A stretch of 64,000 nt of DNA. Source: an uncultured virus (IMG/VR IMGVR_UViG_3300009181_007169) (lineage: Duplodnaviria > Heunggongvirae > Uroviricota > Caudoviricetes). Shown here one piece after another: positions 1 to 64,000 of this stretch; position 1 is the first letter of the stretch; the number at the start of each line of letters is the position of its first letter. The DNA is taken from the IMG/VR virus record IMGVR_UViG_3300009181_007169. One strand, given 5' to 3'. The notes below the pieces were generated by a model that saw only the letters and a program-made list of their open reading frames with translations, searched no databases and was not told the DNA's origin. A program made the position numbers and the translations under genes.

Positions 1-1941
1 AGAAATATGTTCATCCATTATAATTAAAGTGTCAATTTCATTATTTTTTTGTGCTGTTCTAACTGTGCTTGAAAAATCTTTCAAAAGATCAGCAGCAACT
101 CTATATCCATCACCGTTTTCTAATTGTGCAAACTGTACATCTGTCAAATTAGGTGTCCAATTTGTCAAATGACCATTGTGATAGCCTTTGATACCTTTCT
201 CTGTAGATAAAACAACTCTGTTACCAGTGTTGTCATCTACTTTAATGTCAACTGCGAGTGTCGCTGTATTTTGTTTTTTCAAATCCTGAGCAATTTTCTT
301 GAAATGATCCATAATTTTTTTGTCTCCAGTAGAAGCTGTTAATTTATCATTCTGAGGAACATTAAATGTCACCTCATTATTTTTTTCGGGAATTCCACAG
401 GCTTCCCTTAAATTGTTTATAGCAATAGCTAATTTCCCTAACTTATTCAGTTTAGAATGTTTAGTTTCAATTATTTCATCAGCAGTGTTATTAGAAGAAG
501 CCCATACCAATCTCACATTATTTGAACTAGCGCTTACTCCACCACCAATTGGCATAACATATTGTTGTTGAGAAAATGGTGCAATTAATTTTCCAACAGA
601 AGGTTGCTCAAATTCTGCAGTTTGAGTCTGTAATTGTGGGGCGGCGTTGGGAGCTTGCTCAGGTTGCCCTGGTTGAGAAGGTTGAGCAGGTTGAGCAGGA
701 ATCTGGGGTTGTGCAGGAACCATAGGCTGAGCGTTTTTTTGACCAGCTGTCTCAATCCCATCATCAATCATATCTTGAAGAGTATTTTGAAGTTCCCCCA
801 TTGCTTTAGTAAGTTTTGCAACATGACCTAAGTCAATATTATCTTTTCTTGAAAATAAATTCAACACTGCAACTTCAAGAAAATTTAGTGCAAGATTAAC
901 TAAATCTAAAATATTTAGACTGCTTGAAGGATCAATGCCAAGACCTTGAAGAACCTTTACTACAGTTGCATTTTGTGCTCCTGTACCACCCATTAGTTGT
1001 CCTCCAACAAGAGTTCCTGCGGTTTGTGCAATTTTAATTATGCTTCTATTGAGATTTTGTAATTGTCTTAGTGCATGCTCTACTTCTCTTTGTTGATAAA
1101 TGCCTTCATTCATAGATGCAGCTAAAGAAATTGAAGAATTTAAAGATTGCGCAGTTTTAATTGCTGTTTCTGCTTTTTGTAAAATTTCATCCTGATCATA
1201 CAACTCAATAATTTCACACGATTCGAAAGCACCGTCTCCTACACATGAAAGCTCAATAAATTTTATGCCATAGTTATATTCAAAAGCTTTTTTACCAGAA
1301 GGGTGCATTTTGCCTTTATATTTTTTAAGACAATCACAATAATCTCTTTCAGTTGTGGCTTTGTTACCACAAATTGAACAAACACCTTCGTCCACAGAGC
1401 ATCCCATACTGACATCATGAATATATCCTTGCCTTACTCCCCTGGCTATATCTGGATAAGCGTCTTCATCAATGAAGAAAACACAATAGACACACTTCTC
1501 ATCATCATCCCACTCTGCATAAACGACCATACCTTTAGCTTCTTCAATATTGTCATTTTTGTGGTTTGTGTAAATGGGTACACCTTCAAAAGTTTTATAA
1601 GCAGGCATTTTTTTGCCTTGATAATCTACATCTTTAGTCAGTTCTTCTTCGCTAAAATAGTCACCATTTGTGTTGCACACATCAGCATCAATTGATCTAG
1701 CTCTAACCCATAAAAGGTTAGCGCCGTTTCTCTTTTTCATTTCTTTGATTATGTCAAAATCTTTATACTTTTCTAAAACTTCATCAGCATTTGCATATAG
1801 AGATTGCAAACCAATTTTTGCTGCTTCTCTTATCGAAGAAGAAGTTTTAATCATTGAATTATTAGTTAGGGCTGATCTATCTTTTTTATCTATTAAAGAA
1901 CTGATAGAAATCATTCCGCCGCTTATGCCTCGTTTTATCAT
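1..1941 (-). CDS. Prohead (capsid maturation) protease with long C-terminal extension; partial, runs off the left edge
   Basis: Hand-translated from ATG at 1941: MIKRGISGG...NTNGDYFSEEEL...YKTFEGVPIYTNHKND...DVSMGCSV...CSICGN...YCDCL...FIELSCVGDGAF. NH, SMG and ELS motifs plus a Cys cluster fit phage prohead proteases; directly downstream of the portal. Absent from the ORF track because it is open-ended. Confidence 0.8.
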   Translation of the reverse strand, partial: MIKRGISGGMISISSLIDKKDRSALTNNSMIKTSSSIREAAKIGLQSLYANADEVLEKYKDFDIIKEMKKRNGANLLWVRARSIDADVCNTNGDYFSEEELTKDVDYQGKKMPAYKTFEGVPIYTNHKNDNIEEAKGMVVYAEWDDDEKCVYCVFFIDEDAYPDIARGVRQGYIHDVSMGCSVDEGVCSICGNKATTERDYCDCLKKYKGKMHPSGKKAFEYNYGIKFIELSCVGDGAFESCEIIELYDQDEILQKAETAIKTAQSLNSSISLAASMNEGIYQQREVEHALRQLQNLNRSIIKIAQTAGTLVGGQLMGGTGAQNATVVKVLQGLGIDPSSSLNILDLVNLALNFLEVAVLNLFSRKDNIDLGHVAKLTKAMGELQNTLQDMIDDGIETAGQKNAQPMVPAQPQIPAQPAQPSQPGQPEQAPNAAPQLQTQTAEFEQPSVGKLIAPFSQQQYVMPIGGGVSASSNNVRLVWASSNNTADEIIETKHSKLNKLGKLAIAINNLREACGIPEKNNEVTFNVPQNDKLTASTGDKKIMDHFKKIAQDLKKQNTATLAVDIKVDDNTGNRVVLSTEKGIKGYHNGHLTNWTPNLTDVQFAQLENGDGYRVAADLLKDFSSTVRTAQKNNEIDTLIIMDEHIS

Positions 1942-1954
1942 GCCTAGATTATAT

Positions 1955-1978
1955 TTCTTTGAAACTTTTCCTCACCCT
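1955..1978 (-). promoter_or_regulatory. SigH-like promoter AGG-N17-AGAA for the protease gene
   Basis: Minus strand AGG gtgaggaaaagtttcaa AGAA; member of a 16-copy motif. Confidence 0.55.
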
Positions 1979-1988
1979 CTACGTATAA
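1960..1988 (+). promoter_or_regulatory. Class-II promoter TGAAAC-N16-CGTATAA, overlapping and divergent from the protease promoter
   Basis: G of CGTATAA is 13 nt before the ATG at 1996; no Shine-Dalgarno. Confidence 0.5.
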
Positions 1989-1995
1989 ATAATTA

Positions 1996-2271
1996 ATGAA
2001 TAATTCTGTGCGATTAAAGGAGAATGATGGCAAATATTCCATCATTAAAGACGGTGGCAAAAGAGCCTTGCGAGTTTTTAAAACTAAGCAAGAGGCGTTG
2101 GATTACATTCAGGAACACAATCTGAATATAGTTGAAGAAACTATGGATATTATTGTTTCCGTTCCTCCTATGCCTCAAGACAGCGAAACAAAACTGGTTG
2201 CTCCAAGACCATCGCTTTTTCAGCGACTTAAAAAAGCTTTATCAGAATTTATTTCTTCAGACAGAAATTAA
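1996..2271 (+). CDS. Small hypothetical protein, DUF2188-like N-terminus
   Basis: KYSIIKDGGKRALRVFKTKQEALDY pattern; has its own promoter motif. Confidence 0.5.
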   Translation: MNNSVRLKENDGKYSIIKDGGKRALRVFKTKQEALDYIQEHNLNIVEETMDIIVSVPPMPQDSETKLVAPRPSLFQRLKKALSEFISSDRN

Positions 2272-4631
2272 ATTATCTGATTAGTTGTACCATTTGAAAG
2301 ACCGCCAATTAGTTGTTGCATTGCTTGCTTAATAACCATTGCTACATCTTTTGGCTGTTTTTCAATTTCTTTATCTGTAAATCTCAACACTGTCCAACCT
2401 TGTCTGGATAAGTTTGTGTCCCTTGTTTTATCGGATTTTATTTTATTAGGGTTGTTGTGCCAAATTTCTCCGTCTGCTTCAACAGCTAATTTTATTTGAG
2501 GAAAAGCTCCGTCTAAAATATAATCTTTTCCAGGACCAGCTTCATATTGTGCATAGAAAGCTAATGGTGGCTGCATCCCCATAACAATCTTATATAATTT
2601 TTTCTCTAAAGAAGTGTAGCCATGAACGTTAACTTTATTTTTCACTTTAGCTTCTCTTACTAATTTCATTGCTTGAAAATTCTCAGGTATTCCTATTCCT
2701 TGACAATTCCAAGGCTTTACCATTTCTAAATTTTCTGGTATTTCTCCAACATAAGCCCTACCTGTTACAGCAAATTTTTCATTTAACTCTCTATCAATTT
2801 CACTGATGTAATTAGTTTCATCTAATTTTGACATTGCTGTTCTGTTAAAAGAAATTTCATTCATTAAATTAGATGCAAACTTGTATTGGCGATAAATAGT
2901 TTCAGCAGTGGCAGGAGCACCAGGTGCTGGCGCTGGTGATGCAGGAGCTTCTGGCACTGTACCCATGCCAAGATCACCACCAACTGGTTCTGCACCTGGC
3001 ATAGCACCCATCTCTCCTCCTTCAGCCCCTGGTGTTAAAGGTTGGTTAAGTGCACCTCCACCAAATCCTTGACCACTCACTCCGCCAAATCCTATGTTCA
3101 TGTCTGTGTCCATAACTTCAGGAGCATTAACAAAATTCATTCCTTGTTCAAATCTTAATCTTTCTACTTCTTGATCCCAATTTAATCCAAATTCTTCAAC
3201 TAAAGTTTCTGCAGAAATAGTACCATTTTGCTGTGCTGTAACAAGCATTTGAAGCGTACCAGTGTTATCTTTTAATCTTAAAGGATCAAAAATAATCTTT
3301 GGATAAATTATTTCTTCTTGACCCCCATCACCAGTAGCATAAAAACCATTCCACTCAGCGCATGGTTTAAATATTTTTTGTTCAATAAAATGTTGCATTT
3401 CTCTTCGCCAGCTTTCTAATCTTTCATTCATTGCCAACAAGCCAACCTGAGCACTACCATAGTTTGGACCTTCCCCGTTAAGCAATCCTTTATTCAACAT
3501 TAGACCGTCCAGGATTTCTCCATCTAATAAATCAAATTCCGAGGATACATTTAAAACTTGAGATCCAGCGCCAACAAATTCATATTTAAATGCATGAGGA
3601 ACTACTAAAGTTAAATTGGGGTCATTTGCCACTGCTGCAAGTTGTTCTTGCACAGAATCAAGGTCTGCCTGAGAAGCTGGTCGATTATCATCACCCACCA
3701 TTACAATTTTAGTAGGAATGATGTGTCTTTCAGCAATGAGCCATTGTGCCTGTCTTAATTTATCTTTATAAGCTAGAGTAACAAAAAGAGGTTTAACAAG
3801 TGATGTTCCATAATCTGCCCAATAATCAGAACCGTGTTTAAAATGGTGTATACATATTGGATCTAAAGGAATTGGTTGTTTTGATCTAATTTTAGCCTTA
3901 ATCCCATCTGGAATTTGCTCAAAAAGTTTTCTAGGATTTCCTTCCATTACAATTTTGATTTCTCTATCATTAGGCAAGTAAGCATAAAGAGGCTCAGTTG
4001 AAATAAAACCAGGAGTAATCATCACTGAATCTGGATTTAATAAAGTCATTGATTTCCAGCTTGCACCTTTATGTTCACATTTTTGACCTGTTTTTTGATC
4101 AAACATTGATCCAAAGCAATGAGGACAATCAATTTCAGTTAAAACAAATGCATCTCCATACAAATAGTAGTTACCTGAAATCAAAGGTAAGAATTTTTGG
4201 AAATTTAATTTTTCAATTAATTTCTCAAAATAATCTTTTACCACTCCAGATTTACATTCAAGTTTCCAGCCATTAAAAGGGAAGTTTGTGTAAAAATCTA
4301 TACCAGCTGCAACTTTTGGCTCATTATTACGCCACCAATTTGCCCAAAGATAGATTTCTTTTCTTGTGTTTGGAATTTGGAATGACGATGGAGTAAGAAA
4401 TGGGCTATAAAAGTTTGGCTGTGTAGTGGTGTTATTTAAACCTCCACCTGTTGACATTTGAGCATATCTGCCACCTGTAGCACCAAAACCTTTTGCTGTT
4501 CTTAATTCTGCCCAGTTTCTTCCAGATTGCCTATTGTTTCCATTTCTAGCTTCTGTTTTTCCTACTATTTTTCTTGTAGCTTCTGTGAGTACTGACGCCA
4601 ATGTTGGCATTGAATTGATATTGTTAGACAA
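2268..4631 (-). CDS. Portal protein with C-terminal DUF559/Vsr-like endonuclease domain
   Basis: Portal-like core (EPKVAAGIDFYTNFP, YGDAFV, YGTSLVKPLF, KDKLRQAQ), Gly/Pro linker, then LDGAFPQIKLAVEADGEIWH...DKTRDTNLSRQGWTVLRF; TTG start with GGAG SD. Confidence 0.8.
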   Translation of the reverse strand: MSNNINSMPTLASVLTEATRKIVGKTEARNGNNRQSGRNWAELRTAKGFGATGGRYAQMSTGGGLNNTTTQPNFYSPFLTPSSFQIPNTRKEIYLWANWWRNNEPKVAAGIDFYTNFPFNGWKLECKSGVVKDYFEKLIEKLNFQKFLPLISGNYYLYGDAFVLTEIDCPHCFGSMFDQKTGQKCEHKGASWKSMTLLNPDSVMITPGFISTEPLYAYLPNDREIKIVMEGNPRKLFEQIPDGIKAKIRSKQPIPLDPICIHHFKHGSDYWADYGTSLVKPLFVTLAYKDKLRQAQWLIAERHIIPTKIVMVGDDNRPASQADLDSVQEQLAAVANDPNLTLVVPHAFKYEFVGAGSQVLNVSSEFDLLDGEILDGLMLNKGLLNGEGPNYGSAQVGLLAMNERLESWRREMQHFIEQKIFKPCAEWNGFYATGDGGQEEIIYPKIIFDPLRLKDNTGTLQMLVTAQQNGTISAETLVEEFGLNWDQEVERLRFEQGMNFVNAPEVMDTDMNIGFGGVSGQGFGGGALNQPLTPGAEGGEMGAMPGAEPVGGDLGMGTVPEAPASPAPAPGAPATAETIYRQYKFASNLMNEISFNRTAMSKLDETNYISEIDRELNEKFAVTGRAYVGEIPENLEMVKPWNCQGIGIPENFQAMKLVREAKVKNKVNVHGYTSLEKKLYKIVMGMQPPLAFYAQYEAGPGKDYILDGAFPQIKLAVEADGEIWHNNPNKIKSDKTRDTNLSRQGWTVLRFTDKEIEKQPKDVAMVIKQAMQQLIGGLSNGTTNQII

Positions 4632-4663
4632 ATTTCACTCCTTTGTTTTTTGTACATTAATTT

Positions 4664-4688
4664 TTATGAAATTTCTTTAAATTAACCT
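4664..4688 (-). promoter_or_regulatory. SigH-like promoter AGG-N18-ATAA for the portal gene
   Basis: Minus strand AGG ttaatttaaagaaatttc ATAA. Confidence 0.5.
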
Positions 4689-5001
4689 AGTTTGTATTCC
4701 AATCTGACATTCTTGTGTAATTATCATCTTGATTTAGTGGCAAATCTTTTTTAGATTCTAATAAATATGGAGCACCTTGACCTGTTGATTTTGTTCTAAC
4801 AGGTTGCCTTACTTCGTTCATCAATGAAGGGTTTTTAACAATATTTTCTCTTTCTGTTTCTAAAGCTGATTCTAAGTTTAAATTATCTTTTTTTACAGGC
4901 TTGGGAATATCGGGCGAATTTGTAAACAATGCTTTGTCCTTGTTTTGAATTTGCTCCGTGTACAAATCAATATAATCTTTGGCAAATCGATACCAGGACA
5001 T
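4687..5001 (-). CDS. Hypothetical, probable head-associated protein
   Basis: 104 aa, begins MSWYRFAK; head module. Confidence 0.6.
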   Translation of the reverse strand: MSWYRFAKDYIDLYTEQIQNKDKALFTNSPDIPKPVKKDNLNLESALETERENIVKNPSLMNEVRQPVRTKSTGQGAPYLLESKKDLPLNQDDNYTRMSDWNTN

Positions 5002-5003
5002 TT

Positions 5004-6068
5004 TTAGTCTCCTGTTGCCGCTCTAATTTGTTCTTCAAGAGTATCTAGATCATCTTCATCAAAAACATCTCTCATTTCAGAAAGAATTTTTTCAATAGCA
5101 GAATCTGAAGCAACAATGCTGTTTTTAAATTTTACATCTTCTCTTTTTTCAGTTTTTTGATGTTTTTCTTCTAATTGCTGTTCCCAAGGTTTTGAAGTTA
5201 CATTTTTTGTTAACTTTTCATCTCTTAAAATTCGCATGTCTTGTGAATCTTGATCTGACATAGGAAAATTAGTTCTAACACCTTTATCTAAATTCATGAA
5301 CTCAATTTCATCTTTATCATAATCCATTTTATCAAATAAATTTAAAGCTTGTTCTTGAGTTATTAAGTTTTCATTTAACCACTTTACATAATTACAGCCA
5401 ACCGTTCCATCTGGGTGCAAACGAGCATCAATGCAATAGTTTCTACAATTAGAGATTTCCATAGGAATTGGATAGCCACTTTGGTAAATTGCTTTAGGGC
5501 ACATTTGATATCCCTCACCTACTTGTTGTTTAATAGTCACGAACGCTGTTCTTACATTATCTGTTTGGTTTTTTGAAGCAAATATTGATCTAATATCTTC
5601 AGCAGCGTCATCAATTTTGCCTTGATTTATTTTAGTAACAACATTTGCTGTTGCAATTTTGTTTTTTTCACCATCAATATATTCGGATAAAAAATTTAAT
5701 AATTTTGCAGCTTTGAATTGTAAATCAATACTTGATTCTTTTTTAAATTCACTTACTGTATTTTCCAAAAGAACTGCCTCATTATTTGAGTTATTGATGT
5801 TTTGTATCAGATTGTGTGCTTTACGTAAGCCTTGATTAACAATTTCTTTTTTGATATTCGTTAATGCATTTACCGCTGAAGCAACTTTTACAGAATTAAA
5901 ATTTGAAGAAGAAAATCCATTAGGAAAAGATTTAAAAAACATATTAACAAGCAAATCATCATTTTCAAAATCATCTTTTTTTAATGATTGAGCTTCTTTT
6001 AGTACTGCATTATCTTTAATTGCAGACTTCATTAATACAATAACATCAGTTCCAGCTAATTTTTTCAT
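5004..6068 (-). CDS. Hypothetical head-module protein with Cys-rich segment
   Basis: 354 aa; MKKLAG start, MCPKA...CRNYCID...GCNY. Confidence 0.6.
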   Translation of the reverse strand: MKKLAGTDVIVLMKSAIKDNAVLKEAQSLKKDDFENDDLLVNMFFKSFPNGFSSSNFNSVKVASAVNALTNIKKEIVNQGLRKAHNLIQNINNSNNEAVLLENTVSEFKKESSIDLQFKAAKLLNFLSEYIDGEKNKIATANVVTKINQGKIDDAAEDIRSIFASKNQTDNVRTAFVTIKQQVGEGYQMCPKAIYQSGYPIPMEISNCRNYCIDARLHPDGTVGCNYVKWLNENLITQEQALNLFDKMDYDKDEIEFMNLDKGVRTNFPMSDQDSQDMRILRDEKLTKNVTSKPWEQQLEEKHQKTEKREDVKFKNSIVASDSAIEKILSEMRDVFDEDDLDTLEEQIRAATGD

Positions 6069-6072
6069 ATTT

Positions 6073-6876
6073 TCACTTTAAGATTAGATTAAGTTCAGAT
6101 TGAGACATTCCTCTTTCAAGCAGCTCTGATTTAATCTCTCTTATCATAGTTTTCACGCCAGAACGATCTGCAACCTCTTTAGCAAAAGAAGTTTTTTTAG
6201 GATCTATTTTTGCAAGTGAATTTAACCAGCAAATTGAAGTAATTAATTCAGCATTTGATCTTTTAGAATAATCTGGTTTGATTCTTCCCCACTCTTCTGC
6301 AGTGTTTGGAAGAGTAGATGCTTCCACTTCTTTGTTCTTTTTTCTATGTTTTTTCTTGTTATATTCTTTTACAATGCCAACAGCCTTGTCAATAGTTTTT
6401 TCGTCCCAAATGTTTTCTTTCTTGAGATATCTTACAATTTCTTTTTTCTCAAGACCATGATCGAGAAGCTTACCTATTTTTCCCATCAATACTCTAAAAG
6501 GATTTCCACGAGATTTCTTTTTATCTTGCTTTTTCTCTTGAGAGTATTTATTGAAGTTGAAACTATTACTGCTCATTTTTTGTTGTTCTCCTGCTTGTTT
6601 CATTTGCTGTAAATGTTTAATTAATTCGTTTATTTTTGTTTCAGAATTAGGGTAGGGTTTACCACTGATAGGATCCTTGGTGACAATATCACTATTTGCC
6701 TCTATACTGCCAATAATTTCACCTAATTTTTCAGAAATTAAAGGGGTTTGAACTTGGCTTCTTAAATTTTCTATTTGTTGAAATTTTGCATCTTTGTTTT
6801 TGGAATTCTTAATTGATTCAAGCTCTTTAATTGCTTGATCCAAAGTAATTCCACCAGCTTGAGCAAGTTTCTTCAT
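6073..6876 (-). CDS. Hypothetical head-module protein
   Basis: 267 aa; MKKLAQ start, internal SFNFNKYSQ. Confidence 0.6.
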   Translation of the reverse strand: MKKLAQAGGITLDQAIKELESIKNSKNKDAKFQQIENLRSQVQTPLISEKLGEIIGSIEANSDIVTKDPISGKPYPNSETKINELIKHLQQMKQAGEQQKMSSNSFNFNKYSQEKKQDKKKSRGNPFRVLMGKIGKLLDHGLEKKEIVRYLKKENIWDEKTIDKAVGIVKEYNKKKHRKKNKEVEASTLPNTAEEWGRIKPDYSKRSNAELITSICWLNSLAKIDPKKTSFAKEVADRSGVKTMIREIKSELLERGMSQSELNLILK

Positions 6877-7688
6877 TCAATTTCTAACCCTTCAGCAAAT
6901 TTCACAAGTAAAGAAGATGATTCAAGAGATTTCATTGTCCTAGCTGCAATAGCCTCTTTATTTTCCCACTGATCTCTTCTTTCATTAGGATCAATACCTT
7001 TTCTTGTAATAGAAGTTTTTCTTTCTGAGTTTGCAGCACGACTCATTTCTCTAATTGAATCATGTGCTTCAGCATAAAAATCATTAACTGAATTAAAATC
7101 ACCATGATGAATAGGAGTTTCATTAGCGAGCCTGCTAATACCTAAACCTCTGTATGGTAAAATATTTGTTTTTCTAATTTTGCTTGATTGTTCAGCTTCC
7201 CAATTTTTATGCACTACAGCTTTCTTTTCAGCAGCTGTTCTTCTGTCAAAAATGGCATTTTGTTGCTCTTGAGATTCATTAAATGCATTTTCAAGTTCAT
7301 CAAATTCAGGTTCCCATATTGAAAAACCATTATTCAATAAGTTTTCAGCATATTTATTGTTATCAAAACTTAAAGATCTAATTTTTTCTTGACCAAATAG
7401 CTCAGAATGTTCATTGTTGAACCTTTGACCGTATCCGGCTCTTCTAATTCCACCTTCTACTTCAGCATATCTTGCAGGTTGAGGTTTTTCAAAATCTTTG
7501 ACAGACGCTTGACCTTCTTTGAAGTTTTTAAGCCGACTATCATACACTGCTTTATTTTGAGCACTAGAAGCTTCTCTAATCAAGTGTTCAAATTCATCTT
7601 CAATAGTAATATGATTATTTTCAAATAATGCATCTGAAACTGATGCAGGTAAAGAATCTAATTCATAAGCTTTTCGAAAAATAGACAT
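6873..7688 (-). CDS. Hypothetical head-module protein
   Basis: 271 aa; MSIFRKAY start; stop overlaps the next start. Confidence 0.6.
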   Translation of the reverse strand: MSIFRKAYELDSLPASVSDALFENNHITIEDEFEHLIREASSAQNKAVYDSRLKNFKEGQASVKDFEKPQPARYAEVEGGIRRAGYGQRFNNEHSELFGQEKIRSLSFDNNKYAENLLNNGFSIWEPEFDELENAFNESQEQQNAIFDRRTAAEKKAVVHKNWEAEQSSKIRKTNILPYRGLGISRLANETPIHHGDFNSVNDFYAEAHDSIREMSRAANSERKTSITRKGIDPNERRDQWENKEAIAARTMKSLESSSLLVKFAEGLEIE

Positions 7689-7691
7689 TAT

Positions 7692-9143
7692 TTAGTTCAC
7701 CTTCTTTCCGTTTACATAATCTGCAGCAACATCTTTGTAAAATTGCTTGTCTTGATAATCTAAAGTTTCATTCCAATAACGAATGAATTCATTTTTTGAT
7801 TCTGTTGAAAGTTTAGCTTCTTTAATCATTGTCTTAATTAAAGAATTTTTCACATTATTGGAAACATTAGAAGAATATACTTGTTTAATTTCTTCACTAA
7901 GCTTTTGGACCTCAGGAGAAATTACAGGCTTGCACATTGCATTTATATATTCTTCTGGCATTCCAAGAGATTTAGCGATTTTCTTAAAAGCATTTCGTTG
8001 TGCTGTAGAAAATTTTTCAGGTGATTTGAAAGCTAATGTTGCGTCAAGAGATAAATCTCCAGGAACCTTTTTCTTATTCTTTGGGTCCATTGGGTCCAAA
8101 TTATCATCTAACATTTCTTCATCTGTAAACAAATTCTCTTCAGCCATTCTAAGAATTTTTTCTCTTCTAGCAACTCTTGAGGAAATTTCAGATTGTTTTT
8201 CAATGGCTGAAGCAATTCTTTGTCGATTAGCTTTTCTGGCTGCTAAGATTGTATTGACGAGTTTTGTGTCGCCAGCAGCTTTTGCAGCTTCAATTGCTTC
8301 GGCGCTTATTTGATTTGGATGTGTAAATGCTATTTTTTTCATGGTATTATTATTGGTCAACGCAAACTCGTTTCGGTTTGCAGGATCTTCAAGAGTTTCA
8401 TTGTCTTTTTCATTTGTTTCAGATTCATCTGTCATTTCTGGTTCATCTTCAACAAAATCTTTCAAAACATTGTCTTTTCTGGCTTTGGTTATAAATCTTC
8501 CAACTCCTGACTCACCATCAGATTTCTTCAATTCATAAAGATTTTCTAAAAACTCTTGATACAATTCTGAATTTGATCTATCAATTGTATATACATAATC
8601 TTTCAATCCTTCTTTTACTGCAGCCTTTAGGTAAACTTTGCCATCAGCCAATTTTATTATTAGTTCTTTGACCCATGAGTTATTTGGATAAAATTCAAAG
8701 TTATATAGTTCAGAATCTGGATTCAAATATGATTTCATGATTGAAAGTTTTTCCATTTTTCCATTTGAATTAGAAACTGATACATTTTCATTTTGATTTT
8801 TATCTTGATCTTTCATGTCGGGAAGTTTGCTTATTTCATTATAAAGTGTATCTACAGTCATATTAGGGTCAATTTTTTCTTTCAATTCGACTCTTAATTT
8901 TTCTTTTGTTTCTGGATCTAGATTTTTAATATCAGGATGATTATTAAAAGCTTCATTGAAAATTTCTTCAATTTCAGGGTTTACAGTTGCTAATTTTAAC
9001 AAAGCTTGTATTTCATTTGATTGATTGTTTGCGAATTTTTGATTTTGGATGTTATTTTCAACAACATCCCAGTCAATTCCAGAAAATGTAATTTTCGAAC
9101 CCATATTCACGCTTAAATTATTTGGAAAAACTCTATCTGCCAT
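7692..9143 (-). CDS. Hypothetical head-module protein, possible internal KTSC-like segment
   Basis: 483 aa; GGAG SD; several K-x-A motifs. Confidence 0.6.
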   Translation of the reverse strand: MADRVFPNNLSVNMGSKITFSGIDWDVVENNIQNQKFANNQSNEIQALLKLATVNPEIEEIFNEAFNNHPDIKNLDPETKEKLRVELKEKIDPNMTVDTLYNEISKLPDMKDQDKNQNENVSVSNSNGKMEKLSIMKSYLNPDSELYNFEFYPNNSWVKELIIKLADGKVYLKAAVKEGLKDYVYTIDRSNSELYQEFLENLYELKKSDGESGVGRFITKARKDNVLKDFVEDEPEMTDESETNEKDNETLEDPANRNEFALTNNNTMKKIAFTHPNQISAEAIEAAKAAGDTKLVNTILAARKANRQRIASAIEKQSEISSRVARREKILRMAEENLFTDEEMLDDNLDPMDPKNKKKVPGDLSLDATLAFKSPEKFSTAQRNAFKKIAKSLGMPEEYINAMCKPVISPEVQKLSEEIKQVYSSNVSNNVKNSLIKTMIKEAKLSTESKNEFIRYWNETLDYQDKQFYKDVAADYVNGKKVN

Positions 9144-9166
9144 TTTTTACTCCGATATTTAAAGTA

Positions 9167-9190
9167 TTCTTTAAGAATTTCTTTTTACCT
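9167..9190 (-). promoter_or_regulatory. SigH-like promoter AGG-N17-AGAA
   Basis: Minus strand AGG taaaaagaaattcttaa AGAA. Confidence 0.55.
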
Positions 9191-9539
9191 TTAATACCTT
9201 TATTATATTATTATCAGGTAAACAAAAATCTCCTACCCTTATATCAAATTCTACAGGTAGATCTGAATGTCCTTCAATTACATATTTCGTTAAAGGGTAT
9301 TCAGATCTACAAGGTTTCTCTTGGTTAGCCTCCAATTTACCTATGTTTTTTATTTCAAAATTTTCATCTAAAAAAAACAAACTTATTGGATATCCAACAT
9401 TTTTATTCCAAAAACTATGATCATCTAAATAATTAAAAACAAAAAAAGCACATTCATTTTTATCCAAAGGAGCAGAATGCATCAAGCCTTTGGCAAGAGT
9501 ATCAGGCGTATTAGCCGTAAATCTAATTTTTAAAAGCAT
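9171..9539 (-). CDS. DUF192 family protein
   Basis: ANTPDTLAKGLM...FFVF...SFWNKNVGYPISLFFLD...YVIE pattern of DUF192. Confidence 0.75.
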   Translation of the reverse strand: MLLKIRFTANTPDTLAKGLMHSAPLDKNECAFFVFNYLDDHSFWNKNVGYPISLFFLDENFEIKNIGKLEANQEKPCRSEYPLTKYVIEGHSDLPVEFDIRVGDFCLPDNNIIKVLKVKRNS

Positions 9540-11202
9540 ATTTTTTGATCAATGTATTAAGAATACTACTTTCAGCAATATTTTTTTCGTCATTTTCTAC
9601 TCCAAATAATTTTCTCAATTGTTCTTTAGGAATATTAGAATCTTCAAGTTCGTCAAAATTTTTGCTGATGTATTTAGCTGGAGTTGTATCTGTATACGGG
9701 AAGACTGGATATACTGTTGATAGAATTTCTTCAACTACTTGTTCTTTTTCTTGATTGTTTAAGTCTTGAAAACTTTTATTGTATTTTTTTTCAGCTCTAG
9801 TTCTTAAACCTGAAATAATCATTGGCGTGACATGTTGAAAAAGAGTATATCTTAAATCTTTTTTCAAGTCTTCTTCAGAAATTGTTGTCTTTTTGAAAAT
9901 AATATTTAAGGCTCTTTCTAATAATTCTTGTTGTTCTTCAGGATCTTGAATAATTTTTTTGATAGACACTTGCAATGAATGAATTAAAATATTTATTTGC
10001 GCCAGTTTTTGACTTTTTCCTGTCCCAACGAATTTTCCATAGGATCGTGTTAAAGCCACATTCATTTTTCGTTTAAACCCAAGAATTGCTTCAGATTTAA
10101 TGAGCGATATCATGATTTCTTTTATCAAATATTTCTTTTGTTCATCTGCCGTTGCATATTCTCTTGCCCACTTAGGTAAAGTGTAAAAATTTGATTGCAA
10201 AATGTCCTCCACAAGATTCTCAATATTTATTTTTTCTAAATATTCATTTACTTCTTTTTCTAAGTCCAATTTAGTAAACTCAGATGTTATATTTCCAGGA
10301 GTGTATCTTGTTGGTCCCATTCTTTTTGGAATAAATTCATCAGTTATGTATTTATAAAATTCATCATAATCTGCTTGAGCTTGCAAAGATTCTTCATCTG
10401 AATTAGCATTTTCAATTGCCGATTTTAGCCTCAAATGTTTTTGCATTAATGATTCTAAACCTTCTTCTTCCATTCCCTTAGGCAATTGTGGGTTTATGTA
10501 ATAGCTCATCAAAAAGTTTTCTGGGTTAGAAGTGAATTTATTAAATATATTTGAAACTGCGTTGATTTTATCTTCAATATCACCTGAAATTTCATATGTT
10601 TGTTTATTTTTTTGTTCTTGAATTTTATCTGATTCTGTTCTACTACTAATAAATTCATCTTTATCAACGTTTGATGGAATTGTAACGTTTTGAGCTTCTT
10701 GCATAATGCTACCCCAAATTGAATTTATAGCTTTTTTAACATTTGCTCCTTCGCCACTGAAAAGAGGTTGCAAAATGTATCTATAAATATTTCTAAGATT
10801 TTTTTTGTCATTCTTTTCATACAAAAACATATTTGATAATCCATCCTCAAGGCTTTCTGCGTATTTTGAATTTGGTTGAATTTTGCTTTTTGCGTAAGTA
10901 TAAATTAATGCAAAATTTTCATTTATTTTTTTAAGGTATTTTTGTATTTGTTTTACTTTATCTGTTTGGTTTAGATACATTTCATCCAAAATATTTCGTC
11001 TTTCTGATTCACTGAAATTATCATTTTTAAACATTTCATTTAAATCATAATCTAGATTGCTAAAATCATCATACTTCTCATTTTGAGCAATTTTTATAAA
11101 CATTTCAAAAACTTGTGAAGGTTTCAATGAATTAGTTTCTTTTTGAGCTTGCTTAATAAGTTGCGCAAGTTTATTTCTGTCATTAACTATAAAGTTTAAC
11201 AT
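9523..11202 (-). CDS. Hypothetical helical protein, possible internal virion protein
   Basis: 559 aa; KLAQ, IKQAQ, IKIAQ in the first 40 residues. Confidence 0.6.
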   Translation of the reverse strand: MLNFIVNDRNKLAQLIKQAQKETNSLKPSQVFEMFIKIAQNEKYDDFSNLDYDLNEMFKNDNFSESERRNILDEMYLNQTDKVKQIQKYLKKINENFALIYTYAKSKIQPNSKYAESLEDGLSNMFLYEKNDKKNLRNIYRYILQPLFSGEGANVKKAINSIWGSIMQEAQNVTIPSNVDKDEFISSRTESDKIQEQKNKQTYEISGDIEDKINAVSNIFNKFTSNPENFLMSYYINPQLPKGMEEEGLESLMQKHLRLKSAIENANSDEESLQAQADYDEFYKYITDEFIPKRMGPTRYTPGNITSEFTKLDLEKEVNEYLEKINIENLVEDILQSNFYTLPKWAREYATADEQKKYLIKEIMISLIKSEAILGFKRKMNVALTRSYGKFVGTGKSQKLAQINILIHSLQVSIKKIIQDPEEQQELLERALNIIFKKTTISEEDLKKDLRYTLFQHVTPMIISGLRTRAEKKYNKSFQDLNNQEKEQVVEEILSTVYPVFPYTDTTPAKYISKNFDELEDSNIPKEQLRKLFGVENDEKNIAESSILNTLIKKYAFKN

Positions 11203-11651
11203 TATTCTCCTTTTTTACTTGCCAATCTTGAAAATGTGTGGAAGTCAAATTTTTCCGAAGCACGATTTTCATTCAAAGCATTTTTTGTAGATAAATACGA
11301 ATCGCGCAAAGCTGTTCTACCTCTATCAGTTATTTTAACAGACCTACCATTGCCAGAAATTAAACCTTCGGCTCGAAGAGCTAAAATTGTTTCAGAATCT
11401 ATTGAATTTGGTATTGAGCAATATCTTTCATTCGTGTCGTGAATAGCACTGACAACAAAATCTGTGTTTTTGTCAATATCTTTAAGAGCTTCAATTGTAT
11501 TAATTGAATATTTTTTATTCTTGTTAACAGATGCAGTAGATTTCAACAAAATTGATTGAAGCTCAGAAAGCTGAAATTCTGGCTGTAATGAGTCACCAAA
11601 AGTGATTGATAATGATTCTTGTTGATGTATTGGTATGATTGGCTGAGGCAT
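11202..11651 (-). CDS. Hypothetical protein, possible winged helix
   Basis: ILALRAEGLISGNGRSVKITDRGR resembles a wHTH wing. Confidence 0.5.
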   Translation of the reverse strand: MPQPIIPIHQQESLSITFGDSLQPEFQLSELQSILLKSTASVNKNKKYSINTIEALKDIDKNTDFVVSAIHDTNERYCSIPNSIDSETILALRAEGLISGNGRSVKITDRGRTALRDSYLSTKNALNENRASEKFDFHTFSRLASKKGE

Positions 11652-11660
11652 AGTATTATT

Positions 11661-11684
11661 TTCTTTTTAGTTGATATTTTACCT
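11661..11684 (-). promoter_or_regulatory. SigH-like promoter AGG-N17-AGAA, 9 nt before ATG
   Basis: AGG taaaatatcaactaaaa AGAA aataatact ATG. Confidence 0.6.
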
Positions 11685-12119
11685 TCTTGGTAACAAATTT
11701 TTCCAATAATTTGGACCCTGATTAGAATCATGAGCTTCATCCCAAGTAAAGTAATCTAAACTACCATTCATTGAGGGAGAAGAGGCAAGATTACCTGGGT
11801 CTACATAAGCTGGACCAGGAACAGGATCCTCCCCATGCATTGCGCCCTCTAAATTTAATTTTTCGTCATCATCAGTATTTAAATTTCTGTAATCTGGTAT
11901 TCTCCACTTTAATTCTTCATAAAATTTTCTATCAAATTCTTGAAAATCTTTTTCATTTCTTTTCCAGGTATAAAATCTTGCAGAAAGTGGTAATTCATCC
12001 AAACTTGTTAAGTTATATGGAAAAGCAGCTAATTTAATCATTTCATTTTGAAACTTATCTGCCATTTTAAAGTTACCATTACGCTCCAATAGATCAATTG
12101 CTTTTAAAACCTCTTTCAT
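11679..12119 (-). CDS. Hypothetical protein with shared helical leader
   Basis: MKEVLKAIDLLERNGNFKMADKFQNEMIKLAA. Confidence 0.6.
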   Translation of the reverse strand: MKEVLKAIDLLERNGNFKMADKFQNEMIKLAAFPYNLTSLDELPLSARFYTWKRNEKDFQEFDRKFYEELKWRIPDYRNLNTDDDEKLNLEGAMHGEDPVPGPAYVDPGNLASSPSMNGSLDYFTWDEAHDSNQGPNYWKNLLPRR

Positions 12120-13180
12120 TAAAGAATTCCTATGCCATTATATGGGCTATTTGTCGTATCAGGGTTTTCAATTGTAGAATTTGTACCTAATGTATCATTA
12201 CCCCAAGGAGTAGAACTAACATATCCTCTTTCTGGAAATCGTCCTTTTAACCATGCGTCCCAATCTATACCATAAAACATATCTGGATCCAATCTATCAA
12301 TTCCTTTGGGTGATTTTTTGAGTTTTCTTAATTTTATTTCCAGAGGTTGATTGTTCTTTTTTGCATCATTTGTAATTTGAGAGGGCAATGGATTTAATGA
12401 ACCTTTGTAATCATGAAAAGTTTGTGATTCTTCTGGTGTATTAATTAAAAGCGTGGAATTTTGCATGTTATGGTTATCGGGGAATGTTGGATTATTTAAA
12501 TCCTTAATGTACTTATCAACCCCCATACCTAATTCGTATTGTGGAGCTATTCCAGTAAATGCCTCAGAATATTGAGCATAAGCGTAGGGATCATTTTTGT
12601 ATTCCTCCCAAGGTGTTAGCTGTTCGCTGGATGTTGGTAAAGATGTTCTCTCTCTTCTAAAAGAATCAGGACCATTTTTTTCATTGTTCAATCTTATTTC
12701 CATTGGCGCATCATCAGGATAAACCACTGACGCATGTTTAGAAAAATCTATATTTGTGTTTTTTCTAAAGTTTTCAAGCAAATCTTCTACTGTATTTAAT
12801 TTTTTGTGAATTATTTCAGTTTTGTTTTCAACATTTTTTTTTGAAAGATCTTTTATATATTGTTCTTTGTTTCTGATTTTTTGTTTAACGCTTAGTTCTT
12901 TTCTTTCTTCTGGAGATAGTAAGTATGAAGGTATATCAGATTCTAAACTTTTATGAAATGTTTCTAGCAAAGTTTCTAAAGGTCTTTCATAATCACCTAA
13001 AATTTCTGGTTTTCTGTAGCGACCCATTAAATCATCCAAAGATGTATCTCCACTAAAATTGTTAATACCATAACCTGCATATCCAGATGGACCTCCTCTA
13101 AACTGAGGTGAACCTCCCGGTGAAAAAGGTGCATATTGACCACCTACTCCTCCAAAATTTGCAAGCCTTTTACTCATCAA
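12119..13180 (-). CDS. Hypothetical head-module protein
   Basis: 353 aa; MSKRLAN followed by a Gly-rich segment. Confidence 0.6.
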   Translation of the reverse strand: MMSKRLANFGGVGGQYAPFSPGGSPQFRGGPSGYAGYGINNFSGDTSLDDLMGRYRKPEILGDYERPLETLLETFHKSLESDIPSYLLSPEERKELSVKQKIRNKEQYIKDLSKKNVENKTEIIHKKLNTVEDLLENFRKNTNIDFSKHASVVYPDDAPMEIRLNNEKNGPDSFRRERTSLPTSSEQLTPWEEYKNDPYAYAQYSEAFTGIAPQYELGMGVDKYIKDLNNPTFPDNHNMQNSTLLINTPEESQTFHDYKGSLNPLPSQITNDAKKNNQPLEIKLRKLKKSPKGIDRLDPDMFYGIDWDAWLKGRFPERGYVSSTPWGNDTLGTNSTIENPDTTNSPYNGIGIL

Positions 13181-13187
13181 AGATTAT

Positions 13188-13212
13188 TTCTAAATTAATT
13201 TGTATTTTACCT
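13188..13212 (-). promoter_or_regulatory. SigH-like promoter AGG-N18-AGAA
   Basis: AGG taaaatacaaattaattt AGAA ataatct TTG ATG. Confidence 0.55.
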
Positions 13213-15315
13213 AAAAATTCGACCAGTGTAAGCAACCCTTGATCGCGGTAATGTTTGGACAACTGAAGATTGTGAATTGCTTTCATAAATAGCAGCAGCG
13301 ACAGCATCACAAAGATCATCTTTATATGATGTTAAAGCTTCAATGATTTGTCTTCCATTTCGCCACTTCTTTTGCAGAAAAGTAAACTGATCTTTGGCTT
13401 CAACAATCTCGTTTATATCAATTATATTTCCTTTAACATCTTTAACTTTTCCAGCAGACATTTTGTAAAATTCAATTCTTTTATCTCTAAAAGCTTCTAA
13501 TAAATGCAGATAAATTTTATCTTTGTATTCTTTATTGAAAACTTTCAACACAACAGGTAAACCTTGTGCAGACAGTTTAGATATAGTTTCAGGGCTACCC
13601 CATTGATCAAAAGATATCTGTTTGAATCTAAATTTATTATGCAATTCTAAAATATATTCTTCTACTTCTCTTATAGGAACTGGTTGTTTCATTTTTAGAG
13701 GAGCCCAGAATTGCATGTGATCAACAAAGAATTTTTTGATAGGTCTACCTTGTAAATCTAATTCGCCAGTTGATACAGCGTGAACTACTGCAATTGCATA
13801 ATAATCTGATCTGTTTGCAGGATCAACATGACAATAATAATCTATTAAGCCAGGTTCTCTTAACTCTGTTCTAGTAATCTTTGTTGAATTTTCAAAAGCA
13901 TAAGCAACATCTTCTGGACTTAAGTATGGATCTTGAGAATTAGATCCAAATTCAGCTCCGTATTGCATATTGTACTCAACTGGATCTCTTCTTTTTTCAC
14001 CTTCAAGCCAAAGTTTGTCCACATTTGCATTAATTTGCCATGTTGGAAGTTTCAAAATAAGAGTCATGCTGTCTTCAAGTCTTGAATTATAAAGTGTGTA
14101 AAGTTGTCCAAATGGACCTTTAGGGTTTGATAGGCAAATAATTTTTCCATCTTTTCCAAATGTTGTTAACGATGGTTTTAAATCATTATATAATTTTTTA
14201 TCAACACCTGAATTTGGATTATCACCTGCCATAGCAGCGAGCTCATCTAAAATAATGCACCAACAAGTTTTACCAACCAATCCTGAAGCTGATGAAGAAC
14301 CACATTTTAAAATGATTGTTCCATCCAAAGGTGTTAGTCCTCTTTCTTGTCTTCTGATATTTTCTTCAATATCTCTTTCTGTTAAAAATTTCATTTCCAA
14401 AGCATTATCCACACCAATATATTTTTGAAAAAATGGAGAGGCTACAGCGCTATTTTTCATGGGTGTAAAGATTGAGTCTTTTGCTTGGTCTTCATTTTTA
14501 GCCACATTGAGTATGAAAATTTCACCAAAATCAGGCAATCTTAATTTTTTTTGTGGATGCTTCATTGACAATAGTCTGTACAGCTCGTAAAGGGCAATTG
14601 CTACAGTCATAAATGATTTACTGCCTCGACGACCAATTATTAGAACTAATTCTTGAAACTTATTGCGTAATTTCTTTTTGATTTGCATTTTTACAGCTTC
14701 ATCAGGAATTTCATCAATTAAATCCATTTCTGACTGAAAAAAATCTTCTGTGTCTTCTTCATAAATGTCTCTCAACATTTGCTCACCGTCTTTATCATTT
14801 GCGGCTTTTATTTCATGCTCTAATCTTATTTTTCTTGTTTGTAATGGGCATCTTGAGCATTTTAAACATCTTGAGTTTATTGGGGAAAGAATAGATAAAT
14901 AATTTTCTTCTTGTTCGATTGCTTTTGCACAATTATTTTCATTTTCAACTACATACTCCCAAACACAATTCTTACATCCAGCTACATCTTCTTTCTTTGT
15001 TTCATTAAATTCAACATTTGTATTACCTTCTGAACCAGCATAAAACAATTTTAATGCCAAAATTTGCCAAGGATAAGGCTTTAAATTTAAAAAGTAAGGA
15101 TGTATAATGAAAGTTTCTATATCAACAAGATTATTTTTATTGTATTTTGTTTGGTCTTTAGGCTCTGGTGGTGGAACTTCATACCTGTTTGAATATTCAA
15201 TTTCATCTATTGGCTCGCCAAAAACATTTGCAAAAAACTGTTCGAGCTTTGCAGCATCTCGAATCATTTGCTCTCTTTGCTCAATTTTTTGTTTGTTTTT
15301 ATTTTTGTTATTCAT
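13207..15315 (-). CDS. terL: Terminase large subunit
   Basis: LIIGRRGSKS (Walker A), CIILDELA (Walker B), LSNP, YGAEF, CHVDPA and KDDLCDA nuclease motifs. Confidence 0.9.
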   Translation of the reverse strand: MNNKNKNKQKIEQREQMIRDAAKLEQFFANVFGEPIDEIEYSNRYEVPPPEPKDQTKYNKNNLVDIETFIIHPYFLNLKPYPWQILALKLFYAGSEGNTNVEFNETKKEDVAGCKNCVWEYVVENENNCAKAIEQEENYLSILSPINSRCLKCSRCPLQTRKIRLEHEIKAANDKDGEQMLRDIYEEDTEDFFQSEMDLIDEIPDEAVKMQIKKKLRNKFQELVLIIGRRGSKSFMTVAIALYELYRLLSMKHPQKKLRLPDFGEIFILNVAKNEDQAKDSIFTPMKNSAVASPFFQKYIGVDNALEMKFLTERDIEENIRRQERGLTPLDGTIILKCGSSSASGLVGKTCWCIILDELAAMAGDNPNSGVDKKLYNDLKPSLTTFGKDGKIICLSNPKGPFGQLYTLYNSRLEDSMTLILKLPTWQINANVDKLWLEGEKRRDPVEYNMQYGAEFGSNSQDPYLSPEDVAYAFENSTKITRTELREPGLIDYYCHVDPANRSDYYAIAVVHAVSTGELDLQGRPIKKFFVDHMQFWAPLKMKQPVPIREVEEYILELHNKFRFKQISFDQWGSPETISKLSAQGLPVVLKVFNKEYKDKIYLHLLEAFRDKRIEFYKMSAGKVKDVKGNIIDINEIVEAKDQFTFLQKKWRNGRQIIEALTSYKDDLCDAVAAAIYESNSQSSVVQTLPRSRVAYTGRIFR

Positions 15316-16022
15316 TATTCAATTGATTGCCTTAATTCTCTTGTTTTTTCCATTATGATTCTTTTATCCTCATCGCTAACCATAAGATGAAATAAATCGT
15401 GCAAAACTTCAAATACATTAAACTTTGATAAATCGTGCGAGCTTTCGTCTCTTTTTTCTTTTACTAACATTATTTGTCTTGTAATTTTTTCAATCATTGA
15501 TGATCTTTTAATTATTTCATCAGCAGTTCTGGCATTTATTCCTCTTACATCATTTAGCTCAACCATTAATGCTGTTAAGACTAATTCAAATTCGCGATAT
15601 CTCCACTTTGATAGTTCTTCCTCTCTTCCTTCGTAATCTAATAATCCTGGGGTTTCTATTTTGTTGAAATCACAATGATATTTGACATGCTGCTTTACTT
15701 GAGTCCAATTTAATTTAGCGTTAAAATGCTCTTCAAAAAACTTAATTGTAGTATTTACTTTCTTACCACAATCAATGTAAGCATGTTCTAACAGAGTTCT
15801 ATGCGGTGAATTACAAATTGCACATTTTGGTGAAAAAAGCTGTGGATATTCAATTCCAGAAACATTTATCTTGTAAGGCTTTACTGGTTTGGCGTCTGCT
15901 TTTAATGAGCTGAATAAGACAATATTTGGATTTTCTACATCTATTGGATTATTAGCAACAGTTTCATCAAGGATGATGTTTTCAATTAATGGAGAAATTT
16001 CGTAACTTTCGTTTTGTTGCAT
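15315..16022 (-). CDS. Probable terminase small subunit (zinc-binding)
   Basis: Immediately upstream of terL with overlap; CAICNSPHR...QHVKYHC followed by a helical region. Confidence 0.45.
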   Translation of the reverse strand: MQQNESYEISPLIENIILDETVANNPIDVENPNIVLFSSLKADAKPVKPYKINVSGIEYPQLFSPKCAICNSPHRTLLEHAYIDCGKKVNTTIKFFEEHFNAKLNWTQVKQHVKYHCDFNKIETPGLLDYEGREEELSKWRYREFELVLTALMVELNDVRGINARTADEIIKRSSMIEKITRQIMLVKEKRDESSHDLSKFNVFEVLHDLFHLMVSDEDKRIIMEKTRELRQSIE

Positions 16023-16028
16023 AATAGA

Positions 16029-16062
16029 TTTATACAGGCTAATTCATTTTAGCCTGTATAAA
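16029..16062. terminator. Perfect 14-bp inverted repeat; probable terminator containing a GTATAAA promoter element
   Basis: TTTATACAGGCTAA-ttcatt-TTAGCCTGTATAAA. Confidence 0.6.
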
Positions 16063-16064
16063 AG

Positions 16065-16784
16065 TTAAAGACCTAAATCTTTTTTAATTTCAGCGTAAGG
16101 AGAATTGTGTTCGTAGGCTAAAATTACATATTCGTCGGGGAAACCAAAAACACCATAGTTAGATTTTGCAAATTTTTCTGAAGTTGATTCCACTGGTTTG
16201 ATTGATGCCTCTATTTTTTTTCCATTGTGAGTAATTGTAAAATTGCCTTTTGCTGTTTTTACAACGCTACATTTTTGGGCAATTCTTCTTGCTCTACAAA
16301 CATTTTCGGCAAGCTCAGAAATTATTGATGGTTGAATAAAAGCATGCATGGTTGTTAGTTGAACTGGGTTTTCGTAAGCAACATCTGCAATTTTTTGAAA
16401 AGTTTCTCGTTCTTTTTTAGAAATTTTAAGCAGAGGATTTTCGCCTTCAGTCATAAGTTTCACAAATTTAGTTGGACCATGTGCTTGCAAAACTTTTTCA
16501 AACTTGTGCGAAATATCAGAATATTTCTTTGGCACACCATTTGCCGCTTCAACACTCATTTCAAGATCTGCTTCGCTGATTTTATTGTTAGCCTGCATAG
16601 CCTCTTTTACAAGTGATTCTTTATAACCCTCTGCAATTAAAATTTCTTCAATTTCAGGTAAAGTAAAAGCTTTTCTTTCAAGTAAAGGCGCCATTCTAGA
16701 TTGAATGGTGCGTAATTGTATTTTGTCGTTTGTTCGGTTTAAGTTATTCCAGTTGTAAAAAATTTCAAAATCTGTAGAATTCAT
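16065..16784 (-). CDS. Hypothetical protein
   Basis: 239 aa ORF in the minus-strand gene run. Confidence 0.6.
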   Translation of the reverse strand: MNSTDFEIFYNWNNLNRTNDKIQLRTIQSRMAPLLERKAFTLPEIEEILIAEGYKESLVKEAMQANNKISEADLEMSVEAANGVPKKYSDISHKFEKVLQAHGPTKFVKLMTEGENPLLKISKKERETFQKIADVAYENPVQLTTMHAFIQPSIISELAENVCRARRIAQKCSVVKTAKGNFTITHNGKKIEASIKPVESTSEKFAKSNYGVFGFPDEYVILAYEHNSPYAEIKKDLGL

Positions 16785-16812
16785 AATGACCCTTAATACA
16801 TAATAATTTTGT

Positions 16813-17376
16813 CTATGAGGATTTATAACTTTTTTTTAATTTTTTTCTTAAAATTTCTAAAGCATTGTGTAATTTTTTATTAAAAGCTGGCTGGGAGATA
16901 TTCAGTATGACTGCACATTCAGATTGTGTTAGATTTTTGAAATAAAATAAATCAATTATATGTTTAGTTTTTTCAGGTAAACTATTAAGTGCTTCATCTA
17001 ATGCAGGATTGCCTTCAAAAAAATATGAAAATTCCTCTTGCTCATAATGCTCCGCTTCGTTTAATGTTACTAAGTTAATTTTATCAACATATTTTGATTT
17101 TACTTTTGAAATTAAATAGGGTTGCAGTCTAGTATCAAGATAATATGAGAAATAACTTTTATCTTTGTCATACTTTTCACATAAGTCTTTAAAAATAAAT
17201 ATGCATTCAGAAAACAAATCATCTTTTTCTATTGTTTTGTATCTTGAGTGAACTTTGTTTACACAAACATTTACTATTGGTTTATAGAATTCAAATAATT
17301 CCCAAAGTGCGTCAGTATTTTTCTCTTTAACTTTTTCAACTAAAGAGTCTATATGTAAATAATCATCTTGATACAT
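16813..17376 (-). CDS. Sigma-70 family (ECF-sized) RNA polymerase sigma factor
   Basis: Region 2 (EKDDLFSECIFIFKDLCEKYD...FSYY) and region 4 (ALNSLPEKTKHIIDLFYFKNLTQSECAVILNISQ). Confidence 0.85.
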   Translation of the reverse strand: MYQDDYLHIDSLVEKVKEKNTDALWELFEFYKPIVNVCVNKVHSRYKTIEKDDLFSECIFIFKDLCEKYDKDKSYFSYYLDTRLQPYLISKVKSKYVDKINLVTLNEAEHYEQEEFSYFFEGNPALDEALNSLPEKTKHIIDLFYFKNLTQSECAVILNISQPAFNKKLHNALEILRKKLKKSYKSS

Positions 17377-18208
17377 GTTGCTTAAATTTAAAAAATAATT
17401 TTATTAGTTCTAATTTCGGGTTTGAACCCAATCTTACATTTTTTAAGCAATTTTCAGTTAAACTTAATATTAAATGGTGAGAACTTGAATTTATTTTATT
17501 CAGTTTTTCTTTCACTTTATCATATCTAAACTGATTGTTAACTGAGGTGGAGGCAAATTTAGATTTGTGTTCATAAAAATTTTTAGATTGTGTTTGAATT
17601 ACCTCAATGTAATCTTTTGACGTTTCTCTAATGCGGTTGAAATAATCTTCGAAATTATTTTCATTTATATATTTAATTTGTTTCAAGCAATTTACATCAC
17701 CTGACCATAATTCTTCAGTAAATTTCCAAATATCAAAGTATGAATCAAAAATTAAACCATACACTTGTTGATCAAAATCATAAAGATCATTAATTAAGCA
17801 AAGGTCATACCATTCATAATTTTGCTTACTGCCTTTAAATTTTAAGTTTGCTTTCTTTGATGGTAAGAGATTTTCTGTTTTAATATTTGGGAAAATCGCT
17901 TTCAAACTAATAAAATCTGTAGTAGGAATGGGATCAAACGTTAAATGATTGGATTTTTGTTTAATTTTTTTTACATAATCAAGCCTTAAATCTAAGTTTT
18001 TATCCATAAAGCACAATATAAAATTATCAAAATTAATTTTCTCAATTGTTTCTTTATCTGGGTCAAAAAACACATAAAAATCAACAGTATCTAAAAATGA
18101 AAAAGAATTAACTTTTTCAGGGTTAATGTTAATTTTTTTATCGGAGACTATTTTTTCAAGCTCTGATAAAACAAAATATGATTCTCCTTCTAAAATGTAG
18201 TTGGGCAT
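17363..18208 (-). CDS. Possible DNA polymerase III delta (HolA-like) subunit
   Basis: N-terminus YILEGESYFV, size, and position beside dnaN/dnaX; weak. Confidence 0.4.
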   Translation of the reverse strand: MPNYILEGESYFVLSELEKIVSDKKININPEKVNSFSFLDTVDFYVFFDPDKETIEKINFDNFILCFMDKNLDLRLDYVKKIKQKSNHLTFDPIPTTDFISLKAIFPNIKTENLLPSKKANLKFKGSKQNYEWYDLCLINDLYDFDQQVYGLIFDSYFDIWKFTEELWSGDVNCLKQIKYINENNFEDYFNRIRETSKDYIEVIQTQSKNFYEHKSKFASTSVNNQFRYDKVKEKLNKINSSSHHLILSLTENCLKNVRLGSNPKLELIKLFFKFKQHVSR

Positions 18209-19287
18209 AATAGTATTGTTGTTTTGTCATGGGTTAGTTTACAAATGAAGAACGATTCTTTCATGTTTATAAAATCTAAGTTAACCCAAGATGCTTGCAA
18301 GGAATCTAAACAGTCCATGAAAGTTTTAGCAATATAAGCAGAAGAAGCTTCACCATTGCAAGATTCTACTGTAACTGTTTCTTTTGCTGCCAGAGAATTT
18401 TCTTTAGATTCTAAATTCAAACTTTCATTTTTAACATTAAAGTTAACAGAAGAATCTAAAAAGACACCATTGAAAAATTTTAAAGTTTTTGATAATTCAT
18501 AAGTTGAAACTTTCACAGAAGCCTCAGATGGCTTACTGATGAATTCAAGAATCTGATTCGGAAAAGAATCTTTTTCAGCTTTTTCTATATAAATTGTTAG
18601 CTTGCAATCATTTGATTCTATATATAGGCATTTATTGTTAATACAGCATTTACTCAATGGGTTTTCGCCAAAAATGTTTTTAATAATTGCAGGAGATTTT
18701 TTAGGAATAAAAACTTCAATTGAATTTTTATTTACAATTTTTAAACTTGATTTATAAAATGATGGTCCATTAGTTGCTTTTATTTCAAAATTATCAACAT
18801 CAGCATAACAATGGATAGCAGTAAGTGGATGATCCTGGAAATTATTCGAACAAAATTTTGATGCAAAGCTTAACTTTGAAATAAACTCGTGTGGATTTTC
18901 TAATTTAAACTCTGCAACATAATCTGAACTTACATTATTTTCAAAAACAGCATCAGAAACTTGTAAACCAATTTTAGTTTTTTTATCAGAACTTGAAACC
19001 AGGCAGGATTGTTTTTCGCTATCAAAATTTAATAAAATGTAATCAGAAGATACATGCTTGACAAATTCCAAAATTGTTGCAGTTTTTACACTAAAAGAAA
19101 TATTTTCAGAGCATTCAATAAAAGAAATTGATTCTTCATAAAATGTGAAAGAGCCCTTTGTTGAAAGAATTAATTTATCATCTTGAAATAAAAACTGAGT
19201 TAATGACTCAGATGTTTTTTTCTCACAGGCATCAAAACACCGAGAAAGTGCTAATTCCAATGAATTCTTGTATAATTTCGCTTTCAT
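18190..19287 (-). CDS. dnaN: DNA polymerase III beta sliding clamp
   Basis: 365 aa three-domain pattern (HPLTAIH, ATNGPSF, FIPKKS, C-terminal LLCP); clustered with dnaX. Confidence 0.7.
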   Translation of the reverse strand: MKAKLYKNSLELALSRCFDACEKKTSESLTQFLFQDDKLILSTKGSFTFYEESISFIECSENISFSVKTATILEFVKHVSSDYILLNFDSEKQSCLVSSSDKKTKIGLQVSDAVFENNVSSDYVAEFKLENPHEFISKLSFASKFCSNNFQDHPLTAIHCYADVDNFEIKATNGPSFYKSSLKIVNKNSIEVFIPKKSPAIIKNIFGENPLSKCCINNKCLYIESNDCKLTIYIEKAEKDSFPNQILEFISKPSEASVKVSTYELSKTLKFFNGVFLDSSVNFNVKNESLNLESKENSLAAKETVTVESCNGEASSAYIAKTFMDCLDSLQASWVNLDFINMKESFFICKLTHDKTTILLCPTTF

Positions 19288-19954
19288 GTAAATTAATATA
19301 CGTTGTTATACCGACATTAATTTGCGAATGCGTAGATAAATAAACTTGATATGTTTCATTGGATTTTTTACGAATTCTCATAAGAGCATTATCTACTGTT
19401 TTTGGTTTTACATCAAGTGCTTTAGCAATATCTTTGTATGAAGAATTAAACGCATACTGTGTGAAAATAGACATTTCAAGTTTAGTTAGTTTGTCTGAAA
19501 TTAATTCTAGATTGGTATCAAATTCTTCTTGAATAATAAAGTTCTCAAGTAAATCCGAATTATGATCAGGTATGTAGTCAGCATAAGTTTGAACTCCATC
19601 TTCTTCGTTTTGAGACACAGGCGCGCTCAAACTTACTGCTTCATTTTGTAATTTAAATTTCTGAGTATTGGCATGCGACATTGCAGTAATTAAATGCCTT
19701 TTACAACATAAACTTAAACTAAAGTTTTTAAAAGTCATCCCCATTGAATCATCAAAATCTTTCACTGCTTTCCAAACACCAATTCGACATTCTTGAATTA
19801 CATCATTTTCATCGCTTCCTACGATGTAATATTTATGGGCTAATTTTTTGATGTCTGAGTCGAGAATTTCTAAAATTTGATCAAATGACCTTTGATCACC
19901 ATTTTTAGCTTTAACGACAAGAGCGTGAAGAATTTGATCTGTTTCAACCATCAA
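19232..19954 (-). CDS. sigH: SigH-like sigma factor
   Basis: YYIVGSDENDVIQECRIGVWKAVKDFD...FKNFSLSLCCKRHLITA...QKFKLQNEAVSL...SYKDIAKALDVKPKTVDNALMRIRKK closely follows the sigma-H pattern; likely start ATG 19951. Confidence 0.85.
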   Translation of the reverse strand: MMVETDQILHALVVKAKNGDQRSFDQILEILDSDIKKLAHKYYIVGSDENDVIQECRIGVWKAVKDFDDSMGMTFKNFSLSLCCKRHLITAMSHANTQKFKLQNEAVSLSAPVSQNEEDGVQTYADYIPDHNSDLLENFIIQEEFDTNLELISDKLTKLEMSIFTQYAFNSSYKDIAKALDVKPKTVDNALMRIRKKSNETYQVYLSTHSQINVGITTYINLHESEIIQEFIGISTFSVF

Positions 19955-19981
19955 ATGTATTTTACAAATAAAATCTGTAAA

Positions 19982-20959
19982 TCACATTTTTTCTATTGCT
20001 TTTAATACGTTTATTTTTGAAATAAGTTTTATATTTTGCAAAATTTTAAAATCTTTCAAAATATCCGTGACACAATCTGCTATGATTAAAAGTTTTTTGC
20101 CTTCAAATTGACAATTTGCTGCATTTTCAACACGTAAAAGAATTTGATCTGCAATAAAATCAGCATACTTATTCATTAAACTATTTGGGTCTATTGAGCT
20201 ATTAAATATTTCTTCCATTAAAATTAAACTTTGATTTTTATTTTTTTCACAAATAAATTTTGTTAAATTCAAGAAATTTTTCTCACTAGATGTCCCAACA
20301 ATTTGAGCTACAGAATCTGGATTTTCTAAAACAGAGGAACATTGTTCTAAAAGGTTAATAGCAGACCTTGCAGAGCCATCTGCACAAGTTGCAATCAACT
20401 TCAGTGATTCAGAATTGTGTGTGAAGTTTTCACCTTTACAAATGTCTTCTAAAATTTTAATTAAAGACTTTTCATTTAATTTAATAAAAGGTGTCATTTG
20501 ACATCGTGATCTAATCGCTGGTAATACTTTATTAACTTCTGTAGTACAGAAGAAAAACTTTACATGGCTTGGTGGTTCCTCTACTGTTTTTAATAGAGCA
20601 TTCTGGGATTGTGTTGTTAGCATATGACATTCATCAAAAACAATAAACTTAACATCACTTTGTATCGGCATGGTGTTCACTTTGTCAGTAACAATATTTC
20701 TTATATCATCAACTCCATTATTGACGGCACAGTTTATCTCAATGTAATCAGGATGAGTGCCTGATATGGCTAAATGTTTGTGTTCATTATTTAAAAACTC
20801 AGCCATACACAATCTAGCTGTTGATGTTTTTCCAGTACCAGGTGAACCAAAAAACATATAAGCATGGTGACTAAGTGAACTCTTTTCAAAACCTTTATTG
20901 AATTTACTTTGAACTAAATTATTAAAAGATTTTGGGCGATATTTATTATATAGAGTCAT
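19982..20959 (-). CDS. dnaX: Clamp loader ATPase (DnaX gamma/tau-like)
   Basis: MTLYNKYRPK, GSPGTGKTS, FDECHML, NALLKTVEEPP, SRC. Confidence 0.9.
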   Translation of the reverse strand: MTLYNKYRPKSFNNLVQSKFNKGFEKSSLSHHAYMFFGSPGTGKTSTARLCMAEFLNNEHKHLAISGTHPDYIEINCAVNNGVDDIRNIVTDKVNTMPIQSDVKFIVFDECHMLTTQSQNALLKTVEEPPSHVKFFFCTTEVNKVLPAIRSRCQMTPFIKLNEKSLIKILEDICKGENFTHNSESLKLIATCADGSARSAINLLEQCSSVLENPDSVAQIVGTSSEKNFLNLTKFICEKNKNQSLILMEEIFNSSIDPNSLMNKYADFIADQILLRVENAANCQFEGKKLLIIADCVTDILKDFKILQNIKLISKINVLKAIEKM

Positions 20960-21434
20960 CTTCCTCCAAAGCAAAAACAATTGTTTCATCACCTAGCAAT
21001 GAAGGTAAATGCCCATTTTCTCTCCATGAAAAAGTTTCACCAATGTCTTCTAAAGTTTTCAAAAACCTACTAAACTCGTGAACATTTTTTCTTCTTAGTT
21101 TACCATCCATAGTTGGGTGGCAAGAATATAAACACTCAATCATAATCCATTCTTGTTGAGAACCAAGAGTTTTTTGATAAAAGTCATAAGACATTGAGAT
21201 GCAATATACTTTAGGTTCTTCTGTCGTGCTTTTAGTATGTTTTATCCAATCGTTTTTTAATCCCTGAATTGCATAAGAAAAATTTGCATCAACATCTCCC
21301 CCTTTAAAAGCAAAAAATATTTTGTCTATTTCAACATAGCCAACAACATTAATGTATTTTGCTTTTAAATCTTCAGCCAATTTTTTAAGTTCTTTAGATT
21401 CTGTATAGTGAATTTCTTTAGGCATTGCCAACAT
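20946..21434 (-). CDS. Phage metallopeptidase-like protein with degenerate HExxH
   Basis: IMIECLYSCH...KLRRKNVHEF resembles the LxxHELxH...KLRxHDVEEF pattern. Confidence 0.4.
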   Translation of the reverse strand: MLAMPKEIHYTESKELKKLAEDLKAKYINVVGYVEIDKIFFAFKGGDVDANFSYAIQGLKNDWIKHTKSTTEEPKVYCISMSYDFYQKTLGSQQEWIMIECLYSCHPTMDGKLRRKNVHEFSRFLKTLEDIGETFSWRENGHLPSLLGDETIVFALEEDDSI

Positions 21435-21873
21435 CTCCTCTTCTAATCATTTTTTGAGTTTCTTCGATTGTATCCAAAATATCACGTTCTATTTCTAAAT
21501 TTCTAATAACTGCATTAGATTCTGTAAATTTTTCAGGATATCTAGCTTTTAACTTTGCAATGTTTGTTTCTTTGATTGAGTTTTCTAGCTCAGCAGGATC
21601 TCTGTCCATAAGTTCAGCTAAGCATGTAACGCACAAAGCCAAATACCAAAATACGTCACCACATTCTTCAGCTAAGTTAACTAAATCAAGTTCTTTACCA
21701 TAAACAATGTGTTTTTTTAATTGATCCATTAGCTCACCAGCTTCTGTAACAATCCCTTTTAATGCATGTTCAAGGCGCATTATATTTGGCTGTTCATATC
21801 TTTTCGCAATTATTTTGTATTGCTCTGGAGAGGGATCTGTTCGTAATGCTAATTCAATGTAATTATCCATCAA
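21418..21873 (-). CDS. MazG-like nucleotide pyrophosphohydrolase
   Basis: GIVTEAGELMDQLKK...EECGDVFWY...NIAKLKARYP. Confidence 0.85.
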   Translation of the reverse strand: MMDNYIELALRTDPSPEQYKIIAKRYEQPNIMRLEHALKGIVTEAGELMDQLKKHIVYGKELDLVNLAEECGDVFWYLALCVTCLAELMDRDPAELENSIKETNIAKLKARYPEKFTESNAVIRNLEIERDILDTIEETQKMIRRGDVGNA

Positions 21874-22265
21874 TTAATTTTACGATTTGAATTAGCGTTT
21901 TGATATACTTTTTTTCTGTTTCTTCTTTTTCTTTTTCTTTTTGCTGGTTGACTATCTTTTAGAATATCGTTGACAGTAACTTCTGTTGATGAAACAGGAA
22001 CCATTAATCTTAACGGATCCTGTCTATCTCTAAGTAAAAGAGAAATATCAATTAATTGTTTGCTTGTGAGTGGTGAAGAGGAACGCACAATTTTTCTCAA
22101 GTCTTCTTCTGACAATGTAGTTTGAAACACTACGAAAGTTTCAACATCTTGAAGTAAAAGTTTGAGAGTTTGAACAAATTTTGGATTGTCTTTATCTCCA
22201 AGCTCTTGTTCAACTTGTGCGTCTAATATTTTTACTACTTTCGATTCATACTGTGGTGTATTCAT
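21870..22265 (-). CDS. Hypothetical protein with basic C-terminus
   Basis: 131 aa; AAGGA SD. Confidence 0.55.
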   Translation of the reverse strand: MNTPQYESKVVKILDAQVEQELGDKDNPKFVQTLKLLLQDVETFVVFQTTLSEEDLRKIVRSSSPLTSKQLIDISLLLRDRQDPLRLMVPVSSTEVTVNDILKDSQPAKRKRKRRNRKKVYQNANSNRKIN

Positions 22266-22273
22266 TTTTTCCT

Positions 22274-23923
22274 TTAAGATTCACAACTAACACAATTTAA
22301 AATATTTCTAGCTAACTCCTGACTAGGATTTGTACCTCGTTGATAATACAAGGTCTTTATGCCTTGCTCCCATGCGAATAGCATCAATTCATTAACATCT
22401 TTTAATGGAGTGTTCGGATGTATCATCAAATTCAAGCTTTGGCTTTGATCAATATATTTTTGACGAGCAGCAGCTTGAATAACGATTTCTTTTTGTGAAA
22501 TTTCTCCAAAAGTTTTGAAAACCATTTTTTCATGCTCACTTAAAAAATCAAGATGCTGAACTGATCCTCCATGTGTTAGAACTGATTTCCATGTTTGATT
22601 ATCATCTTTTTCGTATTTTTGTAACACTTCTTTAAGGTAAGGGTTTCTGTAAGTAAATTTACCTTTAGCTAAATCCTTAACAAAGTAGTTTGAATTTAAA
22701 GGCTCAATACTTGGAGATACCTGACCTAAAATGAATGACGAAGACGTAGTGGGAGCAATTGCAACAAGTGTTGAATTACGCATGCCATATCCTTTAAGCA
22801 TAGCTGGTTCACCATATAAAGATGCCATTCTCTGTGAGGCTTGCTTTGTTTTTTCTTCAATAAACTTCCAGATTTGAACATTTTTAATTTTTGCCTCAAG
22901 TGATTCAAAAGCAATTGATTTGCTCTGTAAATAGGAATGCCATCCTAGCCCTCCCGTACCAAGAGCCCTGTGGTTTTTTGCAAAATTATGGGCTTTATTC
23001 ATGAAAGGTAAATTCTTGGTTTTTTCAATGTACTCTTCCATCACAGCATCTAAGAAAAAAGTAAGAATTTCCACAGCATCAGTGTTTTTCCATTCATCAT
23101 AAAATAGCAAGTTCATGGATGACAAATCACAAACGAATGAATTGTTTGTGTCTGCTGGAAGACAGATTTCTGAGCACAAATTTGACGCATGGATTTTTAT
23201 TCCTTTATCTCTGTACCATATTGGGGCATTTTTGTTCACTGTGTCAGTCCAAAAAATATAAGGATATCCTGTTTCAAATCTTTTTTTGATAATTCTAGCC
23301 CACAATTTGCGTTTCTCTTTGTCTCCAGATTTCATGCTTTCCATCCACTCATCTGTGATTGTGACACCTATACTCATGTCTTGGATAGGGTTTCCATTTT
23401 CTCTGATTTCAAGAAATTCATATATATCTGAACCCTCCACTGGATAATACGCGGCGAATGAACCTCTTCTTACGTTCGATTGACTAACAATTCTTGTCGT
23501 TGTGTCATACATTTGCATGAAGTGAACAGCACCAAATGATTGACCACCAGCTGAAATATCAGTACCACGACCTCGCAAAGCACCAAAATAAGCTGATGTT
23601 CCAGCGCCATACTTGGTCATCATTCCCGTTTCGCTATTATTGTATAGAATATCATCCATTGAATCATCAATGAATTGACCATTGCAGCTTATTGGCAAGC
23701 CTCTTGTTTCGCCATAATTACTCCAAACAGGAGAAGCAAGAGAATAAAATCCTCTTGACAAATAATCTTCAAATTTTTCTTTAAATTCAGGAATTTTAGA
23801 AAGGTATTTGCTTGCTGTTTCAATAATAACTTGGATTCTTTCTTCAGCGGAAACACCTTCTCTAAGATAACCACGAGCTAAAAATGTGCGCGAATCTTCA
23901 TTCAACCAGTCCATGTTTCTCAT
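22274..23923 (-). CDS. nrdA: Ribonucleotide reductase class I alpha subunit (no ATP cone)
   Basis: LPISC, SNLCSEI, APTTSSS, KTLYY, C-terminal CVSCES. Confidence 0.95.
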   Translation of the reverse strand: MRNMDWLNEDSRTFLARGYLREGVSAEERIQVIIETASKYLSKIPEFKEKFEDYLSRGFYSLASPVWSNYGETRGLPISCNGQFIDDSMDDILYNNSETGMMTKYGAGTSAYFGALRGRGTDISAGGQSFGAVHFMQMYDTTTRIVSQSNVRRGSFAAYYPVEGSDIYEFLEIRENGNPIQDMSIGVTITDEWMESMKSGDKEKRKLWARIIKKRFETGYPYIFWTDTVNKNAPIWYRDKGIKIHASNLCSEICLPADTNNSFVCDLSSMNLLFYDEWKNTDAVEILTFFLDAVMEEYIEKTKNLPFMNKAHNFAKNHRALGTGGLGWHSYLQSKSIAFESLEAKIKNVQIWKFIEEKTKQASQRMASLYGEPAMLKGYGMRNSTLVAIAPTTSSSFILGQVSPSIEPLNSNYFVKDLAKGKFTYRNPYLKEVLQKYEKDDNQTWKSVLTHGGSVQHLDFLSEHEKMVFKTFGEISQKEIVIQAAARQKYIDQSQSLNLMIHPNTPLKDVNELMLFAWEQGIKTLYYQRGTNPSQELARNILNCVSCES

Positions 23924-24897
23924 CAGAACAAATCCTCCGCATCATAGCTCTTGTTGCCTTTTGAATAATTTACAGGACGAGCATAAAAGAAATCGGTGTT
24001 GGTGTTACCTAAGACATCTTCATCAAACCATTCCGTGTCTTTGGAAAGGTTTTCGTCTAAATCATCAAAAACTTCTGCAAATCCAATTGCTTTCAAAGAT
24101 TGATTGAGTCTGTCCTTGACAAAATTCTTTAGATGATCTGGAGTTAACTTATCACCCCTATAATCACCCAAAATCCAATCCACGATTTTAGCTTCGCATT
24201 CAAAGGCTTCTACAGTTTCATCAAGAATTTTTTTTTCAAATTCTTCATCAAAGAGCTCTGGATATTCTTCTCTAAGTGTGTTTATTAATTTGATTCCAAC
24301 TAGCGCGTGAATAGTTTCTTCTTTAGCTGTGTACGCCACTTGTTGAGCCGTATCTTTAAGGACATTTTTATATCTATTAAACCAATTAATAATGTAAAAT
24401 TGAGAAAAGAGAGAAACATTTTCAACAAATAAAGTAAATAAAACTAATGCATAAAGATATTGTTTTTTAGAATTTTCATAATATCTGTGTGTGTACTTGC
24501 GAAGATATTTTACTCTTCCTTTAATTATATCAAGCTTAAGGTTTTCTTCAAACACATCATCTAAATTTAGAACATTCAAAAGTTTTTCATAAGCAATATT
24601 GTGAATAACTTCAACATGGCTCATAACCATACCAAGATCATTAATACTTGGATGCGGAAAATTATCACCAACTTTTGACCAAAATTTTTTGACTGCCACT
24701 TCTATTTGCGCGATGGCAGAAAGATCATTTTTAATCACTTCTCGTTCTTCATCTGTAAGAATAACTTTATAATCATGCAAATCGCTTTGAAAATTAAATT
24801 CTTTGGCAGTCCAGTGACCTTCTTCCATTACATCGATAAAATCCTCTGTCCAAGGATATAAGTTTGGTTTTCGCGATAATTGTTCTTCAAATAGCAT
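23923..24897 (-). CDS. nrdB: Ribonucleotide reductase class I beta subunit
   Basis: EVIHNIAY, ENVSLFSQF, EETIH, TDFF; likely start MLFEEQ. Confidence 0.95.
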   Translation of the reverse strand: MLFEEQLSRKPNLYPWTEDFIDVMEEGHWTAKEFNFQSDLHDYKVILTDEEREVIKNDLSAIAQIEVAVKKFWSKVGDNFPHPSINDLGMVMSHVEVIHNIAYEKLLNVLNLDDVFEENLKLDIIKGRVKYLRKYTHRYYENSKKQYLYALVLFTLFVENVSLFSQFYIINWFNRYKNVLKDTAQQVAYTAKEETIHALVGIKLINTLREEYPELFDEEFEKKILDETVEAFECEAKIVDWILGDYRGDKLTPDHLKNFVKDRLNQSLKAIGFAEVFDDLDENLSKDTEWFDEDVLGNTNTDFFYARPVNYSKGNKSYDAEDLF

Positions 24898-24994
24898 AAT
24901 TTTTTTCCGTCCTTGCAACTTTTAGAGTATTTTTAGTGTTTTGAACAAGGTCTTTTTTTTTCATTTTATACTCTATATACTCTCAAAACTGCAG

Positions 24995-25387
24995 TTAAAT
25001 TTTGTAATTATTAAAAGTTCCGCAAATTTTGCAACTATACCAATAAAGGTCAGAATGCTCATATTCACAAACTTCACAGAACAAAAAAGCTGCGGCTGTA
25101 AATTGCTTTATATGCCTGCAGCAAGATTGTTCATTACGAAGAGAAACTCGATTTTTTTTTAAAAAATTCAATAATCTCTTTCTTATCTTATCTTCTCGAA
25201 TTGGCAGGATAGAGCCTACAAATTTTACTCTTTTTTGAATAGAATTTTGGATAATTTCTCGTTCCAAAATTGGTAAATTTTGCTCTGAATTTTCGGGGTT
25301 ATTTCCTGCTAAATTTAAAGAAAATTTACTGATAATTTTACCAATTATAGTGTGTACTTTATTGGAATTCCGAAAATTCTTGTGCAT
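24995..25387 (-). CDS. Hypothetical zinc-ribbon protein
   Basis: C-terminal FCEVC...SCKICG. Confidence 0.45.
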   Translation of the reverse strand: MHKNFRNSNKVHTIIGKIISKFSLNLAGNNPENSEQNLPILEREIIQNSIQKRVKFVGSILPIREDKIRKRLLNFLKKNRVSLRNEQSCCRHIKQFTAAAFLFCEVCEYEHSDLYWYSCKICGTFNNYKI

Positions 25388-25764
25388 ATTCCTTTAGTTT
25401 TTTTATTTGCGACTATTGCATCATATTTTGATTGTCTACATACTAAAACAGCCCCATTGGTTCTACTTTCTACTTCACTAGAAGCAAGCCTGAATGCCTC
25501 CATCACAATTACTAAAGCGTTTGGACCAACAGATAGAACTCTCACATATTCGTTCTTGCCCAGTACATGCAAAATTGCTCTGGAAAGAGCAACCGGGCAT
25601 GTAGGTTTTTTATTCGGTTTTTCAGGATCGAATACACCTCCCCTTACTTTTAAAGTGAAGGTATCATCTGGAAAAACAAATTTTTCATCTGCTTCATTGT
25701 TGTTTTCAATCATTACGTTTTTTTCATTAAGTTCAATATCATCGCTCATAACCATAGCCTCCAA
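25345..25764 (-). CDS. spoVS: SpoVS family protein
   Basis: LKV...PVALSRAILHVL...VRVLSVGPNALVIVMEAFRLA parallels SpoVS LKVS...PNSVAGAL...EIQAIGAGALNQAVKA. Confidence 0.7.
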   Translation of the reverse strand: MEAMVMSDDIELNEKNVMIENNNEADEKFVFPDDTFTLKVRGGVFDPEKPNKKPTCPVALSRAILHVLGKNEYVRVLSVGPNALVIVMEAFRLASSEVESRTNGAVLVCRQSKYDAIVANKKTKGICTRIFGIPIKYTL

Positions 25765-26650
25765 TTGTTTCTTTTAAATTCTCCATAGCAGACTCCCATT
25801 CATCTTTTGTACATTTATATTTGTCTGGTTTATAAACTAAGTTGGTATCGCCATTTAAAATTTGTTCTATAATGGTTTTTTGCAAATGATCTAAGTCTAA
25901 TAGAAGCAATTTATTTATTAAACTATCTTTAGATTCTGTCAGTTCATAAACATCAAACTCTTCAGAATTATCTTCCTGATAAACAGAAGTAATCTTTGGG
26001 GAAATTGTAGAAACTTCCGGGTAGAGATCGTTAAACCTATTGAAAAGCAATGATGTATGCTTAGAGATAAAATGTGCCTTTAAGAGTTGAGTAACTTTGT
26101 TACGATCAGTGTTTGATTTAGCTATTTTGAAATTTGTACACAACGGGCAAGTTGTTAAACTATCAAGATCAATTCCCATATCATTTAAACATTCCCACAA
26201 TAAATTAGAATGACATGTAATTAAGTGAGTAGAAATAGGGTTAACCCAATCAAAGCAAATTGGACATTGTTTGGTTAAATTCCTTTTAGCAGCTTGATCA
26301 GATTTTACTAAATTAATATAATTATGATAAAGTGAACCAATAAAATAGTTTTTAAACTCTCCACTGCCATCATATCTGGATTGCTTTCTTTGATTTCTAG
26401 GTTTCCAACCTAACAATACAGTGGCGAAAACTCTTAAATAATCTGCTACAAAATCTTCTTGTGAATCAAAAAGATATTTGTACTTATCGTACCATTCATG
26501 ATAAAAATCTAATGGATTATACAAGCTAACAATATACTTGTATGCTGATTCTATTTCAATAGAATTGCCTTTTTCTGCCACTTTTTGGTATTTTAATACC
26601 GCTTCTTCGAGTCTACTTTGATATTCTGAATTTATAACATCCCCTTTCAT
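25739..26650 (-). CDS. Sigma-factor-like protein with two C2H2-type zinc fingers
   Basis: Region-2-like SQEDFVADYL...GEFKNYFIGSLYHNYINLVK; CPIC...THLITCH; CPLC...AHFISKH. Confidence 0.45.
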   Translation of the reverse strand: MKGDVINSEYQSRLEEAVLKYQKVAEKGNSIEIESAYKYIVSLYNPLDFYHEWYDKYKYLFDSQEDFVADYLRVFATVLLGWKPRNQRKQSRYDGSGEFKNYFIGSLYHNYINLVKSDQAAKRNLTKQCPICFDWVNPISTHLITCHSNLLWECLNDMGIDLDSLTTCPLCTNFKIAKSNTDRNKVTQLLKAHFISKHTSLLFNRFNDLYPEVSTISPKITSVYQEDNSEEFDVYELTESKDSLINKLLLLDLDHLQKTIIEQILNGDTNLVYKPDKYKCTKDEWESAMENLKETIGGYGYER

Positions 26651-26662
26651 GCTTTCCTTTGA

Positions 26663-26730
26663 AACACAAATTCTTTTGTGTTAATTTAGTTCAATGGTCT
26701 GCTAAGGGAGACGAACTATATAAATATACG
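26663..26730 (-). promoter_or_regulatory. CGTATA promoter followed by a two-hairpin 5' UTR
   Basis: TAGTTC-GTCT...AGAC-catt-GAACTA and AACACAAA-agaa-TTTGTGTT just before an AAGGA SD. Confidence 0.45.
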
Positions 26731-26747
26731 CATAAAAAATTTAAAAG

Positions 26748-28493
26748 TTACTCAGAAAATTTCAAATCAACAATTTGTAGATAAAATTTTGAACCAAAAC
26801 CTCTAGTTTCTTTTCCAAATGTAAATAAAACATCAATATATTGATCAACATAATTGTCTTTATAATCAGCGGCTTTATGCCAAAGAAGACCAGAAAGCTT
26901 TTTATACTTAAATCTGTCATGTTGCAAGAGAAATTTTAAATGCTTATCGCTTGAAAGCAATTTTTGCTCAAGAACTTTAACTTTATTTAACCAGAAAATA
27001 GGTTCTGTATGACCAGATCCAAATGGAGCTAATCCTTGCAAAGCTTCAAAAGTATCATCATTAACTTCTCCAGCGGCAATATAAGAATCTGCAAAGAAAA
27101 TTCTATTACCTGGAGCAAAATCTGGATTTAATTCAGATAATACTTCACACACTGAATCTCTAAAAGCTAAAAGATTTTTTTCAGGCACTTCCATGCCAGC
27201 GGCAAAAGCGTGTCCACCCACAACTGGTGTTCCATCTATCTTTTTTGAATAATGTTCTAAAACTTTTTTGTGCTTTAAGATATTTAAAATGTTGACTGAT
27301 TTTGTTGATCTACATGAGCCTTTAGCTTTACCTTCATCATTTAAAGCTAAAACAATAGCTGGTCTATGGTACTTTTCTGCTAATTTACCAGAAACTAAAC
27401 CAATCAAACCAGGATGCCATGCTTTTGCCCAGCAAACAATAGCTGACATTTCATAAAGTTTCTGCTCTTCAACCATATCAATTGCTTCTTGAACCATATG
27501 TTCTTGCTTTGATTGTCTTCTTTTGTTAGCTGTGTCTAACTGATTGGCTAAAAACTTTGCTCTTTGCGGGCTTTTTTCTAACATAAGCTCAACTGCAATC
27601 ATAGGATCTGATAATCTCCCTATAGCATTCATTCTTGGTCCAATTTGAAAACCGATTGTAGTTGTGTCAACATTTTTTACTCCAGCTATTTTCAAAATCT
27701 CTTGTATACCAACTTTGTTTGAATTTGATAAAACTTCACAACCTTTATGGACTAATACCCTATTTTCATCAGACATTGGCGCAACATCGGCGACAGTTCC
27801 TAATGCAACAAACTCAATCGTTTCAGCGACAATTCTGTTTAAATCAAAGTTTAACTCCTTTCCAAGCGCAAGCATAAGTTTAAACGCTACAGTTGCTCCA
27901 CAGAGCCCAGAAAAGCCGTATTCAGAATCTAATCTAGCTGGATTCACGACAGCAACACAATCTGGAATCTTCCCATCTTCACTTGGCGAGTGATGATCTG
28001 TAACAATTACATCTATTCCTTGCTCCTTAGCGTAGTCTGCTGTGTCAAAAGCAACAATACCACAGTCTACACTCATTAAAAGAGTGCACTTTTCTTTCAG
28101 ACATTCATCAACAGAATGTCTTTTAATATCATAACCATCATCGAATCTATTAGGAACTTTGTAAATAAAATTTGCTCCAAACATTTGAAAACATGTCACA
28201 ACAATTGAAGTAGAGGTGATTCCGTCAACGTCATAATCTCCCCAAACATAAATTTTTTCTTTAGATTCTATTGCTTTTTTTAATCTAGCTACTGCTTTTG
28301 CACAATCAGGTAAATTTTTAGGGCTTCTAATTAACTTTGAAGGCTTGTCAATAAATTCAATGGCTTTTTCTTTTGTATCAATACTTCTGCCAGCTAAAAT
28401 ATTGGCAACAGGCTTAGGGAGCTCACATTCTTCAGCTAAAGTGGAAGCAATTTCTCTGTTAAACTTTTTTACAATCCATTCTGCATTTGTCAT
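26748..28493 (-). CDS. recJ: ssDNA exonuclease RecJ
   Basis: GDYDVDGITS, VDCG, TDHH, GTVADV, GGHAFAAG. Confidence 0.95.
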   Translation of the reverse strand: MTNAEWIVKKFNREIASTLAEECELPKPVANILAGRSIDTKEKAIEFIDKPSKLIRSPKNLPDCAKAVARLKKAIESKEKIYVWGDYDVDGITSTSIVVTCFQMFGANFIYKVPNRFDDGYDIKRHSVDECLKEKCTLLMSVDCGIVAFDTADYAKEQGIDVIVTDHHSPSEDGKIPDCVAVVNPARLDSEYGFSGLCGATVAFKLMLALGKELNFDLNRIVAETIEFVALGTVADVAPMSDENRVLVHKGCEVLSNSNKVGIQEILKIAGVKNVDTTTIGFQIGPRMNAIGRLSDPMIAVELMLEKSPQRAKFLANQLDTANKRRQSKQEHMVQEAIDMVEEQKLYEMSAIVCWAKAWHPGLIGLVSGKLAEKYHRPAIVLALNDEGKAKGSCRSTKSVNILNILKHKKVLEHYSKKIDGTPVVGGHAFAAGMEVPEKNLLAFRDSVCEVLSELNPDFAPGNRIFFADSYIAAGEVNDDTFEALQGLAPFGSGHTEPIFWLNKVKVLEQKLLSSDKHLKFLLQHDRFKYKKLSGLLWHKAADYKDNYVDQYIDVLFTFGKETRGFGSKFYLQIVDLKFSE

Positions 28494-29215
28494 AATTTAA
28501 TATACACCTCTTCATCAGAATTAGTTATTTCATCAAAAATAATTTGTAGAGTTTGCTCGTCTAAATCATCAGGATCTTTTCCATCAGGCATGTCAATAAC
28601 ATTTGCAAAAATGTTATTAGCTCTGGCTTTGATTATAGTTTTATTTGTGGCATTTTTACCAGCATCATCCCCATCTAGCATTATCAATATTTTATTTGAA
28701 TATCTATAAATTAATTCACACTGCCTATATGTTAAAGAAGTACCACACAATGCAACAACGTTTTTAAATCCCAACTGACACAATCTCATAACATCAAAGT
28801 AGCCTTCTACGATCACACAAAATCCAGTTTCAAAAATGTGTTTTTTTGCTTTATCTAGATTGTATAAATGATGCGCTTTAGTATAAGGCGTGTTTATCCA
28901 TTTAGAGGTTTTCCATTTTAAAAATTTTTCTAAACCTGTTAAATTTGACGTTTTTTCTTGATAAAAATTTTTTACTTCAGTACTATAGTTATCAAGTTTT
29001 CTTCCAGCAAACGCAACATTGTGTCCGTAAACATCGTTAATTGGAACTATAAGTCTTCCATTCAGGAGATCAAAACTAAAACTAGAACAAGATGGGCAAA
29101 AACCTACTTGAAATTCATTAATAGTCTGTTTACAAAAAGATCTGTCCTCAAGATACTTTTTAGCACTTGAGGACAGATCTAGTTCTCTAATGAATTGTTC
29201 AGTCTGAGAATTCAT
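28490..29215 (-). CDS. dnaG: DNA primase catalytic (TOPRIM) core lacking the zinc-binding domain
   Basis: GRLIVPI, FAGR, KWINTP, VEGYFDV, LDGDDAG, KDPDD. Confidence 0.9.
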   Translation of the reverse strand: MNSQTEQFIRELDLSSSAKKYLEDRSFCKQTINEFQVGFCPSCSSFSFDLLNGRLIVPINDVYGHNVAFAGRKLDNYSTEVKNFYQEKTSNLTGLEKFLKWKTSKWINTPYTKAHHLYNLDKAKKHIFETGFCVIVEGYFDVMRLCQLGFKNVVALCGTSLTYRQCELIYRYSNKILIMLDGDDAGKNATNKTIIKARANNIFANVIDMPDGKDPDDLDEQTLQIIFDEITNSDEEVYIKL

Positions 29216-30407
29216 TAGAATCATAATTGGTAGGATAATCAATCAAATCGCTTGGAGTTTCAAAATTATCATCTGTTTTGAGTTTTTCCATCAAAGAATT
29301 GATCATTTTTTCATCAAATTTAATTTTTTGACAAATGAATTCAAAAGCATTTGTTGAATTATCTTTTTTACTACGTTTTGTAGGAGCAGGAGTAGCCATC
29401 AACTTGTCAATAAATTCTTTAACATCTGTTGATTCTATAATTTCACCATCTTCGGTGATATATTGCCAACGTTTCTTACTTTTTGACCCTACTTCCTTAA
29501 TTAACTCAACAAATTTTGCTTTTGCTTTCATTAGAAATTCAACAACAGGATTTGAATCTTCATCAGTAAAGTATATTGGGAAAATCACTTTGGTATTTGG
29601 AAGAGCATAACGAATTTTGTTCATCGTTAGCTCAGTTTTACCACCAATTACTTGCTTTTCTGAATTAAAAATTGCGCCTTTTTCATTATTGATTTTCTTA
29701 AAAGTAAACCTATAATGGTCATAAAACCACAAACCCTCACCACCAGTAGCCTTTTTAACAAAGGTATTAGGCGCGGCACCGGACCCAATTCTGAATTGAT
29801 TAATCAAAATCACTGCAGTATTGTACTCACCTGTAAGGAAGGTCAATTTTTGAGCTAAAGCACTAATTAATTTAGCGTGTTCACCAATTTTTCTTGGGTC
29901 TGAAAAGTCTTTATTCAAACTGTCATTAGGAATTAAAGCTGTTACAGAATCAACAATGATTAAACCATATAAGCCTGACTCAACCATAGCACACACAGTA
30001 TCACAAATAGTTTCTCCAGATCCCAAATTAGGAATCATTTCAAAGAGATCGGGATCTCTTGTGATGACCCCGATCTGATTTGCTCTAGGTTCATAGAAAG
30101 AATTTTCTACATTAAAGAAAGCCACTTTCATACCTTTCTTTTGTGCTTGAGCAGCAGTTTTAAGAGCAACGTAAGTTTTACCAGAACCACTTTCGCCAAT
30201 TAATTCAATAAGGTTACCTGTAGCAAAACCTGGAATATCCCCCATTGCACATTCAATTTCTGTAATACCAACAGGAATGTAATCTTTGTGCTTTAAATCA
30301 AAATCATCACCTTTGATGATTCTATCTAAAGAACCTATTGACTTTAAACGTGATGTAAGAAGCTTTTGCCTTTCTTCTTTACTAAGTGGTTCTTTTTTCA
30401 TTACCAA
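29199..30407 (-). CDS. recA: RecA/UvsX-like recombinase
   Basis: ELIGESGSGKT, IIVDSVTAL, INQFR, ATGGEGL. Confidence 0.9.
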   Translation of the reverse strand: MVMKKEPLSKEERQKLLTSRLKSIGSLDRIIKGDDFDLKHKDYIPVGITEIECAMGDIPGFATGNLIELIGESGSGKTYVALKTAAQAQKKGMKVAFFNVENSFYEPRANQIGVITRDPDLFEMIPNLGSGETICDTVCAMVESGLYGLIIVDSVTALIPNDSLNKDFSDPRKIGEHAKLISALAQKLTFLTGEYNTAVILINQFRIGSGAAPNTFVKKATGGEGLWFYDHYRFTFKKINNEKGAIFNSEKQVIGGKTELTMNKIRYALPNTKVIFPIYFTDEDSNPVVEFLMKAKAKFVELIKEVGSKSKKRWQYITEDGEIIESTDVKEFIDKLMATPAPTKRSKKDNSTNAFEFICQKIKFDEKMINSLMEKLKTDDNFETPSDLIDYPTNYDSNEFSD

Positions 30408-31276
30408 TCAATCCCGTCTAAGTCAAGATCAGTGTCTACGCTTTCAGACGAAGCACTAACACTTTCAGATTGTGTATTAGAAGAAACTTTTTCATTTTCA
30501 ACAGAATCTTCAGAAGCATCTTCAGGAGCATCTTCAATTGGAGGAGTAAACTTAAAGATTCGTCGAATATCATGACCATATTCGAAATAATCTCTCCACT
30601 CTGGCATTGATGGATCATTTTCATAATCACTCATGTAATCATTTCTAAATGCATTCATATCATCTGCAGAAGGCTCATTAACTTTTCTTAGCAAGTTGAT
30701 AAGCTCCTCAGTTAGAGGCATATCTTTGGGGACATCAAAGACTTTATAATCTACGTCGCCTAACTTAGATTGATCCAAGATAGCCTGAATTTTGACAGGA
30801 GGTGCAACATCTCCGCCTAAGAAGCATGGAATGTCAGGATCGCCTTCTGTTCTTCGTCCTTCTTCCCAGTCGAAGAAGAAATCAAAAACGGCTGGTCCCT
30901 TGACTAGGATCTTATGCACCCATGTTCCATCTTCTTGCTCTTCAAGGCATCGTTGTGCGAAGCGTCTTGAAGGTATATAGCCCATTTCTCTCCACGGACA
31001 CTTTGATGGATCGTCGTGACCAATTCTCGTTGGTGAAGAGTTCTTGTGAGCATCAGGAAAAGGAACTCTTTCAGTGCCTTTTCCACCTTGAATTCGTTTT
31101 TTGTCTTGAATTTCAGAAAACTCCATAGCTGGTCCAACAAGCCTAAGCTTACGCACAACTTTTGGAGAGTTTTTTACGGAGAGGTCAACTAGAATATCCT
31201 TCAACTTTGGAAGGTCAGCATACTTGTTTTTGTTATTTTGTCTTTCTTGTAATGATTTAGGTGTTACTCTTTTCAT
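30401..31276 (-). CDS. Probable single-stranded DNA-binding protein
   Basis: Next to recA; acidic tail ending DTDLDLDGIDW. Confidence 0.5.
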   Translation of the reverse strand: MKRVTPKSLQERQNNKNKYADLPKLKDILVDLSVKNSPKVVRKLRLVGPAMEFSEIQDKKRIQGGKGTERVPFPDAHKNSSPTRIGHDDPSKCPWREMGYIPSRRFAQRCLEEQEDGTWVHKILVKGPAVFDFFFDWEEGRRTEGDPDIPCFLGGDVAPPVKIQAILDQSKLGDVDYKVFDVPKDMPLTEELINLLRKVNEPSADDMNAFRNDYMSDYENDPSMPEWRDYFEYGHDIRRIFKFTPPIEDAPEDASEDSVENEKVSSNTQSESVSASSESVDTDLDLDGIDW

Positions 31277-31333
31277 ATTTTTTTCCTTGGACTTTAGAAG
31301 TCAGCTTATTATCGTGAAAAATTTTAAAAATGC

Positions 31334-32014
31334 TCACGAATATTTTGTTTTTGTTCGATTTTTTCCAATTGGTGTCCAAACTTCACCATTTTCTTCAATT
31401 ATTGCATCGTCTTCTTCAAAAGAAGGCTGATCAGTAATGAATTGTTCACCATCTTGACCCAACTTGAAATTCAATTTGGCTCTTGACTGCTTTTCCTTTA
31501 TTAAAAGATCAATTTGCTGTGCACAAAAAATTATTGTAGAATGTATTTTCTCTAAATAATTTTCAAGCCTAGAGGTTTGAACTTTTAAGTGTACAAAAGG
31601 TTGAACCACGAGTGCGGCATTTGCCTTTTTCTCAACAGAAGTACCAGTGAACGCGCCTTGAGCAAGTTCTTCTATATACTTCATCGCTGTTTCAGCTGTA
31701 TCTCTCCAAGCTTTTGCTTGAGCGATCAGCACACTTACACGTAACTTATACGAAACAAGTTTGGCATAAGTTGTTGCAATATTTTCATAGGTTAAAGAAT
31801 TTACATGTGGGACAGAAATGTCCCAGGCTGCTATTTCTGCATGAATTGCTTTGTGATCTAAAGGGATCATGTTTTTAATACTTTGTTCCCAAATTTTTAC
31901 TTCGTCAATTACTGCTTCTTTTGTTACTCCATTAATTCTGTTAGAAATTTGAGATGTAGCATCAAACTTATCCCAATCTATAAATTTTTCGATAAAATTT
32001 GTCTCTTCAATCAT
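31334..32014 (-). CDS. Hypothetical helical protein, possibly UvsY-like recombination mediator
   Basis: Coiled-coil character and position between dnaE and the SSB-like gene; function weakly supported. Confidence 0.4.
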   Translation of the reverse strand: MIEETNFIEKFIDWDKFDATSQISNRINGVTKEAVIDEVKIWEQSIKNMIPLDHKAIHAEIAAWDISVPHVNSLTYENIATTYAKLVSYKLRVSVLIAQAKAWRDTAETAMKYIEELAQGAFTGTSVEKKANAALVVQPFVHLKVQTSRLENYLEKIHSTIIFCAQQIDLLIKEKQSRAKLNFKLGQDGEQFITDQPSFEEDDAIIEENGEVWTPIGKNRTKTKYS

Positions 32015-35000
32015 AATTCATCCAACAATGAAAGTAAGTCTGAGCCTTTAGAATTTTCTTTTTGAGTTAAATTTCTTATCTCAAGCAAACTCATTGTATT
32101 TATATTTACGTTAATTGTTGATACTTTTTTATTTGATTTAGATTTTTTCTTAGCATATTCAAGCCAAAAATCTAAGAAAAATTCTTCATCAACTTCAGGA
32201 TCATCAACCAAACAGTTTAAGGCACCTCCTGCTGAAAGTGCAACAAACAAAGATTTGTTACAACCTGATCTTTCCACGAAATCTTGTAAATCTGTGTATG
32301 GTTTACTTTCAACTATAGTTGTGCCACTATTTCCCACTCCTTTCAGAGATGTTATCGGTAAATATATTTTTCCATCGTCAGAAACTGTAGTGAACAAGTT
32401 GGATTCATTAACATTAGGTTGTTGTATCTCTAGACCCAATCTTTCGCACTCAGACATATAAATGTTTAGTTTATCTGTATCATCTTTATCACTTTCAATG
32501 CATGAAGCCATCCATTCTGCAGGATAGTATGTTTTTAGATAAGCTGTCCAGTAAGCAACAATTGCATACATACATGCATGACTTTTATTGAACGCATAGC
32601 CTCCAAATTTCGACATTAACTGTAGCACTTCTTTGATTACATTTAATGGCATCCCTCTGGCGGCAGCTTTTTTTGCAAAGTTTTCACACGCTTCATCAAA
32701 TTGTTTACCTGATTTTTTTGCAATACCTTTTCTCAATTTATCAACTTCAACCCAATCTAAGTTTGCCATTTCACGAGCCAAGAACATAGCTTGCTCTTGG
32801 TAAACCATAATTCCAAAAGTTGGCGACAAATGTTTTTCTAAAAGTGGATGGCAATATTTGATTGACCCAGAATTAAATTTTCCACGAGCATAGTCTGGAA
32901 TATAATCCAAAGGTCCAGGTCTGAATAAAGCAGCTACTGCAATCAAATCATCCATAGTTGATGCCTTTACTTCTTTTAATGCTTTCTGCATTCCAGCTGA
33001 AGCAAATTGAAAAACTGAAACTGTATTTCCCTTTGTAAATACAGATTTAAATACTTTAGGATCATCTAAAGGGATTTTTAATAAATCTATATCCAGATTG
33101 TGTCTTTGTTTAATTAGCTTTTTAGCCAAAGATATCTGTCTATAAGTAGCAAGACCAAGATAATCATATTTTACCGTTCCTGTTCTTTCTACATTTGACA
33201 TATCAAAAGCTGTACACATAGTGCCTTTAGAGTTTTCAATTGGCAAAACATGATGTATTGGTTTTTTTGAGACAACCACAGCTGCAGCATGAACACCTAA
33301 ATTAGAAATTGTTCCATGTAATTTTGATGCATTTTCTGTTTCTTCCTTAAATCTACCAGCCCAGTAAGCAAAATCTGGACTATCTTTTATAGCTAACTGA
33401 ATAGTCATATCAGGCTTATTTGGAATAGTGCCTGAAACTTTCAACGCCATTTGAGCCAAATTATCACCATATTGTTTTTTAAATTTCTCAGAAGTTTTTA
33501 AAGTCCCAAGAATGGAAGCTTTAGCTTTGTAAGTTCCCCATGTTCCTACTGCTTTTACATTGTCTTCCCCAAATCTTGTCCTAGCCCATTCTATTACTTC
33601 TTGTCTTTTAGAATCATCAATATCAGTATCAATGTCAGGAAGACCTGATACTTTTTCGATAATTAAATCATCTTGTGGGAAGCTACTTGTTAAATACATA
33701 ATGTAAAAGATTATAAAATTTGAAGAATTTTCTTCTAATTCAAAACCAGATTTAAATGCAGCATAAACTTTGGTTAAAGCTTTTTGATTTTCTAAAATCC
33801 ATAATTCTCTTGAAATTCTAGATTCAAATTTTTTATTTTCTGGTACATCTAAAAATTCTTTACATTTTGATTTAATGAAATTTTTTGCCTCAATTTCATC
33901 TATATCTGTCTCATCAAATTCAAATCCTTCCAAATCTATTTTATATTGGTTGCCTCTTCCTGGATTTAAAAATCGCTCAAACATTAAGCCAAACTTAATA
34001 GGATCAGCTGACGAAATGCCCAAACAATAATTTAACAAAGAACCTACGCCTGAGCCACGAACTCCAAAAAGAATTTCTTTTTCTTTCATATGATCAACCA
34101 TTTCTTTTTGAATTAAAAAGTAGTCAGTTACTCCCATATACCAAATGGTTTCAATTTCATATTTAAGTCTTTTGACATACTCTGGATTTTGGTCTAAGCC
34201 TAAATTTTTTAGACCTAAGAATCCTTGATACGCCAAAAATGCTTCTTTTGATTCGTGATTTGGAAGTTTATTTTGCCAGAAATTCACAAATGATTTGTTT
34301 TCTGTGTCAATTTTTCCCTCTGGAAGTAAGTGGGGCAAATCAACTTGGTAGTAATCCTCTACCATTTCTTCGATAAGCTTTGTATTAGATATTGATTCTG
34401 GAACTTTTCCGCCAAAAATTTTATACATATCATCATATGATTTTAACCAAAACTGATGTGAACCATAAGCTTCTTTTTTTCCTGAATTTTTTGAGTTTTT
34501 ATCATCCCTCAAATCTTTCATTTGAATTAGCACATCATGTAATTTCCAATCCATTGAATCTACATAATGAACATCATTGGAAGCCACTGTTCTAATATCT
34601 AAATCTTTAGCAATTTTAATTAAACTAGGAAGATTGTGTTTTTGCTCTTCAATTCCATGATATTGCAACTCAATGAAATATCTTTCACCAAATACTTCTT
34701 TATATTTTTTTGCTACCTTTAACCCATCTTCATAAGATCCTTTTAGCAAAGCCTGATTTAATTCCGAAGCTAGACACCCAGAAAGACATATTAATCCCTC
34801 GTTATACTTAGCAAGATAATCAAAATCAATACGTGGAAAATAATAATAACAATCTGGATTATTTGCCTCATAACCTAATTGTAAGATGTTTTTGTAACCC
34901 TCTTTATTTTGAGCTAAAATTGTTAGGTGTGAAAGCTTTTCTCTGCCTTTTTTGGAACCATCTGCGGCTAGTGTATTTTTGTCATATCTGTTTTTTGCTA

Positions 35001-35217
35001 GATAGAATTCACAACCTAAAATAGGCTTAATTTTATGTTTATGCGCTGTGTCTGCAAATTCAAAATGACCAGCCATTTTTCCGTGATCAGTGATTGCGAT
35101 TGACGTAAAACCTTGTGCTTTGGCTCCTAAAATTAACTTTTCTGGTGTGGGAAGTGCATCTTGAACACTATAATGAGTGTGGCAATGCAAATGCACAAAA
35201 TCTTTATTGTTACACAT
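32011..35217 (-). CDS. dnaE: DNA polymerase III alpha subunit with about 100-aa insertion
   Basis: FVHLHCHTHYS, TDHG, RGSGVGS, FERFLNPGR, PDIDTD, YAFNKSH. Confidence 0.95.
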   Translation of the reverse strand: MCNNKDFVHLHCHTHYSVQDALPTPEKLILGAKAQGFTSIAITDHGKMAGHFEFADTAHKHKIKPILGCEFYLAKNRYDKNTLAADGSKKGREKLSHLTILAQNKEGYKNILQLGYEANNPDCYYYFPRIDFDYLAKYNEGLICLSGCLASELNQALLKGSYEDGLKVAKKYKEVFGERYFIELQYHGIEEQKHNLPSLIKIAKDLDIRTVASNDVHYVDSMDWKLHDVLIQMKDLRDDKNSKNSGKKEAYGSHQFWLKSYDDMYKIFGGKVPESISNTKLIEEMVEDYYQVDLPHLLPEGKIDTENKSFVNFWQNKLPNHESKEAFLAYQGFLGLKNLGLDQNPEYVKRLKYEIETIWYMGVTDYFLIQKEMVDHMKEKEILFGVRGSGVGSLLNYCLGISSADPIKFGLMFERFLNPGRGNQYKIDLEGFEFDETDIDEIEAKNFIKSKCKEFLDVPENKKFESRISRELWILENQKALTKVYAAFKSGFELEENSSNFIIFYIMYLTSSFPQDDLIIEKVSGLPDIDTDIDDSKRQEVIEWARTRFGEDNVKAVGTWGTYKAKASILGTLKTSEKFKKQYGDNLAQMALKVSGTIPNKPDMTIQLAIKDSPDFAYWAGRFKEETENASKLHGTISNLGVHAAAVVVSKKPIHHVLPIENSKGTMCTAFDMSNVERTGTVKYDYLGLATYRQISLAKKLIKQRHNLDIDLLKIPLDDPKVFKSVFTKGNTVSVFQFASAGMQKALKEVKASTMDDLIAVAALFRPGPLDYIPDYARGKFNSGSIKYCHPLLEKHLSPTFGIMVYQEQAMFLAREMANLDWVEVDKLRKGIAKKSGKQFDEACENFAKKAAARGMPLNVIKEVLQLMSKFGGYAFNKSHACMYAIVAYWTAYLKTYYPAEWMASCIESDKDDTDKLNIYMSECERLGLEIQQPNVNESNLFTTVSDDGKIYLPITSLKGVGNSGTTIVESKPYTDLQDFVERSGCNKSLFVALSAGGALNCLVDDPEVDEEFFLDFWLEYAKKKSKSNKKVSTINVNINTMSLLEIRNLTQKENSKGSDLLSLLDEL

Positions 35218-35239
35218 ATATATCTATATACGTTTGATG

Positions 35240-35836
35240 TTAATTTTTTAAACTATTTTTTCCAAGTAAAAGTTGATTATAATTTGGCGATAAATTAACA
35301 ATTTTTTTCTCATAGTAATAAGATCTTGGACTTGGCTTAGCTTGTACTGTTTTGAACTTGTGAACAAAGAGGCTGTTTAAAGCTCTTTGAATAGTAGAAA
35401 TCCCATAGCTAGTGTCTTGGCTGATCAAAGAAAGAGAATAAGGTTTTTTGCTATCATATTGACAGCCTACGAGACATATTAATAGATACTTGATATTTGT
35501 GCTAGTCCAACCAATAATCAATTTGTCTGACGTTGTTGAATTTTTTCTTGCAAACAAGTTTAGTTCGTCTAAAGAGAATTTATAAGTTTTTTGTTTTAAA
35601 GAGTGCGGTAAATCTTTGCTACTTGTCATCAGAATTTTGTTTTGTGAAATTTTAAAAAATACATTGTCTTTTAGTTTTCTTTTAAAACATGATTTCGAAA
35701 TTTTTTTAGCACAAGGAAAATCAAGATCGTGTAAGCCTGAAGAATTTAAATTTCTTAAATATACCCAAATAAAATATTCAACATGTAAGTTGTTTTTTAA
35801 AGCAAATGTGCACAAATCTACATCAAACTTCATCAT
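35240..35836 (-). CDS. Hypothetical protein, possible HTH
   Basis: SLSLISQDTSYGISTIQRALNSL is HTH-like. Confidence 0.45.
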   Translation of the reverse strand: MMKFDVDLCTFALKNNLHVEYFIWVYLRNLNSSGLHDLDFPCAKKISKSCFKRKLKDNVFFKISQNKILMTSSKDLPHSLKQKTYKFSLDELNLFARKNSTTSDKLIIGWTSTNIKYLLICLVGCQYDSKKPYSLSLISQDTSYGISTIQRALNSLFVHKFKTVQAKPSPRSYYYEKKIVNLSPNYNQLLLGKNSLKN

Positions 35837-36113
35837 TTATGTCAGCCACCCCAAGTGTTGCTAATCTTGACAGTTCCCTTTCCGCACCTGCTCTTAAAAT
35901 GTACCAATCTGCATCTTGCTCACTAACATTTGCACCATTCATGATGATTTCTTTACAAATCATATGCCTTAAAGCAGCTGTTCCATTTAAAACAACATTA
36001 ACACAAACTATATTAGGTGGATTTTCTACCAAATTTTTTACTCTTTCTTGAATAATACCAAGAGTGTGGAGATCTATTATTTTTTTTCCAAGTGCATCTT
36101 CAAGCGCATCCAT
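35823..36113 (-). CDS. Hypothetical protein
   Basis: 96 aa, overlaps both neighbours. Confidence 0.5.
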   Translation of the reverse strand: MDALEDALGKKIIDLHTLGIIQERVKNLVENPPNIVCVNVVLNGTAALRHMICKEIIMNGANVSEQDADWYILRAGAERELSRLATLGVADINDEV

Positions 36114-36627
36114 TGATTAAATCCTTGATTTCATCAAATTTCTGTTCCTTAATGAAATCATCCATTGTTTTATACATTTTATCTGCTTTTTCAAAATCAT
36201 TTTTCATAATTTTTTTAATAATAATAGTTGCTTTCAAAATCAGTTTATTTTTCTTATTTTCTTCATTATCAGCTTCAGTTAAAGCCTTTTTGAATTTCTC
36301 ATTTTTCACTGTCAGAGAGTCAATATTATCTAAATTCAATCCTTCAAAATTAGCAATAATATTAATTGCTTGAAAAAAATTAATCTTCATTAAATCAGAA
36401 ACCAAATTAATTAAAGAACCTTCACGCCCACAGCCAAAGCATTTATACAAACCTTTTTCTAAGTGAATTCCAAAAGATGGGCTTGAATCTGCATGATCAT
36501 CAAATGGACAAGAACACATTAAATTACCATTTGCTGATTTGTAAAATTCACAACCATAATTTTCTTCTAGCCATGAATCAGCATGAAACATTGTATTCAA
36601 ATCATTATAATCAAAAATCAATTCCAA
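36100..36627 (-). CDS. Stand-alone CHC2 primase zinc-finger protein
   Basis: CSCPFDDHADSSPSF...YKCFGCGREG...FFQAI. Confidence 0.85.
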   Translation of the reverse strand: MELIFDYNDLNTMFHADSWLEENYGCEFYKSANGNLMCSCPFDDHADSSPSFGIHLEKGLYKCFGCGREGSLINLVSDLMKINFFQAINIIANFEGLNLDNIDSLTVKNEKFKKALTEADNEENKKNKLILKATIIIKKIMKNDFEKADKMYKTMDDFIKEQKFDEIKDLINGCA

Positions 36628-38107
36628 CCGTCCAATTAGATAAATCAGTTTCTAAATCTTCATACTGTTTTATTGGTTTTGCATAATCACTATTAGCATT
36701 TTTAACATCTGCAGATTTGATTAAATCTAATGCAGATTGTTGAGAATCAGTGAGTTCCTCAACCTTATTATACTCAGGAACCCATTTAGCAGCAAAAGGC
36801 ACAAACCAAGCATCACGCATTTTAACAGGATGATACCAACAAAGTTGATCTTCTTTATTTGGTTCCATTCCAATAACATAAGTTGCAAGGTGCATTAATC
36901 TTTGGTCACCCGAAGCTGCATCTTGGTAGTAAGCCGCAGCTTTACCATCTTCTTTTCTTTTACGATTTTCTTTAATGGAATCTCGATTAACTTGTTGAGC
37001 TGTTATAACAGGAATTCCATATCTTTTTGCCACTTTAAATAAACCTTCAGCTGCATCACCGTTTTTTTCCCAATGTTTTGCATTTTTACTTGTAGATCGT
37101 GTGGTCATGTTCCCAATATAGTCTGCAACAACAAGATCTGGTTTACCTTTCTTTGAAGAAATTTCACGAATTTTTTGCTCAATGAATTCCGGCGTGGGAT
37201 CTTCAATTGCTTCAAGATACTCAAAGTATTTTCCATTATTAAGTTCAGATAAAGATTTTTCTACTTTTTCGCGCTCTGATGGCGTAATGGTAATGCTTTT
37301 TAATCTACTGTAATCAACTTCGGAAATCAAGGAGGCATGCCTTAATTTACAAAGCCAAGAAGACATTTCAAATGAAAAATATAAAACATTTTTTTTACAA
37401 ACTCTGTGAGCATGATCTGCCCAGTTTAATAACTGCACTGATTTACCACCGGAACTAGGTGCTAGAAGGCAAATTAATTGTGATGGCATCCAGCCAAAAG
37501 TTTTTTGATCAATTTGTGACAATCCAGAATTAATTCCCTTAAACAAATCCATGTTGGCGGCACGATTATCATACTCCTCAAAAAAGAATTCATTAGCTTT
37601 TGACATATCAAATTCCACTTTGTCTTTTAAAAATTCATCTTGTTCTTCATTCATTATGTTTACATAATCTGTAATTAATGAAATTGATTCTTTGACTTGA
37701 TCATTATTAACATAATCAGTCATTTTATCAACCATTTCAGACTGTAACTTAACACAATATCTTCCCTTTATCAATTCAATTAAATGTGAAAGTTCATCAA
37801 GAGAGGTTTCTTCAAGAGAGATTTCTGTCCATAAATTTATAAACTTAGATTGTGTAGTGGGTTTTAAGTTTTTTCTCCTTAACAAACTTTCTAACACAGT
37901 TTCAGTTAGTTTGTATCCACCAGATTCAGTAGAATAATCACAACATAATTTAAAAAGTTTTCCAGTAAAAGAAATGTCAGAACCTGGCTCCTTGGTCAAA
38001 AAATGATATTCTTTAAGTGATTTTTCTACAGCAATATCTACAGCACCATCTACGGATGTAATGCATTTCAAAATTTTAAATTCTATATCTCTTTGATTAA
38101 TTTTCAT
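36611..38107 (-). CDS. dnaB: Replicative helicase, DnaB family
   Basis: APSSGGKS, YFSFEM, VVADYI, AQQVNR. Confidence 0.9.
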   Translation of the reverse strand: MKINQRDIEFKILKCITSVDGAVDIAVEKSLKEYHFLTKEPGSDISFTGKLFKLCCDYSTESGGYKLTETVLESLLRRKNLKPTTQSKFINLWTEISLEETSLDELSHLIELIKGRYCVKLQSEMVDKMTDYVNNDQVKESISLITDYVNIMNEEQDEFLKDKVEFDMSKANEFFFEEYDNRAANMDLFKGINSGLSQIDQKTFGWMPSQLICLLAPSSGGKSVQLLNWADHAHRVCKKNVLYFSFEMSSWLCKLRHASLISEVDYSRLKSITITPSEREKVEKSLSELNNGKYFEYLEAIEDPTPEFIEQKIREISSKKGKPDLVVADYIGNMTTRSTSKNAKHWEKNGDAAEGLFKVAKRYGIPVITAQQVNRDSIKENRKRKEDGKAAAYYQDAASGDQRLMHLATYVIGMEPNKEDQLCWYHPVKMRDAWFVPFAAKWVPEYNKVEELTDSQQSALDLIKSADVKNANSDYAKPIKQYEDLETDLSNWTVGIDF

Positions 38108-38793
38108 TTCAGTGAAGCCTCAGGCAATTTAAAGGTGAATGTTTCTCGTGTAAACTTATTCCAAACAAAACCAAATGTGGGATTTTGATTATTTACAGTG
38201 TCAATTGAGCATAAAGTAATTTTACCTGCATTTAATCTTGTGGATATTAGTCTATCTAATTGAACAATAAAAAACTTATTGTTTATTTCATATTGATAGA
38301 TTGAATCAAAAATTAACATACTTACATTTAAACAATCATAAAAAAAATCTTCATTACTAGCTCTTGAATCAAATGATTGAAATCTATCTAAGAAATCTGA
38401 CCATTCAACAAATTTTACGCTGTAGCCTTTTTTAATTGCAGACTGAGCAATGATCGAAAGTAAAAAAGTTTTTCCTGAAGATTTTGTGCCATCTAAAATT
38501 AAATCTGTAACGGTTTCAATGGAGTTTCGGAATTTTACTTTTAGCCCATTGCCATCCATTATATTGTCTAATGAATTAGTGTAATCGATTACAAATTTGT
38601 GTATGGCTTCACTTCTTTTCTTAGCCACACCTGTAAGCTTTCCTTTTGGTGAATAAATGATAGACCAATCTGTTTCAATTGATTTAAAATGATATTTTTT
38701 AGGTATACCGGAGTCAGAAAAAACTTTACAAAGTTTTTTTTCAAAATCTATTTTTTTAAGTTCAGTAGTATTCAAATTATTAAATTCATTCAT
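38104..38793 (-). CDS. DnaC/IstB-like helicase loader
   Basis: SGIPKKY, LILDGTKSSGKT, LIFDSI, LDRLISTR; adjacent to dnaB. Confidence 0.7.
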   Translation of the reverse strand: MNEFNNLNTTELKKIDFEKKLCKVFSDSGIPKKYHFKSIETDWSIIYSPKGKLTGVAKKRSEAIHKFVIDYTNSLDNIMDGNGLKVKFRNSIETVTDLILDGTKSSGKTFLLSIIAQSAIKKGYSVKFVEWSDFLDRFQSFDSRASNEDFFYDCLNVSMLIFDSIYQYEINNKFFIVQLDRLISTRLNAGKITLCSIDTVNNQNPTFGFVWNKFTRETFTFKLPEASLK

Positions 38794-40406
38794 AATTCTT
38801 CTTCTTCTAGCACATTTTCAGGAACATAATCTTTTAGAATCACTACATTTTTAGACTTAGAGGCGTTTCGAGCTCTTTTACTTGCCCAATCTCTCAACTC
38901 TTCGATCTTCTCCTTCATTGTTATATAAATAGGGACAGATTCTTTTAATTCCTTTATTATATCTACGGTGCTAATAGGTCTTTTGTTGTCGGAAAATCCT
39001 TCATACATGGCAGAAACAATTGCCGCTTCAATTTCAGCCCCTGTAAAACCTTTAGAATTAGAAACTAGCTTTTTTAAATCAAAATTATTTTGACTGAAAT
39101 TTCTTTGCTCAAGATGAATTACCCAAATTTCTTTCCTTTCTTCATCATCAGGTAAATCAACAAAAAATATATCGTCAAATCTGCCTTTTCTTATCAATTC
39201 TGGAGGTATATTTGCAACCACATTAGCTGTTGCGACAACAAACACTGGAGATTTTTTTTCTTGCATCCAAGTTAAAAATGTTCCAAAAATTCTCGAAGAC
39301 GTTCCAGAATCTCCTGCATTACCGACGTTAGAAAACGCTTTATCAATTTCGTCCACCCACATTATGCAAGGAGCAATAGATTCTGCAGTTTTAATTACAG
39401 AACGTAGGTTCTCTTCTGAACTCCCAACAATTCCACTGAAAACCCTACCTACATCCAACCTTAGTAATGGCAATTGCCAGAAAGAAGCAATAGCTTTTGA
39501 AACTTGTGATTTACCTGCGCCCTGTATTCCTATTATCATTAAACCTTTAGGGTTCTCTGGCAAGCCATATTCTTTAGCAATATCTGAAAAAGCATCTCGT
39601 CTTTTTATTAACCAATTTTTAAGGTTTGCTAATCCACCCACTTTGCTTAAATCAAATTCTAGCTCAATCCATTCTAAAATTCCCGATTGCTTTATGATGT
39701 CTTGTTTTTTAGAAGCAATTTTTTTTGGGCAGAACTCTTTTTCTGTAAGAATAAAATATGTGGAAATCATTTCAATTTCTTTTAAAGAAAGACCCTGGAA
39801 AGCTCTTGTAATACTTTCTAATTGATCCTGGGTGTAGTTTGTGTTGAAGTTTTTTAATTCTGTTCTTTTTTTAACTTGTGCAATTATAGAAATCATTTTT
39901 TCATTTATTAATTCTTTTTCAGGAAGAGGTAAATCTAATAAACAAACTAATTTTTCAAATTCTATAGGCAGGAAATATTTTGCACCAGTAATAATCACAC
40001 ATTTTCTTTCAGTGTTACATTTCTCAATTAAATTTTTTAAAGCTCTGATTGTTACTATTTCAACTTGACCGGGATGACCTTCAGGTGCTAAAAATTTATA
40101 AAAATCATGTAAAACTAAAATACAAAAATCATCTTTTTCAACAATCAAATTATTGAACCATTCAAGGATTTCTGTCTGATCCATATTTGAATCAATCTTG
40201 AAAGCATTTGAATTTGTTATCCCACCTGATGCAATGTCCCAGTAAACAAAAGACCAAGGTTTTGCTCGGTTGCAAGCTATTTCTTGAACAATGTCATCAA
40301 CTCTATGCTCTTCATGCGTGGTTATATATATTAAAGACCTATTTGATTTAATTTGATTTTCTAGTTCTGCTTTATATTCATTAATTTTTATCATTTTGGA
40401 CACCAA
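38790..40406 (-). CDS. Ycf46-like AAA+ ATPase
   Basis: THEEHR, VGGLANLKNWL, GIQGAGKS, WVDEIDKAF, RKGRFD. Confidence 0.85.
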   Translation of the reverse strand: MVSKMIKINEYKAELENQIKSNRSLIYITTHEEHRVDDIVQEIACNRAKPWSFVYWDIASGGITNSNAFKIDSNMDQTEILEWFNNLIVEKDDFCILVLHDFYKFLAPEGHPGQVEIVTIRALKNLIEKCNTERKCVIITGAKYFLPIEFEKLVCLLDLPLPEKELINEKMISIIAQVKKRTELKNFNTNYTQDQLESITRAFQGLSLKEIEMISTYFILTEKEFCPKKIASKKQDIIKQSGILEWIELEFDLSKVGGLANLKNWLIKRRDAFSDIAKEYGLPENPKGLMIIGIQGAGKSQVSKAIASFWQLPLLRLDVGRVFSGIVGSSEENLRSVIKTAESIAPCIMWVDEIDKAFSNVGNAGDSGTSSRIFGTFLTWMQEKKSPVFVVATANVVANIPPELIRKGRFDDIFFVDLPDDEERKEIWVIHLEQRNFSQNNFDLKKLVSNSKGFTGAEIEAAIVSAMYEGFSDNKRPISTVDIIKELKESVPIYITMKEKIEELRDWASKRARNASKSKNVVILKDYVPENVLEEEEL

Positions 40407-41074
40407 GGCTCACTCTTGAAGTACATAAACAATTTTTCAAAAGATTGTTCGTAATTCCAAAATAATATTTCTGAAGAATACGGTGCATTTTCTACTGTTG
40501 TCCTTAACATATTTTTTAATCTATTTAAATCATCTTTATTTTTTGTCAATTCAGACAACTTATTTATGACAAGTTTTTGAAGCTTTTTGTGATCACTAGA
40601 TGACTCTAACATTAATTTTGTTGAAGATAAAGGAATTCCATAGACCTCAAAAGCGCTAAATATTTTTTCACTGACTTTAACATTTTTTAAACTCTCTAAT
40701 GTATATTTGTCCACGAACTTGAAATTCAAAAAATTTTTATCCCACTCTTTAGCAAAAGCCACGCACGATGTTAAGCTAAAATTTTTATACTTCTTCAAAA
40801 AGAAATCATAATTGTCAAAACACCACTCTAAATATTCATCTAAAAGCTCCTCAGTGACTTCATACTTTTTTGAGAGTTCACTGCAGATTTTATTAAAAGT
40901 AATAGTTTCAAAAGATTTTGACATTTTTAAAAACTCCCCAGTTCTTGTCAAATATTTAGTTCTAAATTTATTTTTAGCAAACTCATACTTAACAATATCC
41001 TTTTCCTCAAATGAAGTGAGATTGTTATGCCAATCATTTGCAATGTTAATAATAATATTATCTAAATTGTTCAT
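40391..41074 (-). CDS. Hypothetical protein
   Basis: 227 aa ORF in the replication operon. Confidence 0.55.
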   Translation of the reverse strand: MNNLDNIIINIANDWHNNLTSFEEKDIVKYEFAKNKFRTKYLTRTGEFLKMSKSFETITFNKICSELSKKYEVTEELLDEYLEWCFDNYDFFLKKYKNFSLTSCVAFAKEWDKNFLNFKFVDKYTLESLKNVKVSEKIFSAFEVYGIPLSSTKLMLESSSDHKKLQKLVINKLSELTKNKDDLNRLKNMLRTTVENAPYSSEILFWNYEQSFEKLFMYFKSEPWCPK

Positions 41075-41739
41075 TTTAAGTAAGTTACTTCTGAAACACC
41101 ATCGTTTTGTTTGACGAAAATAGAATGATCCGCATAATGCCCGAAAACATGTTCCATGTGAGTGGCATAAAAAATTTGCCTACCAGAATTAGAAACATAC
41201 TGTTGCATCAACCTGGCAACATTTTCAATTTTTTCATCAGAAGACATAGATTTAAAAGATTCATCTAAAAGCAATGGACCATTATATTTTAACCATTCTA
41301 ATGCAGCAAATCTTAATGTAAATGAAGCAGCTTCACAAACACCGCCTCCTCTTTCATCTTTTAAGCCAGTAATAATTCTCTCTGAATTCAAAGTTGATTC
41401 AATACCAATTTCCATTTTGAAAGCGGCTGAATTTTTTTTATCCTCATTTTTTAAAAATACTAATTTTCTATCATCTTCATAAATAGCTCTCAATGCATAA
41501 GTTCCAGTTTCTTCAATTGACTTTATTGCATTTTCTCTTCGTTGAGAAATGAAACCTAAAAGCAAAAGATGTGCATCTTTTTTATTCTTAGACTCAATTA
41601 CATCAGAGTCAATTTTGGTTTTTAACTTATCACATTGAACTTCGATTCTTTCTCTTACACCTTTTGTTTGAGAAATTTTATTGTTAAATAAAGTGATTTT
41701 AGCATTTAATTTTTGCAAATTCGGACTCAATTTCGTCAA
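41071..41739 (-). CDS. sbcC: SbcC/Rad50 C-terminal half (signature and Walker B)
   Basis: ERGGGVCE, PLLLDESF, FYATH; start uncertain. Confidence 0.75.
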   Translation of the reverse strand: MTKLSPNLQKLNAKITLFNNKISQTKGVRERIEVQCDKLKTKIDSDVIESKNKKDAHLLLLGFISQRRENAIKSIEETGTYALRAIYEDDRKLVFLKNEDKKNSAAFKMEIGIESTLNSERIITGLKDERGGGVCEAASFTLRFAALEWLKYNGPLLLDESFKSMSSDEKIENVARLMQQYVSNSGRQIFYATHMEHVFGHYADHSIFVKQNDGVSEVTYLK

Positions 41740-41962
41740 CCTCCTGGTTTAATTTTTCGCTAATTTCCTTTAATTGTGTTTGATATTCAATTAATTTGTT
41801 TGGAACTTCTGACAGCGAGATATTAAACAATGACATCACTTCAATTTCAGCTTTATTTCTTTTTTCTAGCATTTCTTCAACAGATTGCTTTTTGGCAAGA
41901 GCTTGCGCCCTGAGTGTTATTAGTTTTGTTTCTTTTTCTTTTAATTTTTCAGAATAATTCAT
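41699..41962 (-). CDS. Small coiled-coil protein
   Basis: 87 aa heptad-rich, between sbcD and the C-terminal sbcC half. Confidence 0.55.
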   Translation of the reverse strand: MNYSEKLKEKETKLITLRAQALAKKQSVEEMLEKRNKAEIEVMSLFNISLSEVPNKLIEYQTQLKEISEKLNQEVDEIESEFAKIKC

Positions 41963-42945
41963 AGATTTCCTCCTGTTTTTATTATGTTAATAGCGTTGAT
42001 TGCTTCTTTTACTACGTCTTCATGTGTATTAATTTTATTTGCATAAGCAATTAAATCTTCTTTAATATCCCCAGAGATTGTAGTGGAAACATCTATGTCA
42101 GATATTGCTTTGATGAAAAGTTCAGTGTTTTTGTTTTCAACTTTTTTCTGTTTATTTTTTTCTATATCAAAAACAACATCATAAGGCAAAGAATATTTCA
42201 ATTCAACTTCGCGATACTTGAATTCATCAGTATCATAATTGAATTGGCAAAGTAAAACACTAACTTTATTTTTTTCATAATCTGCAGAAATCTCAGGTCT
42301 ACCAAGTGATCCCGGATTTAAAAATTTCAAACCAGGTTTTTCAGCTTGCATTTTTTTGTGAATGTGACCAGAAAAAATCACTTTTGTTGAGGGATTTGTT
42401 TTTAAATCACTAAACAAAATATGGTCAAAAATGAATGGTTTATCCACAATTGACGCATGCAAAAACATTATTTTTTCATCATAGGATTCCAACACACCCT
42501 CAGACAATTTACTATCTAAGTCTGGAGTGAAATGCCAAAATCTTATTGACAAATCAGCTAAACTATCAACACATTTTATTACTTTAGATGAAATTAATGT
42601 TTGTAAAGCAGATTTTTCTATATTGTTTGGATTGTGTGCAATATCATGATTACCAATTACTACATACTTTTCAAAACCCCAATCACCATCTTCATCTCCT
42701 GCAAGAATTTCTAACGCTCTATTTCTACATTCTCCTCCTACTTCAATTCTGTTAAAAATGTCACCAAGAAAAACGCAAAAATCAACCTTAGCCGCTTTAG
42801 CAATCATTAAACTTTCTTTTAATTCCATTAAGCCAGATTCCATATAATTATCTAATCGGTTTTGTGGAGTCCTAGAATCTAAATGATTGTCACCAATAAC
42901 AAGAAATTTTTTGATCATTTTAACATACTCCCGCATGTTTCGCAT
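41959..42945 (-). CDS. sbcD: SbcD/Mre11 metallophosphoesterase nuclease
   Basis: GDNH, LGDIF, GNHD, GHIH, NPGS. Confidence 0.9.
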   Translation of the reverse strand: MRNMREYVKMIKKFLVIGDNHLDSRTPQNRLDNYMESGLMELKESLMIAKAAKVDFCVFLGDIFNRIEVGGECRNRALEILAGDEDGDWGFEKYVVIGNHDIAHNPNNIEKSALQTLISSKVIKCVDSLADLSIRFWHFTPDLDSKLSEGVLESYDEKIMFLHASIVDKPFIFDHILFSDLKTNPSTKVIFSGHIHKKMQAEKPGLKFLNPGSLGRPEISADYEKNKVSVLLCQFNYDTDEFKYREVELKYSLPYDVVFDIEKNKQKKVENKNTELFIKAISDIDVSTTISGDIKEDLIAYANKINTHEDVVKEAINAINIIKTGGNL

Positions 42946-44039
42946 TGAATTTTTTCTTTAATCAAAAACTCTTTAAATTCTTTCAAGTCTTGTTCAGATT
43001 GTGTTATATTGTTCATAATTTGTTTATATTCTGTTGAGAACTTTTGACCACTTTGTTTAATCAATTCATAATTTTTATTAAATTGATTTAAAGTAGAAAT
43101 ATCTTTTATGATTTTATTTTGGTTAGTGATTACAGACATTTCTTCGTCAATTTTCTCAATAATTTTATCAAGTTTATCTAAGCATTGTTCATCAACATGA
43201 TTTACATTTAAAGAATTGTACATTTGTAAATCTTTTAAAGTTTCTGCCAATTGATTTGCGGTTTTAAAATTAGACAAAACTTGATCAATTTTATCAATCA
43301 AACTTTGTATGTTATCTAACACGCTTTCATCTAAAGTTAAATCAATACCATCAATATATTTTGAAAACTGTGTTATATTTGATTCAATGCCTAATAACTC
43401 TTGGAATTTTAAATCTAAATCATAAACTTTAGTTTGGTAATCATCGACATAACTATAAGATTGAAATTCTTCTAATAAACTTTTATATTCTTTTTCATCA
43501 GCTTTAGTTTGTTTTTCTATAGCTTTATAGTTTGACATTAACTGCTTTGCTGATTCTTCAAGAACTTCTATTCCTGTTAAGTGTGACAGGGATCTTGGCA
43601 AATCGCTAGGAGACAAATCAACTAAGAATAATTTTGAAAATTGATCTGAGTAAGAAATTAGCCCATTGAAATCATCTTGTGGTGGATTTCCTAAAAGTTC
43701 TTTTATTTCGTCTGGAATATCTTTATCAATTTTTACTTTAGGTATTTTTTTGCCTGTAGAGTCAATTGCAATGATATCATTTTTCCCATCACCTTTGATT
43801 CTTGTTACTTTCACACCATCACTAAACTCTAAAGTTACTGAAGTTTCTTTTTCTCCCCAATGAATGAGGGTGTCTTTTTTGGGATGATTATAAAGAACAA
43901 AAGAAATTGCTCTTAAAATAGCAGATTTACCTGAATCCGAAGTACCAATTAACAAATTGAGCCCTGGCTTACAAGTTATAACCTGATTTTTATAGCTCTG
44001 AAAATTTTCAAGAGTAATGGTTTTTATATATCTGTTCAT
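42915..44039 (-). CDS. sbcC: SbcC/Rad50 N-terminal half, ending in a zinc hook
   Basis: LENFQSY, GTSDSGKSAILRA, coiled coil, terminal CETCG. Confidence 0.85.
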   Translation of the reverse strand: MNRYIKTITLENFQSYKNQVITCKPGLNLLIGTSDSGKSAILRAISFVLYNHPKKDTLIHWGEKETSVTLEFSDGVKVTRIKGDGKNDIIAIDSTGKKIPKVKIDKDIPDEIKELLGNPPQDDFNGLISYSDQFSKLFLVDLSPSDLPRSLSHLTGIEVLEESAKQLMSNYKAIEKQTKADEKEYKSLLEEFQSYSYVDDYQTKVYDLDLKFQELLGIESNITQFSKYIDGIDLTLDESVLDNIQSLIDKIDQVLSNFKTANQLAETLKDLQMYNSLNVNHVDEQCLDKLDKIIEKIDEEMSVITNQNKIIKDISTLNQFNKNYELIKQSGQKFSTEYKQIMNNITQSEQDLKEFKEFLIKEKIQCETCGSMLK

Positions 44040-44455
44040 AAAATTAAATTTGAAAATGCGTTTTCTTCAAAATGATACAAAAACAAAAGTTCATTAGAAA
44101 ATGACGCCCCTGTAATCACTCCGTCAATTGGCGACCAACAATTACTATACGTAAGGCAATAACATTTTGATTCAGAAATTTTGCTCAATTTCTGGCATAA
44201 AAGACACTTCCAATAGTCATATCTTAATCTAAGTGCGCAAAAGTTATAATCAATTTGCCCCCCTGAAGATAACACAATCTTCTTTGTCTTTCTATATAAT
44301 CTGAAATTTTGTTCAGTAAATGGCTCAACATCCATAAATTCAAAATCCTGAAAAGACAAATATAAACCGCCAGCATTTATTCTGTCAAACTCAAAAACAT
44401 TACAAATCCAACTTGTTTCAGATTTTATTATTTGGTTCAAGGGAAAATCAGACAT
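44036..44455 (-). CDS. Hypothetical Cys-containing protein
   Basis: 139 aa; overlaps the sbcC start. Confidence 0.45.
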   Translation of the reverse strand: MSDFPLNQIIKSETSWICNVFEFDRINAGGLYLSFQDFEFMDVEPFTEQNFRLYRKTKKIVLSSGGQIDYNFCALRLRYDYWKCLLCQKLSKISESKCYCLTYSNCWSPIDGVITGASFSNELLFLYHFEENAFSNLIL

Positions 44456-44463
44456 TGTGAGAA
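44440..44463 (+). promoter_or_regulatory. SigH-like promoter AGG-N17-AGAA, 9 nt before ATG
   Basis: AGG gaaaatcagacattgtg AGAA aaataaaat ATG. Confidence 0.6.
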
Positions 44464-44472
44464 AAATAAAAT

Positions 44473-44652
44473 ATGCCTATAGTTAAAATTGACAGAGACA
44501 TTGTTCTTGATAAAATATACGAATGTAGAGGCAAAATTGATTTTACTAATTCTGAAGCCTTAAAGAAAATTAGTGAACTTGTTGATCTTATTGTACACGC
44601 ACAAGATGCTGAAAACCAAGCTGTGTACCCAAAAATTAAAATTGGACGATGA
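44473..44652 (+). CDS. 59-aa hypothetical protein (below the ORF-track cutoff)
   Basis: MPIVKIDRDIVLDKIYECRGK...KIKIGR; promoter motif at the fixed spacing, stop overlaps the next start. Confidence 0.6.
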   Translation: MPIVKIDRDIVLDKIYECRGKIDFTNSEALKKISELVDLIVHAQDAENQAVYPKIKIGR

Positions 44653-44909
44653 ATATTTTTGAATTTGTCAATTATTTAGATAAAAAGGGCTTGTATGATC
44701 TTGCAGATCAAGCTGAAAAGAAAATTTTTGCGGCTAATTTTAGCCTCACAAAAAAGAAAGTGACACCGCAGCAACAACTTAATAATAAATTAGATGCACT
44801 CAATACTCAAATAATAGATATGAAAACACAAATGGAAAATTCTGACATGGCTGAAGGTGATACAAAAATAATGCTCGATGACAAACAAGTGGAATTCAAA
44901 GAAAAATGA
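44649..44909 (+). CDS. Hypothetical protein with shared helical leader
   Basis: MNIFEFVNYLDKKGLYDLADQAEKKIFAA. Confidence 0.6.
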   Translation: MNIFEFVNYLDKKGLYDLADQAEKKIFAANFSLTKKKVTPQQQLNNKLDALNTQIIDMKTQMENSDMAEGDTKIMLDDKQVEFKEK

Positions 44910-45145
44910 CATCAAAAAGATTAGAAGAACTCAAAAAAAAATTTGAAGAAGGAAAAGGCGATTTGAACGATCTTGGGGAAATTTTATGTGACTTATTCCT
45001 ATCAAACTCAAATCACTTAAAAGACTTAAAAACTCAATTTGTAGAACTTAAAAATAATCAAGAAATAATTTATGATGAAATTGTTGATATAAAAAAATCA
45101 CTTAATCCTGTGTATACAATTGTTTACCGTGAATCTTCTGAATAG
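44906..45145 (+). CDS. Hypothetical protein
   Basis: 79 aa; ATGA overlap with the previous gene. Confidence 0.55.
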   Translation: MTSKRLEELKKKFEEGKGDLNDLGEILCDLFLSNSNHLKDLKTQFVELKNNQEIIYDEIVDIKKSLNPVYTIVYRESSE

Positions 45146-45801
45146 AAAACTTTAAATTCTTTTTCGGCATCAATATCTAACCAAGTATAACTATTAATTT
45201 GAAAAATTTCATTTGACCCAGGATAAGGGCTGACAATTTTATCTTCTTTATTGTTTAAAATAATTACAGGAATATTGTCAGATTGATCTACAATTATATC
45301 CTCGCCATCTAAACTTGTCGAATCTAAATCTATTACTCCAGACATTCGCAAACCATGCTCTGTTATGTATGAAGGATCAAACGCTTCAAAAAGATCTAAC
45401 TCTTCCGCATTTTCTAACACCCTTGATAAATTCAATTTGTTTGGTTGAAATGAATTTTCATCTACAATGTGTGCCAAATCTGAAATAGGAGACACTTTCT
45501 CCTTTTCTGAGCTAAATTCATTGTATTTCAATTTAAAATTTTCATAATTATTGTATTTCAACTTAAAATTTTCATAATTTAAATCTTGATTTTCTGAAAT
45601 CAAATTCTCAATTATTTCGCAAAATTTTTTCCAGCCTAAAGTAGATTCTTCTAAAGTTTCTCCTTTAATTGGCGACAAATCTACAGAGCAAATATCTAAT
45701 AGGTTATTTACTCCATCTTCATCAGCTTTTGAATTATAAATTTCAGATTGTAATAGTTTTTTGAAAATTTTTTCTTTAACATAAGCTTTTTTATCAAACA
45801 T
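45124..45801 (-). CDS. Hypothetical acidic protein
   Basis: Likely start MFDKK at 45801, 13 nt after GTATAA. Confidence 0.55.
   Translation of the reverse strand: MFDKKAYVKEKIFKKLLQSEIYNSKADEDGVNNLLDICSVDLSPIKGETLEESTLGWKKFCEIIENLISENQDLNYENFKLKYNNYENFKLKYNEFSSEKEKVSPISDLAHIVDENSFQPNKLNLSRVLENAEELDLFEAFDPSYITEHGLRMSGVIDLDSTSLDGEDIIVDQSDNIPVIILNNKEDKIVSPYPGSNEIFQINSYTWLDIDAEKEFKVFYSEDSR
45521..45579. repeat. 30-bp tandem duplication (NYENFKLKYN x2)
   Basis: ttgtatttcaa(t/c)ttaaaattttcataatt twice, in frame. Confidence 0.85.
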
Positions 45802-45819
45802 AATTTCTTTATACAAATT

Positions 45820-45844
45820 AGGACCGGACTATTTAACATCAGAA
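45820..45844 (+). promoter_or_regulatory. SigH-like promoter AGG-N18-AGAA, 9 nt before ATG
   Basis: AGG accggactatttaacatc AGAA taaaatatt ATG. Confidence 0.6.
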
Positions 45845-45853
45845 TAAAATATT

Positions 45854-46873
45854 ATGCCAGTGTTACCAGCTTCGTATTATTCCACATATTACGTGGTTGA
45901 GTTAGATTTTTGGCAGTTTTTCCAAAGACTTGGAATTCCTACTTCACTGAATTCTATTGTTAAAGTTTTAGCAAGTAAATTTGAAATTTCTGAAAATAAC
46001 TCAGCTCAACAAAAACTTATGATTCAGGGAAAACCAGGTATTTTAGTTCATGATATTTCCTCGCCAATTTATACTTACACTATTGAAGCTCCAATAATTG
46101 TTGAACAAATTGGAGGAAACCCAGGTTTTTTGAGATACAATTGTTTAAATTACTTAGCACTTAAATTGTCTAACTGGCAATGGCAAAAACTTCATCATTA
46201 TCCATCAGATGTAGATTATAATACTTCCTTAATTTCAAATTACGTGGCTTTGAAAAAATATTCTATACAGTCTAATCAGGATCAAATCATGCAAACTTTA
46301 ATCATAGAATCTAGTATCCCATTAAACAGATTAACAAACTCAGAATTTTGGATCAATAGTTATTATTTTCCATTCAGCGATTTACCCGCACAGTCAGAGT
46401 ACATTTTGGGAAGATTGTGTAAAAATTATGACACGTTAGTTGGTTTTACAATTGAAGAGCCTAATGTAAATTCTTATCAATTTAATTCTGGCAACTCAGG
46501 AATATTTTTAAATTCAACAAATTTTGAAATTAATTTCGAGTATTCTCCAGAAAAACTAATCAATGTTGGGAATTTTATTACGTTTAATTTCAAAAATTAT
46601 CAAATTAGTAACAAGTTTTCAGTAATAGGTTTTGAACAATATACAATACCGGCTTATTTTAATCCATCAGAATTTTCTCATTATGAAACTTTAATTAATT
46701 TATCTCTTTCTAATTTAGTTTTAGTTAGAATGCAATTACCTATGATATGTAATAGTAAAGCGTTTGATTTGAATCCCGAAAACCTAATTACAACAAATAT
46801 AGCATTTAGTTTCAATGGAGCCACTTATTATCCATCTTTAAATAATCTTTTTTACTCTGATTTATTCAATTAA
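45854..46873 (+). CDS. Hypothetical beta-rich protein, possibly virion structural
   Basis: 339 aa, N/S/F/Y rich; SigH-like promoter. Confidence 0.5.
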   Translation: MPVLPASYYSTYYVVELDFWQFFQRLGIPTSLNSIVKVLASKFEISENNSAQQKLMIQGKPGILVHDISSPIYTYTIEAPIIVEQIGGNPGFLRYNCLNYLALKLSNWQWQKLHHYPSDVDYNTSLISNYVALKKYSIQSNQDQIMQTLIIESSIPLNRLTNSEFWINSYYFPFSDLPAQSEYILGRLCKNYDTLVGFTIEEPNVNSYQFNSGNSGIFLNSTNFEINFEYSPEKLINVGNFITFNFKNYQISNKFSVIGFEQYTIPAYFNPSEFSHYETLINLSLSNLVLVRMQLPMICNSKAFDLNPENLITTNIAFSFNGATYYPSLNNLFYSDLFN

Positions 46874-46888
46874 TGTACAAATAATAGA

Positions 46889-47449
46889 GTGGATAAACAT
46901 TTTGATTTGAAAGATGGTGAAAAAATTTTAGAATTTTTTGTGCCTGGTAGACCGGCTACAAAAAAAACTTCACAAAGACTTGTAAGAAGAGGTAAATTTT
47001 CTAAAATTTTGCCTTCTGAAAGATTTGAAAAATATGAATTGAATTGCCAAGAATTGTTTGAAAGTGTTTGGAAAAATAAAGGCGAAAAACCTCTAGCTTG
47101 CGGAGTTGCAGTAAAGTTAACAATTACAACAGATACATGGGTGTTGGGTGATGAAGTTGGCTATCAACAAGCAATAGGTGATATTTTAGAAAAATATGGC
47201 GTTGTTTTTAATGACATACTTATACACTGGTGTGATTTCGGCTCGCATATGATAACAGAACCAAGCAAAACTAACCCAGGTTGTAAAATTGAAATTTTTA
47301 GATTTAGACATCCGCTTGAAACAAGAACAAACTTTTTTGAAAGATTTTCTGAAAAAAATGAAGATCAAATTGTAAAACTTTCAAAAAAAACAATTTCAAA
47401 AAAAAAGACGAAACCTATTCAGAAAATTGTTCGTAAAAAAACTAAATGA
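46889..47449 (+). CDS. RusA-like Holliday junction resolvase
   Basis: FFVPGRPATKKTSQR...GDEVGYQQAIGDIL...VFND. Confidence 0.65.
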   Translation: MDKHFDLKDGEKILEFFVPGRPATKKTSQRLVRRGKFSKILPSERFEKYELNCQELFESVWKNKGEKPLACGVAVKLTITTDTWVLGDEVGYQQAIGDILEKYGVVFNDILIHWCDFGSHMITEPSKTNPGCKIEIFRFRHPLETRTNFFERFSEKNEDQIVKLSKKTISKKKTKPIQKIVRKKTK

Positions 47450-48138
47450 ATAAAGAAATTTGGATTTCGCCCTCAGACCTGTCGTATTTTTGGTCAGATT
47501 CTAAAGTTGGATTTTATGATAAGTATATTTTAAAAATACAAAGACCTAAACTGGCTTTTCCAGCTGTATTTACAACAATTGATTTGTGTATGAGGCAAGC
47601 ATTTGATGAAGTAGAATGTACTGAAATAGTTCAAGGTGCTCCGTCAGGTAAAATTACGCATGAGGATATTAACGTGCAAAGTAAATTGTTTACTTTAGGG
47701 GATTATAAAGTTGGCTTTAAAGGCAAAATTGACTGTTTATTAGACACTAATAATGGTAATTATTTTGTTGTTGATTATAAAACCACTCACATTTCGCCAA
47801 AATTAGCAAACATTTATTTCTTACAATTAATGGCTTATGCCTATTGTTTAGAAAATCCCCTTCATGGTGATCCTAAAAAAATTGATGGGCTTGGATTGAT
47901 TGTTTTTCAGCCAGATACCTTTTCTTTTGCCAAAAATGAAGATAGCGGCTTACTTGTTGGACAACTTAAATGGGTTCCTATGTCTTTTGACAAGAAAAAA
48001 TTTAAATTTTGGATAGAAAATGAGCTTAAAACGGTATTGCATTCTAATCGAGACGATTTGTTTAAGTCAGGAAATGATCTTTCTTGGGAAAGATTTATTA
48101 GCTCTTACTCAGTAGAGGAAGTTGAAGAAAATGATTAG
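47446..48138 (+). CDS. PD-(D/E)XK (RecB/Cas4-like) nuclease
   Basis: ISPSDL, GKIDCLL, VVDYKT, QLMAYAY. Confidence 0.8.
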   Translation: MNKEIWISPSDLSYFWSDSKVGFYDKYILKIQRPKLAFPAVFTTIDLCMRQAFDEVECTEIVQGAPSGKITHEDINVQSKLFTLGDYKVGFKGKIDCLLDTNNGNYFVVDYKTTHISPKLANIYFLQLMAYAYCLENPLHGDPKKIDGLGLIVFQPDTFSFAKNEDSGLLVGQLKWVPMSFDKKKFKFWIENELKTVLHSNRDDLFKSGNDLSWERFISSYSVEEVEEND

Positions 48139-48140
48139 AA
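48116..48140 (+). promoter_or_regulatory. SigH-like promoter AGG-N18-AGAA, 9 nt before ATG
   Basis: AGG aagttgaagaaaatgatt AGAA ttaattatt ATG. Confidence 0.6.
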
Positions 48141-48149
48141 TTAATTATT

Positions 48150-48431
48150 ATGCTCAGAATTGCTCAAATTGTAGAACAAAGTATTCAAGAATATAAAAGT
48201 GGAAATATTGTTTTAGCTGAAAGAATGCTAGATTTTGCTTTGCGATTAGCTAAGAAGAAAAAATCGCCTGAATACAAAGGTACATCAAAAAATGTTCCAA
48301 CTAATATGGAACTTTACAACCGTGTAAAATCTGAGGCTAAAAAGAAATTTGATGTTTACCCTAGCGCTTATGCAAATGCCTGGGTTGTTAAAACATATAA
48401 ATCAAGAGGCGGAGGTTATCGCAAAAAGTAA
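48150..48431 (+). CDS. Basic viral protein, N-terminal part of a DUF5872-like domain, with leader
   Basis: PTNMELYNRVKSEAKKKFDVYPSAYANAWVVKTYKSRGGGY. Confidence 0.55.
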   Translation: MLRIAQIVEQSIQEYKSGNIVLAERMLDFALRLAKKKKSPEYKGTSKNVPTNMELYNRVKSEAKKKFDVYPSAYANAWVVKTYKSRGGGYRKK

Positions 48432-49009
48432 TGAACATTTTTCGTGAAGCTGATCTCAAAAAATGGTTTGATGAAGAGAAGTGGGTTGATGTCTCAAGAC
48501 CTAAAAAAGGAGGAGGCTATGAAGAATGTGGTCGATCTGATGCTGATAAAGGTAAATATCCAGTTTGTACCCCAGCTTCTAAAGCAAAAACTTTAGACGA
48601 AAAAGAAAGAAAAAATAGAATTAAAGCAAAACGAAAAAACGAAAAAAAGAAACGAAAAGGCAAAAGCCCACACATGACAAATTACACTCCTTCACAAGGA
48701 GGCAAATCTAACCCAAAAACTGCCAGTAATAATTTTGTTGAAAAACTTGTAAAATCAGAAGGGATCAAAATAGAAACATCTTTTAAAAATTGCCTAAAAA
48801 TGTATCATGATCATTTTTTTGATTTAAAAGGAAGTTGGGAATTTGATGACTTATTGACACCACAAATGATTGAAAAATTATTCCCAAGGGAAGTGTTAAA
48901 TCTTCCTGTAATTATTGATGGTAAGCATGTTGTTATTGATATTCCAAATACTGGAGTAGAGGTTTTTAATATGATTCCAGAGTATTTGATAAATACAACA
49001 ATGAGGTAA
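48431..49009 (+). CDS. Basic viral protein, C-terminal part of a DUF5872-like domain
   Basis: LKKWFDEEKWVDV...CGRS...YPVCTP. Confidence 0.55.
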   Translation: MNIFREADLKKWFDEEKWVDVSRPKKGGGYEECGRSDADKGKYPVCTPASKAKTLDEKERKNRIKAKRKNEKKKRKGKSPHMTNYTPSQGGKSNPKTASNNFVEKLVKSEGIKIETSFKNCLKMYHDHFFDLKGSWEFDDLLTPQMIEKLFPREVLNLPVIIDGKHVVIDIPNTGVEVFNMIPEYLINTTMR

Positions 49010-49011
49010 AA

Positions 49012-49473
49012 ATGAAACCAGCTTTGCTTGACTCTATATATAATAAAATAAATTCCGATGATGAAAAAACGGGATTGAAAGATCTTTCCGCCGCTTATTG
49101 CAAAAAAGTGTTGATGAAATATTTGCATCTTTTAGATAAAGCAAGTGTAACAAACTTAAAAGAAAAAGTTAATATTAAATTAAAATTTTCAACTGGGAAA
49201 ACTTATGAAGATAAAAGATTTGCAAGTGAATATATTCTTGAAACTTTATTATTTTCAGAAGAATTTGAAGATGAAATAGCCCCACTTGATGAAAAATTTC
49301 TCAAAGATTGCCCTTGTAATAATAAAGAAGAATATTTAGATTATCTCAAATATAGCATTGCAGATATTGGCTGGGAATCAATTGATATTAAAGATTGGAT
49401 GAAAATAGCAGAAAAATTTGATTCTTGTGAGTCTGTTGCAGAAATTATTAAAGAAAATGATGACGAAGAATAA
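49012..49473 (+). CDS. Hypothetical protein
   Basis: 153 aa; GAGG SD. Confidence 0.55.
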   Translation: MKPALLDSIYNKINSDDEKTGLKDLSAAYCKKVLMKYLHLLDKASVTNLKEKVNIKLKFSTGKTYEDKRFASEYILETLLFSEEFEDEIAPLDEKFLKDCPCNNKEEYLDYLKYSIADIGWESIDIKDWMKIAEKFDSCESVAEIIKENDDEE

Positions 49474-49493
49474 AAAAAATTCGTATATTATTT

Positions 49494-50492
49494 GTGTTAA
49501 AATCATGTAACTTATTATCATTTGATGATGTTTGGCTAGAACCAAGATATTCTGAAATAGAAAGCAGAGCTAATCCAATTTTATCTAGCAAATTGTCACC
49601 TTCTGTCACTCTTAAACATCCAGTAATAGCTTCAAATATGGCTTCGGTTGTTGGTGAAAAAATGGCTCACACTTTTGACAAAAGTGGCTCTATCGCTTTT
49701 CACCATAGGTTTTTAACTCGTGATGACTTGATAGATCTTACTGTCACACACACTGGCAAAATGAAATATTTTGCTTTTTCAATTGGTGTTAAAGAACATG
49801 ATCTCAATACAGCTAAAGATATTTTTTATCTCTTGGGCAATGACGCAATTGTTTTAGTTGATATTGCTCATGGTCACTCTAAAAAAATGGGAGAGTTTGT
49901 GACCAAAGTTAAAAAAATTGGATTTGATACAGTGGTAGCTGGAAATGTTGCTACCGCTGAAGGCTATCAGTTTTTAACAGATCATGGCGCAGATAGTGTA
50001 AGAGTGGGTGTTGCTGGAGGAAAAGCATGCACAACAAAATATGTCACAGGTCACCATGTACCCACTCTTCAATCAGTGTATGAATGCGCGTCTCAAAAAA
50101 CTACAGCATCAATTATAGCTGATGGTGGTATTGCAACTTCAGGAGATGCCTCTAAAGCTTTAGCGGCTGGAGCAGATTTTGTTTGCTTAGGCAGCGTTTT
50201 GGCACCAACTTCTGATTCACCTTCCGAACTCGTACACGATCCTGATGGAAGTTCTTACAAACTGTACTATGGAATGTCATCTAAAACAGCCATCGATAAA
50301 TTTTTTAGTGGCAAAAAAACACATGTGGCACCTGAAGGTAAAGCAATTAGAATGCCATATGTTGGTGAAACTTCAGACGTTTTGAGAGAATTTTTAGCTG
50401 GAATCAAATCTGCATTGAGCTATTCTGGTGCGAATAATCTAGAAAGTTTCCATAACAATGCAATTCTTCGCCATAAAAATCGTATAATATAA
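49494..50492 (+). CDS. IMP dehydrogenase / GMP reductase family
   Basis: LSFDDVWLEP, VDIAHGHS, AGNVAT, GVAGGKACTT, IIADGG, YYGMSS, PEG. Confidence 0.9.
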   Translation: MLKSCNLLSFDDVWLEPRYSEIESRANPILSSKLSPSVTLKHPVIASNMASVVGEKMAHTFDKSGSIAFHHRFLTRDDLIDLTVTHTGKMKYFAFSIGVKEHDLNTAKDIFYLLGNDAIVLVDIAHGHSKKMGEFVTKVKKIGFDTVVAGNVATAEGYQFLTDHGADSVRVGVAGGKACTTKYVTGHHVPTLQSVYECASQKTTASIIADGGIATSGDASKALAAGADFVCLGSVLAPTSDSPSELVHDPDGSSYKLYYGMSSKTAIDKFFSGKKTHVAPEGKAIRMPYVGETSDVLREFLAGIKSALSYSGANNLESFHNNAILRHKNRII

Positions 50493-50494
50493 TT

Positions 50495-50752
50495 ATGAAG
50501 TACTTTAATGACTTTAAAATTTCGCCATTACTTACCAAGCTGATTATCCTCTTGCTGACTTTCTTCTTGAATGGCTTCAGCACAGAGTGGCTTGCCTCAC
50601 ACGACGTTCAGTCTGCTATTCAAGCAGGTGTTAAACTTCTTCCACAAGGTCTTTGGACAGCTGTTGGTATTGACCAATTAATGTTCAATCTTTTCAAGCA
50701 ACCTGAAGTGAAAGCTATGGTTGCTGCAATGCAAGTAAAGAAGGAAAACTAA
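50495..50752 (+). CDS. Small membrane protein, possibly holin-like
   Basis: Hydrophobic LLTKLIILLLTFFL segment. Confidence 0.45.
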   Translation: MKYFNDFKISPLLTKLIILLLTFFLNGFSTEWLASHDVQSAIQAGVKLLPQGLWTAVGIDQLMFNLFKQPEVKAMVAAMQVKKEN

Positions 50753-50766
50753 TCTAATTGTCATAA
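50742..50766 (+). promoter_or_regulatory. SigH-like promoter AGG-N18-ATAA
   Basis: AGG aaaactaatctaattgtc ATAA. Confidence 0.5.
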
Positions 50767-50778
50767 ACTTGTATCAGG

Positions 50779-51765
50779 ATGGCTATTTCTGATACAAGTT
50801 TTTTTAATTCTTATCAAGCTACTATTGGTACAGCTTATGCCAAAGGGTTTGATGAAGTATATAATCCATCTTCAACACTTATTACTTATATAGCATCTAG
50901 ACAACTTTTTTTAGCTAGTATGTCTACCACAGAAGTGGCAAATGGTATAAGTGTAGTTAATGCACATTTATCAAACGAAAATACTTACTCTACTGGTGCA
51001 TTAAATATTGCAAAAACCGTAAATCAAACTTTAAACAATTTTTTTAATAATACCTATTCTTCAAGCCTTAGAGATTGGTTTAATGGATTAAGAATAACAA
51101 GAAATATTCCGTGGCAAAATTCATATAAAGAATCTTGGTATCAAGCTAACGCCCAAGAACTTGTTCAACAAATTGGGTTTGCATCATTCAATGGATCTAG
51201 CTTAATTTTTTATCCAGCAACATCCGCTATTACTAATAAACAAAATATAGCCTCAATTTCAACAGTTTCTGGCAATAATGTAACTATTTCTGGTTTTTCG
51301 CCTGTTTCTAATTTTGCTATGAATGGTGATATTATTATAGCTTCAACAGCAAGCGGATTACCAAGTTCTTCACAAATATCTTTATCAACTTCTGTTGTAG
51401 GTTTATATAACACTAACACTATTACACTGTCTGGTCCAATTAGCACATCAACGACTACTCTTTTTGCTTTCAGACCCTTGAAAAACACAGAATACTTGGA
51501 ATTTAGATTTGGCACAGCCGCTATCACAGGATCTGCAGCTACTAGTATCTTTTCTACAATCGGAATTACAGTTTATCTTTCAACAGGGGTTACCACTTTG
51601 GTCACGTTGTCCCCCGCAAACAACACTGGAAGGTTAAATATAGGTATTTATAATAATTCAACTTATAGAGCAACAGGTATTACTTCTATGGGCATCACTT
51701 CTGGATCAATTAATGGGCTTGGTACAATTAAGTCTTTAGAAGTGTGGGTGAAATCAACTAACTGA
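50779..51765 (+). CDS. Ser/Thr-rich probable virion structural protein
   Basis: 328 aa, S/T/G/N rich, low charge. Confidence 0.55.
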   Translation: MAISDTSFFNSYQATIGTAYAKGFDEVYNPSSTLITYIASRQLFLASMSTTEVANGISVVNAHLSNENTYSTGALNIAKTVNQTLNNFFNNTYSSSLRDWFNGLRITRNIPWQNSYKESWYQANAQELVQQIGFASFNGSSLIFYPATSAITNKQNIASISTVSGNNVTISGFSPVSNFAMNGDIIIASTASGLPSSSQISLSTSVVGLYNTNTITLSGPISTSTTTLFAFRPLKNTEYLEFRFGTAAITGSAATSIFSTIGITVYLSTGVTTLVTLSPANNTGRLNIGIYNNSTYRATGITSMGITSGSINGLGTIKSLEVWVKSTN

Positions 51766-52033
51766 TATCATTGTATAAATCAGCATAATGTGGTAAACCT
51801 AAATCATCAAATAATTGAGCAACTTTTAAGTAGTTAACAACCTCAGAAGTTTTTTTCTTTTCTTTTCTTTTCTTTTCTGAGCCAGGATTTTCTTTGTAAA
51901 ATTGTTTCCAAGCTGTACCATAAGCAATGTCATACATTTTTTCTTCAGACATTTTTTTCTTGCTTTTTTTCATTTTTTCAACAATTGCATCAGCAACTTC
52001 ATCAACTCTGTGTGGTACATTTTTTCTTGGCAT
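51758..52033 (-). CDS. Small basic protein, ChaB-like, with C-terminal copy of the leader motif
   Basis: Start MPRKN with GGAG SD; EEKMYDIAYGTAW; YLKVAQLFDDLGLPHYAD. Confidence 0.5.
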   Translation of the reverse strand: MPRKNVPHRVDEVADAIVEKMKKSKKKMSEEKMYDIAYGTAWKQFYKENPGSEKKRKEKKKTSEVVNYLKVAQLFDDLGLPHYADLYNDIS

Positions 52034-52058
52034 TTTTCTACTTGCTCCTATTGTTTCT

Positions 52059-52082
52059 TTCTTAAAAATAACCAAATTACCT
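52059..52082 (-). promoter_or_regulatory. SigH-like promoter AGG-N17-AGAA
   Basis: AGG taatttggttattttta AGAA. Confidence 0.55.
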
Positions 52083-52128
52083 TTTATAATTTAAGTGACT
52101 TTGTATTAATGCTTGTATAAAATTATAG

Positions 52129-52866
52129 ATGCTAGATTACTGCTTGTTTTTTATTTTGCTTCAAAATGATCTAAACACATACAAAATTTTTGGAAACTAT
52201 TTCGAATTACATGCAAAAAATAATCAATTGATACAAAGCAAATTGATGAAAGAAGGTGATAACCCAGAGCTTGTTCTCATTTATAAAGAGTCTAATCAAT
52301 TTATAGAAAATTATTGGAAAAATATTTTATCAGATTGTGTGAAATGGTTAATAATTGTTCCTCAAGATCAAACTAGTGCAATAATTATTTTCAAAGAACT
52401 TAGAGCATTTGGAAAAGCTAGTCTTATTCTTGATAAACAACCAATTATCTTAATCAAAGATTTAAAGCCAAATTTCAAATCTTATTATCGGCAAGATATG
52501 CTTCTACCAATCAATGATGAAAACATTGATGATTTTCTAAACATAAAACTAAACAAACACAATCTGGAAGATTGTTGCATAGCAACAGGTGACAAAGAAC
52601 AAATTTTAAATAAGTGCCTAACTACCTCAGCACCTTATATATACTTTGGAGAACATATTTCTGAGAATAATTTGTCTAAACTTAAAAGTCTTTTTAATGC
52701 AAAAATAAAAATAATAGAATGCGTTAATTTCAAATATCAAACTGTTGGCTTTTTTGTTGATAGAGAACATTTCGCCACTACATATATCTACTCAATTGAA
52801 AAAATATCTTCACTGAAAAATATTCTTAAATTTAAACAATTACACTTGAAAGCTCCCGTATATTAA
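52129..52866 (+). CDS. Hypothetical protein
   Basis: 245 aa; GTATAA 14 nt upstream. Confidence 0.55.
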   Translation: MLDYCLFFILLQNDLNTYKIFGNYFELHAKNNQLIQSKLMKEGDNPELVLIYKESNQFIENYWKNILSDCVKWLIIVPQDQTSAIIIFKELRAFGKASLILDKQPIILIKDLKPNFKSYYRQDMLLPINDENIDDFLNIKLNKHNLEDCCIATGDKEQILNKCLTTSAPYIYFGEHISENNLSKLKSLFNAKIKIIECVNFKYQTVGFFVDREHFATTYIYSIEKISSLKNILKFKQLHLKAPVY

Positions 52867-52868
52867 GT

Positions 52869-53387
52869 ATGAATGAAAATTCTGAAGAGCCTTTTGTTTG
52901 CCTAGAAGTTGATGAAAACTCAAGCATCAGTTCTCTCACTAAAAAATTTGATGAGTTTTTTCCCAATAAAATGGTTAGGCTTAAAATTAAAGGTGATTAT
53001 TCATCATTTTTTTATGTTGGCGGCGGAAAATGGCTCTTTAAACCAAAAGTTAAAAAAAGAAATTTGTTTTTAAAAGCTAAAATAACCCCTGCTATAGATA
53101 TTGAAGATTTAATTGATGAAAAAACCATTTCTTTAATTGAATATCTTGGAATAGATACAAAAAAATTGAGTAAAGTGGAAGAATTAAAAATTCTTGGCGA
53201 AAATATTTCTGGAATGTTTTTCAAAAATAATTCGTATTATATAATTGATCAACGTTTGATTTGTAAAGCTGATGATGTTATTAAATTATTTATTGAAAAG
53301 TTCAATTTTGAAATTGTTTTTGATTTAACTAATTCATGTAATTCTGGCTTTATTATTTTAAAATCAAATTTTGATTTTTTAAGGTAA
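52869..53387 (+). CDS. Hypothetical protein
   Basis: 172 aa ORF. Confidence 0.55.
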   Translation: MNENSEEPFVCLEVDENSSISSLTKKFDEFFPNKMVRLKIKGDYSSFFYVGGGKWLFKPKVKKRNLFLKAKITPAIDIEDLIDEKTISLIEYLGIDTKKLSKVEELKILGENISGMFFKNNSYYIIDQRLICKADDVIKLFIEKFNFEIVFDLTNSCNSGFIILKSNFDFLR

Positions 53388-53389
53388 AT

Positions 53390-53575
53390 ATGATTAAGGT
53401 AGTAGCAAGACAAAATGAAAATATCGATTCTCTTCTTAGAAGATTCAACACAGCTGTTGTTCAAGATGGAGTTCTAAAAGAACTTAAGGATCGCTCAAGA
53501 TATGAAAAACCTTCTGTAAAAAAACGAAGAAAAGCAATGGAAAGAAGAAAAGAACTGAAAAATCCTGTAAAATAA
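53390..53575 (+). CDS. rpsU: Ribosomal protein bS21
   Basis: MIKVVARQNENIDSLLRRF...GVLKELKDRSRYEKPSVKKRRK. Confidence 0.92.
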   Translation: MIKVVARQNENIDSLLRRFNTAVVQDGVLKELKDRSRYEKPSVKKRRKAMERRKELKNPVK

Positions 53576-53579
53576 CTTT

Positions 53580-54383
53580 ATGAAGTTTAAACTCGATTCA
53601 GTTTCAAACGAAGAAAAAGCTAAAGCAGCAAATCTATACACTCAAACTATTCCAACACAACCCGTTCCAGGTCAAAAACCTCATATTAATGTGATTTTTT
53701 GTATTCCTGGGCGGGAATTTACTGCAAATTTTTTGCAAAGTTGGACTAATCTCTGTAACGCTATGTACCAAAATGGTATCTCTTTTGCGCTCAGCAATGC
53801 ATACAGCCCTGTAGTTTACTACGCTCGTACAGCTTGCTTGAGAGCACACGTTTTAAGAGGGAGAGACCAAAAACCATTTAATGGCGAATTCACTTATGAT
53901 TACATCATGTGGATCGACTCAGATATTGTTTTTGCACCAGAAGATTTCTTTAAACTTCTTGAAAGAATGCAAAAAAATCCAAATATGCAATTGCTTTCCG
54001 GAGTTTATTTAATGGCAGATGGACATCACACTACTTGTGTTGATGAATGGGATGAAGATTATTTCCAAAATAATGGATCATTCCAATTTTTAACTTTAGA
54101 TCAAATGGAGAAAAAATCAAAACTTCCTGAAACACAAAAAAATGGTGGCGTGTTTGAATGTGTTTACATTGGTTTTGGCTGGCTAATGGTCAGATATGGT
54201 GTTCATGAATCATTTAGTTACCCATTCTTTAAACCTCAATTTCATGAACTTAAGGGCGGTTCTATTTATGACTTTTCAAGCGAAGATGCAAGCTTTTTCT
54301 TGGAACTTAGAGATAAGGGAATTAAATGCTATGTCGATCCTGATGTTAGGGTAGGACATGAAAAGTCTGTAGTCCTAAAATAA
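53580..54383 (+). CDS. GT-A fold glycosyltransferase (family 2-like)
   Basis: DYIMWIDSDIVF (DxD), GFGW, SEDASF, VGHEK. Confidence 0.8.
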   Translation: MKFKLDSVSNEEKAKAANLYTQTIPTQPVPGQKPHINVIFCIPGREFTANFLQSWTNLCNAMYQNGISFALSNAYSPVVYYARTACLRAHVLRGRDQKPFNGEFTYDYIMWIDSDIVFAPEDFFKLLERMQKNPNMQLLSGVYLMADGHHTTCVDEWDEDYFQNNGSFQFLTLDQMEKKSKLPETQKNGGVFECVYIGFGWLMVRYGVHESFSYPFFKPQFHELKGGSIYDFSSEDASFFLELRDKGIKCYVDPDVRVGHEKSVVLK

Positions 54384-54395
54384 AAAAAGATAATC

Positions 54396-54432
54396 TTAAT
54401 TAAAAATAGGGCTTAGCCCTATTTTTAATTAA
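54396..54432. terminator. Perfect 17-bp inverted repeat; terminator overlapping a SigH-like promoter (54408-54432)
   Basis: TTAATTAAAAATAGGGC-tta-GCCCTATTTTTAATTAA. Confidence 0.7.
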
Positions 54433-54441
54433 ATATTTATT

Positions 54442-54801
54442 ATGAGCTTAGTAGAATTATTTCTGACATTACAAAATCAACTTAGAATTTATCATTGGCA
54501 AACAGAAAGCTATGCGGAACATAAAGCTCTTGGTAAAGCATATGAAAAATTAGATGACTTAATTGACTCGTTCATGGAAATTTACATAGGTAAATACAAA
54601 AGACCAGTGGCAAAAGATAAATTTGAAATTTCATTATTTAATTATTCAAATAATTTCAAAGAAAATATTGATGCTTATATTGAAGTGTTAGAAGACAAAA
54701 TTCCAGCAGCTCTCAATGAAAAAGATACAGATTTACTTAACATTAGAGATGAAATGCTTGGTACTCTCAATCAACTAAAATATCTTCTTACACTAAAATA
54801 A
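54442..54801 (+). CDS. Ferritin/Dps-like four-helix protein (DUF5856-like)
   Basis: YHWQTESYAEHKAL...LDDLIDSFME...LLNIRDEM...YLLTL. Confidence 0.75.
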   Translation: MSLVELFLTLQNQLRIYHWQTESYAEHKALGKAYEKLDDLIDSFMEIYIGKYKRPVAKDKFEISLFNYSNNFKENIDAYIEVLEDKIPAALNEKDTDLLNIRDEMLGTLNQLKYLLTLK

Positions 54802-54806
54802 TCAAT

Positions 54807-54871
54807 AAGCCCAACAAAACAATTAAACATTATTTTTTTTTTTTTAATGTTTCACAGTTTATGTTGGGCTT
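54807..54871. terminator. Long imperfect hairpin between convergent genes
   Basis: AAGCCCAACA...AAACATTA-poly T-TAATGTTT...TGTTGGGCTT. Confidence 0.55.
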
Positions 54872-56266
54872 TTATGCAACAACAGCAGTAGATGGCTGAC
54901 CCGAAGTAATTGGAACAGATTTATCAGACTGTGTTGTTGGTGTTGTTATTGGTGTTTTTGGAGCAACCGGAGCAGATTGTGTAATAGGCTTTAGAAGCTG
55001 ATTTCTTAAGTAAGCCCCCACTTTATTTGGATCTTCGAACTGATTGTTCATTACCATATTTTTAAAATTATTGTTAATTGTTTTTCTGTCTTTCATTTGA
55101 ATCAGTTGATTACTAGCTAATAAATCTTTTGGAGATAAATCAGATTGTGTAATAGTTGGTTGCAATCTTTTGGCTTCGTTGAAAGCGTACCCATTTGACA
55201 AAGAACAAATTAAATCAACACTAAAGCCAATACTTAAACAAATTACAGACCAACCAAGTGAACTTCCACTTGTTAAAGCTACTACCGCAGGTATTTTGAA
55301 AACAATTTGAAGTACATTAAATAAAAAATTTAAAAAATAACAAACTTTTGATCCTGGACTTCCGGTTTTATTTTGAAATTGATTATAGAGGCTTATGAAA
55401 CTCGTGAGCCCATCAACAACGCTAAAAGCTTCAGATAACATCGTTTTTATCACTGGGACACTAAAAACATTTCCCAACCCAGGTATTATTTTTACACAGT
55501 TATGTAATTGTTCTGCAATTTTTTCAATTAAATTTACAGCTTTGGCTGATAAATTTGGTTTAGCAGCGTTGACAGCTACTTCAATATCTTTTGATAATTG
55601 TTGTGTAGTCGTTTTTTGTATTTTTGCTATTTGTGGCAATACTTCTTTATAATTTTTGCCTTTTGCCACAGCTTTAATTGAATCAATTATTTTTGGATCT
55701 TTCAAGGATTTTATATAAATTAAAATTTGTGGGTCAATTGTGCTAGCAAATAAAAAAATTATTTTATTTGCTTCTGAATAAACACTTTTAACTTGTTTTT
55801 TGTAACTTTTAGCCAATTGTTTTAAAATTGCATCATATTTTCCTAAAAGCTGTACATTATTTTGTTTTTTAGCTATAGCATACATAGTCCCAGCTTCTTT
55901 AGCATCATTCAATACAATTTTTCTAAAAATATCTGCGTTGTATAATGCATTTGCTCTTTGCGAATAAGCTTCTGCGCCTGTCAATGCTAGAGGTTTTAAT
56001 ATTCCAAGGTTTTGTAATGTATTTTTGGTACCACCGCCACCACCAGTACCACCGCCACCAGTGGTACCACCGCCGAAAATTCTTTCTGCGTCTAGTTGAG
56101 TTTTTTTAAGACTATTCTCTTCTTGAGGTCCTGCTTCTCTCACCATCCCCAACACAATCTGATCAATTTTGGAAGCCAGTTTAGGGTTTTTAATATCCAA
56201 CTCGTTTGCATAGGAAAGCAAATCTGATATATTATTTTGTTGCATGCATGGAACACAAACTGACAT
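54872..56266 (-). CDS. Hypothetical protein with leader, Gly-rich linker and hydrophobic hairpin
   Basis: LLSYANELDIKNPKLASKIDQI...MVREAG; GGGTTGGGGTGGGGG; hydrophobic YFLNFL...IGFSVDL region. Confidence 0.65.
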   Translation of the reverse strand: MSVCVPCMQQNNISDLLSYANELDIKNPKLASKIDQIVLGMVREAGPQEENSLKKTQLDAERIFGGGTTGGGGTGGGGGTKNTLQNLGILKPLALTGAEAYSQRANALYNADIFRKIVLNDAKEAGTMYAIAKKQNNVQLLGKYDAILKQLAKSYKKQVKSVYSEANKIIFLFASTIDPQILIYIKSLKDPKIIDSIKAVAKGKNYKEVLPQIAKIQKTTTQQLSKDIEVAVNAAKPNLSAKAVNLIEKIAEQLHNCVKIIPGLGNVFSVPVIKTMLSEAFSVVDGLTSFISLYNQFQNKTGSPGSKVCYFLNFLFNVLQIVFKIPAVVALTSGSSLGWSVICLSIGFSVDLICSLSNGYAFNEAKRLQPTITQSDLSPKDLLASNQLIQMKDRKTINNNFKNMVMNNQFEDPNKVGAYLRNQLLKPITQSAPVAPKTPITTPTTQSDKSVPITSGQPSTAVVA

Positions 56267-56275
56267 ACTTTTTAT

Positions 56276-56328
56276 TTACACAATCTGATTCAATTTACCT
56301 CCAAGGTAAAAAAGTAAAATAATTAGAA
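56276..56328. promoter_or_regulatory. Back-to-back divergent SigH-like promoters, each 9 nt before its start codon
   Basis: Minus AGG(56300)-N18-GTAA-N9-ATG(56266); plus AGG(56304)-N18-AGAA-N9-GTG(56338). Confidence 0.65.
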
Positions 56329-56337
56329 AATAAACTT

Positions 56338-56925
56338 GTGGTTAAACTTGACATTCCAAAAGAGCTTCCTAAAAATAAACTTGAAAAAGCAGGTGTTTCA
56401 AAAAAAACTAATGAGGAGCATCTAAAGCTCTGGCAAGGCTATGCCAAAAACAATAACAAAGCTGTAGAGGCTTTAAACCAAAGAAAAAATCTTAAAAACG
56501 TTAATTCCACTTTTTCAGAGGTGAGAAATCAAAAAATGGGATTATCTTTTGCATATGGCGGATTTCTTAACCACAAAGTGTTTTTCAATCATCTTAATGG
56601 AGATGGTGAGCCCACTAAAGAGTTTCTTGCATTAATAAAAGCAGATTATGATAGTTTTTCTAATTATATTAATGATTTAAAAGCCACCGCACTTGCCTCA
56701 AGAGGCTGGTCATTTATTGGATACTGCTATGACCACGAGATGATAATTAATGTAATTGGAGATACACAAAATACATTTCCTATGTGGAATTGTGAGCTTA
56801 TTGGAGCCATAGACATGTACGAGCATGCTTACTTTCCAGATTTTGGCACTGACCGAGAAGGCTACATTGATGCAATCCTAGAAATTATGGATTGGAACCA
56901 AGTGGTGAAAAATATCAGGAATTAA
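56338..56925 (+). CDS. Fe/Mn superoxide dismutase
   Basis: EEHLKLWQGY, NHKVFF, RGW, DMYEHAY.DFG. Confidence 0.9.
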   Translation: MVKLDIPKELPKNKLEKAGVSKKTNEEHLKLWQGYAKNNNKAVEALNQRKNLKNVNSTFSEVRNQKMGLSFAYGGFLNHKVFFNHLNGDGEPTKEFLALIKADYDSFSNYINDLKATALASRGWSFIGYCYDHEMIINVIGDTQNTFPMWNCELIGAIDMYEHAYFPDFGTDREGYIDAILEIMDWNQVVKNIRN

Positions 56926-56927
56926 AC

Positions 56928-57575
56928 ATGAAAAATCTTCTTATTAAAATTGCCTCAATTGCTACAGAGCTTGATAATAATGGGCTTGAAAAAGAAGCTA
57001 AACAAATGCATAGGATATTTTTAAAAATTGCAGAAAGCCCTTTAAGAATTCATAGATTCCAAGTTGAACTTAAAGATGCTCAAGAAGGATTAATACAAGC
57101 AGAAAATGCATATTTTAGAGAAATGGAAAAAATGCAAAATCAAGAGTATTATGACGAATTTTTATCTTCACCTCAACCCTTTGAGTTTTCAAGAAAAATA
57201 GTATGGGCTGGAACATTATTGGCTAGAAAAGATCAAGCTGAAGAAAGATTAAATAACGCGTTAGAGGGTTTGAAAAATGAAGGGGTAGAGCAAATATTCA
57301 AACCAAAACATGCTAAACGACCAAAAGTATCTCCTGAAAAAGCAGAATTGTTTGAATACCTTGCAAGAAATTTTTTAGAAGAAAATAAACGCGATGAAGA
57401 TTATAAATCAAAAATTAAAATGGAAAGTGATCAAGAACTTGAAAATAAAAACCTAGCTTTAAGACAAAGACAGCAAGAAGAACAGAGAAAAATAGATGAA
57501 AAAGAGAAGCAAATTCAAGAACAAAGAGATTTTCATGCAAATTTCTATGCTAACAGTGACGAGCCAGTGATGTGA
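56928..57575 (+). CDS. Hypothetical charged helical protein with shared leader
   Basis: Likely start ATG 56928: MKNLLIKIASIATELDNNGLEKEAKQMHRIFLKIAE. Confidence 0.65.
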   Translation: MKNLLIKIASIATELDNNGLEKEAKQMHRIFLKIAESPLRIHRFQVELKDAQEGLIQAENAYFREMEKMQNQEYYDEFLSSPQPFEFSRKIVWAGTLLARKDQAEERLNNALEGLKNEGVEQIFKPKHAKRPKVSPEKAELFEYLARNFLEENKRDEDYKSKIKMESDQELENKNLALRQRQQEEQRKIDEKEKQIQEQRDFHANFYANSDEPVM

Positions 57576-57576
57576 A

Positions 57577-58041
57577 CTAATCCATTTCCATACACAATCT
57601 GAGAGCTATTTCTTCAGCTTTTTTATCATAAGTATTCCAATCTGGTATTTCTCTTCCAGCACTACATTCGCAGAATAAATCTACCAGATGCTTAGGATAT
57701 CCTAATAGTTCACCCCATTCTTTATCTTTACCTTGCACTTCATAAATCGCCCGAAACTTATCAAAATCTTGTCTTTCACAAATAACTATAGAATCTTCAT
57801 CTAAAAAAAGCAATTCATTACCTCTGTAAACACATCGGTCAATAAAATAAGAATTTACATCAGATTGTGTGTCAGAAAATAAAGCCGCAGGTTTATGCCC
57901 CAAAGCAACAGCCGCTACATCTGGGCTGTCCAAATTAAGAAATCCATGCGCTGAAGGAATATAAGATAAAGATGGATATCTATTTCTTAAATACTTATTA
58001 TTATAAAACTCATGCACTTGTTGTTGCAATTTTTCATACAT
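57577..58041 (-). CDS. Hypothetical protein
   Basis: 154 aa; GHKPAA...WGELLGYP; CGTATA upstream. Confidence 0.6.
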   Translation of the reverse strand: MYEKLQQQVHEFYNNKYLRNRYPSLSYIPSAHGFLNLDSPDVAAVALGHKPAALFSDTQSDVNSYFIDRCVYRGNELLFLDEDSIVICERQDFDKFRAIYEVQGKDKEWGELLGYPKHLVDLFCECSAGREIPDWNTYDKKAEEIALRLCMEMD

Positions 58042-58094
58042 ATTAATTTAATATACGAATGAAAACATCAATTTTTCGCCCGATTATTTTCAAA

Positions 58095-58119
58095 AGGAAT
58101 TTAATCTAAAGACATCTAA
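58095..58119 (+). promoter_or_regulatory. SigH-like promoter AGG-N18-CTAA, 9 nt before GTG
   Basis: AGG aatttaatctaaagacat CTAA tataaaact GTG. Confidence 0.55.
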
Positions 58120-58128
58120 TATAAAACT

Positions 58129-58542
58129 GTGTGGTATAAATTTAGTCAATTGAAAACACCCTTGAAGCTACCTGATGGTAGTGTTTATATCCCAGAACAA
58201 TCAGCAATTAAAAACCCTGCTGCGGTGCAACAACTTACAGGTTTTACTTATGAGCAGTTACCAAAATCTACTGGAGCTGCGCCTACACCTGTGATGCAAC
58301 CAGCACAAACAACTAATAAATCCACCGCCTTAGAGCCACAAAAAAGAGAAACTGTTCCAATGAATAGTAATTTTATACCCTCTGATGCACAAGTACAAAA
58401 TGCCTCTAAGCAAATGCAAACAGAAATGTTTGGAAGAGCAAATCAATTTGGACCCACCGCTCAAGAGTTAAAAAGATACCTTGAAGGTAAACCATCTGTG
58501 CCTGGAGGTTTAGGCTCAGGGCAATTGGTTGTTGAAAAATAA
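58129..58542 (+). CDS. Hypothetical P/Q-rich protein with WYKFSQ leader
   Basis: MWYKFSQ start. Confidence 0.6.
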   Translation: MWYKFSQLKTPLKLPDGSVYIPEQSAIKNPAAVQQLTGFTYEQLPKSTGAAPTPVMQPAQTTNKSTALEPQKRETVPMNSNFIPSDAQVQNASKQMQTEMFGRANQFGPTAQELKRYLEGKPSVPGGLGSGQLVVEK

Positions 58543-58543
58543 A

Positions 58544-58568
58544 AGGTTCAATATTCGAAAAAATATAA
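58544..58568 (+). promoter_or_regulatory. SigH-like promoter AGG-N18-ATAA, 9 nt before GTG
   Basis: AGG ttcaatattcgaaaaaat ATAA ataaagatt GTG. Confidence 0.6.
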
Positions 58569-58577
58569 ATAAAGATT

Positions 58578-61235
58578 GTGTATAAATTCAGTTCCATTTC
58601 AAAATATTTTGACAATTTTAATTTAGTGTTGAATAATATTCACCAACTTATTACAAATGACAATTTCTTGAATGTAATTCAAGCAGAAAGTTTTTTAAGA
58701 GATTATTTATTAAGTGAAAATAATCAGAATAAAAGTAATTATGAATCAAAATTATTGTTATGGACAGATGTTCACTCAGAAATTAATTCATTATTTAATG
58801 ATTGTGTTTTAGAATCTAAAGCGCTAAATTTACAGATACCTGTGCAAATTGATTATAATCCTAATAAAAAAGTGGGTGGCTCAGCAAAAGTAGATGGAAC
58901 TATAAGTATTAATGGTGCTTCACTTAAAAATCAATCAATATCATCACTTAAATCAAATTTAGCTCATGAAATTACACATGTTCTCAGTAAGATACAAAGC
59001 AAAAAAAGTGACTGGTGGCGCAATGAAGCTCTCTTAGATGCAACAGACATAAAACATCAAAGTCAATTGCCCCCAGAAATGACACAATTCGGAAGATATT
59101 ATTACCAAAGCCCAGAAGAAGCAAGGGCGAATTTACAGGCTTTGATAGAACAATATCATTTATCTTTAACAAAAGAAAAAATTAAAGAAAAAGCATTAGA
59201 AGATGGTATTTCTTATGATGAAGAAGTGAAAAAAATAATATTTAAGATTATTAAAGAATTTACAGAAAGACATGTTAAAAACAAATCTTCGGAAGAACAT
59301 CCTTTTGGACCAGAGTATTTAAATATTATAAGAAAAGGGCTTTATGATTATATTCATCAACAAAAAGGCTTAAAACCAATAGAAAATATCCCAGCACCTC
59401 TTCAATTAATTATTCAAAACGCTTACAGTGATTTCAATAATGAAAAATATAGAATGGGGCATATTAAAGCTTATGAAAATCTTTTAATGAAATTAAAAGA
59501 AATATCAGGTAAAACTTCAGGAGCTACTTTAAGAAGTAACCAAAAATTTCTTCAACCTTATGTTGAAGATGTTGAAAAGAGATTAGAAATGTTAAGACAA
59601 AAAATGAAATCTACTGAAAATAATAATACTTTTTCTTCATCATTCAATTTTAAAAAGTATAGTGAGTCTAAAAAAAAACTTGAAATTTACTTACCAGATT
59701 ATGTGGATGATATCTTAAAAGATATTACACAATCTGGTGGTAAAGCTTTAATAGTTGGTGGTGCTGTTAGAGATGCTATTTTAGGTAAATCTCCAAAAGA
59801 TATTGATTTTGAAGTTTATAGATTGTCTTATGATCAATTAAATAATATTTTATCAAAATATGGCAAAGCAGACCTTGTAGGTCAAATGTTTGGTGTAATT
59901 AAATTTGTAGGTAAAGATGGATCTGATTTTGATTTCTCTCTTCCAAGAAAAGATTCTAAATCAGGTGTTGGACATAAAGATTTTAGCGTGGAAATAAGTG
60001 GCGATCTCACACCTATAGAAGCCGCAGCAAGAAGAGACTTTACCATTAATGCTATTTCTTATGACCCAATTACCCATGAAATTGTAGACCCATTTAATGG
60101 AAGAGCTGATCTTGAAAATAAAATTTTAAGGCATACATCTAATGCCTTTTCTGAAGATCCGCTCAGAGTGTTGAGAGGAATGCAATTTGCTTCTAGATTT
60201 GGATTTGAAATAGCACCAGAAACTGCAAAATTAGCAGAATCCATTAGAGATGAATTTAAACATCTTCCTAAAGAAAGAATTTATGAAGAGTTCAAAAAAC
60301 TTGTAACTAAAGGCATTGAACCTGGTAAAGCTTTAGATTTTCTTTACTCTACTGGGTGGTCTAAAAACTTCCCTGAAATACACGATCTAAAAGACACACC
60401 TCAAGACCCTGAGTGGCATCCTGAAGGCGATGTTTCTACTCATACCGCTTATGTTATGAACGAAGCAGCTAGAATTGCTGATAGAGAAAATTTAAGCCCT
60501 GAGGATAGAGAAGTGCTTATTTACGCAGCATTGGCGCATGACTTTGCTAAACCTGAAACTACAGCAGTGATTAATAAAAAAGGTAAAGACAGAATTACCT
60601 CTCATGGACATGAAGAATTGGGTGGACCTAAAGCTGAATCTTTCTTAAAATCAATTGGTGCACCAAATGATGTTATTAAAAAAGTAATTCCCTTGGTGCA
60701 ATTTCATTTAAGCCATATTCATCACTCAAATACATCAAAACAAGAATCTTTTGTTAAAAACTTGGCTGAAAAGATTTACCCCTCTAATATTAAAATGTTA
60801 GAACTTTTAATAGAAGCTGATCATTCAGGCAGACCACCTCTTCCTAAACATCTTCCAGAACAAGCAAGAGAAATGTCTGAATTAGCTAAAAAATTTAATG
60901 TTTATGAAGGTAAACATCCTGACCTACTTCAAGGCAGAGACATTATGCCCTATCTGAATAATAAAGGTGGACCAATAATCGGGCAAATTTTAAAAGAACA
61001 TAGAAATTTAATTCTTAATCATGATCCTAGAATGACTGATAGAGAATCCGCGCTAAAATGGCTTTCCAATAGAATGCAAAGAGAAGCAGCATTCATAAAT
61101 GGACATGATGTTCTAAATTACACAAACTATACAGGATCTAAAATAAAAGAAATTTTAGATCAAGCATGGGAAGCTCAATTGAGAAAAGAATTAAATTCTA
61201 GAGAAGAAGCAATTGATTGGCTTAAACAACAATAA
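58578..61235 (+). CDS. cca: Fusion: HExxH zincin-like domain + tRNA nucleotidyltransferase (CCA-adding) with HD domain
   Basis: LAHEITH; VGGAVRD, KDIDFE, RRDFTINA, EDPLRVLR, ERI, WHPEG, LAHDFAK, HGHE. Confidence 0.9.
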   Translation: MYKFSSISKYFDNFNLVLNNIHQLITNDNFLNVIQAESFLRDYLLSENNQNKSNYESKLLLWTDVHSEINSLFNDCVLESKALNLQIPVQIDYNPNKKVGGSAKVDGTISINGASLKNQSISSLKSNLAHEITHVLSKIQSKKSDWWRNEALLDATDIKHQSQLPPEMTQFGRYYYQSPEEARANLQALIEQYHLSLTKEKIKEKALEDGISYDEEVKKIIFKIIKEFTERHVKNKSSEEHPFGPEYLNIIRKGLYDYIHQQKGLKPIENIPAPLQLIIQNAYSDFNNEKYRMGHIKAYENLLMKLKEISGKTSGATLRSNQKFLQPYVEDVEKRLEMLRQKMKSTENNNTFSSSFNFKKYSESKKKLEIYLPDYVDDILKDITQSGGKALIVGGAVRDAILGKSPKDIDFEVYRLSYDQLNNILSKYGKADLVGQMFGVIKFVGKDGSDFDFSLPRKDSKSGVGHKDFSVEISGDLTPIEAAARRDFTINAISYDPITHEIVDPFNGRADLENKILRHTSNAFSEDPLRVLRGMQFASRFGFEIAPETAKLAESIRDEFKHLPKERIYEEFKKLVTKGIEPGKALDFLYSTGWSKNFPEIHDLKDTPQDPEWHPEGDVSTHTAYVMNEAARIADRENLSPEDREVLIYAALAHDFAKPETTAVINKKGKDRITSHGHEELGGPKAESFLKSIGAPNDVIKKVIPLVQFHLSHIHHSNTSKQESFVKNLAEKIYPSNIKMLELLIEADHSGRPPLPKHLPEQAREMSELAKKFNVYEGKHPDLLQGRDIMPYLNNKGGPIIGQILKEHRNLILNHDPRMTDRESALKWLSNRMQREAAFINGHDVLNYTNYTGSKIKEILDQAWEAQLRKELNSREEAIDWLKQQ

Positions 61236-61494
61236 TTATTTGAACATTTTAAATTTTAACACAATCTTAAAATGTTTTCATAACACTTTTTTGGAAAATA
61301 AAATTGTGAAAAGAAATTTTGTAATATCATTATTAGCATGCGGTGTAGTTATTACGTATATTATGAACCAGAAGAAGAAAAATGAATCGAATACACAATA
61401 TTTTATCAATAAAGCTACAATGCTTTCTGATGATTTAGAAAGAAAAATTCTTGAAAAACAATATGAAAATAATACCATCAATAACAACATCTAA
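61213..61494 (+). CDS. Small membrane protein (start uncertain)
   Basis: FVISLLACGVVITYIM hydrophobic stretch. Confidence 0.4.
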   Translation: MIGLNNNNYLNILNFNTILKCFHNTFLENKIVKRNFVISLLACGVVITYIMNQKKKNESNTQYFINKATMLSDDLERKILEKQYENNTINNNI

Positions 61495-62128
61495 TTTTGA
61501 AATCACTGATATACAATTGAAAGAAATACAAAACTCTGATCTGAGAGAATTCGGGCTTTTTTTAACAGGTATGCATTTTAAAGAGGATCGAATGAATCTT
61601 ATGAAAAAATTGAAAGATTTGGAAGATTGTGTTATTCCGCTTGTGCATATTAGAGTGGATTCTACTCCAGAAGAATTAGAATTTTGTTTGGAAAATTTCA
61701 AAACAGAATGGTTCAATCTTCATGGTATTCATAAAGATGTTTTAATTAATAATCAAGAACTCTATGAATATAGACATTATATCCTTGCTGAAAATTCTAG
61801 AATTTTGACAAAATTACAATTAGAACATTTTGCAGGAATTTGTCTTGATTTATCACATTTCTTAGAAGATCTTATTAATAGAAGAAACCATGTGCATGAA
61901 ATTAAAGAATCTTTGAAAATGTTTCCAGTGTATTGTAACCACATTTCAGCAGTGAGAAAAGATCAAAAAAATTGGTACTCAGAACATATTGGCAACTATT
62001 CTTCAGATTTTAATTATTTGAAAGAAATACCTAAAGAATATTGGGGATCATGTTGCTCGTGCATGGAACTCGAAAATTCAATCAAAAAACAAATGGAATA
62101 TATTGAATACATTAAAACAATTGTATAA
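61451..62128 (+). CDS. Xylose-isomerase/AP-endonuclease-2-like TIM barrel protein
   Basis: LAEN, ICLDLSH, NHIS, MELE metal-ligand pattern. Confidence 0.55.
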   Translation: MKNNMKIIPSITTSNFEITDIQLKEIQNSDLREFGLFLTGMHFKEDRMNLMKKLKDLEDCVIPLVHIRVDSTPEELEFCLENFKTEWFNLHGIHKDVLINNQELYEYRHYILAENSRILTKLQLEHFAGICLDLSHFLEDLINRRNHVHEIKESLKMFPVYCNHISAVRKDQKNWYSEHIGNYSSDFNYLKEIPKEYWGSCCSCMELENSIKKQMEYIEYIKTIV

Positions 62129-62137
62129 TTCTACAAT

Positions 62138-62443
62138 ATGTACATTACTAAAAATATTTCATTCAATGAAAGAGAAATCTATTCCTTTATAGAACTTACC
62201 ACAGGTGTGAGATATTTGCCATCACAAATTAAAATTGTTCCATCATACAATGTGGCAGAAAAAACTACATTGAATTTTGTCTGCACACACTCAAATACAC
62301 AAACTATCTTAACTCTTGAAGAACTTCTAGAATGCATAGGATACTCAAGATCCTATGCAAACGTTAAAATCACCTATAATAAACCCTGGTGGAAATTTTT
62401 TGGTAGAAAAATTATTGGCTTCTCAGTAGATGTTAAGATTTAA
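62138..62443 (+). CDS. Hypothetical protein
   Basis: 101 aa; KPWWKFF; GTATAA upstream. Confidence 0.55.
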   Translation: MYITKNISFNEREIYSFIELTTGVRYLPSQIKIVPSYNVAEKTTLNFVCTHSNTQTILTLEELLECIGYSRSYANVKITYNKPWWKFFGRKIIGFSVDVKI

Positions 62444-62519
62444 TTAATTTTTTAATTAAAGACCCAAGCACCATTATGATAAAATCCGCATTCTTGTTCG
62501 TTGATTTTAGTGGTTAAAA

Positions 62520-62975
62520 CTACTGCCAATCCGACAGCCCCATAAGTCTCAACTGTTTTTTCATCTTGTTTGATATATTTGGATTCATGTCAAGAGCATA
62601 CCAATCTACATAATCTTCAAATTCATTAATAAATTTGTCAGAAAGTGGTTGTTTTCGTGAAATTTGTTCCCAATCCAGCCTGTCTGCGAATTCACGAATA
62701 AAATCCTCAGAAAGTATTGGTTTAGATGAAATATAATTCCAACCTTTCTGGTCTATACTGTCTGCATTTTCTCTAATATACTCTTCAGATAATTTTTTGT
62801 AGTAATCAAGATTTTTCCACTTACCAGGTAATTTTTCTCTATCACTCATTCCATTTTCTTCTTCAGCTAATTTCAAAAGGATGGAATCCATCGCTTTTGC
62901 TTCTTTAGTAAGTCCTGCATAGTCAAGCTCTGTGGCAACAGAAGCAATCTTTCTCATCAGATTGTGTTTGTTCAT
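62520..62975 (-). CDS. Trp-repeat protein (LSEDFIREF..LDW) with shared leader
   Basis: MRKIASVATELDYAGLTKEAKAMDSILLKLAE then three LSE/DxFI...W repeats. Confidence 0.7.
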   Translation of the reverse strand: MNKHNLMRKIASVATELDYAGLTKEAKAMDSILLKLAEEENGMSDREKLPGKWKNLDYYKKLSEEYIRENADSIDQKGWNYISSKPILSEDFIREFADRLDWEQISRKQPLSDKFINEFEDYVDWYALDMNPNISNKMKKQLRLMGLSDWQ

Positions 62976-62984
62976 AATTTAATT

Positions 62985-63009
62985 TTAAAAATTAGATAAA
63001 ATTATCCCT
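62985..63009 (-). promoter_or_regulatory. SigH-like promoter AGG-N18-TTAA, 9 nt before ATG
   Basis: AGG gataattttatctaattt TTAA aattaaatt ATG. Confidence 0.55.
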
Positions 63010-63532
63010 TTTTTTTATAAAAAAAATTTAAGCAAACAACAAATTGAGAATTTATAACGCACATTCCAAATTCTTGTTCGTTTTTCCTGGTGGCTAAAAC
63101 TCCCAAAAATTGTGGCGGGGGAAGGAAAAAAGCTTTGTTTTCAGGGCAAAGTTCTGATTCGTGCACATCAAGATTAGGTATTTCTGTGGTGCGAGATGGA
63201 TGAACCACCACCTGAGCGCACAGAAGATTATTTTCTTCAAAAAATGAATCCACGTCTAACCAAGCAAAATGGTTGTCTAAACTTTCTGCACTTACATTTC
63301 TAATTGTGTCAGATTCATCTACACTTTCAATCAGTATTTTAATTAATGCATCATCCCAATTAACATCGTCAGTGGTCATCGGAATAAGTATATCTTCGTA
63401 GCCATTTTTTTTAACAATGTTATTTTCTCTTGAATGAAAAACAAGAGGCATAGCATCAGACACTTCATATCTAGCCGAGCCCCCAACTGGCACTTCGTCA
63501 AACCATAATACTTTGCGAGCTAAATCATACAT
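63002..63532 (-). CDS. Shortened major-capsid-like protein
   Basis: LARKVLWFDEVPVGGSARYE...VVVHP...FFLPPPQFLGV...FGMCVIN recalls HK97-fold capsids of this phage type; likely start MYDLARK. Confidence 0.45.
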   Translation of the reverse strand: MYDLARKVLWFDEVPVGGSARYEVSDAMPLVFHSRENNIVKKNGYEDILIPMTTDDVNWDDALIKILIESVDESDTIRNVSAESLDNHFAWLDVDSFFEENNLLCAQVVVHPSRTTEIPNLDVHESELCPENKAFFLPPPQFLGVLATRKNEQEFGMCVINSQFVVCLNFFYKKKG

Positions 63533-63562
63533 AATTAATTTATACAATTAGTTTTTAAAAAA

Positions 63563-63639
63563 TGGTACTCCGAACGGGATTTGAACCCGTGATCTTCGCC
63601 GTGAAAGAGCGATGTCCTGAACCGCTAGACGACCGGAGC
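63563..63639 (-). tRNA. tRNA-Glu (TTC), CCA encoded
   Basis: GCTCCGG...TCGCT-CTTTCAC-GGCGA...ACGGG-TTCAAAT-CCCGT-TCGGAGT-A-CCA. Confidence 0.95.
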
Positions 63640-63640
63640 A

Positions 63641-63739
63641 TGGGAGCGGGGGTGGGATTTGAACCCACGACCTCCGAGTTATTAAAAGCCCCTTAAGGCA
63701 CTTAATGAGCCCGACAAGCTACCACTGCTCTACCCCGCA
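63641..63739 (-). tRNA. Initiator-type tRNA-Met (CAT) with a 24-nt insertion in the anticodon loop
   Basis: TGCGGGG-TA-GAGC-AGTGGTA-GCTT-G-TCGGG-CTCAT-[24 nt]-AA-CTCGG-AGGTC-GTGGG-TTCAAAT-CCCAC-CCCCGCT-C-CCA; 1:72 mismatch and A11-U24 are initiator features. Confidence 0.85.
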
Positions 63740-63744
63740 ATAAT

Positions 63745-63773
63745 ATTATACGATTTTTTTAAGATTTTGTTCA
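63745..63773 (-). promoter_or_regulatory. Class-II promoter TGAAC-N16-CGTATAAT driving the tRNA pair
   Basis: G of CGTATAAT is 12 nt before the tRNA 5' end. Confidence 0.6.
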
Positions 63774-63790
63774 GAAAATTATTAAAAAAC

Positions 63791-64000
63791 CTAATTTAAT
63801 CTTTTAATAGTACGACCCGAATTAGTTCGCATGAAATCTTCTCTTTGAGCTATTACAGCAAGTCTTCGGTTTTTTTTTGCATTTACTTCTCGCATTTCCT
63901 TGCAATATAATAGATGACTTTCCTGAGATTCTAATTTAATTCTATCGCCACACTCACAAGTTCCACAACAAGGCTCACAGTGTATTACTGTCCTATCAGG
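63791..64000 (-). CDS. 3' end of a Cys-rich hypothetical gene (partial)
   Basis: PDRTVIHCEPCCGTCECGD...HLLYC...RLN-stop, open to the right edge. Confidence 0.5.
   Translation of the reverse strand, partial: PDRTVIHCEPCCGTCECGDRIKLESQESHLLYCKEMREVNAKKNRRLAVIAQREDFMRTNSGRTIKRLN

Follow-up and report, generated by a model that had tools for sequence, protein, structure and literature searches.

Leaderless transcripts are described for two Thermus phages, phiYS40 and Lalka27a, in the cited accounts (PMC3594737; bioRxiv 10.64898/2026.04.20.719267). As reported for Deinococcus-Thermus bacteria, a -10 motif adjoining the ORFs yields leaderless mRNAs, which represent about one third of the genes of D. 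radiodurans and 60% of the mRNAs of D. deserti (PMC12340547, PMC4007540). Among giant phages, the cited texts describe no leaderless transcript for phiKZ and leaders of 26–491 nt for AR9 (PMC8244752, PMC5312081). SigH (Spo0H) promoters of Bacillota are given as AGGA-N17/18-GAAT (PMC12456013), and the bS21 encoded by some freshwater phages is proposed to favour their own mRNAs (PMC9723584).

The window, a stretch of 64,000 nt from the uncultured virus IMGVR_UViG_3300009181_007169 (coordinates from its first letter), was compared with near relatives from its clade (G001–G003) and with outer relatives (G004–G006). It carries two motifs: class 1, AGG-N18/19-[G/T]AA, a SigH-like two-box promoter, and class 2, YGTATA, which looks like a housekeeping-type -10 box and whose offset is counted from its G to the start codon. 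A sequence-only reading had claimed that fixed promoter-to-start spacings imply pervasive leaderless mRNAs. The geometry that it described is confirmed, being present at all 24 gene starts listed. At the ten class 1 starts, the [G/T]AA box always begins 12 nt upstream of the codon (9 nt between), AGG precedes the box by 19 nt in eight cases and by 18 nt in two, T occupies -1 in 10/10 and, as claimed, no SD is seen (GGAG/GAGG absent at -17..-5). The class 1 sites with long leaders do carry GGAG, their boxes lying 35 nt (4631), 26 nt (9143) and 28 nt (52033) upstream. Of the 11 class 2 starts, five have the G 13 nt upstream, four have it at 14 nt and two at 15 nt; for the Met tRNA, the distance from the G to nucleotide 1 is 12 nt. 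Further sites were found at 13177 (class 1) and at 19287, 21870, 28493, 47446, 49494, 52869 and 53580 (class 2). The proposed ratio of 10 of 16 SigH-like promoters stands for the ten at fixed spacing, but not for the total, which varies with the cut-off: a class 1 matrix trained on relatives only has 73 matches in the window, of which 24 have a start within 90 nt (10 at offset 12, one at 13, the others at 15–86). In relatives, the class 1 spacer is 19 in 69/88 sites and 18 in 19/88.

Table 1. Predicted promoters and other features of the window (box+n and G+n, distance to the first nucleotide of the codon or tRNA)
Position	Strand	Feature	Basis or remark
11649..11684	-	Class 1, AGG-N18-GAA, ATG at box+12	Offset 12 in G001–G003; SD-led in G004–G006
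44440..44475	+	Class 1, ATG 44473 at box+12	Geometry, orthologue comparison
45820..45856	+	Class 1, ATG 45854 at box+12; adjoins, in divergent orientation, the class 2 promoter of 45801	Geometry, orthologues
48116..48152	+	Class 1, ATG 48150 at box+12	Geometry, orthologues
54408..54444	+	Class 1, ATG 54442 at box+12; overlaps terminator-like palindrome 54395–54433	Geometry, orthologues
56264..56300	-	Class 1, ATG 56266 at box+12	Geometry; orthologue searched in relatives, not found
56304..56340	+	Class 1, GTG 56338 (superoxide dismutase) at box+12	Geometry, orthologues
58095..58131	+	Class 1, GTG 58129 at box+12	Geometry
58544..58580	+	Class 1, GTG 58578 (tRNA nucleotidyltransferase-like fusion) at box+12	Geometry
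62973..63009	-	Class 1, ATG 62975 at box+12	Geometry
13175..13212	-	Class 1, ATG 13177 at box+13 (13–14 in relatives)	Geometry, orthologues
4629..4688	-	Class 1 with leader and GGAG; portal gene 4631, TTG start	
9141..9190	-	Class 1 with leader and GGAG; heads 9143–4687 run	
52031..52082	-	Class 1 with leader and GGAG; gene 52033	
1939..1978	-	Class 1-like, ATG 1941 at box+16 (~4-nt leader); head maturation protease-like gene	Matrix
50742..50781	+	Class 1-like, ATG 50779 at box+15 (~3-nt leader)	Matrix
1982..1998	+	Class 2, ATG 1996 at G+13	
16020..16036	-	Class 2, ATG 16022 at G+13	Next gene 15315, terminase large subunit
19285..19302	-	Class 2, ATG 19287 (beta clamp) at G+14	Heads run holding second sigma gene
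19949..19966	-	Class 2, ATG 19951 (SigH-like sigma) at G+14	
21868..21884	-	Class 2, ATG 21870 at G+13	Within upstream gene's end
28491..28506	-	Class 2, ATG 28493 (RecJ-like) at G+12	
35215..35232	-	Class 2, ATG 35217 (DNA polymerase III alpha) at G+14	
45799..45815	-	Class 2, ATG 45801 at G+13	
46874..46891	+	Class 2, GTG 46889 at G+14	
47432..47448	+	Class 2, ATG 47446 at G+13	Within upstream gene's end
49482..49496	+	Class 2, GTG 49494 (GMP reductase/IMPDH family) at G+11	
50481..50497	+	Class 2, ATG 50495 at G+13	G001–G003 orthologues: same box and SD leader
52114..52131	+	Class 2, ATG 52129 at G+14	
52857..52871	+	Class 2, ATG 52869 at G+11	Gene preceding bS21
53566..53582	+	Class 2, ATG 53580 at G+13	In last codons of bS21
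58039..58057	-	Class 2, ATG 58041 at G+15	
62122..62140	+	Class 2, ATG 62138 at G+15	
63530..63546	-	Class 2, ATG 63532 at G+13	
63739..63752	-	Class 2, nucleotide 1 of initiator-type tRNA at G+12	
63641..63739	-	Initiator-type tRNA-Met(CAU)	24-nt insert in anticodon loop
63563..63639	-	tRNA-Glu(UUC)	
19232..19951	-	SigH/Spo0H-like sigma factor, candidate reader of class 1	Best NCBIfam matches are SigH models, below cut-offs
16813..17376	-	Second sigma-70 family factor, ECF-sized	TIGR02937, 72.9 bits (cut-off 42.9)
53390..53575	+	Ribosomal protein bS21; coupled to upstream gene	AAGGT ahead of ATG

Genes with a class 1 or class 2 box 11–15 nt upstream of the start codon (hereafter promoter-adjacent) amount to 28 of the 76 called in the window, a count one short because the gene caller took 2143 and not 1996 as a start. 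Shuffles that keep the composition give 3.8 on average and at most 10 (500 shuffles), and decoy offsets give an expectation of 4.0. Starts were picked among candidate codons by motif fit, shuffles and decoys receiving identical candidates, and the N-termini of orthologues mostly agree with the chosen starts, beginning at the same residue. The motif-to-start distance check advised in the sequence-only reading bore out the spacing in 247 kb of G001 held out as lying outside the part that matches the window, with 13 class 1 starts at +12 versus 0.31 per offset and 28 class 2 starts at +13 versus 1.83. Spacing is also conserved in close relatives while the sequence drifts: six class 1 genes have offset 12 in 18/18 orthologues from G001–G003, with an upstream identity of 42–82%. 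That the motifs would act in translation, at the RNA level, or simply arise from A/T-rich spacers, and be no promoters, could be suspected in a genome of 32% GC in which 49 of the 73 class 1-like matches have no start within 90 nt. This is highly improbable given the shuffles, the conserved spacing and the rigid spacer between the two class 1 boxes, which are also found at a distance from the codon, GGAG then being a distinct element; furthermore, class 2 boxes also precede tRNA and tmRNA genes, and are therefore not translation signals.

We consider it likely that the boxes are real promoters, that those abutting start codons give leaderless or near-leaderless mRNAs and that these are read by the ordinary route of the host. 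Bacterial transcription start sites are preferentially a purine preceded by a pyrimidine, according to the cited account (PMC12456013). A pyrimidine is found at -1 in 22/28 promoter-adjacent genes of the window versus 18/48 others (p 8e-4), in 134/173 versus 81/205 in G001 (p 7e-14), in 30/33 versus 12/46 in G002 and in 46/61 versus 36/77 in G003. In G001, this preference is strong for class 1 (81% at -1 versus 23–53% at -2..-8) and weak for class 2 (67% versus 22–60%). Promoter-adjacent starts in the window are only ATG or GTG (TTG, 0/28; 2/173 versus 12/205 others in G001), and GGAG/GAGG precedes 1/28 of them versus 15/48 others (4/173 versus 64/205 in G001). Promoter-adjacent genes represent 20/36 non-coupled genes in the window and 161/265 in G001, and 8/12 divergent or head genes in the window. 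The claim that most first cistrons begin at or within 1–2 nt of the start codon is thus supported with a slightly wider margin: judging from promoter geometry, the transcripts of most genes that are started on their own probably have their 5' end on the start codon or a few nt from it.

The same reading held that the tRNA 5' end calibrates +1. The mature 5' end of a tRNA is made by RNase P cleavage, so that it only bounds +1. A GTATAA box stands ahead of such a tRNA in 36 viral loci, in which nucleotide 2 ranges from G+8 to G+20; a full-length initiator tRNA requires a start at or before G+12 (G+10 in G006). Such a start would leave leaders of 1–3 nt on ATGs at G+13 to G+15 and, together with the spread of class 2 offsets from 11 to 16, would fit promoters whose mRNAs mostly have 2–8 nt leaders. 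Alternatively, translation might proceed mainly from longer read-through mRNAs, either through coupling or at A/U-rich starts without SD, as many boxes sit within or just behind an upstream gene; 7 of the 28 promoter-adjacent genes of the window are also coupled to the upstream gene and may therefore also be translated from longer mRNAs. Taken together, these possibilities are unlikely to account for most genes: the fixed class 1 offset of 12 and the pyrimidine at -1 speak against short leaders, and read-through is impossible for divergent head genes, 51/74 of which are promoter-adjacent in G001.

The preferred reading, leaderless translation by a capable host, can be drawn as follows. Where a box abuts the start codon, the mRNA would begin on the A/G of the codon or 1–3 nt upstream. 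The leaderless route consists in the recognition of a 5'-terminal AUG/GUG; the host would use it routinely. The host housekeeping sigma is the most likely reader of class 2, which would consist of a -10 box only and drive replication genes, tRNAs and the two sigma genes of the phage. Class 1 would be a SigH-type two-box promoter driving head and other genes, with the phage SigH-like factor as its most likely reader, at a later stage; we infer both this pairing and the timing. In SigH promoters, about 12–14 nt separate GAAT from +1. The phage factor is SigH-like and is not assigned to SigH proper, as it scores below the SigH cut-offs (TIGR02859, 114.4 versus 294.8 bits; NF006145, 117.9 versus 212). 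In the clade, internal cistrons would keep their SD signals, as would some major head genes.

A bacterium of the Fimbriimonadia (Armatimonadota) that already translates leaderless mRNAs is the probable host. Among the best 120 matches of the phage superoxide dismutase, 6 of the 7 that name an organism are Armatimonadota, and one bS21 neighbour, ranked 20th of 150, is labelled Fimbriimonadales. The same box and offset occur in this likely host group: in loci with that bS21 type, G-TA...T is found at G-13/-14 in 62/455 genes versus 13.5 by decoy (offset 13 in 30 genes, 14 in 17; 0/90 coupled genes). In these host-like loci, the pyrimidine signal at -1 is weak (p 0.04–0.4) and no class 1 peak is found near starts.

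Promoter-adjacent genes reach 303/671 (45%) in the window's clade versus 207/1073 (19%) in G004–G006 and 11% in the host-like sample, although outer relatives and GC-rich host-like loci may be under-counted because the classifier was tuned on the clade. Likewise, genes orthologous to the leaderless ones of the window share this state in 66/75 cases inside the clade versus 8/67 outside. Leaderless use, as deduced from promoter geometry, would thus concern about 40–45% of the clade's genes, two to three times the level of outer relatives. Genes that appear leaderless here have an SD leader in outer relatives, and 50495 varies even among close ones. This contrast is the useful part, as it provides matched natural pairs for what favours leader loss, which also bear on the role of phage bS21 and IF3; the rigid offsets moreover fix start codons, many of them GTG, for annotating the clade.

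The clade difference could also reflect a phage that retunes ribosomes through bS21, initiator tRNA and IF3, so that its leaderless mRNAs outcompete SD-led host mRNAs, leader loss being part of the strategy. A window-type bS21 is indeed found in G001–G003 (3/3) and not in G004–G006 (0/3), G001 encodes a full IF3, and a shift of IF2/IF3 levels has been proposed for phiYS40 in the cited report (PMC3594737). Nevertheless, this explanation is improbable. The link between bS21 and leaderless genes concerns a single branch and so offers no independent contrast, and class 2 leaderless genes occur where no bS21 was found (G+13 peak, 22/364 genes in G004 and 21/287 in G005). Work on E. coli shows bS21 supporting the anti-SD, and it is ribosomes without uS2 and bS21 that favour the leaderless lambda cI mRNA (PMC10491246); IF3 normally counteracts leaderless initiation, as the account of the IF2/IF3 ratio has it (PMC10783764), and the leader-rich G006 also has IF3 and initiator tRNA. 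SD-like signals are kept by the portal gene, 9143 and bS21 itself, and a G-rich SD-like run precedes the G001 major head gene. The bS21 tail is conserved because a class 2 box overlaps it. The suggestion that bS21 and the initiator tRNA bias initiation towards leaderless transcripts is therefore unsupported, since genomes in which no bS21 was found also have leaderless genes, an SD persists at key head genes and the initiator tRNA carries its 24-nt insert. Equally doubtful is the broader scenario of an Armatimonadota jumbo phage lineage in which many first cistrons lost their SD leader, in both sigma classes, and which gained a ribosome-tilting bS21; if true, it would be a translational takeover via mRNA architecture and a ribosomal protein swap. 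In that scenario IF3 and the initiator tRNA accompany bS21, and the initiator tRNA may itself lack a leader.

The window phage would resemble phiYS40 and Lalka27a, whose mRNAs are reported to start mostly on the A/G of the initiator codon, late phage-specific promoters included, in a capable host. Their leaderless state was shown on RNA, whereas that of the window phage is read from its DNA; the latter phage also differs by its probable host phylum, its ~350-kb genome, its several sigma factors, bS21 and IF3. According to the cited report, leaderless genes of phiYS40 are middle and late, whereas both the housekeeping-type and SigH-type classes would be leaderless here. The phiYS40 model, with leadered early genes and leaderless ones confined to later classes, does not fit the window phage: the class 2 promoters heading sigma and replication genes appear leaderless too and, on the presumed timing, the leadered class 1 promoters of the portal gene and 9143 run contrary to it. 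The class 2 box resembles the Deinococcus one, a TANNNT-type box described as lying 6–7 bp before ATG/GTG, with -35 unneeded and without SD; its TA begins at -12, as in the tested leaderless -10 motif (PMC12340547). It differs by the preceding YG, by a last T that is not fixed, by its location in a phage and by the presence of a second, two-box class that behaves alike. Class 1 shares the AGG core, spacer and GAA box of SigH promoters, and the best family matches of the phage sigma are SigH; it is looser, however, with a free fourth -35 base and a -10 that is often TAA(A/T), and only 7 mRNAs are given as leaderless in Sporomusa, unlike in the window phage (PMC12456013). The freshwater phages are likewise described as large and encoding bS21, but their hosts are Bacteroidetes, in which a C-terminal aromatic residue of bS21 masks the anti-SD (PMC9723584); such a residue is absent from the tail of the window bS21 (present in 1/8 close homologues), and the window phage uses SD signals. 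The giant phages phiKZ and AR9, with mapped promoter classes, give the opposite result for leaders, none being leaderless in the cited texts. Few phages have mostly leaderless first cistrons; the window phage would join them as a giant phage that probably infects the little-studied Armatimonadota. Leaderless phage genes were already known; their use in this clade seems far above that in its own relatives.

Pervasive promoter-adjacent starts are a real feature of the window phage. The sequence-only reading had proposed a fixed spacing between promoter and start codon, and this spacing was confirmed at every site concerned. Class 1, a SigH-like two-box promoter, consists of AGG, 18–19 nt, [G/T]AA and 9 nt before the start codon; class 2, a box resembling a housekeeping -10 element, reads YGTA(T/C/A)A, its G lying 13–15 nt upstream of the codon at these sites. 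With a gene caller blind to motifs, 28 of the 76 window genes belong to one or the other class, against a mean of 3.8 and a maximum of 10 in 500 shuffles of upstream DNA. The histogram of motif-to-start distances peaks at the same offsets in held-out DNA of G001, a near-clade relative, taken beyond its match to the window: relative to the class 1 box, 13 starts lie at +12 (0.31 per offset expected), and relative to the class 2 G, 28 lie at +13 (versus 1.83). Class 2 yielded no -35 consensus, and a generic sigma-70 scan of the window was uninformative (113 sites versus 93 in shuffles). Class 2 boxes also stand before tRNA and tmRNA genes, and class 1 promoters, whose box spacing is that given for SigH promoters (AGGA-N17/18-GAAT; PMC12456013), are also found 26–35 nt upstream of starts that have a separate GGAG. 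These data point to both boxes being DNA-level promoters.

Three tests that do not depend on spacing agree with the start codon being the probable RNA start. A pyrimidine precedes the codon in 22/28 promoter-adjacent genes of the window versus 18/48 other genes, and in 134/173 versus 81/205 in G001, an effect restricted in class 1 to the -1 position and weak in class 2. TTG starts are nearly missing from promoter-adjacent genes (0/28 in the window; 2/173 versus 12/205 others in G001), as expected because only AUG or GUG serve as start at an mRNA 5' end, according to the relevant part of PMC4007540. Shine-Dalgarno (SD) cores are likewise rare in these genes (1/28 in the window; 4/173 versus 64/205 others in G001). 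Furthermore, the offset of 12 is kept in 18 of 18 orthologues of six class 1 genes, the upstream 45 nt being just 42–82% identical. Judged from these sequence features, the mRNAs of class 1 and class 2 genes in the window are likely to be leaderless or nearly so, with class 1 transcription probably beginning at the codon itself and that of class 2 at the codon or 1–3 nt upstream of it. One RNA run (0.12 share of words) gave 43 contigs on 44001–64000, covering 24 of 30 bins, with no pile-up of beginnings; such contigs do not show starts. An RNA piece stopping at 58041 was rejected as a start site, as its record continues unlike the window.

The 5' end of the initiator tRNA had also been thought to calibrate +1, but it gives a bound only. 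Nucleotide 1 lies at G+12 in the window, G001 and G003, at G+11 in G002 and at G+10 in G006, and across 36 viral loci nucleotide 2 is found anywhere from G+8 to G+20 downstream of the box, a spread that rules out the tRNA end as a standard. In five of five initiator tRNAs (63739 (-), L078:10505, L094:462, L103:5045 and L125:12545), nucleotide 1 is T and is followed by a purine, nucleotide 2, at G+11 to G+13, the same offsets as leaderless start codons; speculatively, the tRNA might be transcribed without a leader, or its transcript might begin at nucleotide 2, leaving base 72 with no partner. The window tRNA carries a hairpin-forming insert of 24 nt directly after the anticodon; an insert of the same length and similar sequence is present in the G002 tRNA and absent from those of G001 and G003. 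Introns in tRNAs are described for Lak phages in a portion of 10.1101/356790, and a tRNA-Leu(TAA) with an intron of 211–218 nt occurs in G001 and G006.

The window is a piece of a jumbo phage with 32% GC, encoding a portal, a terminase, a head protease, a DNA polymerase III alpha subunit, a beta clamp, two sigma-70 family proteins, bS21 and two tRNAs. The comparison covered G001, the relative nearest to the window (347 kb; DNA identity of about 75% across the longest matches), and five more, G002–G006. A quick DnaE tree grouped the window with G001, G002 and G003 on a long stem (support 100), G004–G006 and 14 further loci falling outside; the tree does not root the clade and thus gives no polarity for leader loss. 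No cultured or annotated close relative was found among 50,697 phage records, and no paper describing this clade in a literature search that left most subscription journals uncovered. Short N-terminal tags, MWY(R/K)... and M(N/K)..L..IASVATELD..G, are common to many unrelated-looking proteins, often with a class 1 promoter and a GTG start, and are possibly sorting signals for head proteins. Other features of the window and its relatives are listed in the table.

A single classifier found promoter-adjacent starts in 29/76 genes of the window, 178/378 of G001, 34/79 of G002 and 62/138 of G003, that is 303/671 (45%) in the near clade versus 207/1073 (19%) in the outer relatives G004–G006, a contrast possibly overstated by tuning on the near clade; decoy offsets gave 5–7%. 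Among genes uncoupled to the upstream gene, the proportions are 56–69% in the near clade and 25–27% outside. Genes orthologous to those that are leaderless in the window share this state in 66/75 comparisons within the clade (locus L241 included) versus 8/67 outside, these rows being non-independent, uncounted if lacking a usable start, and exclusive of the apparent duplicates L016, L020 and L022. Outside the clade, most of these orthologues bear an SD-like signal. Despite the possible effect of tuning, the highest-ranking words when G004 and G005 were scanned free of motifs were SD words and, at -13, GTATA. In G004–G006, gene 11651 combines the same class 1 promoter with an SD leader, and gene 50495, leaderless in the window, shares its class 2 box with its G001–G003 orthologues, which are SD-led.

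Of the near clade's 303 promoter-adjacent genes, 47 belong to a third promoter class, not present in the window. Its 42 cassettes in G001 consist of an invariant TTTTCCAG, TTTAACA and TAT..T just 4 nt upstream of ATG, with a pyrimidine at -1 in 42/42; G006 carries another version (AAATCCCC ... ATATA). In G001, an additional sigma gene of ECF type sits under such a promoter, and its product may read this class.

In the window, the SigH-like sigma gene (19951) and the run containing the second sigma gene (19287 to 17376) are both under class 2, which should therefore act before phage sigma factors exist. Class 1 heads the portal gene, the 9143 run and a gene resembling a head protease, as would suit promoters used later and recognised by the SigH-like factor, a protein whose best matches are SigH models with scores below their cut-offs. 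As a lead from similarity, gene 25739-26650 could encode an additional sigma-like factor: a viral Sigma70_r2 cluster ranks third among its atlas matches (149 shared features, score 0.91), and it has no Pfam, NCBIfam or PHROG match.

Similarity also gives a lead to the host, Armatimonadota/Fimbriimonadia, which is not a spacer match. Among the best 120 matches of the phage superoxide dismutase, seven are organism-named, one Woesebacteria and six Armatimonadota, four of the latter being Fimbriimonadaceae or Fimbriimonas; one bS21 neighbour, rank 20 of 150, is labelled Fimbriimonadales. Homologues of the SigH-like protein gave no clue, their 120 listed matches having no organism label, and scanning bacterial genomes with this protein produced one weak match, to Treponema. 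A small, GC-rich host-like sample was assembled from 62 of 80 metagenome loci with that bS21 type, the 18 weakest being left out (505,591 bases; 455 genes after removal of 9 duplicates). G-TA...T lies 13–14 nt before starts in 62/455 genes versus 13.5 by decoy and before 0/90 coupled genes, and the phage classifier selects 52/455 (11%) versus 2.7% by decoy; no class 1 peak was found near starts in these loci. A table of PMC10783764 gives 25% SD use for Fimbriimonadia. Taken together, these data make class 2 resemble a housekeeping -10 box from a host already making leaderless mRNAs.

The suggestion that bS21 and the initiator tRNA bias ribosomes toward the phage's own leaderless mRNAs was not borne out, and such an active bias seems improbable. 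The occurrence of this bS21 type coincides with the leaderless-rich clade, as it is present in G001–G003 and not found in G004–G006 (88–100% complete), but the match amounts to one branch, and leaderless class 2 genes also occur in G004 and G005, where bS21 was not found. Its conserved tail overlaps a promoter: in 4/4 near-clade genomes the final codons, Pro-Val-Lys-stop, double as the class 2 box belonging to the gene that follows (53580). The window bS21 lacks the aromatic tail residue linked to anti-SD hiding in Bacteroidetes in the pertinent part of PMC9723584, and in E. coli the lambda cI mRNA is favoured by ribosomes lacking uS2 and bS21, as PMC10491246 states in part. Moreover, the portal, 9143 and bS21 genes retain SD-like signals, and the function of the window's initiator tRNA is not assured, given its insert. 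Full-length IF3 is encoded by G001 but also by the leader-rich G006 and L247, and a section of PMC10783764 has leaderless initiation favoured by a high IF2/IF3 ratio, not by IF3. Neither IF1 nor S1 turned up in five relatives. G001 also encodes a NusG-like protein and a tmRNA.

Coordinates of features in the window phage and its relatives (L-numbers are individual loci)
Feature	Genome	Position	Remark
Third promoter class	G001	L075-L078, L091	
Third promoter class	G006	L107-L109	
ECF-type sigma gene	G001	L091:400-987	
NusG-like gene	G001	L091:12-338	
Full-length IF3	G001	L075:2047-2559	conserved DYG..Y motif
Full-length IF3	G006	L112:7629-8114	conserved DYG..Y motif
Full-length IF3		L247:7714-8196	conserved DYG..Y motif
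Initiator-type tRNA-Met	window	63641-63739 (-)	
Initiator tRNA	G002	L103:5045-5141	
Two tRNAs, CTA anticodons	G006	L121:14691-14858	amber-reading
bS21 final codons	window	53566-53575 (+)	
Portal gene	window	2268-4631 (-)	DUF559 nuclease-like domain at C-terminus
Primase in two genes	window	28490-29242, 36100-36627	Toprim gene and separate CHC2 zinc-finger gene
Putative sigma-like gene	window	25739-26650 (-)	
N-terminal tag proteins	window	4687-5001, 58129, 58578, 56928, 62975	
N-terminal tag proteins		L078, L090	
15-pair inverted repeat	window	50765-50801 (+)	covers ATG of 50779
18-pair palindrome	window	54395-54433	terminator-like on both strands; overlaps -35 box of 54442

What is most noteworthy about the finding is that leader use differs at the level of whole clades. 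Mostly leaderless transcripts are already known from the Thermus phages phiYS40 and Lalka27a, according to parts of PMC3594737 and bioRxiv 10.64898/2026.04.20.719267, and Deinococcus offers known cases of -10 boxes directly next to ORFs, in the corresponding passages of PMC12340547 and PMC4007540. In contrast, phiKZ and AR9, jumbo phages with mapped promoters, as far as the relevant sections of PMC8244752 and PMC5312081 describe them, display the opposite of the probable leaderless pattern of the window phage.

Follow-up and report, generated by a model that had tools for sequence, protein, structure and literature searches.

Otherwise unrelated proteins of an uncultured jumbo phage, and of relatives of this phage, share a 35-residue segment that is predicted to fold as a two-helix hairpin and in most cases precedes the triplet [KR]-x-A; the triplet is common to this module and to the head-assembly proteins. 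Since the hairpin is found on dozens of unrelated proteins and the head proteins have [KR]-x-A, it is most likely a removable head-loading label; sequence comparison suggests that it is probably the prohead protease that removes it. The stretch of DNA analysed here (the window; 64,000 nucleotides, IMG/VR record IMGVR_UViG_3300009181_007169) is, as judged by sequence comparison, from a jumbo phage with a head of the phage G/Bxz1 type, with a capsid protein, portal and prohead protease homologous to those of phage G and Bxz1. The window does not include the capsid gene; the capsid protein used is that of a relative, G001, the terminase of which is 84% identical.

The decisive profile was trained on 46 hairpin copies from the genomes G011 and G014 and on none from the window; six of the 52 copies in these genomes were excluded from the training because their bodies resemble a window protein. 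Scores were ranked among the 75 window proteins and controlled with 7,500 shuffled proteins. Six of the seven proteins named in the original prediction occupied ranks 1 to 6, and their copies were reached by none or one of the shuffles (Table 1). The seventh copy, at 48150, is weak alone (147 of the 7,500 shuffles reach its score; rank 9); canonical hairpin copies are present in the orthologues of this protein from G011 and G014. All seven segments, including the C-terminal one of ORF 51758, were found in place and the motif that they share is real; the bodies that follow are indeed unrelated to each other (best BLASTP E-value, 0.016). A leave-one-out analysis with the seven window copies only was underpowered, and weak for 12119, 51758 and 48150; self-iterated profiles, which contain their own matches, served for inventories only. 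One of the carriers, ORF 11679-12119, is a conserved gene within the terminase-portal cluster, with orthologues in G001-G005, G011 and G014.

Table 1. Hairpin copies and other features of the window (bits and shuffle counts are from the profile trained on G011 and G014)
Feature	Position	Strand	Remarks
Prohead protease fused to scaffold-like region	1..1941	-	cut by window edge; protease domain at 1132-1941; phage G gp19, 38%
Portal protein with C-terminal DUF559 domain	2268..4610	-	
Block of [KR]-x-A-rich putative core/scaffold genes	4687..11202	-	
Hairpin ending K-L-A	12027..12119	-	ORF 11679-12119; 17.7 bits, 0/7,500
Terminase large subunit	13207..15315	-	
SigH-like sigma factor	19232..19954	-	below curated cut-off; candidate late sigma factor
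Hairpin without terminal K-x-A	44649..44735	+	N-terminus of ORF 44649-44909; 21.1 bits, 0/7,500
Strongly diverged hairpin ending R-L-A	48150..48251	+	DUF5872 protein 48150-48431; 1.5 bits
Protein with short R-E-A leader	48431..49009	+	G014 orthologue has two hairpin modules instead (leader swap)
C-terminal truncated hairpin	51761..51853	-	ORF 51758-52075; 7.4 bits, 1/7,500
Diverged hairpin ending R-E-A	56132..56242	-	near N-terminus of ORF 54872-56266; one residue deleted in turn; 8.1 bits, 1/7,500
AAGG-N19-GAAAATA promoter-like site	56303..56332	+	consensus match only; before superoxide dismutase gene preceding 56928
Hairpin ending K-I-A	56928..57032	+	N-terminus of ORF 56928-57575; 21.2 bits, 0/7,500
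CCA-adding enzyme behind fused HExxH domain	58578..61235	+	
Hairpin ending K-L-A	62865..62975	-	N-terminus of ORF 62520-62975; 10.3 bits, 0/7,500

Structure prediction places the two helices of the module at residues 2-17 and 21-35 (pLDDT 96), and the core residues A12, L15, D16, G19 and A24 are kept at 88-100%, internal and C-terminal copies included. The module had been described as an N-terminal leader; it also occurs internally, at the C-terminus and in tandem, with up to four copies per chain, and there are module-only proteins with four predicted helices (pLDDT 83). Because it is found at either end of a protein, internally or in tandem, we regard it as a portable domain, modelled as a folded hairpin, and not merely as a leader. 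It matches 397 database clusters, with up to about 27 occurrences per genome. From one genome to the next, the number of copies and the bodies both change quickly (60 copies fall into 44 families), and Pfam gives no family at an E-value of 1e-4 for 134 of the 141 carriers from the database. Sequence searches of Pfam, PHROGs, NCBIfam and the PDB returned no family for the module, and Foldseek searches of the PDB and BFVD returned nothing at an E-value of 0.001; three unnamed clusters of 31-39 residues in the ESM Atlas, at 0.79-0.85, are a lead only. Resemblance in fold to the C-terminal hairpin of UvrB and to a Rop-like bundle is weak and not significant. Five TPR-like proteins are among the top 150 matches, one of them with an identical K-I-A ending, so that the hairpin shape is generic. 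A derivation of the module from the scaffold's own hairpin found no support in profile comparison (hhalign against the C-terminus of the clade's scaffold, E-values of 0.19-0.54). One run of complex prediction with the capsid protein, the scaffold C-domain and the hairpin gave a score of 0.00, with no call either way.

The label was originally proposed to be cut at a terminal K-x-A. This ending is missing from the copy at 44649 and from those of the three orthologues. When copies were located with a core profile from which the K-x-A columns had been left out, [KR]-x-A followed 35 of 52 N-terminal copies, against a background of 8.3%, and none of five C-terminal copies; one third of the N-terminal copies (17/52) thus have no terminal site. 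Among multi-copy database proteins, the triplet follows 55 of the 95 copies with cargo downstream versus 11 of the 47 without (P 8e-5), and the module itself often holds K-x-A three times, with a spacing of 12 residues. The hairpin could instead be a self-association module: pairing between copies would link the tagged proteins up into a network or inner body, with tagged core genes such as 12119 as its nucleus. At maturation this network would be dissolved through K-x-A, and most of the bodies would be structural filler, not injected effectors. The tandem, internal and up to fourfold copies, the module-only proteins, the scarcity of Pfam families among the carriers and the UvrB- and Rop-like resemblance would all suit this arrangement. 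However, the hairpin is also found on enzymatic bodies of the type of injected proteins, K-x-A is rare between tandem copies (3/24) while common before cargo, and copy number and bodies change fast; we therefore consider self-association unlikely.

In the head proteins, [KR]-x-A enrichment was assessed by ranking it among 400 spaced residue pairs. For 11 head-module proteins of G001, R-x-A ranked first (z 6.5) and K-x-A third (z 4.2), whereas in replication proteins both fell outside the top six. K-x-A ranked first in phage G gp4-21 (47 occurrences vs 21.9 expected; rank 208 in control genes) and in the head proteins of Tunturi_5; R-x-A and K-x-A took ranks 1-2 in those of LE2-3 and ranks 3-4 in those of Bxz1. 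In the window, the four genes most enriched in the triplet are those at 7692, 6873, 5004 and 9523, and several genes of the putative core/scaffold block open with a short K/R-x-A leader. The protease has [KR]-x-A at residues 40, 264 and 305, flanking the catalytic domain and kept in 30 of 30 sequences; the portal has it at residue 585 (G001 numbering), also in 30 of 30. The scaffold holds a mean of 13.5 sites, with one near the C-terminal end in 97%, as compared with 2.4 for the capsid protein. The triplet is, however, invariant within mature folds too (capsid protein residue 27, portal 321, decoration protein 106), and thus cannot alone define a cut. From these patterns, [KR]-x-A is a strong candidate for a prohead protease site and very probably serves as one. 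In the literature searched, with most subscription papers and bioRxiv supplements out of reach, we found no description of a K/R-x-A prohead protease, of the cleavage specificity of the proteases of phage G, Bxz1 and its relatives, Tunturi_5 or LE2-3, or of the module.

In those viral records for which head genes could be found, the hairpin is limited to phages with a head of the phage G/Bxz1 type. Of 11 viral records retrieved by the module alone, five have this protease and four this capsid protein, the only near-complete record being included among the holders, and one record has the hairpin inside head-cluster genes on both sides of the protease gene. The distribution is patchy, because the hairpin is conserved across clades with 38-40% identical capsid proteins but had no match in seven records with capsid proteins 40-55% identical; it is absent from the four cultured phages examined (phage G, Bxz1, Tunturi_5 and LE2-3), and no occurrence in a cellular genome was confirmed.

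The domains borne as cargo by the hairpin include ART-PolyVal, GH108 (lysozyme), LysM, PcfJ and DnaJ; those behind the short MWY[KR]xA leader include ART-PolyVal, InPase and CCA enzymes, and bodies swap between hairpin and short leader. The body of ORF 62520-62975, a phrog_3532 repeat, stands in G001 behind a short VWY leader instead, and homologues of the CCA-adding enzyme of the window in G003, G005 and G014 open with a short WY[KR] leader. The phrog_7595 cargo domain has a K-x-A junction and hairpin in four records and other junction motifs elsewhere; the hairpin was found in none of the 41 other phrog_7595 records searched, and the Gp23 profile (T4-like typing) matched neither those other carriers nor the controls. 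DUF5872 neighbours are mostly short basic proteins without a leader. GH108 proteins carry an endolysin annotation and do not have to be packaged. The TPR-like fold and the TPR false positives, the DnaJ and endolysin-annotated bodies, and the fact that phage G builds heads with a related protease and no hairpin, would fit an adaptor acting in the cytoplasm, in which a single TPR-like repeat brings unrelated proteins to some factor of phage or host (a chaperone or protease, the membrane or a replication site), with K-x-A as a helix-end preference or a site of timed activation outside the head. This seems rather improbable to us, since the presence of K-x-A depends on what follows the module, [KR]-x-A is a code of head proteins, the module lies within head-cluster genes of several lineages and cellular genomes gave no confirmed copy.

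The tagged genes had also been placed at or downstream of a SigH-like promoter. In the window the number of consensus sites is near chance (8 vs 4.8 expected; a count of 8 is reached in 13 of 100 shuffles). The site at 11657-11685 sits at the 3' end of the 12119 gene and serves the next one. The claim is supported in part only. In G011 (P 0.002) and G014 (P 0.025), the regions upstream of the tagged genes are enriched in a promoter-like motif; the EM-derived promoter model is loose, and the pattern found upstream of 7 of 31 tagged genes versus 40 of 635 was picked by eye from these same regions. Such enrichment, together with near-identical leaders on adjacent genes in tandem arrays (G011, 145-151 kb; G001, 71 kb), would be expected if the shared segment were a by-product of gene shuffling, the late promoter, ribosome-binding site and first 35 codons being copied as an expression cassette with no protein-level addressing. 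Internal and C-terminal copies, however, keep the core residues at the level given above, which a cassette cannot account for, and the motif is conserved across clades with capsid proteins of 38-40% identity; we find this explanation very improbable.

Under the favoured reading, that of a head-loading label, the hairpin would address proteins to the assembling prohead of phage G/Bxz1-type jumbo phages. Tagged proteins would be synthesized late, and the hairpin would dock on the core of the scaffold, on the inner face of the capsid or on further hairpins, additional copies providing avidity. The prohead protease would then cleave behind the Ala of [KR]-x-A, the scaffold being degraded and the cargo freed; the triple K-x-A could allow the module to be chopped into pieces small enough to exit. 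Freed bodies would remain in the head, some to be ejected along with the DNA, and the short MWY[KR]xA leader would be an interchangeable second tag. More tentatively, the hairpin, as a single TPR-like unit, may be a naturally occurring domain for capsid addressing that acts independently of its position in the chain, is multiplied for avidity, can be swapped with the MWY[KR]xA leader and is released by an Ala-specific head protease. It would load 20-40 fast-changing proteins per genome for delivery at infection; these might include ADP-ribosyltransferases, lysozymes and a tRNA CCA-repair enzyme. If loading of this kind occurs, the tag makes it possible to predict, with nothing but sequence, which proteins are packaged and injected by a large group of uncultured jumbo phages, in which nearly all hairpin carriers have no annotation; capsid targeting would extend from the 10-residue peptide of T4 to a folded, position-independent domain, and there would be a new handle for loading capsids of very large size. 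The [KR]-x-A code also lends itself to direct tests in phages that are in culture (phage G, Bxz1, Tunturi_5 and LE2-3).

Among the closest known systems is the head module of the Bacillus/Lysinibacillus phage G (gp14 portal, gp19 protease, gp27 capsid; PDB 6WKK), with a capsid protein identity of 49%, as compared with 24% for Bxz1-like mycobacteriophages; protease and portal are homologous too. Both show the same K/R-x-A enrichment in head genes, but lack the hairpin. The herpesvirus assemblin is likewise a protease-scaffold fusion, with self-cleavage sites, Ala at P1 and a site near the scaffold C-terminal end. It differs in P3, which is Lys or Arg here, and no sequence homology to it was detected. 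The TPR repeat is a 34-residue two-helix unit matched by the module, with non-significant fold matches and a single one of 35 module members matching TPR_6 among the TPR family profiles (E-value, 0.09); TPR arrays have three or more adjacent repeats, whereas hairpin copies are mostly single or paired. In P22, residues 268-303 of the scaffolding protein form a C-terminal helix-turn-helix essential for capsid assembly, and fusions to truncated scaffold load foreign cargo (PMC9962691). That 36-residue hairpin has two helices, as does the module, but one natural carrier. No sequence or structure match of the module to it was found, and the analogy is functional only. P22 is not known to use a protease. 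In the phiKZ-like phage SPN3US, gp245 removes propeptides of 20-254 residues at A-x-E, with Glu at P1; similarly, one protease acts on many head proteins and a propeptide holds several motif copies, but in the available text the propeptides are not described as one shared domain, and the capsid family is different (PMC10052503). ART-PolyVal and InPase domains of phage polyvalent proteins have been proposed to be packaged and injected (PMC5512222); here they are on separate small tagged genes and not on one giant polypeptide. The T4 capsid targeting sequence of IPI-III and the Alt propeptide is an N-terminal stretch of 10 residues, on three or four proteins, that gp21 removes by cutting after L/I-x-E (PMC9026906). 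As in T4, one tag is found on unrelated proteins, with an ADP-ribosyltransferase among the cargo, and ends (in about two-thirds of the N-terminal hairpin copies) in a motif abundant in scaffold and protease; unlike that of T4, the tag is a predicted folded hairpin of 35 residues with [KR]-x-A, may be internal, C-terminal or multi-copy, and marks as many as about 27 genes in a genome.

The original prediction described a helical leader on six window proteins and a C-terminal copy on a seventh, each named here by one coordinate of its ORF; all seven segments of this two-helix motif of about 35 residues (the module, or hairpin) are present, and the bodies that carry them are mutually unrelated (best E 0.016). 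Leave-one-out profiles within the window recovered 56928, 62975 and 44649 at rank 1 and missed 12119, 51758 and 48150; the window copies alone were thus insufficient test material, and profiles were trained on relatives. With an independent profile built from 46 copies in the genome records G011 and G014 (6 of 52 were removed because their bodies are related to window proteins), six of the seven took ranks 1-6 of 75 window proteins, and the score of each was matched by 0 or 1 of 7,500 shuffled proteins. The remaining one, 48150, came at rank 9, with 147 of 7,500 shuffled proteins reaching its score. A second profile, restricted to the 28-residue core and trained on 161 database copies, placed the identical six proteins on top. 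Canonical copies are found on the G011 and G014 orthologues of 48150 and 12119.

The AlphaFold2 model of the module consists of helices at residues 2-17 and 21-35 (pLDDT 96). No match was found in Pfam, PHROG, NCBIfam or natural PDB families, and fold searches returned solely non-significant hairpin and TPR matches. Among 1.84 billion cluster representatives, 397 matched the profile at E 0.001; the best 150 were examined, and five long repeat proteins were removed as TPR-like, three recognised as such and two on account of their length and number of repeats. The 145 proteins that were kept contain 219 copies (110 N-terminal, 75 internal, 26 C-terminal and 8 solo), whose core residues A12, L15, D16, G19 and A24 are 88-100% conserved in the N-terminal, internal and C-terminal classes alike. 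Masking the module left 126 bodies in 97 families, and Pfam at E 1e-4 assigned no family to 134 of 141 scanned carriers. The leader of the original prediction is therefore a portable domain, occurring with the same core at all three positions on many bodies.

The window (GC 31.6%, one tRNA) is a portion of a jumbo phage. Its genes include those for terminase, portal, two sigma factors and ribosomal protein S21, together with a replication block; the left edge holds the prohead protease, which is 38-41% identical to phage G gp19. The capsid gene of the clade was taken from the relative G001 (347 kb; completeness 99%; its terminase and that of the window are 84% identical); its product has phage G gp27 as best cultured match (49%; PDB 6WKK), followed by Rhodococcus, Gordonia and Bxz1-like mycobacteriophages (24-27%). 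The module profile matched 24 of 35 records with this capsid type, with 5-17 copies in those that reach 70% or more in both completeness and capsid-protein identity; a refined, self-trained profile gave 13, 24 and 27 module genes in G001, G014 and G011, respectively. No match was found in seven records with 40-55% capsid identity, nor in phage G, Bxz1, Tunturi_5 or LE2-3. In the reverse direction, 11 viral records found through the module alone (1-18 copies each) include the clade's protease in five and its capsid protein in four, 38-40% identical to that of G001 in the three examined; the only near-complete record is among those with the clade's head genes, the others being fragments of 5-67%. 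A GTDB search gave one weak locus, unconfirmed by profile. Taken together, the module is viral, linked to this head family and patchy inside it. In a more distant group (L331, L332 and L335, from G092, G086 and G091), capsid proteins are extended at the N-terminus by about 45 residues; this stretch includes a K-Y-A triplet and is a candidate propeptide.

With the core-only profile, the triplet [KR]-x-A lies within 14 residues of 35 of 52 N-terminal copies (background 8.3%; 26.5 of 40 at the family level), and after 2 of the 3 copies assigned to the internal class and none of the 5 C-terminal copies. As single-copy database matches are biased to the triplet by their discovery route, the comparison was made inside 69 multi-copy proteins: the triplet follows 55 of 95 copies with downstream cargo, versus 11 of 47 copies that precede another copy or the C-terminal end (P 8e-5; 7 copies whose tail was too short were left out). 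K-x-A also occurs inside the module, at positions 10-12 in 57 of 110 copies and 22-24 in 87 of 110. The most economical reading of these sequence patterns is that the module would be a head-loading tag freed by the prohead protease; we infer throughout that tagged proteins would be packaged, cut and injected. An alternative that keeps some weight is that tagged proteins self-associate through the hairpin, as proteins made solely of tandem modules are predicted to fold as four helices.

The protease reading draws on the head proteins themselves. Of 400 spaced pairs, R-x-A (38 vs 14.9 expected) comes first and K-x-A (55 vs 33.8) third in a set of 11 G001 head-module proteins; in replication proteins both fall outside the top six. 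The six most [KR]-x-A-enriched window proteins are 7692, 6873, 5004, 9523, the portal and 16065. Judged by composition, the putative code extends to relatives in culture: K-x-A is the top pair in phage G gp4-21 (47 vs 21.9; control genes rank 208) and in Tunturi_5 head genes, where it likewise ranks 1 in the downstream comparison block; R-x-A and K-x-A take the first two ranks in LE2-3 and ranks 3-4 in Bxz1, whose control genes also show R-x-A slightly elevated (rank 14). Across 30 sequences, invariant sites 40, 264 and 305 flank the protease domain, with further sites through the variable scaffold part; one site lies 42 residues before the scaffold C-end (97%) and another shortly past the portal core (100%), and capsid proteins average 2.4 sites. 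Invariant triplets also occur within mature folds (capsid 27, portal 321, decoration protein 106), which counts against a simple [KR]-x-A cleavage rule. In the head region of phage G (gp8-gp20; L043), several small genes begin with a basic leader, R/K-R-L-I/K-K/S, whose end lies near K-x-A/S; it is possibly a short tag in a cultured phage.

A second leader, in most cases M/V-W-Y-[KR]-x-A/S, opens 33 genes across the records analysed. The domain scan covered 95 tagged proteins of relatives (66 of 82 with a hairpin, 29 of 33 with a short leader): hairpin carriers include GH108 (2), LysM, ART-PolyVal, PcfJ and DnaJ domains, and short leaders stand before ART-PolyVal, InPase and PcfJ domains and before three CCA-adding enzymes. 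PMC5512222 describes the InPase and ART domains as probably packaged. The leaders swap: the phrog_3532 repeat follows a hairpin in 62975 and a short leader in four G001 genes, and members of the 48431 family bear a short leader in the window but a pair of hairpins in G014. Among the best 80 of 547 phrog_7595 loci, four combine K/R-T-A/S before the domain with a hairpin at the gene's start; W-A, I-x-A or x-x-E junctions occur elsewhere. Of 45 searchable records (from 50 loci), only those four contained a hairpin; the junctions in many hairpin-less phages (L146-L224) suggest other head-protease codes. CCA-enzyme homologues in G003, G005 and G014 start with the short WY leader, which suggests that the window enzyme may be a packaged tRNA-repair enzyme. 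A third recurring peptide, K-I-A-x-x-R-N-Y, stands at the start of a number of small genes and, in one case, behind a hairpin copy (L337 and L333, G086).

The proposed SigH-like promoter link fared unevenly. Upstream of tagged genes, an AGG-N17-GAAAATA-like motif shows modest enrichment in G011 (P 0.002) and G014 (P 0.025), borderline enrichment in G001 (0.05) and none in the window (0.43), where promoter-like matches number 8 against 4.8 expected. A pattern picked by eye gave 7/31 versus 40/635, a partly circular figure given that choice.

Features of the window and of G001 (gene calls in G001-G005, G011 and G014 come from a custom codon-usage script, some starts being approximate)
Feature	Coordinates	Observation
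Module-bearing ORFs (naming coordinate)	56928, 62975, 44649, 12119, 56266, 48150, 51758	C-terminal copy in 51758
Portal	2268-4610	C-terminal DUF559/Vsr-like nuclease domain behind Pro/Gly linker and invariant K-x-A site
Short-leader genes	4687-5001; 58129-58542	In tandem arrays with hairpin genes, also in G011 and G014
Linker-bearing gene	6073-6876	F-N-F-K-K-Y-S linker
DUF192 gene	9171-9539	Inside head cluster, also in G001, G011 and G014; almost without K-x-A sites
Sigma factor	19232-19954	SigH-like, score below cut-off
Ribosomal protein S21; Dps/ferritin-like DUF5856 protein; Fe/Mn superoxide dismutase	53390-53575; 54442-54801; 56338-56925	Interspersed with tagged genes
CCA-adding enzyme	58578-61235	Fused behind N-terminal HExxH domain through F-N-F-K-K-Y-S linker
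Prepilin-type N-terminal methylation-domain protein (G001)	L023:15103-16134	Style resembles that of Armatimonadota or Planctomycetota proteins; may hint at host

A literature search found no description of the module or of the K/R-x-A code, and the available portions of PMC12484599, PMC7824862 and bioRxiv 10.64898/2026.10.24.761521 hold nothing on either. The module has no detectable relationship to the clade scaffold's own hairpin. Its proposed tag function is similar to that of the T4 capsid targeting sequence (CTS), although it is not a member of the CTS family. Herpesvirus assemblin has Ala at P1, which the P1 Ala proposed here would parallel. The module is built like the P22 scaffold hairpin, as depicted in the accessible part of PMC9962691, but lies outside that family, and the layout of sites is the same as that outlined for the Glu-specific proteases of T4 and SPN3US in the accessible parts of PMC9026906 and PMC10052503.

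What the first reader, a model, noticed from the sequence alone, without database searches (positions are those of the whole stretch)
63641..63739. Initiator tRNA-Met interrupted by a 24-nt hairpin inside the anticodon loop
Seen: removing 63681-63704 (TAAGTGCCTTAAGGGGCTTTTAAT on minus) gives a clean 75-nt initiator-like tRNA with loop CTCATAA. The insert is flanked by a repeated AT, so the junction could be 34/35, 35/36 or 36/37, not the canonical 37/38. It folds as ATTAAG-T-GCCT/TAAG/GGGC-T-TTTAAT, pairing and hiding the AU of the anticodon. It is far too short for a group I intron and I see no bulge-helix-bulge. The rest of the cloverleaf, CCA and promoter are intact, though G30-U40 and C73 deviate from typical tRNA-fMet. 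Inference: a protein-spliced mini-intron, a masked tRNA activated by cleavage and religation, or a decoy against anticodon nucleases (enteric VapC toxins cut tRNA-fMet in this arm).
Basis: partly seen in the sequence, partly recalled or inferred. Interest (0 to 1): 0.8.

Follow-up and report, generated by a model that had tools for sequence, protein, structure and literature searches.

The report
Mini-introns in phage initiator tRNA genes
A large freshwater phage carries an initiator tRNA gene split inside its anticodon by a 24-base hairpin; similar short, unrelated inserts recur at the same spot in other mostly phage-like sequences and fit no known splicing mechanism, so they point to an unexplained way of processing tRNA, or to tRNA look-alikes.

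Summary
A phage tRNA-fMet gene (63641-63739, minus) holds a 24-nt insert whose removal restores the loop CUCAUAA. The insert is identical in a 2013 run of another study and in five metagenome contigs; a variant occurs in five more; the closest complete relative has none. Scans found nine unrelated insert families (21-39 nt) in initiator tRNA genes. All fit a 34/35 junction, and four inserts fit only that one (the main pattern favoured 34/35). Exons keep compensatory pairs, the 1x72 mismatch and the promoter, so the RNA looks selected. The insert is not a group I intron, has no bulge-helix-bulge and is not at 37/38. No splicing enzyme was found and no RNA data exist. Best reading (0.5): a short, protein-excised intron. 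Rivals: an unspliced tRNA mimic, or an insert spread by homing endonucleases. 'Enigmatic' tRNA introns were reported in Lak phages (longer, unexplained), and this scan noted similar inserts on other DNA. The recurrent initiator 34/35 class was not found in my paper searches.

The parts
63707..63739 (-). 5' exon of tRNA-fMet (positions 1-34; U1xU72 mismatch, A11-U24, ends C32-U33-C34) under the 34/35 junction
63683..63706 (-). 24-nt insert under the 34/35 junction (ATTAAGTGCCTTAAGGGGCTTTTA); the same event can be written 63681-63704 (36/37) because of the AT repeat
63693..63705 (-). 5-bp hairpin (+2..+6 with +10..+14) of the two-allele consensus fold
63690..63692 (-). GGG (+15..+17; GAG in the variant allele), predicted partner of C32-U33-C34 in the consensus fold
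63641..63682 (-). 3' exon of tRNA-fMet (A35 to CCA; G30-U40 wobble, C73)
63745..63773 (-). sigma70-like promoter (TGAACA-17-TATAAT) ending 5 nt before the tRNA; CGTATAAT is kept in 11 of 11 loci of this insert family
63563..63639 (-). uninterrupted tRNA-Glu(UUC), one base downstream, probably co-transcribed (inference)
58578..61235 (+). tRNA nucleotidyltransferase (CCA-adding type) with HD domain; context, no shown role in the insert

Best explanation
The gene makes a pre-tRNA-fMet with a short intron between C34 and A35. Shown: the insert is real, conserved, sits in a gene whose exons and promoter look selected, and belongs to a recurrent class. Inferred: it is transcribed with tRNA-Glu, folds so that C32-U33-C34 extend the anticodon stem by pairing with a G-(A/G)-N triplet of the insert while A35-U36-A37-A38 stay single-stranded, is cut after C34 and before A35 by an unidentified phage or host endonuclease, and is sealed by an RNA ligase to give a working initiator tRNA. 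Inferred origin and spread: a DNA-level insertion in the anticodon (the AT repeat may be a 2-nt target duplication), carried between phages by recombination, probably helped by homing endonucleases that target tRNA genes.
For: Nine unrelated insert families of 21-39 nt all restore CUCAUAA at 34/35; in L002, L022, L031 and L033 no other junction does. No initiator insert that fits only 36/37 was among the 14 matches of the converse scan. Among insert-bearing alleles the exon changes are compensatory at 7-66, 29-41, 50-64 and the tertiary 15-48 pair, none disruptive; 14 of 15 alleles keep an unpaired 1x72, which the search patterns did not require (the 15th, L033, parsed with an irregular acceptor stem). 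The insert is unchanged (0 of 24) in L030/L040/L042 and L036, whose upstream 46 nt differ at 30-31 places by unaligned count. All 9 families fold better than their shuffle mean (Fisher combined p about 5e-5 using the worst member of each); families B and C each show one double-sided change inside the insert helix. G at -3 plus a purine at -2 ends 6 of 9 families (post hoc binomial 1.6e-4), and the window family has an equivalent triplet at +15 with 13 of 13 consensus pairs kept in both alleles. Inserts found without an anticodon pattern also restore the anticodon that fits the tRNA body (my reading): Tyr and Asp in L022, Gly and probably Gln in G003, Thr in G006, the only Thr gene in the tRNA clusters fetched.
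Against: No RNA evidence of any kind. No splicing enzyme found: RtcB 0 of 3 records searched; Rnl1, Rnl2 and AAA_33 kinase only in the unrelated G006, 1 of 5 each; EndA and RNase III 0 of 5. A review states that eubacteria have no protein-spliced tRNA introns (PMC4090602, passages). The main pattern required C34 and AUAA, so the 34/35 rule and the kept anticodon are partly built in. Any recent insertion restores the loop on paper. The consensus fold rests on two alleles and is 7.1 kcal/mol worse than the single-sequence fold in the window allele and 2.0 worse in the variant; the variant tail leaves 7 extra nt before A35, unlike most families. Junctions in the non-Met cases are 35/36 or 36/37, so no single rule covers all. 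13 of 81 enlarged-loop tRNA bodies parsed give no canonical loop at any junction, so unspliced look-alikes exist. G30-U40 and U29-A41 weaken the three G-C pairs.
Confidence: 0.5

Rival explanations
1. The RNA is made but never spliced. It is a tRNA-fMet look-alike with an intact elbow and acceptor arm that acts as a decoy or competitor for host anticodon nucleases or other tRNA-binding defence proteins.
For: Explains selection on the L-shape without a new enzyme. Enlarged-loop tRNA bodies that cannot give a canonical loop occur in IMG/VR (13 of 81 rows). L002 has a second fMet-type gene beside the insert-bearing one, and G006 and G007 hold uninterrupted genes for the isoacceptors of their short-insert tRNAs. 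Host nucleases do target tRNA-fMet (PMC10264068, passages). The single-sequence fold buries A35-U36.
Against: Gives no reason to keep C34 on one side and AUAA on the other across diverged alleles, nor for the insert-bearing Thr being the only Thr gene in the G006 clusters fetched. In this clade the gene occupies the slot of the fMet-type gene seen uninterrupted in the complete relative G001.
Confidence: 0.22
2. The insert is a passenger of DNA homing: it destroys the target of a homing endonuclease in the tRNA gene and spreads by gene conversion; the phage tRNA is dispensable and is simply inactivated.
For: An HNH or other endonuclease gene lies within about 1 kb of 10 of 20 insert loci against 2 of 14 uninterrupted fMet-type loci (Fisher p 0.035 one-sided, 0.066 two-sided; 8 of 17 against 2 of 14 after collapsing, p 0.058). 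Presence is patchy: window +, its closest relative G001 -, G002 +, G003 -. G001 has none of these endonuclease families. T4 SegB homes through tRNA clusters and leaves 2-nt overhangs (PMC2330249, abstract). An unchecked scan note puts an HNH gene inside a tRNA-Thr gene 7.7 kb beyond this window.
Against: No endonuclease gene was recognised beside the window allele, L029, L030 or L036. The control set is small and holds smaller phages. Inactivation does not predict compensatory exon changes, a kept promoter, hairpins in 9 of 9 families or double-sided changes inside inserts. Homing can explain spread together with splicing.
Confidence: 0.13
3. A conditionally masked tRNA: it stays inactive until a host anticodon nuclease of the anti-phage response cuts it, after which a repair ligase joins the exons.
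For: Junction lies in the anticodon, where such nucleases cut (PMC10264068, passages; cut sites at 34/35 for colicin E5 are recalled, from no call). G006 encodes Rnl1, Rnl2 and a kinase.
Against: Needs two precise cuts by an enzyme that normally makes one, on a loop that no longer looks like its substrate. No ligase found in G001-G004.
Confidence: 0.07
4. The insert is the P1 hairpin left from a group I intron and is removed in trans by a group I ribozyme core.
For: The consensus fold pairs the 5' exon with an internal G-A-G-like triplet as P1 does. The closest relative G001 carries a 211-nt group I-like intron at 34/35 of tRNA-Leu(UAA), whose guide is also GAG.
Against: The cut would follow a C-G pair, not U-G; the last insert base is G in only 3 of 13 distinct inserts listed; no conserved P10 (my inspection). 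No group I match in G002, G003, G004 or G006. Defining features of group I splice sites are recalled.
Confidence: 0.05
5. Assembly artefact.
For: 6 of 25 metagenome matches and 13 of 20 GTDB matches to similar patterns are tandem-duplication or N-gap artefacts.
Against: This insert is not a copy of tRNA sequence, is identical in independent assemblies and studies and has a diverged variant.
Confidence: 0.01

Closest known systems
'Enigmatic' tRNA introns of Lak megaphages (Devoto et al. 2019, PMC6784885; passages and Table S6 read)
   Same: Insert in the anticodon loop of a large-phage tRNA gene, off the canonical site, no Rfam match, identical across distant samples, present in some relatives and absent in others, mechanism unknown. 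Table S6 also lists one predicted 23-nt intron in a class II tRNA of another huge phage.
   Different: Lak introns are 79-141 nt, lie in Tyr, Phe, Thr and Gly genes, the Thr one is offset one base from the predicted 37/38 site, and it nests a tRNA-like fold. This one is 24 nt, a plain hairpin, in the initiator tRNA, most likely at 34/35. Lak-B1 tRNA-fMet has no insert.
Group I introns of bacterial tRNA genes, notably tRNA-Leu(UAA) at 34/35 (review PMC4090602, passages; position seen here in G001)
   Same: Anticodon position 34/35 and a P1-like pairing of exon bases 32-34 with an internal triplet.
   Different: No catalytic core, no U-G at the cut, no terminal G; cannot self-splice.
Archaeal BHB introns and eukaryotic or giant-virus 37/38 tRNA introns (PMC4090602, passages)
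   Same: Short (12-25 nt median in archaea), structured, protein-spliced by inference.
   Different: No 4-bp helix between two 3-nt bulges at any junction; 37/38 would leave U37; no EndA gene found; the carrier is a tailed phage.
Phage tRNAs altered against host anticodon nucleases (PMC10264068, passages) and T4 SegB homing in tRNA clusters (PMC2330249, abstract)
   Same: Change at the anticodon arm of a frequent nuclease target; endonuclease genes beside tRNA genes.
   Different: Those are point changes or homing of intact genes; the word intron does not occur in the main text of PMC10264068.

Membership tests
Group I intron | Catalytic core of about 200 nt or more (Rfam RF00028) | tested here: not met
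   24 nt; no RF00028 match in the region or window
Group I intron | U-G pair at the 5' splice site and G as last intron base (recalled features) | tested here: not met
   C34-G in the consensus fold; last base A (34/35) or U (36/37)
Group I intron | P1 helix between 5' exon and internal guide | tested here: inconclusive
   Present in the two-allele consensus, not in the single-sequence minimum
Archaeal BHB intron | 4-bp helix flanked by two 3-nt bulges at the splice sites | tested here: not met
   Best 3 of 4 pairs, without outer helix, for this allele; 0 of 14 initiator-insert rows reach 4 of 4 at any junction, against 16 of 27 Tyr(GUA) rows at 37/38 as positive control
Archaeal BHB intron | EndA splicing endonuclease available | tested here: inconclusive
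   PF01974 in 0 of 5 phage records, three partial; own genome and host not held
Eukaryotic or giant-virus canonical tRNA intron | Position 37/38 leaving a purine 37 | tested here: not met
   Removal at 37/38 leaves U37
Lak-type enigmatic phage tRNA intron | Conserved, patchily distributed insert at a non-canonical anticodon-loop site of a large-phage tRNA | tested here: met
Lak-type enigmatic phage tRNA intron | 79-141 nt, with a nested tRNA-like fold in the Thr case | tested here: not met
   24-nt hairpin
Any tRNA intron | Excision and exon ligation in RNA | not testable with these tools
   No RNA holder listed
Bacterial initiator tRNA | CAU anticodon, unpaired 1x72, purine 11-pyrimidine 24 (recalled features) | tested here: met
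   After removal of the insert: CAU, U1xU72, A11-U24
Bacterial initiator tRNA | Three consecutive G-C pairs 29-41, 30-40, 31-39 and A73 (recalled features) | tested here: not met
   G30-U40 and C73; insert-free relatives also have only two G-C pairs and C73

The most novel reading that the evidence does not exclude
Large phages use a so far undescribed tRNA-splicing route in bacterial cells: short hairpin introns at 34/35 of the initiator tRNA, marked by pairing of C32-U33-C34 with the intron and a single-stranded AUAA, cut and ligated by enzymes that are neither EndA nor a group I ribozyme in cis, possibly keeping the initiator tRNA masked until it is needed.
Probability: 0.4. Interest if true: 0.87.

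Novelty: new variant of a known kind. Interest (0 to 1): 0.66.

Why it matters
Bacteria are held to have only self-splicing tRNA introns. Phage tRNA 'introns' were reported in 2019 with no mechanism. This class gives the smallest substrates (99 nt), matched alleles with and without the insert, nine independent designs at one site and a concrete structural rule, so the question can be tested with one in vitro transcript and a cell extract or a targeted look at freshwater metatranscriptomes. Either answer is useful: a new RNA cut-and-join activity, or a family of initiator-tRNA mimics in the phage-host conflict over tRNA. Standard annotation misses these genes (ARAGORN without intron search reported only tRNA-Glu) and with intron search misnames some as Ile, Thr, Pro or Pyl.

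Tried and rejected
Own genome: not held, so genes outside the window could not be searched. RNA evidence: no RNA holder listed; this is no evidence either way. First narrow viral pattern: 0 matches. Cultured or deposited phages: no record covers 80% of the gene with its insert, none of the 57 records matched by a second insert-bearing gene shows a longer span, terminase relatives are below 30% identity in the rows shown. Clade scan with the terminase alignment: 5 close loci of 18, only two new and both short, not followed. Enzyme searches negative as listed; Pfam scans of 150 ORFs from G003/G004 (of 172 listed) and 150 from G001 (chosen from 208 listed outside the window-syntenic part) showed no RNA ligase or tRNA endonuclease, only an RlaP nucleotidyltransferase, a PIN-PhoH protein and a ribonuclease domain in G001. 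L019 and L038 were not held for whole-record search. No second copy or antisense copy of the insert elsewhere in the window (12-mer search). The ORF downstream (63002-63547) has no Pfam or PHROG family and only a weak JAB-like Atlas lead, score 0.82; it also follows the insert-free gene in G003, so it was dropped as splicing candidate. An RNase III-like geometry (2-nt 3' overhang at 36/37, recalled) fits the single-sequence fold but not the four 34/35-only inserts, so it was demoted. One search (self-alignment) gave nothing; the second half failed on an offset and was redone. Papers PMC7162821, PMC12619734 and 10.1101/2021.08.26.457843 (passages) say nothing on tRNA introns in the main text.

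Full report
What the window is. The window is part of a large tailed-phage genome: terminase, portal, head protease, DNA polymerase III alpha, primase, helicase, ribonucleotide reductase, two sigma-type factors, ribosomal protein S21 and a CCA-type nucleotidyltransferase. The stretch is held by freshwater and lake metagenome runs. Its closest relative found is the 347-kb, 99% complete record G001 (most core proteins 60-90% identical); G002 and G003 are more distant and partial. The host is unknown.

The observation. The gene at 63641-63739 (minus) is a tRNA-fMet body with a 31-nt anticodon loop. Removing 24 nt at 34/35, 35/36 or 36/37 gives CUCAUAA; 37/38 leaves U37 and 33/34 gives AAU. A promoter-like site ends 5 nt upstream and tRNA-Glu follows after one base. 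Contigs of run X2 (possible source) and of X6 (2013, another study) span the insert with no difference, while an X6 contig differs at 28 of 542 letters over the neighbouring ORF; none of the 4 runs shows a joint skipping the insert. These are contigs, so rare variants would be lost.

Relatives. G001 and G003 have the same tRNA-Met, tRNA-Glu pair without insert. G002 has a variant insert, 5 of 24 letters different. The metagenome scan returned 25 loci: 5 with the window's insert, 4 with the variant, 10 with other inserts and 6 that are duplication or N-gap artefacts, which I dropped. With L002, L004 and L116 from IMG/VR this makes nine families by my grouping, 21-39 nt long, with no sequence likeness between families. 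Only L002, L004 and L116 are classed as viral by their source; the others look phage-like from tRNA clusters and gene content, L038 least clearly. In one genome each of 185,579 prokaryote species the pattern gave 20 matches: 13 artefacts, 4 chance hits and 3 contigs (two labelled Patescibacteria) with a perfect 20-nt palindrome at 35/36, two of them in broken genes. So the class is essentially absent from cellular genomes.

Where the junction is. All nine families fit 34/35; L002, L022, L031 and L033 fit nothing else. The pattern demanded C34 and AUAA, so this is biased. Two less biased scans of IMG/VR help: the position-free pattern gave 1 match, L002, which is 34/35-only; the converse pattern (CAU on the 5' side) gave 14 matches, of which 2 were the known inserts L004 and L116, 1 a canonical giant-virus intron and 11 chance or tandem hits, with no 36/37-only case. 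Five families begin with AT, repeating A35-U36; where the two copies differ it is the 5' copy that has changed. I infer a 2-nt duplication at insertion and use of the 3' copy in the mature anticodon. Inserts in other tRNAs follow other sites: Tyr and Asp in L022 (34/35 or 35/36), probable Gln (35/36) and Gly (36/37) in G003, Asn (34/35 or 35/36, 43 nt) and Thr (36/37, 93 nt) in G006.

Selection on the RNA. Among five insert-bearing alleles the exon pairs 7-66, 29-41, 50-64 and the tertiary pair 15-48 show double-sided changes and no exon pair is broken (the alleles are related, so this is about four events). L036 has the identical insert but A1xA72 instead of U1xU72, still unpaired. CGTATAAT is kept upstream in 11 of 11 loci of the family while the rest of the spacer differs. 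Exons differ at 11 of 72 and the insert at 5 of 24 between the two alleles, so the insert changes about as slowly as the exons. Caveat: some exon changes may predate the insert if it moved by recombination.

Structure. The window insert alone is an unremarkable hairpin (z -0.9 to -1.1), but all nine families beat their shuffle mean (combined p about 5e-5 to 5e-6). RNAalifold of the two alleles gives another fold: C32-U33-C34 pair with +15..+17, +1 is bulged, +2..+14 form a 5-bp hairpin, and all 13 pairs are kept, two through one-sided changes. The same pairing of U33 and C34 with a G-purine step is the minimum or within 0.7 kcal/mol in families C to H, and clearly suboptimal in B and I. Family B supports the other fold by one double-sided change. 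The shared fold is therefore a good lead, not settled; the window RNA may switch between both.

What it is not. Not a group I intron (no core, no U-G, no terminal G), not BHB (0 of 14 initiator rows reach 4 of 4 pairs, against 16 of 27 Tyr(GUA) control rows), not 37/38. G001 carries a 211-nt group I-like intron at 34/35 of tRNA-Leu(UAA) (38.3 bits, under the Rfam cut-off of 50), which makes a P1-remnant origin thinkable but does not supply a mechanism.

Enzymes. RtcB 0 of 3 records; Rnl1, Rnl2 and AAA_33 kinase 1 of 5 each, only in the unrelated G006; EndA and RNase III 0 of 5. The only complete clade member lacks the insert and the insert-bearing ones are 17-46% complete, so these blanks weigh little. 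A host enzyme is not excluded.

Homing. Endonuclease genes lie within about 1 kb of 10 of 20 insert loci and 2 of 14 control loci (p 0.035-0.07), and between the two insert-bearing tRNAs of G003, but none was recognised beside the window allele. This may explain the patchy spread; it does not explain the RNA-level constraints.

Literature. Devoto 2019 (PMC6784885: passages, Table S6; preprint 10.1101/356790: passages) reports phage tRNA introns as new and enigmatic, 79-141 nt in Lak phages plus a few predicted in another huge phage, one of 23 nt; 'splic', 'RtcB' and 'ligase' do not occur in its main text. PMC4090602 (passages) gives the BHB definition and says eubacteria lack protein-spliced tRNA introns. 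PMC10264068 (passages) and PMC2330249 (abstract) frame the nuclease and homing rivals. Nine full-text searches (listings only, apart from the papers named) showed no paper on short 34/35 inserts in phage initiator tRNAs. The library lacks most subscription papers; I did not read the supplements of PMC7162821, and the word search of the Devoto supplements hit only one of three files held, so a mention elsewhere is possible. Earlier unchecked notes of this scan describe similar inserts in other phage tRNAs, some read as introns and some as mimics.

Verdict. A real, conserved feature and a member of a recurrent, apparently undescribed short class within a known but unexplained kind. Protein-excised intron at 34/35: 0.5; unspliced mimic 0.22; homing passenger in a dead gene 0.13; host-nuclease activation 0.07; trans-ribozyme 0.05; artefact 0.01. 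Novelty: new variant of a known kind. Interest 0.66.

Noticed in passing
L389 1475-1772 (G001 about 13665-13962, +): Phage tRNA-Leu(UAA) gene with a 211-nt group I-like intron at 34/35 (RF00028 38.3 bits, under cut-off; ends in G; P1 with U-G), missed by ARAGORN runs limited to short introns.
   Followed up: partly
L323 about 4980-5080 region match, L324, L329: tRNA-fMet genes on three MAG contigs (two labelled Patescibacteria) carry a perfect 20-nt palindrome at 35/36; two of the genes have broken 3' ends. Looks like a mobile repeat, a different thing from the phage inserts.
   Followed up: partly
L179 (G003 100601-100698 and 101822-101913, minus): Two more short anticodon-loop inserts in the same phage clade (probable Gln, 24 nt; Gly, 17 nt) with an HNH gene between them.
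   Followed up: partly
L361 (G006 400744-400913 and 403389-403506, minus): 93-nt insert in the only Thr gene of the clusters fetched and 43-nt insert in an Asn gene; this 453-kb phage encodes Rnl1, Rnl2 and an AAA_33 kinase and has two CUA-anticodon tRNAs.
   Followed up: partly
L025 548-656; L002 2840-2920 and 2366-2448; L025 1438-1523; L038 10543-10627; L022 6127-6211: tRNA genes with hairpins inserted in the D-loop or with long variable arms in normally short-arm types (Met, Glu, Asn, Arg, Cys).
   Followed up: no
L218, L239, L241, L253, L259, L267, L272, L286, L287, L291, L301, L314, L318: tRNA bodies with enlarged anticodon loops that give no canonical loop at any junction: probable tRNA mimics or parser errors.
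   Followed up: no
window 58578-61235: CCA-type nucleotidyltransferase with a 370-aa N-terminal extension of no known family holding an HEITH motif; relatives G002 and L019 match only the C-terminal 518 aa.
   Followed up: no
window 2268-4631: Portal protein with a C-terminal DUF559/REase-like endonuclease domain.
   Followed up: no
window 62520-62975, 56892-57575 and neighbours in L029-L042: A repeated N-terminal motif (K-IASVATELD-x-GL-x-KEAK-x-M) starts several small ORFs around the tRNA pair in this clade.
   Followed up: no
window 63002-63547: 181-aa ORF of no known family with a weak JAB-like Atlas lead (0.82).
   Followed up: partly
L023 1263-1688; G001 321534-321917: Phage-type contigs encoding tmRNA; in L023 it lies directly upstream of the insert-bearing tRNA-fMet and near a HAD_SAK_2 RNA-repair-type phosphatase.
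   Followed up: no
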